From the NCBI GenBank assembly GCA_001724265.1, contig MEDY01000193.1:1-54132 (forward strand): a stretch of DNA of 54,132 nt, given 5' to 3'. The notes below the pieces were generated by a model. It had not been told where the DNA came from and did no database searches. It saw only the letters and a program-made list of their open reading frames with translations. Every line of letters begins with the position of its first letter. Within the stretch, counting starts at the first letter, position 1. Positions 1 through 54,132 of this stretch are shown piece after piece. This DNA is from Rhizaria sp. SCN 62-66 (Eukaryota). The position numbers and the translations under genes are program-made.

Positions 1-59
1 GACGGCGACGGCGGCGACGGCCACGACGGCGCTGCGGCCGAGGCCGAGGCGCGGGCGGG

Positions 60-94
<35 letters not shown>

Positions 95-2310
95 GCGGCG
101 CCCGCGACGACCGCGGGTTGGTGCGGGATGGCGACGACGACGACAACGAAGACGGCGGCGGCATGTTCCTGCTGCCGGCCCGCCACAGCGACGAGTCGAG
201 CTCGAGCTCTAGCTCCAGCTCTAGCTCCAGCAGCTCCAGCTCGAGCTCAGGCCGCCGCAGCCGCAGCAGCCGCAGCCGTGATAGTAGCAGCAGCGTCAGC
301 AGCCGCAGGCGCAGCCGTGTGAGCAGCCGCAGCAGTCGGATCAGCAGCAGCAGCAGCAGCAGCAGCGGCAGCATGCGTGACCGTGACCGTAAGCACCGCG
401 ATCGTGAGCGCGAGCGCGAGCGTCGTCGCCAGGCCCGCGAGAAGAATCGCGAAAAGGACCGTGAGCGTGAGCGCAGGCGCAGGACCAGGGGCCGCGCGCG
501 CCGCCGCGAAGAGGGCTCTGACACGGGTTCTCGCTCTCGCAGCGCCAGCAGGACAGATGGGCAGAGCCGCAGCAAAAGCGTCGGTCGTAGTCGCAGTGGC
601 GGTGACAGCCATAGCCGCAGCAGCAGTCGCGGCCGCGGCAGCAGCAGTGCGCTCAGCAGCAGCAGCAGTAGCAGCAGCAGCGGCAGCGACGGCGGCAGCC
701 ACAGCAGCGGTTACTACCAGCGCAAGCGCAGGCAGCAGCGCCGCCGCCGCCGCCAGCGCCAGCGCAGCCACCGCCGCGGCGCGGCGTCGGCCTCTGCCAC
801 GGCCTCCAGCGGCTCGAGCTCCGACTCTGACTCGCGCTCGTCTTTGTCCTCGACCTCGGTCTCGTCGACGTCACACGCACACTCGCGCTCGCACTTGTCG
901 CGCTCGCAGTCGCCGGCATCGTCGCCAGCGTCGGACGCGCTGTCCTGGTCGTCGCTCGAGCCCCGCTCCACGCGCGGCTCCCCCGCCTCCCTACTATGGG
1001 GCGCCGGCGCCGGCGCGGTGCCGCCGCGGCTCTGGCTGCAGGACTCGGCCGCGGCCGCGGCCGCTGCCTCGGTCGCTGCGTCCGCGGACGACGGCGATAG
1101 CAATAGCAACGCCATGTCCACCGCCGCTTCGGCCGCCGCTGCGACTGCGGCTCTGGCCACGGCTGGCGGTATCCCGGAGCTGCTGTTCCCGTTCCCGACC
1201 AACGAGCAGTACTACGGCGCCGCCGCGCCCGCGACTGCACCCGCGATTGCAGCGCCTGTGCTGGACTATATGCAGTCGCAGTCGCTCTCCGTCGCGCCCT
1301 CTCTAGCGCTTTCCCAAGCACACTCGCAAGCGCAGGCACAACTGCAAACTCAGACAGGTGCGGCGGTGACGGCAGCGCACCTCCAGCCATACGCGCTGCA
1401 GCCGCAGCCTTCGTACTTGACCGCGCTGACTGTGGGCACCATGGGTACTGCAGGTTCCACCGCGCTCATGGCGCACACAGGCTCTGGCACCGACGACGGC
1501 AGCAGCGGGGCTGGTCTTAGCAGCGGCGCTCTCAGCGGCCCCAGCGGCTCCGCTATGGGCGGCTCCGCTATGGCCGGCCGTCTGGACCCCGTCGCGCTGG
1601 CGGCGGCCGTGTTCTTGCAGGGCCAGGGCGGCGGCTCGTACCGCCAGGCTCTGCGCGCGCTGCTCTCGGCCTCGGCCACGGCCTCGGCGACCGCCGCCGG
1701 GACCGGCAAGGCTGACCGTGACCGTGAGCGTGACCGCGACCGCGAGCGCGACCGGGCGCGGGGCAGCGGCAAGGATCGCAGGGGCAGGGCCAGTCGCAAG
1801 GGTAAGGGCCGCGAGCGTGACCGTGAGCGCGACCGCGAGCGCAGGCGCGGTGCCAAGTCCTCTCGCCGCGAGCGTGAGCGTGATCGTGATCGTGACCGTG
1901 ACAGGGCTCGCGGCGCCCGCAGCACCCGCGCACGTGACCATGACCGTGAGCGCGACCGTGGGCGCGAGGGTGGCAAGCCCAGTCTGCGCCTCCGCACCCG
2001 CCGCAGCCGGAGCCGCAGCCGCAGTCGAAGCCGTAGCCGGAGTCGTAGCCGCAGCCGCCTCGGCCGCCGCGAGCGCGACCGCGAGCGTGAGCGCGATCAA
2101 GAGGAGGAAGAGGAGACTCAGCAGCAGCAACAGCAACAGGACCAGAGCCCGCCATTCTGGGGCGAATCCCCCCAGCAGCAGCAGCAGCAGCGGAGCGCGC
2201 TGGCCCGCGGCGCCCGAAGCGCCCGCGGCCGCCGCTCAGGCCCCGGGCTCCGTTCCACCCGACCCGCGGGCCCCCCGCCGCGCGCCGCCGCCGCCGCTGC
2301 CGGCAAGCGC

Positions 2311-2345
<35 letters not shown>

Positions 2346-5300
2346 ACGGTCACGTGGCTCGGCGGTGTCGTTGTCAGTGCTGGTGTCCTCGCTCTCGGCG
2401 TCGCCTGTTAACAGCTTCCGCGGCGGCGACTTCGACCTCGACTATGACGCGGACCACAACACGAGTAGCGACGTCAACGTGCACAGCCGCGACGGCCGGC
2501 TCGCCGGCAGCCGCAGCGGCAAGAACGCCACCAGCAATGACGACTACTACACGAGCGGCGTTGCCCCCGGTGACCGTGGCGGCGACCGCGCTGACGCCAG
2601 GTTCGGTGTTGCGCCGCCGCTGCGCCCCTCAGCGCCCGCGACGGGGCGCCCCGGCAGCGTCAACGCTGCGGCCACCGGTGGCGCTGCCGGTGCGGCTACA
2701 GTGGGCACGCCCTTGGCGATCGAGATCATCTCAGACTCTGAGTCGGACTCCAATAACACAAAGAACAACAAGAGCAATAATAGCGTTGTTGTTGAGAACG
2801 CGACTGCCCCGGCTCCGCTGCTTTCCTTGCTCCGTGGCCGCTCCGCCACCGCAACGACGGCCACAGCCACGGCCTCGGCCTCAGCGGCTGAGAGCAGCTT
2901 CGACTCGGCTGCGGGGGCGGTGGAGCCTGCACCTGTGCCGCTGCCGGCCGCAGCGACTGGCGTCCCGGCAGCAAGTGGAGCCCCCGTGGCGGCCGTGGCG
3001 CGCCTGCGCGGCAGCCCCGTGCCTCTAAGGGGCAGCCAGCGCGGCGCTCAGGACAGCCCCGCCGTCGCCGCACGCTTGGCGACGCCCCTGGGTACCCCGC
3101 TGGGCTCGCCGCTGCTGCAGCTGCGCCAGTCGGCTCACGGGCCCGCGCCCGCGCTGGGCCCGGCGGCGGCGTACTACTCCAGCGGCCACGAGCTTAGCGG
3201 CACCGACACGGACGCCCACGCCGGCAGCGCCGCTCTCTCCAACGCGGGCGCGAATGTTGACGCGGTGGTCAGCACCGACGGCCGCAGCCGGCGCGCGTCG
3301 GCCGCGTCCGGCGCCTCGCCGCTGGTCACGCCCGCGATGACGCCCCACGGCTCGCCCTGGCTGGGCCCTTCGCAGCGGCTGTCGCAATCGCACGTCGCTG
3401 CTGCTGCCGCGGCTGCTGCTGCAAGCGCACCTCGCCACAGCAGTGCAGCGACCCGCGCTGCCGCTGCCGCTGCCGCCACGGCTGCTGCGGCGGCTAATGC
3501 AGCTGTCTCTCGCTCGCCCCGCGTCGCAGCGGCGGGCACGCCCGTCGCCGGTCCAGACAACAGGCCCCGTGACCGCGACCGTGACATCCGCGACTATCGC
3601 GATCGCGAGCGCGAGCGCGACCGCGACCAACGCACGCGTGACCGCGAGCGTGACCGTGACCGTGAGCGCGCCCGAGAGCGCGAGCGCGAGCGCGAACGTG
3701 AACGTGACCGTGAGCAGCGTCAACGCGAGCGCGACCGTGAGCGCGACCGTGAGCGTGAGCGTGAGCGTGAGCGCAAGCGTGCTACTCGCAGTCGCCGCGC
3801 CGCCGCCGCTGCCGCCGCTGCCGCCGCGCGCTCTGGCGGCGCCAAGCCGCCCCGCTCCGGCGCCGCGCCCGCTGCCGGCGGCACTACCCCCGCTCCCGCG
3901 GCTGCCCCAGGGACTGCGACTGCGGGCGCGGTGCCGCCGCGCTGGGACGCCGTGGCACTGAGCAAGCGCCAGGCGCTGCGGCGCTTCTGCGACCGCTCCT
4001 TTGCGCCGGTGCTGGCGCGCGCCGCCGCCGCGGTCGCTGCCGCGGCCACCGCGGGCGCGGGCGCGATTGCCGCGGCGTCGCCTGTGCCGTTGCCGCCGCC
4101 GCTGCGCGCCACGCTGGCCGCCGCGGGGCTCGCGGGGGATCCGCTGGGGTGCCGTGCCGCTTTGCCCGCGCTGTCCCGCGCGCTGGCCGCCGCGCTGCGC
4201 GGCCGCAGCCGCACCGCGGCGACAGCGATCGCGGCCGCAGCCGAGCTCGAGCGCGAGGGCGACGCGCAGACCGTCGCCAGCGCCGCGCGGGCCGGCGCCG
4301 CGCTCGCGCTCGCGCTGGGCGTGGCCACCACCACAGTCTCTCACTCCTCTCACGCCTCCGGAGCGAGCACCGGCGCCAGCGCGTCGGCGAGCACTGCCGC
4401 GGTGGTGTGGGCGCTGTTGCCGCCCGCGGCCGCCGCAGCGCTGGCCGCCACGCTGCGCCGCCTGCCCGCGCACCCCGCCACCGCCGCCTCCCCGCTTGCG
4501 CTCGGCGCCGCTGGCACTGGCACTGGCACTGGCTCTGGCTCTGGCTCTGCCGGCACGGGCGCGAGCGCGGCGGTTGCGACGGCGACGGCGACGGCTGCGG
4601 CTGCCGCGTCCGTGGCGGCGGCGGCGGCGCTGATGGGGACGGTGGCGGGCGCGGGGTTGGCCTACGCCGAGGCCGACGCCGACGCCGCGGCCGCGCTCGC
4701 CGCACTCGCTACGGGTGCCAGTCACAATGCGCGCGTGGGGGCGGCGGCGCACGGCGGCCCGGCTAGGCGAGGGCTGAGTGTGTACTTCGCCGAGGACGGC
4801 TACGACAACAGCAACAGCAACAGCCACCTTAACCAGCGCCAAAGCAAGAACAACAGCAACGTTAACGGCAGCAGCAACATGGTTGCAAGGCTTAGAGAGG
4901 CTGATGGCTACAGCGACAACGATGATGTCGCGGTCGATGACGGAGGCAACGCCAATTTCGCGAACAATAACGACGACGACGATGACAACGGTGACGTCCT
5001 TAACGGCGCCGCCGACGACGACAATGATGTTAACGACGACATTGACGGCGACGACATTGACGGCGACGGCGACGACGTCGGCGTTGAGGATGGTTTTGAG
5101 CACGACGGCGACTTCGACGCGCCAGAGCCCGACACTGAACCTCAGGACGGCGATGACGGCGACAACGCTGACGGTTTTGGCGATGGTGATGTTGATGATG
5201 TCGACGTCGACAACGACGGCGACGACAGCAGCAGTCTGTACGCCTCCGCCAGCACATACACCGACGGCTTCAAGGAGGACTCGGCGTCTTACCTGGATGC

Positions 5301-8300
5301 CGGCACTCTAACCCCCGGCACGCTCACTCCTGGCACTCTGACGCCCGCGCCCTCGGTCCGCGCACTGCGCGCGCTCCCCCGCACAGCCACAACAACGTCC
5401 ACAGCAACCAACGCCGCAACTGTGACCGACGCGGTGACCGGCGCAGCGAATGTCAGCGCGTCGCCGCGTGTTCCCACCGCAACCTCCGCATCGGCGAATG
5501 CAACTGCTGCGGCGGGGCCGGCTGTGGGCATCAGCGGCAGTAGCGGCGTCAGCGGCGGCAGCGGGCGCGCGCTCGCAGCCGCGCGCACGCCCTCTTCGCG
5601 GCTGCCGACAGCGAAGAGCCTCGCCCCGCGCCCGCGGCCCTCGCGCGCACATGCCGCGCTGCAGCAACTGCAGCTACAGCAACAACAACAGCAGCAGCAG
5701 TCACTGCAGCAGTCGCAGGTGGCACTGATGCATCCGAGCGCGGACGGCGCGTCTGCGAATGCGACCGCGCGCGCCCCGCTGCCGCCGCTGCTGCCGCTCG
5801 CACACGCGCACGCACAAGCACTGATGCCGCCCTCCAGTGGCGTCGCCGGCGTGGCCGCGCCCTCGCTGCGGAGGCAGATGTCTTCCCAGTCGGCCACCAC
5901 AGCGGCGCGTACCCGCGAGCGCGCGCGCGCGCAGCAGCTGCAGCAGCAGGCGCAGCGGCAGCACCAGCACCAGCAGCGGCAGCTCCAGCACCAGCAGCGC
6001 GCCACCGCCGCCGCCGTCTCCGCCGCCGCGTCGGCCGCCACGGCCCGCCAGACAGAGCCGTTGGCGCGGTTTGGCGCTGCCGCGCTGGCCGCTGCGGCGG
6101 GGGCAGCTCTGGCGACTGCACCGCCCGCGCGCGCGCTCGCCGTGGCCGCCGACGCCGCGAGCGCCTCGGCCGCGGCCGCCGCGGAGGCCGAGGCCGACGC
6201 CGACGTCGCGACAGTGGGCGGCTATCCCCCCGCATTGGGCACCCTCCGTGCCTCTGAGACTGCTGCGACAGTCAACGCAGGAACTCCCATTGCTGCTGCT
6301 GCTTCTGAGACGTATCTAGCTGCAACAACAGCGGGTGTTGCTATAAACAGCGCTCACATCAACGCGCATGTCGTTCCCGCGGCTGCCACTCCACTCTCGG
6401 TCTCCGCACCCGCCTCTGCACCCGCGTCTGCGCCCGCGCGTCCGCCGCCCGTGCTCGTGGCCGGCGCCGCTTTGAGCTTCCATGAACAAGACCTCGGTCA
6501 CAGCTCCGACCCGTCTCCCCCGCTGCCGCGCGCGCTGATGCAGATGCAGACACAGACTGGCCCGGCGACTGCGTTGTTGCCTCGGCACACGGCGCTGGAG
6601 ATCGTCGAGGTTACAGACAGCGACGACGATGAGAACGGTAACGGCGGCGACGCCGGTAGCGGCAGCGGTTCCGGCAGCAGCAGCGGGGGCTGGGGCGCAG
6701 CCGCCGCGGCTGCTGCTGCTGCCGCGGCCGCGGCCGCAGCGGCAGCCATGGCCGCGGTCGTGGCCGCCGGCGACAGCGACGACGATGGCGCAGCCATAAC
6801 ACCCACGCAACCGCAGCCGGCGGTTACTGCTGCAGCCGCTGCTGTAGCGCCGAGCGGCGCCGCCCCCGTCGCGGTGCGCGCGCGCAGAGCGGCCTCGGTG
6901 GCGACCGCGCAGACGCCCGTGACGTACAAGCACAAGGCCAAGCAGCAGGGCGTTGGCGGCGGCCACGGCCACGGGTCCGGGCCCTGGTACAGCCCCGCCG
7001 TGCGCAGCGCCGCCGCCGCCACGGCCGCGGTCGCCGTCGCCGCCGCCGCCCCAGCTTCGGCAGCGCCCGCACACCGCCAGGCGCCCGCTTCGAAGCGTCT
7101 GCCTGTGCCTTTGCTGCAGCAGCAGCAGCCGGTTGCGAGTGTCAGTTCTAACTCCGCCTCGGCACCCGCGGCCAGCGCCGCCGCCGCCGCCTCTGCGGCC
7201 TCCGCCGCCGCCGCGTCGACGCCGAGTGCGTTCGCGTACGGACTGGACCCGGTCTCTGGCGCGCCCGTAGTGTTCCTTGACCCGCCTGCAGCGTGGCCGC
7301 AGCTGCGCGTGGCCGCCGCGGAGCTCCTGCTTTCGCGCGGCGTGGCCGCAGTCGTTACTGCCGCACGGCCCTGGCTGCAGGCCGCCGCGCCCGCCGCCGT
7401 GCGTGCCGCTGTCGCCGCCGCCGTCGAGGCCGAGGCCGCCGCCGAGGCCGCAGAGGCCGCCGCGGCGCGTCAGCTCCAATCTCAGCAGGAGAAACAACAC
7501 CAGCAGCAGCAGAGACAGCGCATGCGTGCAATGAAGCCGCCGGTGCTGGCGCTCGCGCGCACGATTGCCAGCTCAGCCTCGTCTTCGTCCTCGGTTGTAA
7601 CTGCGGCCGCGGCCGCATCTGACGTCGCCGCAGGCTCGCCGCAGCCGCCACAGCCGCCGCAGCCGCTGGTGCCGCGGCTGACGCCGCCCGCGGGCCAGCG
7701 CTCGCTCTCGAACCCCTCAAGGGCGCTGCTGGCCGCCGCGGGCCCCGAGGCCAGCGGCGCCAACAGCGAGGACGACGACAGCGACGACCACGTCACGGGA
7801 CTGGGCAGGCACCACGACAGCGGTAGCAACAGCGGCCACCCTGCCGTCGTTGCTTCTACCGCCGTTGCAGCCGCACAGTCGTCGTTCGCGGCGCTGCTGC
7901 TCTCGTCGCAGGCGCGCGCGTCGTCACAGTCGTTGCTGTCGTCGCTGTCGTCCGCTTCTTCGCCCGCGCTCGCGCTGCGCCTGGCCGCGCCCGCGGCCGC
8001 CGCCGCCGTCGCCGCCGCCACGGTCCGCGCACTGCGCCGCCTCTCGGGCTCCTTCGCGCGCCGCCTTGCGCTGCCCGTGGTGATGACTTCGGCCGCCGAG
8101 GCGGCGGCGCTGGCCGCGGACCCGCCGCTGCGCGCGGCGGTCGCGGCGCTGCACTGGCGAGCCGTGGGCCGCTGGTGGCCCGCACGCGGCGTGACACTCG
8201 CTGCGCTGCGGCACGTGCGCCATCTGCTACTCGTCGTCGCCGCCGAGTGCGACCTCGAGCTCTCCACGGCTGCCGCCGCGTACGTCTACGTCGAGCGGCT

Positions 8301-10534
8301 CGTGCTGCGCCGGCAGGCCTCGCGCGGCAGCCTGCGCCGCGCCGCCGCCGCCGCGCTCCTGCTCGCGTGCAAGTGGAACCAGGTACGGAGGAAGCTATCG
8401 AGACGCTTTTGATAAGAAATTTACGCAAATCCACTGAGTATAAAATTAAATAGTGTTATCAAATCATATTCCACTCACAGCAACCCTATATCTTTTGTTA
8501 TTTATTTTTTCCCCCTTGTAGGGCGGCCTTGTGGCTGGTGGCGGCGCCTTCGCGCCCCCCGCGACAGCGACCGCGGCACACGCGAGCGCGCTGCTCGAGG
8601 CTGAGGCCGCCGTGCCGGCCGTCGCCGGCGCGGCCGTGCCGGGCTGCTGGCGCTGGGCTGCCGGGGCCGCCGCGCCCTGGGCCTTGCCCCCCACTGCACC
8701 GACGATTGCGGACTCGGCCAGTCAGAGCAGCGATGTTTTCAGCAGCAGTGGCTTTGCCTTCACTCAAGACCCGCTTGGCATTAGCCGCGGCGGGCTCTAT
8801 CAGCAACACCAGTCTTCATTCTCGTTTTCTAGCCCCCACAGCTTTGAGCAGCCCCACCTGCTACAGCAGCAGCACAACGCTGCCACATTCAGCTTCCTCT
8901 CGCCTCCCTTCTTCGCCCCGGCTGACAGCACCGCTGCTGCGTCTGCCAACGCCCAGGGCGACCTGTACGCTGCAGGAGCGGGAGCGGGAGCGGCGACGAC
9001 TGCGCCAGCGGCTACTGCGCCGGCGGCGGCGGTCCTGACCGCGAGTGCGGCCGCGCGCGCGCGCTACTACGATGGCACCTTCGAGCGCCACTTCGCCGCT
9101 CTTGCCGACAGCCTCTACAACGCTCAGAGCGGCGGCAGCTCGCTGCTGCCCTCAGCTTCGGCGTACGCGTTCGGCAGTGCGTACGGCGTGGCGTCGCCCG
9201 TGGCCGCCAGCGCGAGCGCGCCGTCGCTGCGGCAGCAGTATACCCTGTACAACAACACCAACACCAACAGCAGCAGCAGTACTAACACTCTCAACACCAC
9301 TGCCGCCGCTGCTGCTGCCTCCGCCGCTGCCGTCGGGCTGGCGTCCAATGCGAGCGCTCTCGGCCATAGCTACGGCGGCAGCTACGGCTTCGGCGCCGGC
9401 GGGCTCAGCAACGGCTACAACGGCTACAACAACAGCTACAGCAGCGGGCTCAGTAGCAGCAACAACAACAGCAACCCCGTCGGCCTGTGGCATTTCTACT
9501 CCCCCGCGGCCATCGGCGCCACAGCCGCCTCTGCCTCGGCTGCGGCCGCCTCGGCCGCCGCTGCCGCTGCCGCGGCTGCGCTGGGCGGGGTGGACAGCGC
9601 CGCGCTGGCGGCGTCCACCTCCGCGGCCGCCGCGCTGGCGCTGCACCGGCGATGCTACCCCGGCGCGCCCGCCACCGAGGGCCCCGCCGCCGCCGCCTGG
9701 GGCCGGCTCGCCGCTGAGCAGCGGCAACAGCTCCAGCTGCTGCAGGAACAGCATCAGCAGCAACAAGAGCAGGACGACGCGAGCGGTGCCGCTGCCGCCG
9801 CGGTGGCCGCTTACGCGCGCGCGGCGGCGGCGCTGGCCGGCACTGAGGGCGTGACTGTGTCGCCTGAAGCCTGTCTGTCGCCGCTCGCTGCCGCCGTTGC
9901 CGCCCTCACCAGCAGCAGCAGCAACAGTGGTGCGTTGCAGTCGCTGCCGCTGCTGCCCCTGCCCGGCGCGCTGGCGTGGTCCTTCGGCTCGCCCCTTGCC
10001 CGCGCCGCCGCCGTTGCCCGCGGCCGCGAGGGTCCTGCGCCCTACGCAGCCGTCGCCACTGCAGCCGCTGCCGCTGCTGCCGCTGCTTCTGCGGGCGCTG
10101 GTGGCTCTGCCTTTGCCGACCAACAGTCCGAGGCAGGCGCCCTTGCAGGCGCAGGCGCAGGCGCAGGGACTGGCATTGGCGCTGGTATGGGCGTCGGCTT
10201 TGGCGTTGGCTCTAGCGTCCCTGGCGCTGGCGGCGCGGCGCTGGCTCCCGTGGCCGGCGGCGCCGCGGCGGTGTTGTCGTGGGACCGGCAGGCGACGCGC
10301 GCGCTGTTGCGGAGCGTGGAGCGGCACCTGCGCGTGCCCGCGGCGGCCGCGGCGGCGCTCGAGCTCCCTGTGCTGGCTGCGCTCGGCTTCGATCTCTCGG
10401 TCGCGCCCGCGCAACTGCGGCCGCACGTCGCGCAGATGGGCGTCGATCTCTACGGCGGGCTCGCGTCGGGCCCGCTGTCGCGCCGGAGCACGCGCTGGAG
10501 CGAACAGGTCCGCACCAAGATGAACTGGGAGTGA
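1..10534 (+). CDS. Giant low-complexity CABLES-like (cyclin-box) protein, >3460 aa, 5'-truncated by the window; exons <1-8382 and 8522-10534
   Basis: Frame 1 is open from base 1. A GTACGG..TAG intron (8383-8521, AT-rich) joins it in frame to ORF 8531-10534, which ends in TGA. TLAALRHVRH..ECDLELSTAAAAYVYVERLVL..AAAALLLACKWN and RALLRSVERHLRV..LELPVLAALGFDLSV..LRPH match the two halves of the CABLES C-terminal cyclin-like box. Confidence 0.78.
376..3780 (+). repeat. Coding microsatellite-like blocks (GACCGT/GAGCGC, CGCAGC, CGGTCT) encoding RD/RE and RS dipeptide tracts
   Basis: Blocks near 376-480, 1714-1960, 2001-2100, 2308-2355 and 3568-3780 translate to RDRERDRE and RSRSRS runs. Confidence 0.85.
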
Positions 10535-11299
10535 GTTGGGGTGACTAGTGAGCGCGCAGGGATGGTCTTAACTGGTGAAATGATCTTGCTAGTGAACGCA
10601 TGACGAGTCGTGACAAAAGAATTACAGAATTAGAACGATTAATATTTAAGAATGATACATAAGACAAGTTTATTTCATCGCAACAAGGGTTCTTGAATTT
10701 TATGGTTTCGTTGCATCGCCAATGGAAGAGTGTCACTGACGAAATGTTTGATTTTGGAAATATCCGGCTTGTATTGCATTATTCATCGCTATCATTGTCA
10801 GCAATCTTGGTCTAACTATTAAGCAGACAAGACGGCGCATCATCAGCAAGCACAGCGGAAACACACTGGCAGTTGTCGCAGACTGAGAGAGAAAGCGTCT
10901 CGCGTTCATTGGAGTCGCCCTCGCATCGCCGGACATCTGCCGTACGTAGTACTCGCAGCATCAAAGTGCGTGTTATGGGAAAGCAGTGGTTGGTGGCCAT
11001 TACTACTCAAAATCGCACGTTAGAAACGTACTTGTTGTAACTAAATCTGATGCACTTACTCATCCGTCGCCACAGTCCTCAAACTTTCATTTCCCCCTAT
11101 CAAACTCAAAAACCTTTAAAATGCAATCATTCTTTTGTTGTCCTTCGTTTGTTTCATATTAACATATACACATCATCATAAGACCACTATAAAAACTAAC
11201 TCTAACATACCAAGCTGAAAAAAACTCCCCCTCATTCTCTCTCTTTACAAATTGTCGTCCCCTTCAAGAAGTGAAGCCGCTTCGACAAATTAGATCGCT

Positions 11300-14200
11300 T
11301 CAAGCGCGGGACTTGCCGCCCTTCTTGGCGCCCACAACCTGCCACTCGTCGTCGTCGCCCTCAGCGCTGCCGCCGCTGCTGCCGCTGCCGCTGCTGCCGC
11401 GGCTGCCGCTGCCGTTGCTGCTGCGGGCCGACTTGTTGCCGCTGCTCGCGGGGCCGCGGGCGCCCTTGGCCGCAGCAGAGGCGCGGTCACCGGAGGCGCG
11501 TTCACTGGAGGCGCGGTCGCCGCCGGTAGCGGGGCGCGGTCCCCAACCCTTGCCCTCGGTGCCGCTGCCGCTGCCTGTCTTGCCACCCTTCTTCTCAGCG
11601 GCGACAGCAGCATCGTCCGCGGTGCTGCTCGTGCCGGCGGCGTTGCCCGCGGTGGCCGTGTTGGCAGCGGCAGTGTTGGGCTTGCGGCCGCCAAGCAGCG
11701 CGGCCATCGAAAAGCCCGCGGCCGCGGCATCGGCCACCTTGACCGGCACCGGCCTCGCAGCCACAGGTGCGGGAGCGGGCACGGGCGCGGCAGCGAGCGC
11801 GGGGACACCGGCCCCGGGGGCGGCGGCGGGCGCGGTGGCGGGGGACACGGGCATGTCAGCCCAGGACACGCTGGGGCCGACGCGACTCATGCTCACGCTG
11901 CCAACGCCGGCCGAGTTGTTAGAGCTGTTTGAGGAACTGTTCACACTAGCACTGCTGGCCGCGGCGGCGGGCGGCGGCGCGAGGCCAGGGTAGCCGGCCT
12001 TGATGGCGCTCTCGGTGGCAGCCGCCACGGTCACCACTGCAGTCACCGGCGCGGCGGCGGCCGCAGCAGCAGAGAGGGAGGCGGGGGTCGGGGCGGGCCC
12101 GAGACGGCCGGAGCCGGGCGCGGCGGCCGCGGACAGGAACGGGGACGACGCGGGGGGGCGCGCGCGGGCGCCGAACACGCCGCTGCCCGGGGTCACACCG
12201 CTGCTGCTGCCGCTGCTGCTGCTGCTGCTACTGCTGCTGCTGCTGCTGCTGGTAGCGGCGGAGGCGGCGGCGGCGGAGGCGGCGGCGGAGCCTTGGCGAC
12301 CGCTGCCGCGCGCGAGACTGCGCCCGTTGGCGCTGCTCGAGCTGCCGCCGAAAGTGCCGTGGCTGCCGCTGCTGTTGGCGCTGCCGTTACCGCCGTTGCT
12401 GGCGGCGCGCGCGGCGACGAGCCCGTCGAGCGCGATGGGCTCGATGCCGCTCAGCCCGCCGTGACCGTCGCCGCCGCTGCTGTTGCTGCCGTTGCCGTTG
12501 CCGCTGCTGCTGTCGAGCGCGGACAGCGACAGCACGCTGCCGTCGGCCGCGGGCGCCGCTGCCGCCGAGAGCACTGGAGAGCGCCAGTCGCGCGCGTTGT
12601 CTCCCGCCGACGCCGAGGCGGCCGCGGGCTGCGCTGAGGAGCCCGGCGCAGAGCCGGACTTGGAGCGGGCAGGCGCGAGCGGTGCCAGCGCCGGCGAACC
12701 GGTGGCGGCAGCGGCGGGGGCGAGCCGCGGTGACCGCCAGTCGGAGGCGCGCACGGCGGGGGAGGCGGCCTCGCGCTGCTGCTCCCGCTCGAGGCGCTGC
12801 TGCTCGCGCTGCTGCTGCTGCTGCTCGCGATGCTGACCACCACCGTGAGGGCCGTGACCGTGGTGGCCGTGGGGGCCATGGGGGCCGCCGTGCAGCTGCT
12901 GCTGGTAGCGGTGCGGGGGGCCCTGGGGGTGTTGATGCGGCGCATAACCGTTGCCGGGGTGGCCGCCGCTGGCGTAGAACTGCTGCTGCTGCTGCTGGGG
13001 AGGGAACTGAGGGCCGCTGAAGTGGCCGTGGCCGTGGCCGTTGTAGGGCCCGTGGCCGCCACCGTGGGGGCCGAAGTGAGGGCCGCCGCCATAGGGGCCG
13101 TAGGGGCCGTGGCCGTAGCGCGGGTGGCCGCCGTAGCCTTGATAGTGAGAGGGCGGGGGCCCGCCATAGGGGCCGGGGCCGTAGGGGCCGGTGTGACCAG
13201 GATACCTCCCCTGGCCTTGGCCCTGCTGCTGCTGCTGCTGGTTGTCATTGTTATCGCTGTTGCTGGCGGCGTTGTTGTTGTTAGCTTCAGCGCTGGCGGT
13301 GTTGTTGGCATCAGCTTCAGAGCCCGACTCCGGCGCCTGCTGCTGAGGCTGCTGATGCTGCTGCTGCTGCTGCTGCTGCGGAGGTTGCTGCCACTCGCCG
13401 TTGCCGTTGTTGTAGCCGCCGTGCTGTAGCGGCTGGTTGTTACCGTTGTAGTAGTACTGCTGCTGCTGCTGGGGGTGGGGACCCATTGGACCCATGCCCA
13501 TCGGTCCGCGCCCGTGGCCGTGGCCGCCGCGGCCGCCGCGCGCGCCGCCGCGCCCCCCGCGGCCGCCGCGGCCGCCGTAGCCGCTGCTGCCGTAGGGGCC
13601 GGGGCCGTAGGGGCCTTCGAACGGGGGGCCCTGCTGTTGCTGAGGCCACTGCTGCTGCTGCTGCGCAAAGTGTGGAGGAAAGGGGCCCTGCCCCTGCTGC
13701 TGCTGCGGCGGCGGGAAGTTGGGGCCGGGGCCAGGGGGGCCAAACTGATGTTGCTGCCGCGGGTGTCCGCCGTAGGGGCCGGTGCCGTAGGGGCCGGGGC
13801 CGCTGTAGAAGCCCTGGCCGTGGCCGTTGTGGCCGTGGGGGGGCCCATAGCGGGGGCCGCGGGGCCCGGGGCCGTAGGGGCCGCCGAAAGGAGGACCCTG
13901 GTGATGATGTTGATGTTGCTGTTGCTGCTGAGGAGGAGGCTGCTGCTGGTTGTCGTTGTTGTTGTTGTTGATGATGTTGGCGCTGCTGTCGACGGGCACA
14001 GGCGCAGCCAGAGCAACGGGGGCGGGCCCAGCGGCATCAGCATGAACAGCAGCAGCGGCAGCATCAGCGGCAGCCTTGTGCTTCTCCTGTTCCTTGCTCT
14101 CAGCCTTAGCCTCAGCCTTAGCCTCAGCCTTTGCGTCAGCCTTAGCCTCAGCCTTGGCATTATTGGTCGCAGCCTTCGTCTGCTGCTGGGCCTGCTGCTG

Positions 14201-14758
14201 CTGGCCCTGACCGTGGCCCTTGGCAGTGCTCTTGAGCTTGCCCGCGGTCGTCTCAGCCTTATCATCACCCTTGACATCAGTCTTGCCAGTCTTAACCGAG
14301 GCAGTTGCGGCCGCAGCAGGAGCAGTAGTTGCCTTGGTCTCAGCCTTGGCCTCTGCGGCCTTGCCCTTGCCATCGGCGCTCGCGGGCGCCTGCGCAGCCG
14401 CCTCAGCCTGAGCAGCTGGAGCAGCAGCGGCAGCAGGGGCCGAGGCGGGGGCGGGGGCGGGGGAGGGAGCCTTGCCCTTGACGATATCGGCCATGCTTAC
14501 GGTCTTGGCCACAGGTTTGGCCGCGGCGGGGGCAACGGCGGGGGCCGCAGGCTCGGCACGGGGAGCAGTCTTGGCCGCAGAAGCAGCAGCAGGGGCGGCG
14601 GGGGCAGCAGCGGCGGCGGGGGCAGCAGCGGCGGCGGGCTTGGCGACGGCGGCAGCCTGTTGCTGCTCGCGGAGCTTAGTGGCCATCGTGGAGGCCGCGG
14701 GGGCCGCGGAAGCGGCGGGTGCGCGCTTGGGCGCGGTGGAGGCGGTGCCGGTCCTCAT
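11300..14758 (-). CDS. Intronless 1152-aa intrinsically disordered protein with a G/P/Y/H/Q-rich prion-like region and an RGG box; putative RNA-granule protein
   Basis: Long ATG..TGA ORF flanked by AT-rich DNA. It contains many GPYG repeats, GGRGGRGGRGG and poly-Q, and no recognisable folded domain. Confidence 0.75.
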   Translation of the reverse strand: MRTGTASTAPKRAPAASAAPAASTMATKLREQQQAAAVAKPAAAAAPAAAAAPAAPAAASAAKTAPRAEPAAPAVAPAAAKPVAKTVSMADIVKGKAPSPAPAPASAPAAAAAPAAQAEAAAQAPASADGKGKAAEAKAETKATTAPAAAATASVKTGKTDVKGDDKAETTAGKLKSTAKGHGQGQQQQAQQQTKAATNNAKAEAKADAKAEAKAEAKAESKEQEKHKAAADAAAAAVHADAAGPAPVALAAPVPVDSSANIINNNNNDNQQQPPPQQQQQHQHHHQGPPFGGPYGPGPRGPRYGPPHGHNGHGQGFYSGPGPYGTGPYGGHPRQQHQFGPPGPGPNFPPPQQQQGQGPFPPHFAQQQQQWPQQQQGPPFEGPYGPGPYGSSGYGGRGGRGGRGGARGGRGGHGHGRGPMGMGPMGPHPQQQQQYYYNGNNQPLQHGGYNNGNGEWQQPPQQQQQQQHQQPQQQAPESGSEADANNTASAEANNNNAASNSDNNDNQQQQQQGQGQGRYPGHTGPYGPGPYGGPPPSHYQGYGGHPRYGHGPYGPYGGGPHFGPHGGGHGPYNGHGHGHFSGPQFPPQQQQQQFYASGGHPGNGYAPHQHPQGPPHRYQQQLHGGPHGPHGHHGHGPHGGGQHREQQQQQREQQRLEREQQREAASPAVRASDWRSPRLAPAAAATGSPALAPLAPARSKSGSAPGSSAQPAAASASAGDNARDWRSPVLSAAAAPAADGSVLSLSALDSSSGNGNGSNSSGGDGHGGLSGIEPIALDGLVAARAASNGGNGSANSSGSHGTFGGSSSSANGRSLARGSGRQGSAAASAAAASAATSSSSSSSSSSSSSGSSSGVTPGSGVFGARARPPASSPFLSAAAAPGSGRLGPAPTPASLSAAAAAAAPVTAVVTVAAATESAIKAGYPGLAPPPAAAASSASVNSSSNSSNNSAGVGSVSMSRVGPSVSWADMPVSPATAPAAAPGAGVPALAAAPVPAPAPVAARPVPVKVADAAAAGFSMAALLGGRKPNTAAANTATAGNAAGTSSTADDAAVAAEKKGGKTGSGSGTEGKGWGPRPATGGDRASSERASGDRASAAAKGARGPASSGNKSARSSNGSGSRGSSGSGSSGGSAEGDDDEWQVVGAKKGGKSRA

Positions 14759-16427
14759 TGCTGTGTTAGCGAAGTGCTGTGAGGGCGGGGGGGAGGGGAC
14801 GCGGCAGCGGCGGCGGCGACAGGCAGCGGCAGCGGCGGCGGCGAGTGCGGCGGCGGTGTGGCCCAGAGCGGGGAAGAAAGAGCGCGCGGAGGCAGGGACA
14901 CGGACTCAGGGAGAGGTTGTATCAGCGCGTCGAGCGACTGGAAGTTGCGGGACGCTGGGAGGAACGGGAGAGCAGACGAGAGGATGCGTGAGGCGGTGGG
15001 CATTCAGGAACAGTTGGACTTTGATGAAAAGATGCGTTGAACTATGAGTGAAACGAAAGCGTTACGGGATATACAAAGGGATAATAGCATATAAAAAAGA
15101 TGACACTGGCTTGCGTCTGATGTGCAGAACTTAGATCTTCGCGGGGCGAGCGTGAGCAGGTGTGATAACACTAGGATCATGATCGAGCTTTCCAGCGAAT
15201 TGGCTGAAAGTAAACGGGCGTAAACATACAGGCACAAGTTGCAATCAGGCCAATAAATAGTGTGCGCATAGAACAATACTAGAAGTCGCACTGGCACTAT
15301 AAATTAGACTATACTGCGTTCCTTCTGCAGCCAAAACAGCATCCTTCCTGGACTACCACAGCTGTTGCAGCGTCCAGTCTCCGACCGTCGGTCGGTCACC
15401 CAACGGCAGCACTGGTCAAAAAAGTAAGCCGCGTGCGCTTCAGCTAGGTATATGTGTAGTTATATCAGTGACTCTATATTTTAATTGTGTGTTTCAGGAG
15501 TGCGCAATATATTCTCTATGTTCTGCACCAATATTAAATTCCTAAACCATAATATACACACCCATATCTTGATTTCAAGACATGATGTTGAATAAAACCG
15601 CGATTTCTTTGGGATAGATTAATTTTTCAGACAATAAAATATCAAAATCCAATTACAATATCTTAGGAGTAGTGTTATGTATACTGTATTATTTGCAACC
15701 AGTAGATCTTTTAAGTTATTATCGCGCGCGGCGCGATGCAGATTAACTGCTTGACCAGAGGCGCCTCGAGCAACGCCCACAGTCTTCGACCGAGGGGGCC
15801 AAGGCTACAAAATATCATATCAACGCTGCAGGAAGGAGCCAGGAAGACAAATAACAATTAATGTTAACCCATGACATATCAGTCTTATGTTCCCTCATAC
15901 TCTCTGTATCAGCTGGGATTGAAATATGTGTCTGAGCTACTGTTTCTGTTCGCTCGTTTGAGCAGCGGCGGAGGTTACCAAGCTTGTCACGTGCATAACT
16001 TCGGCTCCACAGCCCGGCATTTATGACCAATACCAATGCAATCTTCTGAAATGGTATCAAGAGTCACGTTTCTGTTCGTATATAATCGTACTTTTTCTAT
16101 CGCTTACGTTCCCCCGCATCTGTACTCTTCCCAACTTGCCCGCCCTTACCCCTAGCGTGACCGGCTCTTGCTCCATCTGCGACTTGCGTCTTAGATCGAG
16201 CCTGCCCGGACTCCTTTCCTTTTCTGACGCAGCACCCGCGTGCTTGCGCTCTTCTTCTATTCTAAACAAGGCTTCACGCCCCTTCACCGCAGCCCCCGCC
16301 GCCGCAGGGCTCGTCGGACCCTTCCCCCCGGCTCCTTGCCGCCCCGCCCGTCGCACAGGCACCCTTCGCTGAGGCGTCCCCCGCCAAGGCTGCGCTTGCC
16401 CGCGCTCTCGCGCCTTCGCCTCTGCCG
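14759..16427. promoter_or_regulatory. Divergent promoter region between the prion-like gene and the SNF1-like kinase
   Basis: Head-to-head genes with an AT-rich core at ~15450-15720. Confidence 0.45.
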
Positions 16428-17708
16428 ATGCAGCGTACACCCCGCGCCCCCGCGTCTGGCGGTGGCGCTGTGCCCAGCTACGCATCGCCGCTGCGCTCGC
16501 GCCCGCGCTCGAGCTTCCAGCCGCCAGGCGCCGCCTCCTCCTCGTCCGCCGCATCGGGCCCCCCGCCCGGCGCGCTGGGCGGCCCTGCCTCGGCCGTGGC
16601 GGCAGGCGCGGGCCCCGCGATGCCGCCCGCGATGGCATCCTTTTTCGCTTCAGGCGCCGCCGCCGCCTTCAGCATCCAAGGCCAGGGCCAGGGCCAGATC
16701 GGTTACCAGCAGCAACTACAGCAGCAACAGCAGCAGCAACAGGGGCAGGGCATTGTTGTTGGCAGCGGGCGCGCCGCTGCGCAGGCGGCCGCTTCAGCCG
16801 CAGCCTTTGCTTCCCCTGCGTCTCCTAGCAGCAGCAGTAGCGGCAACGGTTCTGGCGCCACCAATGGAGCCGCCAGCAACGGCGGCGTTGGCGGCCCCGG
16901 CGCTGGTCCTAACGGCCGCCCCTGGACCAGCAGTGGCAGCGGCGGCGCTAGCAGCGGCAATGGTAGCAGCAACGCCCGCGCTCGCGGCCGGTCCCCGGGC
17001 CCCGCCCTCGGCTCCCCGCAGCACTACGCGCACAGCAACGGAAACGGCAACGGCAGTCACGCAGGCGCAGGCTCTGCGGCCGCGGTGCGCGCCTTCGGGC
17101 CCCTCGCCAGTGCCAGCGCCAACAGCGGCGACGGCAGTGGCGCTTCTGCGGCTGCAGGCCCCGCGCCCGCTCCTGCTGACTCGCACTACTATGGCTACGG
17201 CTACGGCTACCCTGCTCCCTCATCCTCGTGTTCCTCGTCATCATCGTCATCGTCTTCGGCTGCGGCAGCGGCGGCACCAACGGGCACCAACGGCGCTAGC
17301 GGCGGCGGGCCGCTGAGCCCCGGCTTCTCCCGCTGGAGCGCGGTGCTCTCGACGCCCAACAACGCCGCTCCAGAGCCACACAGCCACATCAGCGGTAACA
17401 ACGGCAGCGGCAACGGGCGTGCGACGTCCTCGGCCGGAGTGCGCCCCACCCCTGGCTACCTGGGCTCTAAACATAGCTACGGCAACAGCAACAGCAGCGG
17501 CAGCGGCAGCGGTGGCCAGTTCCGCCGGCCCGACTCCGCGGCCACGGCCACGGCTACTGCGGTCTCCGCCTCTGCAGTTACTATGGGCGGGGGCGGGGGC
17601 GCGTTCGCCGTGGGTGCGGCGGGCGCCGGCGCGCCGTCTGCGGCCGCGCTGCGCAGCGCGGGCCCCGGCGCTTCCCTCGCCATCGCGCGCGCGCTATCCG
17701 CACGCGTC

Positions 17709-17753
<45 letters not shown>

Positions 17754-18430
17754 TTTCAGCAGCAGCAGCAACAACAGCAACAGCACAATTCGGGCGCGAC
17801 TGATGCCTGGGGCAGTGGCGCCTGGACAGACCCACAGCAACAGCAGCAGCAGCAGCTGATTTACCATCAGAACAACAGCAACGGCGCTGCCGCCGGCGAT
17901 ACCGGTGCCCCCGGCTACTCGCTGCCCAAGCGGGCGCTGCACTCGCGCTCGCGCTCAGGCTCTGGCTCCGGCTCCGGCCTCGGAGGCGCGAATGCTAATA
18001 CTATCGTCAATTCTAACGCTAACCCGGGTGGTGCGAACGGCGGTCTCGCGGCGACGGCGCCGGTGGCGGCGATGGTGTTTCCCTTCCCCTTTGCCGCGCT
18101 CTCCCTCCATGGCACTAACAACAGCAACACTGCGAATACCAGCACAGCCATCGCGAACATCAGCTTAGCGCCGCCGCAGCATGCGCAGGGGGCGGCGCAG
18201 CGCCGCGGCCGCAGCGCTGCTTCCCGTCCCGGCACCAGCTCAGGGTCCTCCAGTGGCAGCGGCGGCGCCGCCAGCGGCAGTGGCAGCGGCAGCGGCGGCG
18301 GCGGCGGCGCTGGGGGCGGGGGCTATGGCTACGGGGAGATTCCCTTTAGCAACAAGGCCCGCGTGTCATCACAGCAACAACAACAGCAGCAACAGCATCA
18401 GCAGCAGCAATACGCTCAATACCAGTACCC

Positions 18431-18464
<34 letters not shown>

Positions 18465-18746
18465 GACAGCTTTTCTGCGACCGCCCCCGCTTCTAGCGCA
18501 GCGCCCGCGACGACCGCGACTGCGTAGGGCTCCCGGCCCGGCACGGCCGCCTCGGGCGCCGCGGCGGCACGGGCTACGGCCGCGGCCGCGGCGGCAGCAG
18601 CCTCCGCCGCCGCTGCCTCCGCCGCAGGCTATGGCAACAGCAGCGGCAGCGCAGTGGTCAGGCCCGCGTCTGGGTACTCTGTCTCGATTCCCTTCAGCTC
18701 CAACCTGAACAGCAACAGCAGCAATCGCGGTCACTACAATCAGCAG

Positions 18747-18782
<36 letters not shown>

Positions 18783-21700
18783 GCGCAGGCGCAGTTATGG
18801 GGCACCTGGGCTGCTCCGGTCTCTGTCCCGTTGCAAACGCACGCCAATAGCAATAACAATAACAACAACAGCAGCGGTCGCAACACCGTCTCTGGCTCTA
18901 GCTCTGGCTCTGCGTCCTCGCCCAGCTCTGGGGCCGGCCGCGGCCCTAGCTCCCCCCCGCCCGCGCGCCCCGACAGCGCCGCCGCCGCTAGCGCCAGCGC
19001 CAGCGCTGGCCATGGCGGTCACGGTAGCGGTCTGCGTACGCCGCGCCCGCCGCCCGGGCCGCCCGGCAGCGGCGCGGGCGCGGGCGCCGGCGGTCGCCTC
19101 ACCCCTCGCCGCATGGCCCCCTCCTCTGCGACGGGCTCGGCGACAGGCTCTGCAACCGCGTCTGCGTCGTCGTCGGCTGCCCACGGCCTCGGCGAGCCCG
19201 TCGCCCACAGCAATAACGGCATCAACAGCAATGCGCCGCAATACGGCGGCGGACGCGGCAGCGGCGGCAGCGGCTACGGCAGCACGTCGGGCTCGCCGCG
19301 CGCGTCCGCCCCCGCCACGCCGGCCCCCGGCTCCGGCGTGCTGGGTGTAAGTACCTCGGGCGGAAATGTAAGTACCGGCGTCAGCGGTATTGACCCCGCC
19401 GCCGCCGCCGCGTTCGGCTCGTTGCTGCGCTCCTCCCAACAGCAACAGCAGCAGCAGCAACAGTTTCAGCAGCAGCAGCAGCAGCAGCCGCGGCCTGCGA
19501 CCAGCATGCCACGCTCCCGCCCCCCGCCCTCGAACACTGTCAATTTCAACAGCGTCAACAGCAACGGCGCGGGTGCGGGGGTAGGTGGTTATGGCGCGGA
19601 GGCTGCGGTGCCAGTGCAGTCGCGACACGTGCCCACCCCGCGCAACGCCAGCGGCAGCCCCGACGTCGACAGCGGCAACAACGGCAACAGCAATAACGAC
19701 GGTAGTGGCAGTGGCAGTGCGGCGCCTCGCGCCCCCGCGTTCACGTTCGGCTCCAAGCCCGCGTTTGCCGCCAACGCCAGCGCTAGCGCTTCTGCCTCCG
19801 CTACAGCTGAGCCTACCAACGCCGCCGCTGCCACTGCTGCGGGCGAGGGCGCAGGCGCTGGCAGCGGGAGCAGCGGCGGGTCAATCGAGTGCCCCGAGCT
19901 GGCGCGCGTGGTGCCGCCCGCGACGACGAGCTCGAGCATCGCCGACTACGTGCTGGGCGAGGTCCTGGGCGAGGGCACCTTCGGCAAGGTGCGTCGCGGC
20001 ACGCATCGGCCGACGGGTGCGACCGTGGCCGTCAAGGTGCTGGAGCGTCGACGGATGGCGACCGAGGAGGACGCGGCGCGCGTATCGCGCGAGATTGCGC
20101 TGCTGTCGGCCGTAGACCACCCCAACGTGGTGCGGCTCTACGACGTGATCGCGACGCCCGCCGTGATCTACCTCATCATGGAATACTGCCCTCGCGGCCC
20201 ACTGTTTGACTTCATCGTTGCCAAGGGCCGCGTGTCGGAGCGCGAGGCGTGTCGCGTGCTGCACTGCATCCTCAACGGCGTCGCGCACTGCCACGCCGCC
20301 GACGTCGCTCACCGCGACCTCAAGCCCGAGAACGTGCTCCTCACCGATGACCCCGCCGTGGGGCTCAAGATCGTCGACTTCGGGCTCGGCAACCGCGCCG
20401 GCAACAACAGCAGCGGCGGCGACGGGCTGCTCAAGACGGCGTGCGGGTCGCCGTGCTATGCGGCGCCCGAGATGCTCGAGGGCCGCCGCTACCGGGGCCC
20501 GCTGGCCGACATGTGGTCTCTGGGCGTGATCCTCTACGCGCTGCTCTGCGGCTTCTTGCCCTTCGAGCACCCTAACACGAACAAGCTTTACAGCAAGATT
20601 AAGGCGGGCCGCTACGAGGTGCCATCGTTTGTCTCGGCGGGCGCGCGAGACCTCGTCTCGCGGCTGCTGACGACGGACCCCGCGCGGCGCTACACGCCCG
20701 CGCACGTGCGCGCGCACCCCTGGTACCGCGGGCTCGCCGTCCCCACCGATCCCGTCGTGCCGGGCGCCGCGCCGCTGCCGCCCGCCGCCGCCGCCGCGCG
20801 CCTGGGCGAGGACCCCTGGGCGGCACCCGACGCTGCCATCGTCGCCGACATGGTCGCAGGCGGCTACCAGCGCGCGGAGGTGCTGGCTGCGCTCGCCGGG
20901 CGCGTGCGCAGCCACGTCACCACGACCTACTTCCTGCTGCGCGCGCGGCTCCTGCGGGCGCTTGGCGCGCGCCACCCCGCGCCCATGTCCGGCTCCGTCG
21001 TCATCTCGCTCCCCGCGCCCTCCACCACCGCCACAGCGGCCAACCCCGCGGCGCCCTCCGCCGCTGCCGCTGCTGTCGCAGTCTCTGCTGCCGCCGCCGC
21101 CCCTGCGGCGGCCGTGGCTGCGGGTGTCGCCGTCACTGCCTCGCCCTCGCCCCGCGACAGCGCCACTTACCCCGCCACCGGCGCGAACGCTGCTGCTGCG
21201 TTTGCGAACGGCAACGGCAACGGCAGCGGTTCTGCTGCGGCGGCGGCGGCGTTCTCGCACCCCGCGCTGACTCAGCGCGCGGCGACGGCGCTGCCGCAGG
21301 GCGCCGGCGCTCCCATGGCCCACGGTCACTCCACTCTCACAGTCTCTAACGCCGTCGGCGTGAACGGCAACACTGCGCAAGCAGGCAGTAGCTCGAGCAG
21401 TGGCGCCGCGAGCACGGCGGTCAACGTCGCGTTCCGCGTCAGCGCGCCCGCCGCCGCCGGCCACCTCTACCTGCAGCAGCACACGCAACAGCAGCAGCAG
21501 CAGGGACTACAGCAGCAGAAGGCGCCGAGCCCGCCGCACGCGACGCCGCACGCGACGCTGCTGGCGGAGCGCGTGTCGAGTCCCCCCAGCCCCAGTCCCT
21601 CCTCGGCCGCCGCTGGCAACGCCGCCGCAGCCGCCGCCTCTGTTGCGGGGCCGCACGACCACCAGCAACAGCAGCACCAGCAGCAGTTGGACAACGGCGC

Positions 21701-22262
21701 TGGCGGCCGCTCGATGGCCTCGGCGGCGTCTGCGGCGACGACGGCGGCCGTGTCCACCTCGGCCTCCGCCGCGGGCTCTGCTGCGGGCTCCGGCTCGGGC
21801 TCTGCCTCGGGCACTGTACGCTCCTCGCGCGACAACGTTAGCGCCATCGCCGACACAGATGTAGACGCGGACGCGGATGACGTGCACGACAGCAGTGGCA
21901 GTCTGGGGCCCGAGGCCGCGACCACCCCGGCGGCGGCGCAGCAGCTGCAGCTGCAGAAGCAACAGCAGTACCAGCAGCAGCAGAAGCACGCGCAGTCAGA
22001 CCACGCGGCCAGCGGCCCTCTCGCTGCCTCCGCGCACGCCTCCGCGCTGCAGCGGCCGCCCACGGCCACGAGCGCGAGCGCGAGCGCGGCGTGGGCCGTG
22101 GCCTCGCAGGCCTTCGCTCCTGTCGTCGCCGGTGCGGGCGCGGGCGCTGGCGCTGCACACTCAGCGACTGCCACAAACGTCGCGCAGGAGGGCGAATACG
22201 GGGCACTGCGCAGGCCCGCCACGTCGGCGCGCGCGCGCGACCCCGTGGCGCCGCTGTCGTAA
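16428..22262 (+). CDS. SNF1/AMPK-family (CAMKL) Ser/Thr kinase with a UBA-like domain; about 1944 aa if the in-frame TAG at 18525-18527 is decoded
   Basis: The kinase domain (~19947-20725) has GEGTFGKV, VAVKVL, HRDLKPEN, DFG and LKTACGSPCYAAPE. A UBA-like segment ends HVTTTYFLL. ORFs 16428-18527 and 18654-22262 share one frame and are separated only by that TAG. The gene ends in TAA. Confidence 0.85.
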
Positions 22263-23190
22263 GCAGCCGTGGAAATGAATCGGGGGTGCAATCCATCGTG
22301 GATCCATGCAATGTGATTTTTTTTAATTTTTTTGCAATGCAAGATGACCATGATGGTCGATGCTAGAGGAGCCCTTTTCTGTGTCTTTCCTTCTTCTTTT
22401 TTTTGTCTAACTCTTTTGTTTTATTTCTTTCTTTATCCGTTCCTTCTTGAATGAGTGATCCCACCAACCACGAGTATTACTACTCCGCCTTAGCCGCACA
22501 CTTCAAACTCAACATACTTGTCGAATCTGCTTCTATCTCTGTAGCGACGGGCTTGGAGATGGAGATACGTTCACAACCGCGCATCTGCTACTTACGCCAC
22601 GGACGACAACTCTAGTCCGCCACTAATGGCACTGCGCATTACTCGACTCACCCTAACGTCAGTTTCGACACACATGTCTTTCTTTTGTTTTCATTACTAT
22701 TTCAACATGTTTTGTTCACAACGAATATATTAGTATATACCCTCATTATTATTCACGAATACTAATATCATTTCAGTTATTCAGCCCGTTTATCATCTCC
22801 ACATGTCAACAACTTACATGTGACGTGCTCATGCGCATTCGATTTGAGTTAATATATTATAAACAAGCCGAACATTCTTTGTAAGACAACGCGTTCTCTT
22901 GCCGCAAACTGTTGACATTATTATATAGTTTCTTGTGAGCTGTTCTAGACTTTGCATCAGTGTTGCTGAACAGCTGTTCACGGGACGCAGCAGTGTAGTT
23001 GAGTAGCAAGCGTGCATACTAATTTGCTGTTTTCACTGTAATCTGTGAAGCAGGGCGCTGAGTGACCAGCTGAGTTATCTGTTTTACAGTGCGTCCACGG
23101 TACTGCTGGTGTTTGTTGCGCACAACGAGGCTAGCTGAAAGCGCGTCAGCACGCACTCCCAGTTTTAGCATCAATGTAACAATAGCCAGC

Positions 23191-26100
23191 TCAGAACTGG
23201 CCGATGTTAGCATCGAAGCTAGCGTCAATAACACCCTGCGGCTGCTGCGGAGGCTGCATAAACTGCTGCTGCGGCTGCTGCATAGGGGCAGCACCAAAGT
23301 TGCTGTTGCTCATGCCCATGTTCATGTTGTTGCTACTCATCGCCATCCCCTGCTGCTGCTGCTGCATGGACATCGCCATGTTGTTATTGATGTTGAAATT
23401 GGGGTTGATCGAGCTGTTAAGCACAACAGGAGCGCCAAACTGCCCATGCTGCTGCTGCTGTTGCTGCTGGTGTGAGGGGGTACTTACACTGCCGCCAGCG
23501 TCAGCGGACATGAGCGAACCAACGTAGGGCTGCCCGCGCGCGCGCTCCTGCTCCTGCTCCTGCTCCTCGCGGGCCTGGACCCCCGCCCAGTCGACCGTGA
23601 CGCTTGCCCCCACGCGGAGGTACTCAGGATCTGCCTCTGCAATCTGCATCGCCTCAAGGAAGCGGGTGCGGTAAGCCAGCACGGTGTCGATGTGCTGGTT
23701 GTACTGCACCGCCAGCTGCAGTGCACGGGACCAGTTAAAGGTGCGGATGTTGAGCTTGACCGCACGGTGCACTGCGCAGAGGTGCGATAAAACACAATAG
23801 CAAATAGAAATATAGAAAGATATAGTACGTGTGGGTTAGAATGTTGAATGATATTATTATGCTGATGATAGCATATTTCAGATCTTTCTTATGGTTAGTC
23901 ATGTGTTTGAAAGTGAAGGCGCAGTGTTTGAAAGTTAGGTCGCAGTTTACGTACCGAGCCCGGCCTGAAGCAGCGTGCGCTCGGCCTCCTCGTGGTGCTT
24001 CGAGTACAGCAGTAGCTCGCTGGCGCGTGCCGCGGGTGACGGGAGCGACCGGATCTGCGTCATGTACTCGAGTTTGTCGACTTCCTCGAGAGCGGAGAAG
24101 GCGAGTTCGGCAACGTCGACCTGCTGGGACTGCACGGCCAGCACGGACAGGGCGGCCCACAGAGCGTCGGACTTCTCGCTCCGGCACAGGCTAAAGCAAA
24201 AGGAAAAAAAAAAACAAAAAAAAAACGGTAAACATCCAACGTGAGATATGGTCTCGTAAAAGCAAGCAAATCAACTTCGTTTCGATACAAAACATGTGTA
24301 ATACGATGAAACACAGCAAGGTCATTGATTTAGCACTTTAGAGTGCGCGATAAAGGATATATTGAGTGAAATGTGTGATAATAAAGCGTACCGCACGCAC
24401 TGCGCCCAGAGCCCCTGCGAGGCGAACTTGGACAGCAGCGCCGGGAAGGGCGAGAGCGCCAGAGTGACAGCGGCGCCGTCGAGACGGCGAACGGATGTGC
24501 GCTGGCCAGACACGCGAGTAATGCGGGGCAAGCGGCCCACGGTCACACCGCATTCGGTGCTGATGCGCGTGCGCTGCGCGATATCGCGGTCCTGAGAGGC
24601 AGGACCAAAAAACGGCGATGGTATATAAACACAGCAGCGAGAAATGTGAGAAGACGAAGTAAAGGGTGGCAGATTATAAACGCAGTTTCAGATGACAAAA
24701 TAATAATCATAGGTATAAATCCACTATTAAAATTCAAAAAAAAAACAAATCTAATGTTAAAACACGCCATATTAGCTGAGATTTCCCTTGTTTTGTGTTT
24801 TAGCATAAGACGCACCTGGTAGTAGGCGGCGGGGCAGATGAACGCGTGGTGCGTGCCGTCAGCGACTGCAACGAGGAGGTCCTGGGTCGAGTGCCACGCC
24901 GCCGAGTCGACCATGCCCAGCAGCTTCACCACGGTGCCCGGCGCGCCGCCCTTGAGCGCCTGTGCGAGATACAGGTCGCGGTTCCGGTCCAGGAAGTAAA
25001 GCCGCCTGGATGGAGGAATGCCACAGAGCAAACAGAGGAAACAGAGAACAAGAGGAAAAATAAAGGGGGAAAACGAATGTGAAAGTTGTGAGACAATAAT
25101 TCTTTGCTTGATATAATCGTAAAGTTCTGAAAATCCGACCCAAAATGTGCGATATGCGTATAATTCTGCTTCCATATAGATATACGCACCTCTCCGGGGA
25201 GAGCCCGGCCTGGTTGACGCCGATCTCGGTGATGTCGATGTCGTGCACAAGCGCCGCGGCGGCCGGCTTCCCGGTCAGCAGGTCGAGGATGTGGACGCGG
25301 CGACGCTGGGTGAGGTCGGAGACGATGATGACGTCGTCACCCAGGGACACCGTCGATGGCGACAGGAGCTCGGGCTTGATGCCCTATGACGGGACGAAGT
25401 GGCACAGTGACAAAAACAAGCATCAAGGCATAGAGAAGTGAGTCGGTAATATGATCGTTTTTAAACAGAAAACTAGGATATACTATGCACAATACAGTCT
25501 ACATCTTTGAATACAGTCTAAACACAGGTCATAATGATATATGGTAAGTATGAAAGCATACCTGGAGACGCGGCGAGCACAGCAGCTTGCCGTCATACTG
25601 AAACACGCGCAAGCCCTGAAGCGAGTCCGCCACAACAAACGCGTTTTTGCCCTGCACGATGAAGCTTGCGATGGAGCGCGACTCGATGATGTAGGGGGAC
25701 GCGAGCGCGTGCAAGGGGTAAATGCACAGCGACGTCGTGGTCGCGACGACGAGGTGACCGTGGGCGATCGACAGGTCTGTGATGCGGCCAGAGACCTCGA
25801 GCCTCTCCACTGCGTCGGGCAATGCAACGTCCCGCACCAGCACCTCGTTGCACGTGTTGGACGCGACCAGACACTCGATACCGTCCGCCTCGACGCGGCG
25901 GTGCGTGATGTCGGCGCGGTACACGGCACCCGAGGCGGCGGCGGCGGCAACGGTGGTGCCGTCGCGCGTCCAGTCGAGGCAGTAAAGCGAACCCGAGGTC
26001 GGGGTACTTACCCGGCTCAGGGACCACCCGGCGCGGTCGCACAGCACCAGCGACTCGAAGCTGCCGACTGCAAATACCCGGCCCGAAGGCGCCCAGCGCA

Positions 26101-27087
26101 CGGACGTCACGGGGAACTCGAGCGGCGAAGACTGGAAGAGGACGCGGCCGTAGGGATCCCAGACCTTGTAGGTGCAGTCCTCGCCGCCGGAGATGATGAG
26201 GTCGGTGATCGGGCACCAGTCGACGCACAGCACGGCGCCTGTGTGGGCCTTCCAGGCCGTCTCTTTCGCGCCTGGTGGCGAAAGACCAAAATCGAAACAA
26301 AAAGTAGAAAAAATGAATATTTGATGACAAAGATAAGTTCATATCGAAACAAAAAGACTTAGTATACAACAAGACGTTTTCTCTTTAAGAATTGGCAAAA
26401 ATAACAGCATTTATATAGAGCGACAAAAGAAAGCGTACCGGGAATAAGCGGCTTGATGATGAGGTCCTCGCCCGACGCAACCACAATGGCGTTCTGCGAC
26501 GGCGCCCATGCGAGCGCATACACACAGCCCGCTGTGGGGGCGAGACGCGAGCGCAGGTTGCCCTGTTGCGACCAGTGCTTGACGGCGCCGTCCTCGCCGC
26601 CGGTCGCCAACGCCGTCCCGTCGTGATTCCACGCGAGACACGTCACGCTGCCGTCGTGCGCCGCAAAGGAGCGGTCCAGGCGCCCGTTGCGGCCCATGAG
26701 CCGCACGGTGCCGTCGGAGCAGGAGACGGCGAAGGTGTCCTCCGCGGCGCCGCCGCGGGAGGTCACGCACCAGCGGAGCGCGGTGGGGCACGCGCCGGCC
26801 AAGTCCGCCACAGACGCGCTGCCTCTGCCGCTCGCCGCTGACGATGACGACGAGGAGGAGCCAGCGGTGGCGGCGGTGGTCGAGCTAGCGATGGCGTCGG
26901 CGTCGCGGGGGGCCTTGCGGATCATGCCGTCGTCGCCGGCCGAGAAAAGCTCGCCGTCAGAGGTCCAGGCAAGCGCAGTCGCGGCCTTGGAGTGCGTCAC
27001 AGGCACCACGGGGGCCACGGGCGCGGTGCCGCCGGAGCCGGAGGCGGAGGCGGCGGCGGTAGGGGTCTGCTGGAGGTTGAGCTTCAT
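23191..27087 (-). CDS. IFT80: Intraflagellar transport protein 80 (919 aa); exons 27087-26439, 26271-25562, 25383-25190, 25005-24816, 24591-24392, 24190-23955, 23771-23191
   Basis: WD40 motifs typical of IFT80: AHDGSVTCLAWNHDGTALATGGEDGAVKHWSQQGNLRS, WKAH..IISGGEDCTYKVWDPYGR, LDRNRDLY. The C-terminal region has AELAFSALEEVDK and NWSRALQLA..HIDTVLAYR. Six GT-AG introns splice in frame (2760 nt total). The gene ends in TGA. Confidence 0.95.
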
Positions 27088-28033
27088 CTTCTGCTTGCTG
27101 AGAGTCTGACACGCCTGCGGGGAACAGACGCGGGAGTGCTTGGGGATGAAACTGTGTGCTTGCGGTAGAGAAAGCGATGGGGTGGTCGCTTGTGGGAGGG
27201 TATGATGTAAAAAAGAAGGTGGGGGTGTCTGGGGGGAAGGCAAGGGAGCTGGCATGGTGAGGCAGAGGATTTCGAAAACGATTGGTGCTCAAGGCAAACC
27301 GAACAGGGGTCTGGTATCCGTTAAACGAAACAAAACAAAAATAAATGAAATAACACATGTGCGGAGTATACCATAGTCAAATAAAGATTCAAACGACGTT
27401 CAGACCATGCCACTACAGATACGACTTTTTGAAAGGCAGAGAGCAAGAGAGAGCAGAGGTAGTTGTCGATCGGTCGATCGGCCAGTCAGTCCAACTTCAA
27501 CGGCTAGTTCAACTGGGGATCGACGACTGGACTCTGACTGGCAAAGTAAGCCGCTGCTCACAGTCGGCCAACCTCGAGATAGCAGCCAGAGTGTCAGAGA
27601 GAAGGGAAATGATGGAAGAATTGAGCGGTGGATATCTCGCTGATCTTTCCGCCTGTGCATACTGTATACTGCTACCAGAGAGAAAATGCTGTTAATTACG
27701 CTTATTAATTTTTCTTTTTTCTCATGAACCCGTTCTTGAACCTTTGTTTCGAATTTCCTTGCACCCCACGCCACACAGCTCCCCAGCGAGCCTATAGTCC
27801 GCCTCCGCTTGTTCCTACAACAACAGCGCTGACGTTAATCCAACTTCCGACAACGCGTACGCGCGTCTGGTTTTACAGACTCGTTTCCTGCAAAGTTTCA
27901 CCGCGAAACTCTTTTATCTTCCCCTGCAACGAAGCTTCACAAGTTTCAGCGCAATCCTGCCGAATCTCGCGCTCTAAACCGCAGCCTTTGTTGTGTGACG
28001 TAACAACAACAAGTCACACACCCCGCACGCAAG
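27088..28033. promoter_or_regulatory. Divergent promoter region between IFT80 and DMAP1
   Basis: Head-to-head start codons about 950 bp apart, with lower GC than the exons. Confidence 0.5.
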
Positions 28034-31000
28034 ATGTCTGACATCGCGGACATCATGGGCATGGGCCAGCGCCCCACGGCCGCCGCAGCCGCCGAAGCCC
28101 AAGCTCTGTCTCTAGCAACACACAACACTTCTGCTGTAGGCGGTGGAGGCACCAGCGCGAATGCGACGTTCCTCGCCCCCTCGGCCTCCAGCTCCGGCTC
28201 TGTCCCCGGCACCGGCACCAACACTGCGCAGACAGGCCCCTTGCCTCTTGCTGGCGGGGCGATATTCTCAGCCACGAAGAAAAAAGTGCGCAAGGTGCCC
28301 CGTGAGGTGGCATCGCTGATGCTCGGTTACGACGACCACCCAATCTACGAGCTGCAGGTACGCTATTTTCACAGCTTTGATGCCCGATATAGTTGCATAT
28401 TGCGATAAAACTTTGCTTTATTCTATACCTTGCCATTATTTATCTGTGGTTTAATTTTTTGTTTATAGATCTTAATATCCTCCAAGTTTTCTATACCTCA
28501 CTGATTCTTTCTTTCTCTCTCTCTTTCTCCGTGGACTCATTCGCTTTCTGTTGCGACCGCTCTAGGCCGAGGAACAGGCCCGCAAGGCCGCCCTCTCGGC
28601 TGCCACGGCCGCGGGCGTTAAGGGCAAGTTCAAGCCGGCCGTTAAGTGGCGTTGGGCGCCCATCATCTCCTCCTCGCGCCGCCGCGTCGTGGCAAACCCG
28701 GAGTCCGATATGCTCTCGCTCTACCACTGGAGCAAGACAGAGTCCGAGGCCATGGACTATCGGTTCGCGAAAAACCACAAAATGATTAAAATGGTCGACT
28801 ACACGGACGAGGAGTACCAAATGTTCGGCACCGTTGACCCCAGCTGGACGCGGGAGGAGACGGACGCGCTCTTTAAGTTAAGCCGGCGGCTCGACTTGCG
28901 CTTCCTTGTTGTTCAAGACCAACTAGACGACTATCTCAGCATCAAGAGCAACGCCAACAGTTCTAGCAGCTCTAACAGCACCAATAGCTCATCGAGCAGT
29001 AGCTCTGTTGCCATGACTGACGACAGCTCTAGCTCTAGCTCAATCTCAAGCTCTAGCGCTAGTGCGAGTGCTCCAGATTCTACTGCAACGGCTGCTGCTG
29101 CTGCTGGTGGCAGTGGTGGTAACCGTCGCGGTCGTTCTGGTGCTGCGAAAAGTGGAGAGGTGACCGTGAGCGCCGTCAACGCGGACAGCTTCACGATCAA
29201 GCCGGAAGAGCTAGAGCAAGAGCTGCTGCGTCAACAACAGCAAAACGCCACCAATACGAATCCTAATGGTCGCAGTAGCAGCAGCAGAGCTAATGTAAGT
29301 TTATTCTTTGGCCAACCAGTGAACTGCAACGCCTCCAGTAGTCATATCAGCAACAGCTCTACTATGAGTGCGAGTGGCAGTCATGGTGTCACGACAGCTG
29401 ATGCTGTTGCTTTGCTGCTGCAACAACACAATAGCACTGGCTACAGCTCTCGTCCCTCTTCTCGCCGCAACTCTATTGTCAGCAACAACAACAATTATAA
29501 TAATAATAACAAAAACACGTATGGTGCTGCCGCTGTTGCTGCTGCGAATGCTCCGACCAACATCAAAGTTAAGCCGGAGCCTGGCTTGGAAACAAAAGAT
29601 GACAGCAACAACGACGACAACGATAATAACGCTGCTTTAAGCTCGAATGCTAATAATGCAACTGCTGTCTCTTCCCGCCTCCCGAGCCGGACGTTGGAGG
29701 ATTTGAAGCTGCGTTTTTACTCTCTACAGTACTTGCTCCTGCGCCACCGCGCGGCCCACTTAGAGGATGTAAGTGCCCTCCCGGCGGCCTCCATTCCGTT
29801 TGAGGCCTACTTGGAGACTGTGCGCAAGCGGTTCGACGACGTGCAGACGCGGTCGGCGCTGTCAAAGCCGCCGCCGCCGCTGCCGCCGCCGCCGCCGCCG
29901 CGGCCCTTGCCCGCACTCATCCCGCCCGAGAGCTACGACCGGCAGCGTTGGCTGGGAGCCGCCAAGGCCGCCGCCGCCGCCGCTGCCGCCGCAGATGCTG
30001 ATGCGGCTGCTGCGACGGGGGACGGTGACAACGGTGTCAAGGCGGAGGGCGCGGATGTTAAGCCGGAGGGCGGGGATGTTAAGCCGTCTTCCGCTGCTGG
30101 TGCTGCTGCTGCTGCTGGGGGGAGGAGGACGAGTGGCCGGAATGTTAGTGCCCCCTTACCCACTGGTTCAACGCCCGCGAAGGGTAAGGGTGGCAAGGCC
30201 TCCTCCTCTAAGGGCGGTGCCAAGGGCAGCTCTAAGGGCAAAGACAACGATGACGCTAATGCGTCTGAGAATGACGACGACAACAACAGCAGTAGCGACA
30301 AGAGTGACGCCGACGACGAGGACGAGGACAAGGCGCCCAAACTTAAAGTCGAGGCCGAGGAAGATGATGGCATCGAAGAGGTACGCATTCATGCAGATCT
30401 CTTCCAAACAACAACAAAACTGCTGATTCCTTTTTACATTTCTCACATTAAATTATATCTTGACATTTTTTTCTCTAATTTTTCTCACAAATGATGATAT
30501 TTCAGGGCAAGCCGAACCCGCGCGCGTGGACGTACCCCCTCGAGTTCCCTCCCCACAGCACCAGCGCCGTAAGTCTGCTCACCGAGCTCGGCCTCCCGAC
30601 CGACACCAACATCAACACGCTGCTGACTGCGTTCGAGAACGAGAGCAAAGCGCTCGACGTCGGCATCAAGCGCGTGCGGAAGGCGTTCGCGGAGGGAGAG
30701 AAGCAGCAGAAGAGGCGGCTTAAGTTCCTGCAGAAGCAGGAGGCGCAGATGTTGAAGCTCGCGAATAAGGCTTCGGCTAAGGGGGCCCGGAAGGGCGGCG
30801 CCTTCGGCAAGAAGGGCGGCTTGACTTCCGGCGCCGAGGGGTACTTAGACGGAACTACCGGCGGCGCTGCTGCGGGTGGTGGCAGCGGTCACAGCGCCAA
30901 GAGGCATGGTTTCGCTGCTTTTGGCGGCGACAACGACGAGGACGATAGCGACGGCAACAACAACAACGATAACAGTGACGACGATGACACCGTGGACATC

Positions 31001-33196
31001 GAAGACGAGCATATCGCCGCGTCTAAGGGGGTCAAGCGGGCTAAGGGGGGGCGGCTTACTTTACTGCCTTCGCCCTCAGTGCCGGTGAACCCGCTCACGA
31101 CTCCATCTAAGGGTGGCGCCAAGGGCAAGGCTAAGGGCTACGGCGGCGGAAGTCAGGTCGCGTCGCACCTCAGCAGCAACCCCATCTCTCCGTCCTCGTG
31201 CGCGGCCATCAACGCCCTCGCCCGCAAAGCCAAGGGCGGCAGCAATGATCAGCAGCAACAGCAGCAAGACGAGGAAGAGGAGGAGGACTACCTCCTGACT
31301 CTGGGTCCCGGGCCGAAGCACCGCGGCGGCCCCCGCAAGCCTCCGACTGACCGTGAGCGTGACCGTGAGCGGGCCGCCCACAGTCACTTCGTCAGCGCAG
31401 TCCTGGGCGGACCAGTGCTGGGAGGCGGAATACATGGCGCTCACGGTCACTTTGACGCGGACGAGGCGTTTACCGATGGGAGCTGTTACAGCAGTGAGGG
31501 CGCCGGCGGCTTAACTTCGTCGTCGTCGTCTTCTGTTTCTGCGCGTGGCCGTGGTGGCGGCTTAGCTCCGATCCCACTTAGAATCGCGGCCCTTAGCCCC
31601 TTCCAGCCCTTACCCAGCGGCACTCATCTGAGCTCTCTCTCCTCGCCCCCTTACAACTACCCGCTCCTCCTTACAGCCCACGGTCTCCCGCGGCGTCCCT
31701 TCGAACAGGCCCTCACCGACACGGGCATCCGCAAGTTCTGGCCCCTCGCCGTCCCCTCGTCCGCCAGCGTGGCCAAGGGTGTCGAGCTCCGCAAGGCGCT
31801 CGCGCAGGCCGTCTTGCTCCAGGCGCGGCTTAACTTACGGCTCAAGGTGCTGAGTGCCGCAAAGGAGGCCAAGGAAGCGAAGCTCGCCGCCTTCGCTGCA
31901 GCTGGGGGTTCTAGGGGCGGCCTGGCGCTTACATCGAGTCTAAGTACTTCTGGTGCTGGTGGCGAAGCGCCGCTCAGTCCGATCGCTCTCTCTGCCGCCT
32001 CTAGCAGCAACAACAATCTCAGTGGCGCCTTTGCTGCTGTCGCGACTGTTCCTGTCGCTGGTAATGCTAGCGCGATTGGGAAATCTAAGGGCGGCAACTC
32101 GCTCGGGGTACTAAGTGAGGCCGTCGCCGCCGCCGGTGTAAGTGTGGCCGTGAGCACTGACATCTGGGAGTCTCAGGGGCTGCTATGTACCCCCTTAGAC
32201 GGCGGTGTAAGTACCCACCTCAGCATTGTGTTTAACAAGGCCTCTCTCAAGTGGGCCAAGTCGCAGGCGGAACTCATGGCCATGAGCGCCAACACTGTCC
32301 AGCAGCAACAAGCAGTGCCGTATCACATCAGCAACCCTCACAACGCGAATACTAATATCAATGCCAGCGCCAGTGCCAGTGCCAATGCGAGCGCTCAAGG
32401 TGTGAATGCGCATCCGAGTAGTGGTGTTTTCACTGGTGGGGACAAGTCAACAGAGCAAGGACAAATCTTCGCTTCGTTACCGCCGCAGCAGAACGGCGGC
32501 TTAACTTCAGGCGGTGCCAGCGGCTCCACCTTAGGCACTGCCGCGGCTAAACTTAGCCCAGAAGACGACGCTGGCATCTGTCTGTTCATCGCAGTATGCG
32601 CGCCCCTGCTGCCCTTTATGGCGCTGGCGCGGAAGCAGCCCAACACCAGTGGCTGCGGCGCTACTAGTGAAGATGACATTGCTGATGTCGATGCTAACGC
32701 GATGGTGGCGATGAGTGATGAGGCCAACAGTGCGAGTGCGAGCAAGAAGCCCAAGGTTCTATTGATGGGCGACGAAGACGACTGTTATAACGCAGAGACA
32801 GATCATATCGACTATAACTCACGCCCTCATCACACTGGCAGCAACAACAACATTAACGGCATCACTAACAGTGCACGCCCTGGCTCTAGCAACGATTCTA
32901 AGACGATGGCTACTAAGAGTAAGAAGAGCTCGAGTGCCAACCCTGGTTTGCGCATGTACTTAGACAGTCTCAGTACCCCCTTAGACGGCGACTTCGAGAT
33001 CGTCGAGCGTCACAGCGGCGTCGTCGCTGTGCTGTGTCCGAACAACGGCATCGCTCTGGTGGCTGCACAGTCACTCCAGCAATGCCTGCAACTGCAGCAA
33101 CAGCAGCAGCATCAGCAACAACAGCAGCAGCAGCAGTTGCACTTGCAGTCTCCAAGCAGTCCCGCGAGCCACAACGTCACTCCGGTTGATAACAGC

Positions 33197-33227
<31 letters not shown>

Positions 33228-35077
33228 GCAGCAATGCAGCAGCTAGTGCAAGCGCATCTTCTGCTTCTGCTTCTACGTCTGCGTCTGCGTCGTTGAATCT
33301 CAGTAGTGCCGCATCGTATGCTGCCGCCAAGCTCCCTAAGTGGAGGTCTCTGTCGTTCCATGCGGCTTTACTTAAAGTTCGGCCGCACCCCCACCACGCG
33401 CAGTCGTCGTCGTGCCTCTACTTGGGGCCCGGTACTTACATGACACTCAGCGGAAGTCAGGCCGCTTACTTACCCCCTGCCGCGACCCTTACATCGCCCG
33501 CTGCCTCGTACACCATCCAAGAGTGTTTAAGTAGCAACGGCAGTGTCAGTATCTCGAGCAACAGTATTGTTGCCCTGTGCGGAAGTGTGTTGGCCTACTA
33601 TCCCAGCTACTTACTCACGTCTCTGCGTAAGTACTACAACAATCTAAGTACCTCCTCCTCTGCCTCTAGTGCTCATGGTGTAAGTGCTACGGATGCTTCG
33701 AGCAACGACGTCCCTCCCCCTTACATGGGGCACTTGGCCGTGCCGACCGCCGCCCTCGCCGCCCTGCCCCCGCCGCCGCCGCCGCCGCCGGCAACGACAA
33801 CGCCACCTTCCCTCTCCCACAACAACAGCAGCAGCGCTGCAGCTCTCAACCCCGCTGCCGCTGGCACTGGCAACGGCGGTGGCAGCAGCGTTGGCAGCAA
33901 CCCCCTTAGTGGCGGCGGCGAGAGTGTAAGGGGGGGCATGAGTGCGAGCGCGCTTGTAAGTGGCCATCATCAGGAAGCTAAGCCGCGTCGCGGCCGGCCT
34001 AAGGGCTCTGGCACGAAGCAAAAGGCGCAACAGCAGCTTCAGAACAACAACGACGCTTTCAACAGCAACGCTAACGGCTTCATCAATCCTAACAGCTTGT
34101 ACGGCAATGCAGGTGGTTATGCCAATACGACAGGAGCGATGATGACGATGGGCAGTGGGAGTGAGTTTGACCTCAATACTATCACTGCGTTGTACGGCGT
34201 CAATGTCAGTACCCTACTCCCCACGGCCCTTACATCCGACTGTGTCACCAACCTGCCCCTGACCCTGCCGACGACCCTCACCATCAGCACGCCCAGTCTA
34301 AGTACCACAGACCCCAGTCTAAGTACCGCCTCATCGTCCTCTCTGTCGACTGTAAGTGTCGTGGTGACCCACCCAGCCCGTCTAAGTACCCTCGCGGCCG
34401 CGGCTTACCTTTCCTCCCTCGCCCTGTCCCCGTCGGTCACGGCCCTCGCGCAGCGCACGCAGCTTGACTGCAACGCGCTCGCGTCACTGCCCACAGCACA
34501 GCTGCAGTCGTTGCTGCTGTCGTCTATGGTGCCCTTCGCGCCCCCGCCCCATACTACAGGAGCGGGGGCGAGTGAGACTGTCAACCCCCTCGATCCCTCT
34601 GACTCGGCCACTGCAACTCAACAACAGCAGCAACGGGAGGCCGCGGCAGCCACTGCTCGCGCCGCCGCGCTTGACCAGCTGGTCTCCGCGACCGACGCAG
34701 CCACGGGCGCGGGCTACAGCCTCAAACTCTGGCAGTATGAACAATATCTGTCCCTCGCGGCGGCGGCCGCGGCGGCCACTGCGGCGGCGGCGAGCGTGGC
34801 CGTGGGGGCGGGGACTGTGAGCCCGCTGCTCACGGTCACTGGCACCATCGTCTCCACCACGAACGCCACAAGCGTGAGCAACAGCGGCGCAGAGCAGACC
34901 GACGCAGAGAGTCAGAGTGCGGCAGCGGTGGGGTCGAGCATTGTGGTGAGCGCGGCGGAGGCGTACCAGGCGCTGGCGCAACAGCAGCAGGCGCAGTCGC
35001 AGGTGCTGGTGCAGCAGCAGATACAGGTCATGGCGCAGGTCGACGCAGCTGCCGCACTGGCGTTCAACATGGTGTAA
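28034..35077 (+). CDS. DMAP1: DMAP1/SWC4 (NuA4/SWR1 subunit) homologue expanded to ~2236 aa; exons 28034-28357, 28566-30380, 30506-35077
   Basis: It starts MSDIADIMG and contains VPREVASL, KWRWAP..SSR, LYHW, DYRFAK, YTDEEY..WTREETDALFKLSRRLDLRFLVVQD and RTLEDLKLRFY (SANT). Introns 28358-28565 and 30381-30505 are GTACG..AG. The gene ends in TAA. Confidence 0.85.
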
Positions 35078-35595
35078 CGAACAGAACTGAAGACAGAACA
35101 CGGCAAGCAACAATGAGAGCAACACGACGAAACGTAGTTGTGATAGATCTCTTAGTTTTTGTTGGTGCAGGATATAATAGCTCATTTACGATAGTCTTTA
35201 TTTCAGTATATACTAGAATACATAACATTTGATTCTCTTCCTTTCGGTTATCCTCGTCAAGGTGTGACTTTAATGGTATCGTCGCCGTGTCAAAAGTAAT
35301 TCGTGGCTGGGGCCAAATCAAAGAGAGATTGAATCGGGGCTGGTTGGCTTTAAGAGCAGCTGTGTATCTATGTCATTACACCATTGCTCGAACTTTAGCA
35401 GCGATAACTAGAGTTCAATAGAAGAAAATGCGGTGGTGTTTAATTCTTTTCTGACATTCCCTTGCTTTACCCTCTTAAATCATATGCTCCGCACACAGAC
35501 ACCACCCCCTTGTGCCAGCCCTGCCTTGCAGCCGCCTCCTTCACTCTCCCACGAGCCCACAGTCCCTCTGAGACTTGCCCGCTGTGAGAGACACG

Positions 35596-37793
35596 ATGTT
35601 CGTGGTTTTGCTTGGCCTCGCGCTGCTGCTGCTACTCACCGGCTTCAGCGTCGTCCGCTACTACAGCGAGAAGACGACCGCCCACCCCTTATCGACCCTG
35701 ACAACGTCCCTCGCGCTCGCGTGCTCGCTCGCGTGCGTGCTCCTGATCCCGCTCGACGTCTTCGTCACCTCGGGCGCCGCCGCCGACGCCGCCGCAGCCG
35801 CGGCCGCCGCTGCCGCAGCCGCGGTGGTTAATAAGGCCGGCTCTGCAGCCTCTGCCTCCGCCGCCAGCACCAGCGCCGGCGCCCACCTCGCATCGCTGCT
35901 CGCGCCCGTCGCTGCGCCGGTGTTCGAGAACCTCAACGGACTCCTGATCAAGAACGCTTACTACGTCCTTTTTGCGGTTATTGCGACACTGGCGTTTTTC
36001 TTGCTGCCTTTTTCGTACTTTTTCGTCGAGGATGCCAACGACGATGACGACCTCTTCAACCAAGGCGGCGGCCGCAGCGGCGGCTGCTTCGACCGCTCGA
36101 TCAACTCCCTCCGCAACACCGCCATCTTCATTGCCGTCCTCGTGCTCTGCGTCGTCTTCGCTCTGTTCTACACTCCCGTCACAGCCAGCCTCCGCACCGA
36201 GGACCCGGCCAAACTTAAAGACGTGCACCATTGGGTCGACACCATCCTCCACGAGTGGGACGCCAACGCCCTAGAGCGTGGCCTAACTTTGGCGATCGGC
36301 GCCATGACCGTGCTCGGCCTACTCAACCTCTGCTACTACACTGCCTACGGGCTCGTCGCGCTGCCCGTCGCGCTGCTCAAGCGGCGGCCTAACTTAGAGT
36401 CGCAGCAGCTCTCGGTCGAGTACAACGCCATCACCCAACAGCAGAAGATCGCCCTGCTTGAGGAGAAGCTCTCCGACTCGACGCTCACCAGCGCCAAGCT
36501 GCGCGCGAAATTCTCCGAAGAGCTGCAAATTCTCCGCACACAGCACCGCGCCAACGCCAAGCGCCACGAGCGGCTGCAGAGCCAGAGCGCCTCCGAGAAC
36601 TCGTGCTCCGTCGACTGTGTCGCCACTACCGCGTGGAAGTGGCTCTACCCGCTCCGCTTTGCTATCGGGCTTGCACTGCTGGCGGTCGCCGCCAGCGTCG
36701 CGCTCGCGCTAGCGCTGTCGGGCGCCGACAAGCTCCTCCACTCGGGCTGCGGGCTCAAATGCGGCTTTATCTTAAACACGCCGGCGTGGGGGTTCAACCC
36801 CGTGGATATGCTGCTGCTGTACATCTCCCGCTTTTTCCCGCTGGATTTTGTCGTTTTCACTGTCTTTACGGTCTATATGCTGGTGTGCACGCTCTACGGC
36901 ATCATCACACTCGGTATCCGCGTCTTTGGGTTCCAGGTGTTCAAAGTTAAGCCGCGCCGCACGTGGCCCCAAGCACTGCTGCTGCTGTGCGCAATCGTGA
37001 TGTTTACTCTGCTCGGTATCATGGTGCAAACGCTCACTATCGCGCCCCAGTACGCCACCTTTGGCCGCCAGACATACCTCGCCGCGGCTGACAGCAACGG
37101 CTTGCTTTCCAACGCAGGCGGCTTACCTTCCGCGTCCGATGCGGCGTCGCTGAGCAAGGAGATGTATCTGCCGTGCACTCTGTCGCAGTCGACCCGCGTA
37201 GCGACCACGCTCGCGGCCTCTGGTAGGGCCAGTGACGCGGTGACGCACACGCAGTGCCTGCCCACGCGCCTCTCAAAGGTCACCGCGAGGTACGTGCATA
37301 TCGCGCCATATATACGCACTGTAAATTGCAAAAATATAAGTGTGTCTATAACGTTTTTTACTATTGTTTTATTTTGATATGTCTTTATCTCAGTGTGAAC
37401 AACACACTTTTCGTCACGTTGGCTCACTGTTGCTGATTGCTGCCTGCTGTTGCTTTCTCTTGTTGTATGTTTAGGTTGACTGTGACGTACCCGATTTTTT
37501 CAGTCCTCTTCTTCTGCGCGCAGTGGCTGTTCGTGGCCATGATTGTCGGCACCGGGGTCCTCCGCTGCATGCGTTCTGGTAACTCGAGCGGAACCTCTGG
37601 GTCGAGCAGCTACGACGACGAAGAAGGCGGCAACCGCCACAAGGACTACGACGACGACAACGACGACGACGACGAAGACAGCGCCAGTGACGACGATCAC
37701 GGCAAGAGCCGTGGCGGCGGCCGCAGTGGCAGCGGCAGTGCCTATATGCCGCTGAGGTCCAACGCGTCCTCGCGCCGCGGGCTACTAAAGTGA
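35596..37793 (+). CDS. LMBRD1: LMBR1-family membrane protein, LMBRD1 (lysosomal cobalamin exporter escort)-like, 670 aa; exons 35596-37289, 37475-37793
   Basis: Multiple TM segments, plus LIPLDVF, FFLLPFSYFF.E, YTAYGLVALP, CGLKCGFIL..NPVD..FPLDF and APQYATFGRQ. Intron 37290-37474. The gene ends in TGA. Confidence 0.85.
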
Positions 37794-38832
37794 GAAGCAC
37801 TGTAAGTTAAGCCGCGTTGGAGAGAAGCTAAGCCGCGGAATGTTGTGACTGCGATAAGATATAGAGGACACAGCGTCAGAAGTCCGTGGCACGTTGAGAA
37901 GGACTGGACTCGTACTGATAATTATAATGCTTCCGTATGAACTACTGAGTCGAACATGCGTGTGTACTCTTCTTGAGTAGGTCGTTGATTGCGAATCTCT
38001 GTGTGCGTACGTTGGCGAGGGCCAGCTTGATTCAATGCGAATTCATGTATTACTGTCAATATCTTTCAATAAAATGCTCAAAATTCTTGCAATCGTGCTG
38101 CTGTTTTTTCATCAACTGTCATTATGTACCGCTGTGAGGGACTCAAAGTCTGAAACAACGACAACGAATGGCATAGAATAGCTCGTTGCCACATTTCGTA
38201 GCAAGTTGCGTGTATACTTCATGAACAACAACAATCAAAAGGGTTCGAACAAGGCTTTTTTTACGACTGTGGTGTTGATTGTGATTTCGGATGCACATGA
38301 ATGATGATTATGACGATGACGATACAAATGTTATGATACAGTCGTCCGCATGCACAAGTGTAGCTTTAATCGGGACGTAACTTGTGACGTGCGTGACTTA
38401 ATTGCTTATTTCTCTACTTACCATCGGGTTACTCTTCATTACGCTCACCACTCAAGCTTGCGTGTCTTGATGAACACCTTCGTCAACAGAAAACAAAATG
38501 ATTTCGTCTGAAGAGTCATCGTCTGAAGACTACACGTGAATTTGTTTGTTTGTTTGTTTTATTTATTCAAGAACAGACTTCTGTAAACAACAGCAGGCCA
38601 TATGTCCAATATACGACAGCAGTGACTATGCACGTATTAATAACAGTGTGTTCAAAAGTGACTGTCAAACCGGAAAAGCTATATCATATCATTATTATCA
38701 TACACAATTTTGAATCTAAAATACTTATCACAAAAACTGAAACAACAAAAAGAACAAAAAACTATTATAAAAACACTTCTTACACAGTTCCGAACTCAGG
38801 CCGCCTCGTGAGCGTTGTAAGCGTTTTTACAC

Positions 38833-41652
38833 TTACATGCTGACCTTGACGACCTTCCACTGGAAGATGCATTTGTCGCCGCCGCCGGCAGAGAAAAGAT
38901 AGCGTTCGGTCAGGTCGAAGCGGATGCGCGGGACGTGCGCCGAGTGGCCCTTGTGGGCGCGGAAGCCGTTGTCGGGCTTGGCCGTAGGCGTGTCCTTGGC
39001 GGCGGGGAAGCGAAAGAGGTTCACCAGGCCTTCGTCGGTGCCGCAGGCAACGAGAGTGCGCGAGGGGGACGCGTCGACGCAGTTGATGTTGCTGTAGTCC
39101 TGCTCCTCGCTGCCGTCACCCTTGCGCCAGATGCCCATCACGGACCAGTCGAACTTGACCGAGACGGTGGCCCACGCAACGTCCTTGACCAGCGTTGCCG
39201 ACCGCTCCTGCGCGCTGTTCTTGAGCGCGCCCTCATCAATGGCGTGGTAAAGCAGCTCGTACGACAGCGAGATGGAGCGCAGGTAGGCGCTGTCGGTGCT
39301 GAAGTCGATGGCGAGTACGGCGGCCGTATGCTCCGTGAGCACCTTCTGCACCTTGTAGCCCGCGTCAACCGAGAGCAGGCAGATGCAGATGCCGTGCGTG
39401 CCGACCGCAAGCGTGCGGCCTGAGGGCGAGTAGCGCAGCGTCTCGATCCAGTTCTGGCTCTGGTTCGCCACCTGCCGCTTCCCGTGCGGGTTGAGGTCCA
39501 CGTACGCGACGCGCTCTAAGGTCGCGGCATCGAACACGGCCAGGAAGCCCTCGTTGGTGCCGACCGCAAGATGCTTGCCATCGGGCGAGTAGTCGATCGC
39601 GCGCGCCATCTGGTTGATGGGGAACGAGCTCGTCGTGCTCGCCGTGTTCACCTTGGGCATCTTGCCCTTGACAGTGTTGATCGGCGCCACCGCGACGGCC
39701 TGCTTGGTCGCCGAGTCCCACACGCACACCTGGTTGTCCTCGCCCACCGTAGCGTAGTGCGTGTTCCGGGGGTGCGGCGCCAGGCCCCAAACCTCGCCGT
39801 CGAAGTGCCCCCGCATCACCGGCGCGGGCAGCTGCTGGTAGTTCACGCTCGTGCCCAACGGCTCCTGCTTGTCGTAGGGAATCTCAAAGATCTCGCTGCC
39901 GCGCGTGCCAATAAGCAGGTCGCCATACGCGTTCGAGGACACAGAGCGCACGGCGTACTGGAACTCGGCCTGCCAGACGGGCTTGAGCTGCGAATCGAGC
40001 ACACACACGCGCCGGTCGTCGCCGCCCGTCACGAAGTGCTTGCCTTGTGGCGTGATGCTGTTGATCTTGCTCTCGTGCACGTGGAACACCTTGCGCGCGG
40101 TCCCGCGGACGTAGACATACACGCCGCCGTCGCCGCCCGCGATGAGCGTCTGGTTGCCCGTGAGCGTGTACACGGCGTGGGTATAAAGCTGGCGCGGCAC
40201 GTTGGTCATCGCGTTCTTGTTCTTGAGCTTGCCGGACGCGGCGTCGAAGGTCCAGAAGGCAATGTGGCAGTTGCCCACGGTCACGAGCTCGTCGCTCGCG
40301 CTCGTGGGGTTCCACGCAATGCTCAGGATAGACGTCTTGGCCGCACCTGTGGGCGTGCAAGTGTACAAGCAAGCAAGCAAAGAAAGGAATTAAGACAATA
40401 CAAATTAGGAATATGACATTTTTAGAATGTAAAAATTAACAGAAAGATTTTGAACAGTAAAAGATTGTTATTTGTCAAAATGTATCATTGTACGTCTTGA
40501 TACAAGTGAGATATAGCGTAATATTGTACGTACTGGGCCCGGAGGCGATCTGCTTGCCGCCCTTGACCTTCCAGTCCCACACGGTGACCGTGAGCTTATC
40601 GTCGCACGTGGCCGTGGCGAGGTAGTTGCCGCAGGGCGAAAACGCCAGCGCCGTGATGGCGCGCACACCAGCGTTCTCGATCTTCCACTGTTCGCGGGTG
40701 ACGGTATTGTGGATGCAGATCGACGGCGGGGCGGAGCGGCCGTTCTCCACGGTGGCGATCTGACCGGTGGCGACGATGTTGGGGTCCTTGGGGTGCTGCG
40801 TCAGGGAGACAACGTCGTCGTTGTGGCCCGTAAAGAAGGTCTGGGCGCGCGTCTCGGGGTCCATCGTGATAACGAGCGCCGCCGCAGGGTACACGATGTG
40901 GCCCTGAGACAGGAGGGGGGAGAATGAAGAGAAAACAACAAAATTGACCGTCCGATAACAAATATAAACGGTTAGCGAGATGAAAGTTTAGTTCAGTAGT
41001 GATTCGTGTAGTTATACATCGTTTGATGAAGAATAAACTTGATTGGTGTTGATTAAAAATGTTAGAAGTTGCATTTCGTGAAAGTGGAATTTGAAGCATC
41101 TACGAAAACGGCAAGTCACAAAAGAGCGAACAGAGTCCGCAAGACAAACTGAAAACAAAACAAAACTTGTGCAGTAGATGAAAAACACTACTTAACACTA
41201 GAACAACAGAAATAAATCTTCTTATAATGTTATATGCTGGAGATATCGTGAATGAACCGTACCTCTGCGTTGTAGATGAGGTTGTTGCGGGAGTCGTGGC
41301 AGCGGTATCCGTGGACAAAGTCCAGCGACAGCCCCTGGGAGGGTGCGCTCTTGTTGATGGGGGGCGCGTTCGACGGCGCGACCTTGACAACGCCCAGGAA
41401 CGGCTTGACAGCGAGGCCACGCGTGGCGCTAGTCTCTCCAGCTTCGCCGTTCTCGAGGAGCTCAAGCTCGGCCTCGATCTCATCGCGGGTGCGGAAAACG
41501 CCCTCTTCGTCGTCGGGATTGGGCTCAGAGCTCTCGTCGATGGCAACGTCAAGATCTTCGTCAATCGGGGTCGCCGCGCGGGGCGGGGACGGCGCGGCGG
41601 GGGCCGGCGCGGGGGTCGGGGCGGAGGTGGACGGGCCGGGGAGGGCAGGCAT
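38833..41652 (-). CDS. Echinoderm microtubule-associated protein-like (EML/EMAP; HELP + WD40 TAPE domain), ~757 aa; exons 41652-41263, 40903-40534, 40346-38833
   Basis: HELP motif APSQGLSLDFVHGYRCHDSRNNL, plus FFTGHNDDV, GHFDGEVWGLAPHP, GHSAHV and SAGGGDKCIFQW. The gene ends in TAA. The start is uncertain because a candidate acceptor at 41664 could indicate an upstream exon. Confidence 0.9.
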
Positions 41653-42621
41653 CGAACCTCGGTCTGGGGCGAGACGTAATACATGGGTGAGAAAGAGACT
41701 TAGCAACGAAATATTAAAACTTCAAAGAGAAACATCAATTAATAATCTAGAGTCGCGCTTAGAAGCCGAAGTGTCGAGAGGATACAGCATGACAGAAGTG
41801 GGCAGAAATCGTAACTTTGAACGGGCCAGTCTCTGAGGAGCTGCCACCCGTTACGATTTCGTTTCGACGGCAGGGCCGAAAAAAGACCGGCGAACGATGA
41901 ACGAACGAAGCGGAGGTCGCTGACTGGGACTGATTCATGGGGTGATATTAGTAGGTCGCAGGGAGAGGTAAAATGGCCGTCTATTACGAAAGTACAGTGT
42001 GTCTAGGAGATAATATGCTTGAAAGTGCCGTTAGTCGTCATTACTGCAATGCAGCTGGCTGTATAGGTGTCGGTATCTTGAGTCTCATATCCCCCTTTAG
42101 AACCCCTCTGCTCACCCCCTTTCGTGTCTCTCTTCGTCCCTTTGCACGCCTTGTCTCGCACAGCTACGCCAACAAAACCACGCTGTCAGCAAACAACTTG
42201 TACGTTTGTGTGTTTTCATTGCGGTACCGGTTTCTGTTTGCTTTACCCCGGCCCCAGAGCCCCCTCTGAAGGCAACCCTCTCACAGGCCCTGTCGCTGTG
42301 TCTCTTGAGCACTGCTCTCTCTCTGTCTCGCCAGCGCCTGCAAGTCTGCCCCGTGTTGCAGCAACAGCAATAGTGTCTGCGCTAGAGCAATAGCCCTTCT
42401 GTGAGCTTGCACTGCTGTCGTTTCTCGCCGCAACAACAACAACAACACCAGCGCGTCAGGTCATTTCTTCGTCACTATCCAGCTCACACGCAAGTCGACA
42501 GGAGAATTTGGACGTATTGAGGCACAACAAGCGATATACCTGCTGACACCGACAACAACCGCTCTATCTCTTCTTGTTTTAACTGTCGTAGCCTTGCGCG
42601 GCTGCTGAGCTTTAAAGCAAG
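41653..42621. promoter_or_regulatory. Divergent promoter region between the EML gene and the STK32-like kinase
   Basis: Head-to-head arrangement spanning about 970 bp, with a short (CAA)n tract near 42431 in the kinase leader. Confidence 0.45.
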
Positions 42622-44356
42622 ATGGGAGGTTGTTTGAGTCAGCAACAGCCCATGCCGAACCCCGACCGGGTCGACATGACGCACTTCGAAGAGGTACGTA
42701 CAGATCTGCAGAACTATAATATTCGCATAACAAACCACACCCCTAATGGCCACCTATAGATTCCACTCCAAACTCCAGCCATACCTGTTTCTTGTTTCCA
42801 CTTTACACTCAAAATTTCATCTTGCCAAATCTCACCAATCGTCCCCGTATTAATTATTGTTTTGCCTCTGCACTCTGCTGTTGCTTAGTACCAAACGATC
42901 GGCCGCGGCGGCTTTGGCACCGTCGTCGCCGTCGCCAAGCGCGACCCCGTGACCGGCAAGTGCCCGCCCCAGAGCCCCGAAAACCCTCTGTACGCGCTCA
43001 AGCGCATGGCCAAGGCCAAGGTGGCGCAGTCGCAGGTCAACGTCGACATGGTATGGCGCGAGCGCGAGATCATGATCATCAACACCGAGACGCTGCGCTC
43101 GCCGTTCCTCTGCTCGCTGCACTGGGCGTTCCAGTCGCCCGCGGAGCTGTTTCTCATTATGGAGTTCATGCAGGGCGGCGACCTCAAGTACCAGATGCGC
43201 GATAAGAAAAACACCAGCAAAGTCAAGCCGCTGGGCGAGGACGTGGCCAAGTTCTACTGCGCGGAGATCCTGCTGGCGCTGCGGGCGCTGCATTCGGTCA
43301 GCATCGTGTACCGCGACCTCAAGCCCGAGAACGCGCTGCTTGACTCGGAGGGGCATCTCAGGCTCGCAGACTTCGGCATCGCGACAAACTTGCAGCGCAA
43401 CAACGGGTTCAAGACCTCGGGACGCAGTGGTACGCTCATTAACCTGTGAATGATAACAATTGAGCCCAAAACGCTTGACTGCTATCACTCTTTCGACTCA
43501 CTGCCGATAGTGCTAAATGTGACTATATATCACTAGATGCATTCGTATTAAAACAAAATTGATATAATATATGTTTAATACCACAAATATTGATGTAATT
43601 TTTTGCTAAATCTCATCGATATATGCTACATAATTATGTTGTTGTTTTCTCATTTGACACTCTCGCAGGCACGTACAGCTACATGTCGCCCGAGATGCTG
43701 CTGCGCGACGAATACGGCACCGAGGTCGACCTCTGGGCCCTGGGCGTGACGTTGTACGAGCTGCTCCACGCCGACCTGCCTTTCCCGTCGCTCAGCCAAT
43801 CCGCGTCCGAGGAACAGATCAAGGCGCATTTTTCGGTCCCTCTCTCGTTCCACTCTAGCCTAAGCAAGGAAGTCAAGCACTTGCTCACGCGGCTCCTGCA
43901 CCCCGACCCCGCCAGGCGGCTTACCTTGTGCTCGCAAGCCATCGAACACCCCTTCTTCGCCTCCATCAACTGGCCCCTTCTCAAGCGCAAGGAAGTCAAG
44001 CCGCCCATCACACCCGAGCAGGGCGTCGCCAATTGCACTGCCGCCGCGGCGCTCGAGGTCGCCTTCATGGACGAGCCGCTGCGGCCCGTGTCGGCCGAGC
44101 TCCAGGAGCTGTTCAGCGAGTACGAGTATGTGCGGCCCAACCTGACGCGGCTGCAGCGTCGCGGCACGGTGCGGGACGCAACCACGGCCGGCGTGCCCAG
44201 CGACATCATGCGGACCAACAGGGAGAATGTGGAGCAAGAGTGGGAGGTCATGCAGCAGGAGCATGACAAGCACGAGAAACAACAACAGGAAGTCGCTGCC
44301 GCCGCCGCCGCCGCTGCTGCTGCCTCTGAGCTCGATCAGGAGCCAACAGGACAAGG

Positions 44357-44388
<32 letters not shown>

Positions 44389-45101
44389 GGAGGGGGAGTG
44401 CCAGCGCCGGCGCTAGTGCTCGCGGCAGTGAAAGGAGGAACTCTGCGTCGACCTCTAAAGGTGCTGGCGGCCACGCGACCCCTTTAGACGGCGTAAGTAC
44501 CCCTTCGGAGCAGCGCAACTCCCCACGGCTTCGCGCCCGGGCCAGCGCCAGTGCGAGTGCCAATGGTGGAGTTGGCGGCAGCAGCAGCAGCCGCAACCCC
44601 AGCCGCAGCCCCAGTCTATCCCCTGTCCCTGATAACAATGTAAGTGGCGGGTACAACGCTCTAAGTGCCACCACGAAGTCCAGCCCTAGTCCCAGCCCGA
44701 GCCCCCGACTCAATCCTCAAAACAACAACAGCAACAACAACAACAACTACAACGCGAGCACGAGCACGAGTACGAGCGTCAATAGTAACGGGCGGGGGAT
44801 AGTTGCGCTCAACTTAGACGGCAACAATAACAACAGCAACAACAACAACAACAACCAGAGCCGTGCGAGCAGCCGCGCCCACAGTCGTCAGCCCAGCCTC
44901 GGCGGCAACGGCAACAACATCAACAACATCAACAGCAACAGCAGCAGTGGGAATGCGACGAGTAATAGCGCCAGTCCCAGCAACGCGATGGTGGGGATTG
45001 AGATTGACAGCGTTGTCATCGGCCCTATCGGCAGCAACGGCGGCGGCACGAAGACGAAGGAGGGCAGCGGCAGCGGTCGAAAGAAGGGCGGGAAGAAATA
45101 A
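42622..45101 (+). CDS. AGC-group Ser/Thr kinase, STK32/YANK-like, 681 aa; exons 42622-42693, 42889-43429, 43669-45101
   Basis: MGGCLS..VDMTHFEE|YQTIGRGGFGTV, YALKRM, MQGGDLKY, YRDLKPENALLD, DFG, G|TYSYMSPE, and an AGC tail KPPITP..ANC. Both introns are GTACG..AG and in frame. The gene ends in TAA. Confidence 0.85.
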
Positions 45102-46822
45102 GTGTTTACACATCATCTAAGTAAGTGGCACTGACACTGAAGCGCGCTGTCTCGAGTTAATTCCGACTTCGCTGAATGAGTAGAGTAGCGGTGACCAGCT
45201 TGGTGAAGCAACCCTTGCTGTAGTGTTATTTCGTGTTGGATCCGTAATGAAACTCACTGCTTTCTGAATAATTACTGACGCATTCGTGCAGTTCGTGCTG
45301 TCATTGTTGTTGTTGCCTTTCCTTCGGATTTTCTTTCGGATTTTCTTTTTCGTAATTTGTAATTCATTAGTTTTGATTCTGTCCGCCTCCTTTTCTCTTT
45401 CCCTTCCTTTTTGTTTGCTTTCTCTTTCCCCCCCTCCTTCTCTTATCATTTGTAGTGACTAAGTTTGCTCGATACTGGTTGCTCGATACTGGCTTTCTCC
45501 GTATTTGCTTGATTTCCGTTTGTATTTTTCCCTCTATATATATATCTATACTAGCTCTAATAACCCTCTAATACTTCCCTTAGAATATGATGTGTCTTAT
45601 TTGTTGATCCCTTTTTGTGTCTTTTCACAAGCAAAGGATTGTGTGTGTTGAGTTGTGTTGTTACTCGTCTCATCAATTTTTCAGTGGGCTTTATATTAGT
45701 CTTATATTAGCGTCTTATAGTCAATTTTTGCGTAGGTTGTTTTAAGCGCCGTTTTCTGTGTTATGTCTCTATGTTTGTTGTATGATGTACATCGATGTAA
45801 TTACGTATATCAGTTATATTGTCGTGTCACTGCTCTCATACAAAGGTACCTTTTTCTGCTGAGCAGTCGCACCGTTTTAAAGATGACAAACAGTAGTCTC
45901 ACTTCGATCTGTCATTGTATCGCCGCATAAATATGTATGTTATAAATTGCTTAATTTAGTGATTCTTGAAACTACTCCGATCTTAACCAAGCTTTATCAC
46001 TTAAACACCACTTATCTTTTCGATGTTGTAACAAAACTTACTTTTAAGCATAACATGCGCAAATCAAGTATAATTTTGTCAAGACAAACACATAGTATGG
46101 AATACACTATTTTAAATAAATCACTTTGAAATTACTTTTACTCCTTATGACTACATGGATATACCGCGACTTTTGTGATCTTTTCAAGTGAATCAACAAG
46201 CACTGCGCCTGCTCACAGTCACCTACTCCGGCTGACTCGCTCTTGCCTTCGACCAAGCGAGGGCGCACTTTATACTATCTGATCTCACTATTAAGAACGT
46301 CATTATGCTCAGTAATTGGACCTAAGAGAAAAAGTATTTTTGAAATGCTCCATCTTTATTTCCTATTAATTTATGCCCCGTTCTTGACGCCTATATCTTA
46401 CTTTTCCACCGACCTACGTCGCCCTCTTCTTCGATCGCTTGCGCTCTCTCCCACAGCCTCCTACACTCTCACACCAACACCACTTGTTTGTGCTTCACAA
46501 CAAAGCAAGCTTTTCCGCTTGTTTTCTACGTGACCCCGACCCCCAGAGCCCCTGGTGTCTGGTTTCTGTCTTGTTAAGCGCGGTTCTACGCAGCCTTAGC
46601 GTGCTTCATATCAGGCAGAACTCGATCTTTCCTTTCACTCTTGCTACAGAAACGCCGTCGGTTGCTTTCTTTCTGCTCTCAGCACAACTAGCTCCTTCTT
46701 GTAGTGCGCTACAACTCTACGTTGCTCGCACTTCAAGCAGCCTTTGCGAACCCTGTTACCTATCGCATAACAGCTCCTCCTCCTCCCACCTTTCACGAAC
46801 CTCTCTCTCTGACCACGACAAC

Positions 46823-49183
46823 ATGAGTGCCCAGCTCTCGACCGGCGCCCTCAACCTTGAGGCCTTCAAGGAACACGCCGTCAAGGAGCTCTGCGCGCTC
46901 CTCGACTCTTTCCCGGGCGACAAGGCCCTCGTGATCGACCCCGCGCTCTCGGGCCCTCTTGGCCTCGTGGTCTCGGTCAAGACTATGCGACAGCACGGCG
47001 TCACCGAGTTCATGCTGCTCAACGCGCCCACGCTCAACACCAACTGCGGCAACGTCATCTATATCACGCGCCCCGAGCCCGAGCTCATGCCACTCATCGC
47101 CAGCCAGATCCAGTCGCGCCTCGCCCGCACCAGTACTATGGGCGGCGGCGGCGGCGCAAACTCAAACCGTGGGCCCAACAACGCTGCCGCGGCGGGCACC
47201 AACTACGGCGTGTACTTCACCCCGCGCCGCACGCTGCTGTGCGAGAAGGCGCTGGCGGACCTGGGCGTGAGCGACTACGTGCAGACGGGCGAGTTTCAGC
47301 TCGATCTCATCCCCTTCGAGTCAGACACGCTATCTCTAGAGCTGCCCGGAGCGTTCCGCGAGTGCTTCATCGAGGGTGACCCGTCATCGCTTATGGTTGT
47401 GGCGCGCGCGCTTGTCAGGCTCCAGTCCATTTATGGCATCATTCCACTCGTCAAGGGCAAGGGCAATGCCGCTCACAGGGTGATGCAGCTTATGCACCGC
47501 CTAAAGGCAGAGCTCAACAGCAGCTCTAGCAACAGCGGCACTGGCAGCAACGCGGTGGACGTTGTCGGCGGGCATATCTTGCCGCAGATTGAGCAACTCG
47601 TGCTCATCGACCGCGCCACTGACCTGCTTTCGCCGTGTTTAACACAGTTCACGTATGAAGGACTGTTGGATGAGCTGTTCCGCATCAAGAACGGCAGCAT
47701 CGAGGTCGAGAAGGAGAAGGAGACCAAGGACGGCGAAGTTAAGCCGCCCGGCGCGGGAGCTAAGCCGCCCGTAATGGAGAAGAAAAAGCTTCCCCTCAAC
47801 TCGAGCGACATCCTTTTCACCGAGATCCGCGACCTCTCGTTCCGCGGGCTCGGCGGGCTGCTGCACCGCAAGGCGGAGCACATCAAGGAGACCTACGCAG
47901 AGCGCCACGCCGCGCAGTCTGTGCAGGAGATGCACTCATTCCTGGCCAAGTTCAAGATCGCCCACCAGGAGCACACGCTGCTGCAGTCCCACATCGGGCT
48001 CGCCGAGAAGGTCTCACTCGCCGTCCGCACCAAGGCCTTTGACCGGCGGCTCGAAATGGAGCGGCTCATCCTCTCTGGCGACGAGCAGTCGCTGGTGGAA
48101 GACTACCTCGAGGACATGATCGGGCAAAAGCAGCCTTTCCCGGCCGTTTTGCGCGTTCTGACGCTCATTTCACACACCACAGGTGTCAACAAGCGCAAAA
48201 TCGACCACTTCAAGCGCGAAATCGTACAGACCTACGGCTACCAGCACGCGCTGACGCTCAACGCGCTCGAGCGCCTGTCGGTGCTGCCGAAGCAGCCGCG
48301 GCGCGTGGACTGGACCAAACTCCGCCGGCAGCTGCGCCTCATCGAGCCCGTCCACGAGAATGGCGGCAACAACGCTAACGACAGCACCTCTGCCGGCGGC
48401 GGCGGCGGCGCTGGCGGCCAGACTCTGAACCCTTTAGCGAACGGCTCGCTGTGGCCGGTGGCGGTCAACCAGGATTACTACGCGCAGTTCAACGGCGTTG
48501 CCCCGTTGTCCGTGCGCGTGATCGAGATCGCGTCCCAGCCTGCGGGGCTGCGCAAGTGGGACGAGCTGGTCTCGCAGCTGCCCGGCAAGGCGTTCGAGTA
48601 CCGCCAGACGCTGCCGGCAACAGTGAGCTGCCGCATGCTGCCCGTGCCCGGCTACGACCTCGCGGCGCCCGCTGCGGCGTGTTTGGATGGCACGGCGACG
48701 GCGACGTCCACGACCGCCGCCGCTGCCGCAGCTGCAGCCGCCGCCGCAGCCGCTGCCACAGAAGGAGGGTCTAGTGCCGTCGCCGCTGCTGCTGCTGCCG
48801 CTGCTGCCGCCGCCGCTGCTGCTGGCAACTCTGGTCTGAGCTCCGGCATCAGCAGCAGTGTCAGCAGCAGTGTCAGCAGCAGTGAGCTGCTGAGCGGTGT
48901 CGTGTGGCGCAACAGCAACCCCAGCGCCAACGCCGCGGGCGCCGACGGGCAGGAGGACGACGACGACAGCAACGGCGGCGGCGGGAAGAAGAAGCCCGTC
49001 ACTCTGGTCTTCTTCATCGGCGGCGTGACGTTTGCCGAGATCAGCGCGCTGCGGCAGCTGAGCGAGAACGAGTATCACAACCGGGAGTACATCGTTGCCA
49101 CCACGAAGCTCATCAACGGGACCACCATGTTCGAGACGGCGTTTCCCGAGATTGAGAACCACTTGCAGCGCAACACGCTCTAA
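46823..49183 (+). CDS. VPS33: Sec1/Munc18-family vacuolar sorting protein VPS33 (786 aa, intronless)
   Basis: LLDSFPGDKALVIDPALSGPLGL, YFTPRRTLLCE, DLIPFESDTLSLE, LIDRATDLLSPCLTQFTYEGLLDE and LVFFIGGVTFAEISALR. The first ATG is at 46823, in the ORF-track frame. The gene ends in TAA. Confidence 0.95.
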   Translation: MSAQLSTGALNLEAFKEHAVKELCALLDSFPGDKALVIDPALSGPLGLVVSVKTMRQHGVTEFMLLNAPTLNTNCGNVIYITRPEPELMPLIASQIQSRLARTSTMGGGGGANSNRGPNNAAAAGTNYGVYFTPRRTLLCEKALADLGVSDYVQTGEFQLDLIPFESDTLSLELPGAFRECFIEGDPSSLMVVARALVRLQSIYGIIPLVKGKGNAAHRVMQLMHRLKAELNSSSSNSGTGSNAVDVVGGHILPQIEQLVLIDRATDLLSPCLTQFTYEGLLDELFRIKNGSIEVEKEKETKDGEVKPPGAGAKPPVMEKKKLPLNSSDILFTEIRDLSFRGLGGLLHRKAEHIKETYAERHAAQSVQEMHSFLAKFKIAHQEHTLLQSHIGLAEKVSLAVRTKAFDRRLEMERLILSGDEQSLVEDYLEDMIGQKQPFPAVLRVLTLISHTTGVNKRKIDHFKREIVQTYGYQHALTLNALERLSVLPKQPRRVDWTKLRRQLRLIEPVHENGGNNANDSTSAGGGGGAGGQTLNPLANGSLWPVAVNQDYYAQFNGVAPLSVRVIEIASQPAGLRKWDELVSQLPGKAFEYRQTLPATVSCRMLPVPGYDLAAPAAACLDGTATATSTTAAAAAAAAAAAAAATEGGSSAVAAAAAAAAAAAAAAGNSGLSSGISSSVSSSVSSSELLSGVVWRNSNPSANAAGADGQEDDDDSNGGGGKKKPVTLVFFIGGVTFAEISALRQLSENEYHNREYIVATTKLINGTTMFETAFPEIENHLQRNTL

Positions 49184-49651
49184 GTTCTCTTTTGAGCGCG
49201 CTAAGTACCGAGCACGTACCCCCTTAGACTGAGACGTGACGTCTTCGAGGTGGAGATTTGTTGTCACCTCAGCTCTTAAGCTTAAGTGTGATTCAGATAC
49301 AAGAAGTTTGTTCTGTTGATATATATTTTACTCGAGAGTGTTTCAAGTTATATTTTGTTATGAGCTGTATGCTATAAATGTATTTGATGCAAAGTTAATG
49401 TTTATCGAATATAAAGCCCGAATGAATTCCTCATTTATTATTAAGTTTGCTTACTCTGATCTTACTCTGATCTGACTTGTTCACATCCACTGTTCGTGAT
49501 TGATTTAAAGCTCGTGTTTTAGTGGCATATCTAGGTCCTAAATTGGAATATAATAAAATCAGTAAGTGTATTCTTCTGTCTAAGTATCGAGATATAAGTA
49601 TCTTTGTAAAAGTATAATCAAGTTCGCGACAGTAGCTGAACTACATTAGCT

Positions 49652-50561
49652 TTAGTAATAATAGTGCTGTTGCTGTTGCTGCTGCTCTTGCTCTTGCTGC
49701 AGCTATTGTTGTTGCTGCAACAGCGACAACACCCCTTTAGCCCGGCTAAGTGTTTCTTCCTGCTGCTGTACGACCCGCAGCAGCAGCGCCTCCTGGTGTC
49801 GCTGCTGCTCACGGTCACTGCCAGCGGTGTTGACAGCGAAAGTGCGGCTATCCCCCACAGGAAACGGCGACTGCGCCTGCGAATGTGGGCTACTGCTGCT
49901 CAAAATCTGTGGCGGCGGCTGAGAGCACAGCTGCGACAGCGACAGCGACGGCTGCTGCTACTGCTGCTGCTGTTGTTGTTGCTGTTGTGAATCATAGCTG
50001 TTGTAACTGTTGTTGTTGTAAGGGGCTTGCGGCGTCTGATGATACCTGCAGTTGCCTCCGCGTAAGTACGACATCGGGGGCTGTAAGGGTGCCGCGTACT
50101 TAGCCGTCGGGTTCAGGGGGTACTTAGACTCCGGGTAAGGGTGCTGGCTGTGTGCGACGCCGCAGCTCGCACGACTGTGAGCGCCTGAGAACCCCTGGGC
50201 AACACGTGAGTGACCGTGAACAGCAGCAGCAGCAGCAGCAGTACCACCACCATAGCTGTTGTTGTTCTGCGAAGTACTTACATCGGTGTAAGTGTCTCCG
50301 TCGGAGAACATTGTGGGGTAGAACACGTAACGGCCAGTGCTGTAATCAACGTAGCCGCTGTTGCTGTCACTGCTGCTGCTGCCGCTGCTGCCGCTGCTGT
50401 AGCTGTTGTAGCCTTGATGGGAGCCCGCGTTAGAGCTGGCAACGGAGCTACTAATGGTGTTGTGCATGTGGCTCGTGCTGTTCGTGTTGTTGTTGCTGTT
50501 ATAGCTGTTATTTGATGACACTGGGAAAGGTCCGCGAGGTTGCGGCCTCTGCTGCCAAGAC

Positions 50562-50617
<56 letters not shown>

Positions 50618-50973
50618 ACTGCGACTGCTGCTCCTGTTGCTGCCTCCCGCGCCGCGGTTCGCGTAATCACGATTGCTGCTACCACTGCTAATGCGCGACC
50701 GGGCGGCCGCAGAGCCATAGCCAGAGGAGGGGCCAGGGTGGGGCTTGGAGCGGGACAGAGTGCTGGGAGTGTTTTCGATTGCGGCGAGGCGCTCGTAGTG
50801 CTTTTGCATGTTTTTGTACACCATGGTCTTGCCAGACACGCTATATAGCGACATGGGAGAGACACATAACGAGGCATTGCGTTAGTATTGAGCTGAAAGA
50901 GTAAAGAGAGAGAGAGTTTAGCAAGGCGATGAAGGGAAACGTACTTGTTCTTATCGGGAAGAAACAGAGGCAT
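49652..50973 (-). CDS. Gln/Ser-rich uncharacterised protein, ~405 aa, containing two in-frame TAG codons; exons 50973-50945, 50840-49652
   Basis: Exon 1 (MPLFLPDKN) is joined in frame to VSGKTMVYKNMQKHYERL by a GTACGT..TAG intron (50944-50841) containing TACTAAC. The same frame continues through TAG 49960-49958 and TAG 49705-49703 to TAA 49654-49652, after which the DNA becomes AT-rich. Confidence 0.68.
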
Positions 50974-51370
50974 TCTTCTCAACCCCTACTCGTATAATTG
51001 AAAAGGATAACAAGTGTCTCTTGCTTTTATTCCGAACTAGTCCTTGAATTCCCTTTGACGGACTTTTGAACGAATCGCTATTCAAAACGAAACAAATATA
51101 AGCTCACCTCACGATTCACTGCGCCACAGCAAACGCGTGTTTCATTTATCAAAGTTCATAAACGTACCTACACATCGTCGCTTGATATCAATTCTTTGAT
51201 ATTATCTGTATTATCACATAATTTTTCATAAAACATTCCAAAACAACAAACCACCATCATCAAACAACACAGCCAGTCATTTTCTTCTTCCAAGAAGCAG
51301 CATTAGATGCTGTTGCTAACGAATGAAGCTCTAGCTTGTTCGCTAGCTTCGCTTCGTCGCCGCAACACGC

Positions 51371-53298
<1,928 letters not shown>

Positions 53299-53837
53299 GG
53301 AGGGTAGAGTTCTGAGTTGGGTCAGCAGAGAGAAAAGCAAGGCAGTAGAGGGAAAAGATGAGCACTTGTGGAGTCATAAGTATGATATATAAAGCAATGC
53401 TTAAAATAAGCGCAGATTCTCATAAAGAGATCACTGTGAGTCGATGGGAAAGTGGCCTAATCAAAGAGGGAAATGGGCTGATTGATCTGTTTGACCCGTT
53501 GCTCTTTTTGTGGTCGGGGCTTTTCTGCGAACCGAAGTCGAAAATCCTATTTTGGCTCACGGTCATCGGCTGGCGGCGAGAGCTGGGCGTGAGAAGCGAG
53601 GCGATTTTGAGACGTCTTTCTCGTTCATTGTGTCCGCGTTTGTCAAATGTTGTCTTGCGATATAGACTGTCCTTGAGGTGGAGAATTTAGCTATGATACT
53701 CGCATTTCGCCTATGCCATGTTTTGTGCTCCAAGTACCTCTCTCGCACCTGCCGCTCACCCAGCCTTGTTTGCCTTTGCTCTCGCCTTCCATTTTGCCCC
53801 CCGTTTCCGTCCGATCTCGCCTCTCCCCCCCAGGTCG
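53299..53837. promoter_or_regulatory. Compact divergent promoter/5'UTR region between RPT3 and RPL26
   Basis: The two start codons are head-to-head and 539 bp apart, with pyrimidine-rich leaders on each sense strand. No specific element was identified. Confidence 0.55.
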
Positions 53838-54132
53838 ATGAAGGTATGTCTTTGCGTCTCTCTTACTCTTATGTCCGCATGATCCGCGCCTCTATGTGCC
53901 CTCTTCTTCCCTCCTTAGGTCCTGCCAAACCTTGCTCCCCGACCCAACACTTCGCTCACCACTCTCTCTCTCTTTACGCTCCTGCCTTTCGACTCTCTCT
54001 TTTTTTTGTGTGTTTCGCTTACTACCGGCACTAACAGTACAACAAGGCCGTGTCCTCCAACGTGAGCAAGCTCCGCAAGGCGCACTTCACTGCCCCCTCC
54101 TCGGAGCGCCGCATCATCATGTCTGCGCCCCT
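53838..54132 (+). CDS. RPL26: 60S ribosomal protein L26 (uL24), 3'-truncated; exons 53838-53843, 54038->54132
   Basis: ATG AAG | GTATGT intron (53844-54037, ending ACTAACAG) | YNKAVSSNVSKLRKAHFTAPSSERRIIMSAP. It is not in the ORF track. Confidence 0.93.

Follow-up and report, generated by a model that had tools for sequence, protein, structure and literature searches.

In-frame TAG codons in two glutamine-rich genes of a wastewater eukaryote: possibly tolerated or leaky ambers, with UAG reassignment less likely

[quoted passage not shown] Across Hartmannula and Trochilia, the figures given in PMC11687900 place UAG at 18.5-31.8% of glutamine codons and in 78-84% of genes. UAG stands for leucine in the rhizarian exLh (PMC5304391) and in three TARA phyllopharyngean MAGs (PMC11687900). 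The exLh data reported in PMC5304391 comprise 384 in-frame UAG codons in 71 genes, mostly at conserved leucine positions, with gene ends formed by 56 UAA, 15 UGA and no UAG. Codes that lack dedicated stops are attributed to Condylostoma, Parduczia and Blastocrithidia in the same account (PMC5304391), and the name 'Genetic code 15' appears in the abstract of a phage paper. Under the standard code, yeast offers a different precedent: premature stops in Q-rich genes (SNF5 Q225X/Q267X) are described in a preprint as read through with glutamine at 2-8% (PMC13192750). According to that preprint, a QXQ context and a C at position +4 aid the read-through, and the alleles are phenotypically tolerated (PMC13192750). 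Among the papers listed by literature searches, none concerned a wastewater eukaryote with a UAG-only sense code.

The window considered here is the whole analysed stretch of DNA, 54,132 nucleotides long. The three in-frame TAGs that a sequence-only reading had placed in two of its genes are present, at 18525-18527 on the forward strand and at 49960-49958 and 49705-49703 on the reverse strand. As in Iotanema, Hartmannula and Trochilia, the in-frame stops are exclusively TAG, TAA and TGA terminate with TAA the commonest (7/11), and two of the TAGs occupy places where glutamine is expected. If UAG is sense in the window, the code would also resemble the UAG-to-leucine codes, with UAG alone changed and UAA and UGA terminating; unlike in exLh, two of the three TAGs lie in glutamine runs. 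In contrast to the usage stated for Hartmannula and Trochilia, TAG is approximately 45-75 times rarer in the window (0.42% against 18.5-31.8% of glutamine codons) and affects 2 of 11 genes rather than about 80%. The window further differs from the UAG-to-glutamine systems in that none of its TAGs is at a position alignable as conserved, it contains no suppressor tRNA and the genome is GC-rich. The meaning of the stop would hinge on its position in the mRNA, as described for Condylostoma, Parduczia and Blastocrithidia; in those organisms two or three of the stop codons are reported to occur in frame, and often, whereas the window shows TAG only, at three of 12,102 codons. The likeness to the yeast cases, as the preprint sets them out, is graded. 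TAG 49960 matches fully, with the context CAG-TAG-CAG and C at +4. TAG 49705 (CAA TAG CTG) shares the glutamine on the 5' side and the +4 C only, and TAG 18525 (GCG TAG GGC) has no flanking glutamine codons. The glutamine contents of the two genes, 7.8% and 16%, fall inside the 7-20% range tested in yeast, where by the preprint's figures just 2-8% of full-length protein is made (PMC13192750).

The first TAG lies in an AMPK/SNF1-like (CAMKL) kinase gene at 16428-22262 on the forward strand. The gene forms a single coding-like frame of 1944 codons, defined by its translation, its GC1-3 profile and a codon-frame model, and ends at a TAA (22260-22262); the TAG is codon 700. It is outside the poly-glutamine runs, with the next in-frame ATG at 19113, and its frame is open for 753 codons upstream and 1244 downstream. 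A codon model, for which the other genes of the window served as training set, ranks this frame best over 16272-19946, with the exception of two poly-CAG windows. The 195 codons behind the TAG score +91.5, a value reached by none of 2000 dinucleotide shuffles, and the GC content over the 150 nt downstream is 0.81. No AT-rich intron-like segment was found within 16110-22289. The protein kinase domain (PF00069, 19947-20723, Pfam E 2.1e-70) is located 3' of the TAG and is intact. Its top match has 53% identity and its best named matches are alveolates and oomycetes (43-48%), while a related metagenome contig (L001) encodes a kinase domain with 83% protein identity. With 40 outgroups, the relative-rate count gives 9 changes unique to the window against 7 unique to that relative. 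The marks of a decaying pseudogene, several lesions and relaxed constraint, are thus missing from the kinase gene, which has one TAG and no frameshift over its 1944 codons and the 9-to-7 count. The kinase domain shows no frameshift, further stop or faster change; a premature stop at this TAG would need to have arisen very recently or to be bypassed by efficient read-through.

The other two TAGs are located in an orphan low-complexity gene rich in Q, N and S (LC; 49652-50854, reverse strand), which spans approximately 400 codons when both are read through and ends at the TAA at 49654-49652. The gene contains no frameshift and belongs to no Pfam family; no homologue of the read-through protein was found in the 220-700 aa range. 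The TAG at 49960-49958 sits within a CAG/CAA run, preceded by 307 open codons and followed by 84. The part upstream of it scores +153.8 in the codon model. The 84 codons downstream score +13.4, a value matched by 4 of 2000 dinucleotide shuffles, with GC1-3 of 0.69/0.45/0.70 and a GC content of 0.63 over 150 nt. The TAG at 49705-49703 closes a CAA run, again with C at +4, and is separated from the TAA by 16 codons, a tail that scores -2.4 and is too short for scoring. The score per codon declines from 0.52 upstream of the first TAG to 0.16 downstream. The last 101 codons hold two of the three TAGs and only about 8.5% of the CAG codons; the chance of at least two falling there under an even spread is about 0.02. 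This clustering and the lower score at the C-terminus are consistent with a functional stop and relaxed constraint beyond it.

The earlier count of eleven gene ends, seven TAA, four TGA and no TAG, was reproduced, and nine of the eleven are independent of the TAG-bearing genes. On the forward strand, TGA ends a giant cyclin-like gene (exons 1-8382 and 8522-10534; stop 10532-10534) and an LMBR1-like gene (37791-37793). TAA on this strand ends a SANT/DAMP1-like gene (28566-35077; stop 35075-35077), a second kinase gene (45099-45101) and a Vps33-type Sec1 gene (49181-49183), whose best protein matches have 33-39% identity. On the reverse strand, TGA ends a 1201-codon gene without a Pfam family (11300-11302) and IFT80 (23191-23193), and TAA ends an EML gene (38833-38835) and an AAA ATPase gene (51371-51373). 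The TAA ends at 22262 and 49652 belong to the two TAG-bearing genes. In four genes (EML, Vps33-type Sec1, AAA and IFT80) a Pfam domain extends nearly to the stop and so anchors the end; in EML, the second beta-propeller profile stops 5 residues short of the end. The EML protein of this contig is also present in the ESM Atlas. Past ten control TAA and TGA stops, the in-frame continuation scores -15 to -52, meets 3-10 stops within 84 codons and has a GC content of 0.31-0.52 over 150 nt. These results support the function of TAA and TGA as terminators here. A purine follows at +4 in 10 of the 11 real stops (G in 8), and C follows in two of the three TAGs, which makes the TAGs unlike evolved terminators. 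At a usual TAG share of 12-28%, the absence of TAG from eleven ends has an estimated chance of about 0.03-0.25, a comparison of low power.

Coding-like blocks are nowhere interrupted by an in-frame TAA or TGA; the sole TGA in the same frame (53181-53179, reverse strand) is intronic. Among the stops in 46 GC-rich blocks, TAG 18525 alone divides a block into two long coding-like parts, and the further same-frame pairs of coding-like ORFs are just the LC pair and the pair parted by the intronic TGA. Single stops with at least 80 open codons on each side are common across the GC-rich window (20 TAG, 31 TGA and 8 TAA), and open frames alone are therefore no proof. Two further candidates were rejected as in-frame TAGs, both on the reverse strand: TAG 25386 is an intron acceptor and TAG 41102 lies in non-coding sequence. 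The three remaining TAGs are regarded as real amber codons in sequence that is translated in frame now or was so very recently.

As the sequence-only reading had noticed, TAG is very rare relative to CAG and CAA: it occurs 3 times per 12,102 confident codons, as 3 of 711 glutamine-type codons (0.42%) and in 2 of 11 genes. A neutral glutamine codon would be expected about 120 times, with the TAG/CAG ratio set to that of TTG/CTG (0.21). The deficit fits strong selection against in-frame TAG, as for a stop codon. The restriction of in-frame stops to TAG is uninformative, since an estimated 71% of transition nonsense mutations would yield TAG here, judged from codon counts, and three of three then has a probability of about 0.35. 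Glutamine codons number 152 of 1943 in the kinase gene (7.8%, rising to 11.4% in its N-terminal part) and 64 of 398 in LC (16%); both genes are among the richest, most others in the window having 2.5-5.9%. None of the three TAGs is inside a Pfam-matched domain, and none of the protein matches or related metagenome loci includes a homologue that covers a TAG site. The N-terminal part of the kinase has seven weak matches, all of low complexity. Eighty metagenome loci were kept, of which only L001 (83%) and L004 (77%) are close; both are short of the TAG site, L001 beginning approximately 0.9 kb 3' of it. L001 has one T fewer than L004 in a T-run. In the kinase of the relative, which covers about 870 codons, TAG is absent from the frame. 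The viral contigs and prokaryote genome contigs searched yielded nothing from the present organism, and the protein searches recovered no protein of the window itself. In the window itself there is no tRNA gene (ARAGORN, Rfam) and no eRF1 gene.

Three accounts would remove the TAGs from the coding message or make them ordinary ends, and all are improbable to differing degrees. Excision by atypical GC-rich introns is very unlikely. GT..AG spans whose length is divisible by three do enclose the TAGs by chance (46, 111 and 143 such spans at the three sites), some of those in LC having GTAAGT, GTACGC or GTACAG donors. However, the spans around TAG 18525 all reach a GC content of 0.61 or more and lack a GTA[ACT][GA] donor, and the codon model gives positive values as far as the TAGs and past them. 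The introns defined in the window are of another kind, 115-178 nt long and AT-rich, with GTAYG donors and pyrimidine-rich ends. They comprise one in the giant cyclin-like gene (8383-8521, forward strand, 139 nt, GC 0.34, GTACGG...TTGTAG), one in IFT80 (25384-25561, reverse strand, 178 nt, GC 0.37, GTATGC...CATAG, with TAG 25386-25384 as acceptor) and one in the AAA gene (53140-53254, reverse strand, 115 nt, GTACGT...TGCAG), which contains the in-frame TGA noted above; GC was measured for the first two. It is somewhat less improbable, if still unlikely, that the TAGs reflect consensus error or a minor strain or allele in a metagenome assembly, most cells carrying CAG or another sense codon. The window is of metagenome origin, two of the sites are in CAG repeats that are difficult to assemble, and no listed contig piece from four read runs spans 17471-19501, and hence TAG 18525. 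Contig pieces of these runs were compared over 8300-28299, where CAG/GCN repeats dominate and the listed joints are repeat artefacts. Against an error or a minor allele, the listed pieces from runs X1 (eight, about 16.3 kb) and X3 (eight, about 9.6 kb) show no mismatched letter against the window and a single 1-nt gap, no differing letter is listed at 18525-18527 in any of the four runs, words sampled from 16400-22400 are present in runs X1-X3 at a fraction of 0.89-0.95, and the long ORFs are free of frameshifts. The window sequence occurs in both bioreactor and wastewater runs. The RNA run X5 has a contig over 16753-17237; another of its contigs starts inside an intron, at 8425, and the former is therefore no proof of transcription, DNA or unspliced RNA being possible sources. 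Least credible is that the TAGs are ordinary evolved terminators, with an N-terminal gene ending at 18527, a separate kinase gene from 19113, and LC ending at 49958 before an unusually GC-rich 3' UTR. Each of 16428-18527 and 50854-49958 is indeed a full ATG-to-stop ORF. Yet the other ten ends are followed by AT-rich sequence with repeated in-frame stops, whereas TAG 18525 is followed by sequence with a GC content of 0.81 and a positive same-frame score, and a terminator plus a promoter would not fit at this site, intergenic gaps being at least about 470 bp.

The remaining choice is between a sense UAG and ambers under an unaltered code. Parts of the earlier interpretation are supported: coding-like frames are interrupted, TAA and TGA terminate and TAG closes none of the eleven genes. 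That the code reads UAG as sense is more than this window can decide, and TAG amounts to only 0.42% of glutamine codons. Reassignment of UAG to sense, completed or under way, probably to glutamine, with UAA and UGA terminating and with very low usage, is unlikely though far from negligible. The coding-frame signal crosses TAG 18525 and TAG 49960, unlike all ten control stops, no coding-like block contains an in-frame TAA or TGA, glutamine is the expected residue at the two TAGs within glutamine runs, and the kinase domain 3' of the TAG is intact with a rate no higher than that of its relative. Precedents with UAG alone reassigned are on record (PMC5304391, PMC11687900). The low usage would then result from a recent change or from inefficient or ambiguous decoding, that is, a codon-capture or an ambiguous-intermediate stage. 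A scenario in which a GC-rich flagellated eukaryote of wastewater and bioreactors lost UAG as a terminator, decodes it, probably as glutamine, and is met at a very early or still ambiguous stage, with the codon back only in CAG-rich, weakly constrained genes, is unlikely to the same degree. Opposed to reassignment are the contrast in usage with Hartmannula and Trochilia (PMC11687900) and the counts given for Iotanema (204 in-frame UAG in 126 genes) and exLh (PMC5304391), the absence of TAG from positions alignable as conserved, the clustering of two TAGs at the C-terminus of one gene and the TAG-free kinase of the relative. With usage so far below that of known UAG-reassigned species, an established reassignment is excluded, and what still fits is a stage that is short-lived or under strong counter-selection; the early or ambiguous stage proposed before is the sole form of the hypothesis to survive. 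On this evidence, a change of the organism's genetic code is not demonstrable.

Premature ambers that are tolerated or leaky, with the code itself unchanged, are tentatively favoured, a reading that falls a little short of probable. It is based on the stop-like rarity of in-frame TAG, its absence from Pfam-matched domains, the Q-richness of both genes, the nonsense spectrum expected from codon counts, the clustering of two TAGs near the end of LC with a weaker codon score there, and the yeast precedent for glutamine read-through in Q-rich genes. The likeliest origin of the TAGs would be a C-to-T change in CAG within very CAG-rich, low-complexity and weakly constrained segments. Such premature or young terminal ambers would be tolerated where the truncated parts are dispensable, and a near-cognate tRNA-Gln may partly read them through. 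Several observations weigh against tolerated or leaky ambers. Two of eleven genes affected is high for an intact genome, TAG alone and never TAA or TGA splits coding-like blocks, none of the eleven terminators is TAG, the kinase TAG lacks a glutamine context and lies upstream of an intact catalytic domain, and C at +4 in two of the three TAGs is unlike the real stops.

Under either reading, gene callers will break the kinase gene in two and cut the LC gene short. If UAG is not sense, the window is a caution for screens of genetic codes, as CAG-rich low-complexity genes yield TAGs that mimic a change of UAG to glutamine, and the yeast data suggest that such ambers may be leaky, in which case premature stops and reassigned codons would be harder to tell apart. 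If UAG is sense, the organism would join the very few UAG-only reassignments, unusual in its GC-rich genome and its very low codon usage. The early steps of reassignment, codon capture as opposed to an ambiguous intermediate, could then be tested directly in an organism that recurs and can be sampled, which would provide a living snapshot of how UAG-only reassignments come about.

The TAG at 18525-18527 (+) lies in a single frame with 753 and 1244 open codons on its two sides, inside an AMPK/SNF1-like kinase gene whose kinase domain occupies 19947-20723 (+; Pfam). The TAGs at 49960-49958 (-) and 49705-49703 (-) both interrupt the frame of LC, an orphan Q/N/S-rich gene (49652-50854, -) terminated by TAA at 49654-49652. 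The sequence-only reading had placed these three codons correctly, and its count of the eleven gene ends (TAA seven times, TGA four times, TAG never) also stands; at four of the eleven, the end is anchored by a domain profile that stops just short of the terminator. The termination context at these ends is strong: the following base is mostly G (G 8, A 2, C 1), hence a purine after 10 of 11 real stops, compared with C at +4 in two of the three in-frame TAGs. Two of the TAGs sit inside runs of CAG and CAA, so that Gln would be the residue most naturally expected, and the context of TAG 49960 is exactly CAG-TAG-CAG. In the kinase gene, a short motif G-Y-x-x-IPFS followed by poly-Gln is repeated in the same frame at 18330-18345 and 18685-18700, flanking TAG 18525, which hints at an internal duplication within the N-terminal region.

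Most genes in the window were identified by Pfam matches. A giant cyclin-like gene (1-8382 and 8522-10534, +) has at least 3464 codons and is open at the window start; the one hint of a family is a weak hit to Cyclin_N, located where exon 1 ends and falling short of the Pfam cut-off (E 2.5e-4). A 1201-codon gene at 11300-14905 (-) matches no Pfam family. Pfam matches further identify a multi-exon IFT80 gene (23191-27288, -), a SANT/DAMP1-like gene (28566-35077, +), an EML gene (38833-41721, -), an LMBR1-like gene, a second kinase gene, a Vps33-type Sec1 gene and an AAA ATPase gene. Searches of the whole window for tRNA genes and other Rfam RNAs returned none. The best protein match of the kinase domain reaches 53% identity, the named matches being alveolates and oomycetes at 43-48%, and Vps33 matches reach 33-39% at most. 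The GC content is ~72% in the first 22 kb, a part made up of giant low-complexity A/S/G/Q/N-rich genes, and drops sharply to 52-58% (1-22300 versus 22300-54132) where the kinase gene ends. This transition is not an assembly chimera, because an independent contig from the DNA run X1 spans it (pieces 19502-23438 and 23575-28299 in a single record). In a run search, the contig recurs across bioreactor, wastewater and activated-sludge sequencing runs, and 0.89-0.95 of the words sampled from 16400-22400 are present in each of three DNA runs. The ESM Atlas already includes the EML protein from residue 8 onward (38836-40389, -); the contig, or an identical one, has therefore passed through a public gene-calling pipeline.

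The continuity of coding across the TAGs exceeds chance. Open frames alone are no evidence here, because 59 single stops with at least 80 open codons on each side occur over the six frames (TAG 20, TGA 31, TAA 8). In a codon model trained on the window's other genes, the segment upstream of the kinase TAG (16428-18524) scores +315.6, the 195 codons from TAG 18525 to the next ATG +91.5, and the 84 codons past TAG 49960 +13.4, against -15 to -52 for the in-frame continuations of ten control stops (TAA or TGA gene ends), each of which contains 3-10 stops. In nearly all 150-nt windows over 16272-19946 the model favours the frame of TAG 18525 itself, the two exceptions both being poly-CAG. Dinucleotide shuffles equal the observed score in 0 of 2000 cases for TAG 18525 and in 4 of 2000 for TAG 49960. 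Over the 150 nt 3' of the stop, GC is 0.81 and 0.63, respectively, compared with 0.31-0.52 at the ten controls. Of 46 GC-rich exon-like blocks, just one is divided by a stop into two long same-frame coding-like parts, the stop being TAG 18525, and same-frame neighbours among positive-scoring ORFs are confined to the two TAG cases and one TGA-separated pair. That pair was rejected as an in-frame stop case, its TGA lying inside a typical intron. The strand opposite the LC tail (49685-49970, +) is also open, as CTG/Leu-type codons; the model still favours the minus-strand frame there (-337.6 versus -351 or worse).

The three defined introns, of 139 nt (8383-8521, phase-0, splitting the giant cyclin-like gene), 178 nt (25384-25561) and 115 nt (53140-53254), carry GTAYG-type donors (GTACGG, GTATGC, GTACGT), pyrimidine-rich ends and a YAG acceptor, and are far more AT-rich than exons (GC 0.34 and 0.37 in the two measured of the three). 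In the poly(A) metatranscriptome run X5, one contig (8425-8914) begins inside the first intron and continues into exon 2 without a joint, so X5 contains unspliced RNA or DNA of the organism. Two of the three introns end in TAG, so that a TAG just before an exon is common and may mimic an in-frame stop. Introns or separate genes are unlikely to explain the TAGs. Removal from the mRNA by atypical introns is highly improbable: donor-like hexamers are present in the candidate spans of LC, but these spans have a GC of 0.51-0.58 and splicing would delete sequence that scores as coding, which leaves an intron in LC a small probability, while around TAG 18525 every in-frame GT..AG span is GC-rich (at least 0.61) and lacks a GTA[ACT][GA] donor, and 16110-22289 contains no AT-rich segment. 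Ordinary TAG terminators with odd flanks, which would make the kinase locus two genes, are if anything harder to credit, as this locus has no space for an AT-rich spacer like those of ~470 bp or more that separate all other genes. That the TAGs reflect a strain allele or an error is unlikely: in a comparison over 8300-28299, listed contig pieces from two DNA runs of different studies match over ~16.3 kb and ~9.6 kb with 0 substitutions and one 1-nt gap, and the rows listed hold no variant at 18525-18527, although among the pieces listed none spans 17471-19501, the region of TAG 18525.

The 12,102 confident codons include 568 CAG, 140 CAA and three in-frame TAGs, which bears out the rarity of TAG noted from the sequence. 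TAG thus makes up 0.42% of Gln codons, and ~120 would be expected if it were a neutral Gln codon, with TTG/CTG = 0.21 as proxy for first-position C/T bias. In two UAG=Gln ciliates, by contrast, UAG is reported to account for 18.5-31.8% of Gln codons, with internal UAG in ~80% of genes (PMC11687900); 204 in-frame UAGs across 126 genes are given for Iotanema and 384 across 71 genes for the rhizarian exLh (PMC5304391). Established UAG reassignment is excluded, because the three TAGs fall far below both the expectation and known UAG-reassigned eukaryotes. The early or ambiguous stage suggested earlier is thereby narrowed: at 0.42% usage, only a reassignment that is very recent or under strong counter-selection would fit. 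A low-usage or ambiguous UAG-to-Gln reassignment of this kind is doubtful. The lack of TAG among the eleven terminators is suggestive in a small sample and Gln fits naturally at the two run sites, but usage is low, all three TAGs lie outside every Pfam-matched domain, and the restriction of interruptions to TAG carries little weight, since ~71% of transition nonsense changes would yield TAG (estimated from codon counts of CAG 547, CAA 162 and other precursor codons).

The intact kinase domain 3' of TAG 18525, together with the C at +4 and the Gln-run sites, argues for translation through the TAGs. This domain is not drifting, because it has 9 unique changes against 7 in the related metagenome contig L001, over columns compared with 40 outgroup kinases. 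The closest relative, with a GC of ~64%, is represented by L001 (1-2678) and L004 (1-1985), from two other metagenome assemblies, with kinase protein identities of 83% and 77%; relative to L004, L001 is one T short in a T-run, probably an assembly indel. Their alignment starts ~0.9 kb 3' of the kinase TAG and extends into the low-complexity C-terminal region; the relative's gene has no in-frame TAG over ~870 codons, all downstream of the TAG site, and terminates in TAA. Metagenome loci and protein searches yielded no homologue covering any of the three sites, the kinase N-terminal part having seven low-complexity matches (E 5.6e-5 or weaker) and the LC protein zero.

In yeast, which uses the standard code, a 2026 preprint (PMC13192750) reports that premature stops in Q-rich genes are read through at 2-8% with insertion of Gln, that a QXQ context and high transcript Gln-codon content promote this, that C at +4 weakens termination, and that such alleles are sometimes phenotypically silent. 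TAG 49960 reproduces the QXQ context exactly, and Gln codons make up 7.8% of the kinase gene and 16% of LC; tolerated, leaky ambers are plausible without a code change because these features match the yeast conditions. Two of the three TAGs fall in the last 101 codons of LC (chance of at least two there ~0.02 if spread evenly over CAG codons), and the score per codon drops from 0.52 upstream of the first TAG to 0.16 downstream; both observations fit a stop in LC that still works for the most part, with weakened constraint on what follows it. In conclusion, the reading tentatively preferred leaves the code unaltered: the TAGs would be premature ambers, either tolerated in these Q-rich, low-complexity genes or leaky, with partial read-through to Gln.

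Follow-up and report, generated by a model that had tools for sequence, protein, structure and literature searches.

Possible translation of UAG, probably as glutamine, in a GC-rich eukaryote from wastewater metagenomes

We identify three in-frame TAG codons in two of the 11 genes modelled in a 54,132-nucleotide stretch of eukaryotic DNA (the window, by which we mean the whole stretch analysed). No TAA or TGA stands in frame in any exon, and the 11 gene ends are all TAA (seven) or TGA (four), with TAG serving at none of them. We give about an even chance to the reading that UAG is translated in this organism, probably as glutamine, with UAA and UGA still acting as stops, an arrangement known from Iotanema. 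One 54-kb window is insufficient as proof that TAG stands for an amino acid. Two of the three codons lie in the glutamine-rich tail of a low-complexity gene for which the protein collections searched yielded no homologue, and the third interrupts the gene of a protein kinase at a site outside any glutamine run.

The eukaryotic origin of the window is judged from its gene content. Domains recognized in its long open reading frames (ORFs) include a full protein kinase, IFT80, an EML-like protein with a HELP motif, VPS33/Sec1, LMBR1, SANT/DAMP1 and the proteasome ATPase Rpt3. The presence of IFT80 and EML genes suggests that the organism is flagellated. The GC content of the genes is approximately 0.55-0.77 per kb, with dense CAG-type repeats coding for poly-Q, poly-A and poly-S, and the spacers and short introns are AT-rich (GC 0.28-0.45). 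Positions 1-22300 have a GC content of 68-77% and contain very long ORFs (2803, 1201 and 1998 codons), which are mostly of low complexity (poly-A, poly-Q, poly-S, poly-G and poly-N). The antisense strands in this region also carry long ORFs that score weakly as coding, for example the one at +12734-14782 opposite gene B, in which a TAG is the sole interruption; such ORFs call for caution with frame-based arguments in this genome. Two plus-strand ORFs in the same region (1-8412 and 8522-10534) probably belong to a single gene, with the intron at 8383-8521 between them, and a partial match to the cyclin N-terminal domain (E=2.5e-4, below the Pfam cut-off) lies immediately before the junction. 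The EML-like gene (38833-41721, minus strand) has at least two introns, with exon matches at 41565-41263, 40966-40514 and 40344-38857. Its relative P0003, from a 14-kb contig of another metagenome, is 83% identical and is called as a single uninterrupted ORF of 746 residues, so that intron content seems to differ between close relatives.

The public runs that hold parts of the window are wastewater, bioreactor and sludge metagenomes. Eighteen runs are listed, from 11 studies; 16 of the 18 contain part of the window and four contain at least half of the sampled words, and none of the listed holder runs is recorded as RNA. Protein matches carry the names of chytrids, an oomycete, alveolates and others, at 31-55% identity. 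Within the window there are no matches to Eimeria-like telomere-type heptamers, no tRNA genes and no matches to Rfam families. Queries with VPS33 and EML gave no match among genome contigs, and the EML relative gave none among viral contigs.

A first-pass annotation of the window had described two in-frame TAG codons inside CAG/CAA runs of one minus-strand gene, here called gene J. Re-reading the strand gives exactly these codons, and the translation contains both of the reported protein contexts, SQQQQQQQQQ*QQPSL and LLQQQQ*LQQEQEQQQQQQHYYY. The first TAG (49960-49958, minus strand; codon 304 of the spliced gene) reads CAG CAG CAG TAG CAG CAG CCG, with glutamine codons on both sides. The second (49705-49703, minus strand; codon 389), 85 codons past the first, reads CAA CAA CAA TAG CTG CAG CAA, with a glutamine codon upstream and a leucine codon downstream. 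Both have C at +4. Sixteen further codons (CTG CAG CAA GAG CAA GAG CAG CAG CAA CAG CAA CAG CAC TAT TAT TAC) lead from the second TAG to a TAA at 49654-49652, which is likely the true terminator of the gene; it has A at +4 and is backed by a second in-frame TAA two codons further on.

Exon 2 of gene J (49655-50840, minus strand) encodes a low-complexity protein, and 16.7% of its codons are of the glutamine type. It is preceded by a 104-nt intron (50944-50841; GTACGT...TACTAAC...TATAG) and by a 29-nt coding part of exon 1 (50945-50973), whose ATG at 50973-50971 is read from the sequence. The two exons join in frame to give an ORF of 405 codons. A contig from a cDNA run (X6) links 50945 directly to 50840, with the intron precisely removed, and this is the sole intron in the window with confirmation from a spliced contig. 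Because the splice is exact, we take the contig to be a transcript and gene J to be probably transcribed; the run itself is labelled "RNA? (probably DNA)". An X6 contig is unspliced through 50256-50355, which rules out the GTAAGT at 50281 as a splice donor. Among the X6 contigs listed, none crosses either TAG. Apparent "joints" of 260-275 nt between the poly-Q runs of gene J have short anchors (18-27 nt a side) and were judged to be repeat cross-matches from other loci. A further in-frame TAG lies at 50988-50986 (minus strand), five codons upstream of the proposed ATG, and the upstream frame is not closed if TAG is a sense codon. Gene J has no Pfam family. A word-indexed search scored 8000 candidate homologues, with none at E<=0.001; HMMER found no match among 1.84 billion representative proteins; and in an exact look-up, three versions of the gene J protein were absent from the protein collection.

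Verification of the bases had also been called for, and the TAG codons recur unchanged in several assembled contigs. Two contigs from metagenomes match the window at 100% identity, L001 (9808 nt) over positions 43694-53501 and L002 (1140 nt) over 49101-50240. These were the two confirmed among 340 stretches matched in a metagenome scan; both are identical copies, and the scan yielded no diverged orthologous DNA of the window. A contig present in two further sets (X1 and X2) spans 49300-49980, including both TAGs, with no differences; X1 and X2 look like a single data set filed twice, which may be the window's own source. A contig from another study (X4) spans 49300-49934 with one difference, at 49437. 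Since the X4 contig contains the second TAG, this codon has been seen independently, in a study dated ten years after the earliest holder. We found no contig of an independent study that bridges the first TAG. No variant letters are listed at the TAG positions. Contigs of 70-190 kb occur in the public runs X1-X4.

Does coding continue past the TAG codons of gene J? It had been proposed that coding-style sequence extends in frame past both of them and that the switch to AT-rich DNA comes only after the TAA. The switch is where it was placed, with a GC content of 0.32 in the 150 nt beyond the TAA. Coding-style sequence is supported beyond the first TAG, in the same frame, by codon score and by a GC content of 0.63 in the following 150 nt. 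Between the second TAG and the TAA (48 nt) the GC content is 0.48. We scored the 84 codons between the two TAGs (49706-49957, minus strand) with a frame-specific codon model trained on the other long ORFs of the window. Their own frame scores best (-4.02 per codon, against -4.26 and -4.31 for the other two frames, which contain one and six stops). The log-likelihood margin of 19.7 is matched by 15 of 5000 shuffles and by none of 128 out-of-frame coding windows for each shifted frame. It falls inside the range of true coding windows (5th-95th percentile 10.4-57.8, 128 windows), in their lowest 13%, and is reached by 9.4% of the best antisense frames. The frame-specific codon signature of these 84 codons is not chance. 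The open frame of the 101-codon tail is weak evidence taken alone, because 1215 of 5000 dinucleotide-preserving shuffles are also without in-frame TAA or TGA. From the codon score and from the GC content after the first TAG as compared with that after gene ends, we conclude that the tail of gene J is coding, or was so until recently.

The third TAG (18525-18527, plus strand; GCG ACT GCG TAG GGC TCC) is stronger evidence for translation of TAG than the two in gene J. It is the only interruption of gene C (16428-22262, plus strand), a CAMKL/SNF1-like protein kinase gene of 1944 codons that ends in TAA, and it lies outside any glutamine run, in an Ala/Thr-rich stretch (TATA*GSRPG) with G at +4. 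The ORF at 16266-22262 contains a full-length Pfam Pkinase match (E=2.8e-70; residues 1228-1486; profile positions 1-262 of 263), and the kinase domain is therefore presumably translated. Both flanks of the TAG have coding-type scores, and in one shared frame. Of 2000 shuffles of the 300 preceding codons, 11 remain without any stop; for the 473 codons between the TAG and the kinase domain, the number is 2 of 2000. The GC content is 0.81 in the 150 nt after the TAG; there is no AT-rich spacer at the site, and neither an AT-rich spacer nor a promoter-like region was found between the two halves of the gene. The codon has the form of a 3' splice site (TAG/G), a role that the lack of any GTACG-type donor upstream argues against. 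In principle, expression of gene C could begin at an internal start. In the related kinase P0028 the N-terminal extension is shorter, at approximately 750 residues, and the part of gene C upstream of the TAG aligns with nothing in P0028.

The ends of the 11 genes were placed by us, from the strongest coding ORFs adjoining AT-rich spacers. Those of Rpt3 and EML coincide with the C-termini of homologues (two of the 11 ends are confirmed in this way), and those of IFT80 and LMBR1 are less certain. The GC content is 0.31-0.52 in the 150 nt after each end, no accepted terminator is directly followed by GC-rich coding-like sequence (0 of 11), and 10 of the 11 ends have a purine at +4. Eleven ends are a small sample: assuming that TAG normally terminates 15-30% of genes, its absence from all of them would arise by chance 2-17% of the time.

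The placed introns are short (approximately 100-240 nt) and AT-rich (GC 0.30-0.38), with an unusually uniform GTACG donor and a YAG/G acceptor, often TAG/G or CAG/G. On the plus strand, the introns at 8383-8521 and 28358-28565 both have the GTACG donor and end in TAG/G acceptors (8519-8521 and 28563-28565); the other plus-strand introns placed are at 30381-30505, 37290-37503 and 43430-43668. Several other TAGs that appear to be in frame were set aside: those at 8519 and 28563 are 3' splice sites, and those at 52674 and neighbouring positions are splice acceptors or intron-internal.

The codon counts limit how freely TAG can be used. Among the approximately 668 glutamine-type codons of the 11 coding segments, three are TAG (approximately 0.4%), 527 CAG and 138 CAA. 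In the comparable first-position synonymous pair TTG/CTG the counts are 71 and 327 (18%), so that TAG is approximately 30 times rarer than expected of a neutral synonym; substantial sense use of UAG is not seen within the 54 kb. From this rarity in comparison with TTG/CTG, we conclude that TAG is either under negative selection or became permissible only very recently. The first-pass annotation had considered TAG to behave as a synonym of CAG/CAA. This survives insofar as the gene J sites match glutamine sites, none of the 11 genes ends in TAG and a third case exists in gene C, but at 3 to 527 and 138 TAG is far from a free synonym.

Which amino acid would be inserted? In the window, 42% of glutamine codons are themselves preceded by a glutamine codon, with His the next residue at 11% and Glu at 6.6%. 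Two of the three TAGs follow a glutamine codon, a neighbour pattern that favours Gln approximately ninefold over His and 25-fold over Glu. Glutamine is therefore the best guess if TAG is a sense codon. Glutamine neighbours are equally expected from C>T changes of CAG, regardless of decoding. None of the three TAGs falls in an alignable conserved position: no homologue of gene J was found, and the N-terminal region of gene C could be aligned with no other sequence. Gene J has the highest proportion of glutamine-type codons of the 11 segments, and gene C, with 7.9%, the third highest.

The standard code could apply with all three TAGs as real stops. Gene J would then encode 303 residues, its 101-codon tail recently stranded and decaying, and gene C would be truncated or split, its kinase part either initiated internally or not produced. 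No nonsense mutation arises more easily than C>T within a CAG run, CAG codons are much the most frequent target (527), and disordered poly-Q tails are often dispensable. As for the gene J tail, its open frame is not significant when taken alone, it scores near the bottom of the coding windows, and no homologue shows it conserved. Also in favour of this explanation are the shorter extension of P0028 and the lack of any alignment with it upstream of the third TAG. We nevertheless regard this explanation as unlikely. It needs fixed nonsense mutations in two of 11 genes within 54 kb of a compact genome, unaccompanied by a frameshift, TAA or TGA, and it needs GC-rich coding-like sequence right after these stops, an arrangement seen at none of the 11 terminators. 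Furthermore, the halves of gene C have no AT-rich spacer or promoter-like region between them, and the second TAG of gene J is the same in the strain of another study.

Leaky stops under the standard code are another explanation. A near-cognate tRNA-Gln(CUG) would read UAG at a few per cent in glutamine-rich mRNA, yielding mostly truncated protein and a minority of full-length product with Gln inserted. In a yeast study, premature stops in a QXQ motif within Q-rich transcripts show approximately 2-8% readthrough with insertion of Gln, and the efficiency rises with Gln content (PMC13192750). The first TAG of gene J is an exact QXQ site, with Gln on both sides; the second has Gln on one side (CAA TAG CTG) and the third on neither. 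Leakiness would explain the rarity of TAG. Both gene J codons have C at +4, and gene J is the most Q-rich gene (16.7%), with gene C ranking third (7.9%). It fits poorly with the third TAG (GCG TAG GGC), which has no Gln neighbour and has G at +4. Readthrough of a few per cent or less there would leave little kinase, though the domain is intact, and in gene J, where a ribosome would have to pass two such stops, full-length product would amount to well under 1%. The absence of TAG terminators (0 of 11) is left unexplained as well. Programmed UAG readthrough, of the retroviral gag-pol type, involves a stable RNA structure shortly downstream of the stop. Folding of the 120 nt from each TAG gave structure no better than that of shuffles (z = +0.89, +0.98 and +0.25), and the lack of a stimulatory structure after any of them is a further point against leaky stops. 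On balance we consider this explanation unlikely as well.

Finally, an artefact, whether a sequencing or assembly error in trinucleotide repeats or unrecognized introns, is very improbable: the gene J TAGs do fall within or next to CAG/CAA repeats, at which short-read assemblies break off (the X1 and X4 contigs end at 49934-49980), and several true 3' splice sites have the same TAG/G form as the gene C codon (8519-8521 and 28563-28565), but the same bases recur in the window, L001, L002 and X1/X2, and for the second TAG also in X4, with no variant letters listed, the surroundings of all three codons are GC-rich and score as coding, a cDNA-run contig is unspliced through 50256-50355, and the introns of this window are AT-rich (GC 0.30-0.38) with GTACG donors, none of which lies upstream of the third TAG.

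We return to the reading in which UAG is translated. It would account for three otherwise undamaged interrupted frames in two of 11 genes, for the kinase site without glutamine context and for the missing TAG terminators, and we give it about even odds. A dedicated UAG-reading tRNA would most likely insert Gln, with UAA and UGA kept as stops. Gene J would then be translated as one ORF of 405 codons, from the ATG at 50973 across the intron at 50944-50841 to the TAA at 49654-49652. Its two TAGs would have arisen from CAG by C>T inside poly-Q runs, changes that would be silent or nearly so. Three elements of this scheme are inferred: that UAG is translated, which amino acid it specifies and that a suppressor tRNA exists. 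As TAG makes up approximately 0.4% of glutamine-type codons, the change would have to be young or the decoding inefficient. A more specific proposal, which we put forward only tentatively and think doubtful, is an early, ambiguous-intermediate stage of a UAG-to-Gln change in a GC-rich, CAG-repeat-rich flagellate outside the ciliates, in which UAG has been lost as a terminator and is translated, while still approximately 30 times under neutral usage. At such a stage UAG would survive mainly where mutation of CAG runs supplies TAG and disordered sequence tolerates it. Heavy poly-Q usage, together with an abundant tRNA-Gln(CUG) that misreads UAG, could have opened the way to reassignment.

If UAG is indeed translated here, the UAG-only glutamine codes would gain a further member and a separate origin, in a GC-rich, uncultured eukaryote of wastewater that is unrelated to the known cases. 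The very low usage of TAG would hint at an early or inefficient stage and could show the first steps of a stop-codon takeover, with a possible link between extreme poly-glutamine content, misreading of UAG by tRNA-Gln and change of the code. There would also be a practical consequence: gene prediction under the standard code would cut short or split this organism's genes, which is what happens here to the kinase gene and gene J. Should the TAGs prove to be nonsense codons that the organism tolerates, the locus would parallel, in nature, the recently described glutamine-context readthrough of yeast. In the literature searched we found no description of a wastewater or activated-sludge eukaryote with UAG reassignment.

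How does the window compare with known systems? Its likeness to yeast QXQ readthrough (PMC13192750) consists of a stop in a poly-Q run, a very Q-rich gene and C at +4, and the Gln-containing product would be the same as under reassignment. The yeast case is a leak of 2-8% under the standard code, studied with laboratory nonsense alleles, whereas the TAGs of the window are fixed in a natural population. Unlike in yeast, one of the three TAGs is without Gln context, and TAG is missing from the 11 terminators. A stop-to-glutamine change involving UAG is shared with the codes in which UAR means Gln, which PMC5304391 lists for many ciliates, hexamitid diplomonads, some ulvophytes, Streblomastix and Amoeboaphelidium. 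In those codes UAA is also Gln, whereas in the window TAA ends seven of 11 genes with an immediate drop in GC and never stands in frame in an exon.

Going by PMC5304391 and PMC11687900, nuclear codes in which UAG alone has become a sense codon are known from very few lineages, namely Iotanema, one rhizarian and a small number of ciliates. Among the ciliates, PMC11687900 assigns UAG to Gln, with UAA as the preferred stop, in the phyllopharyngeans Hartmannula sinica and Trochilia petrani. Both make wide use of the reassigned codon, and suppressor tRNAs have been identified in their Leu-coding relatives (same source). Like these species, the window would have UAG alone reassigned to Gln and UAA as its fixed stop; unlike them, it uses the reassigned codon rarely, and no tRNA was found in it. 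The window does not appear ciliate-like in its organization, being a multi-gene 54-kb contig with genes of 60-77% GC and spliceosomal introns with GTACG donors.

In the nuclear code of Iotanema spirale, UAG means Gln, and UAA and UGA terminate (Panek et al. 2017, PMC5304391). There UAG accounts for approximately 8% of Gln codons, and its assignment drew on many conserved positions in alignments (PMC5304391), as against approximately 0.4% and no alignable site in the window. Iotanema is an anaerobic fornicate known from its transcriptome, whereas the organism of the window has GC-rich DNA with many CAG repeats and comes from metagenomes of wastewater and bioreactors. In both, UAG alone of the three stops would be a sense codon, most likely for Gln, and a minority codon for it, with UAA as the main terminator (seven of 11 gene ends here) and UGA serving too.
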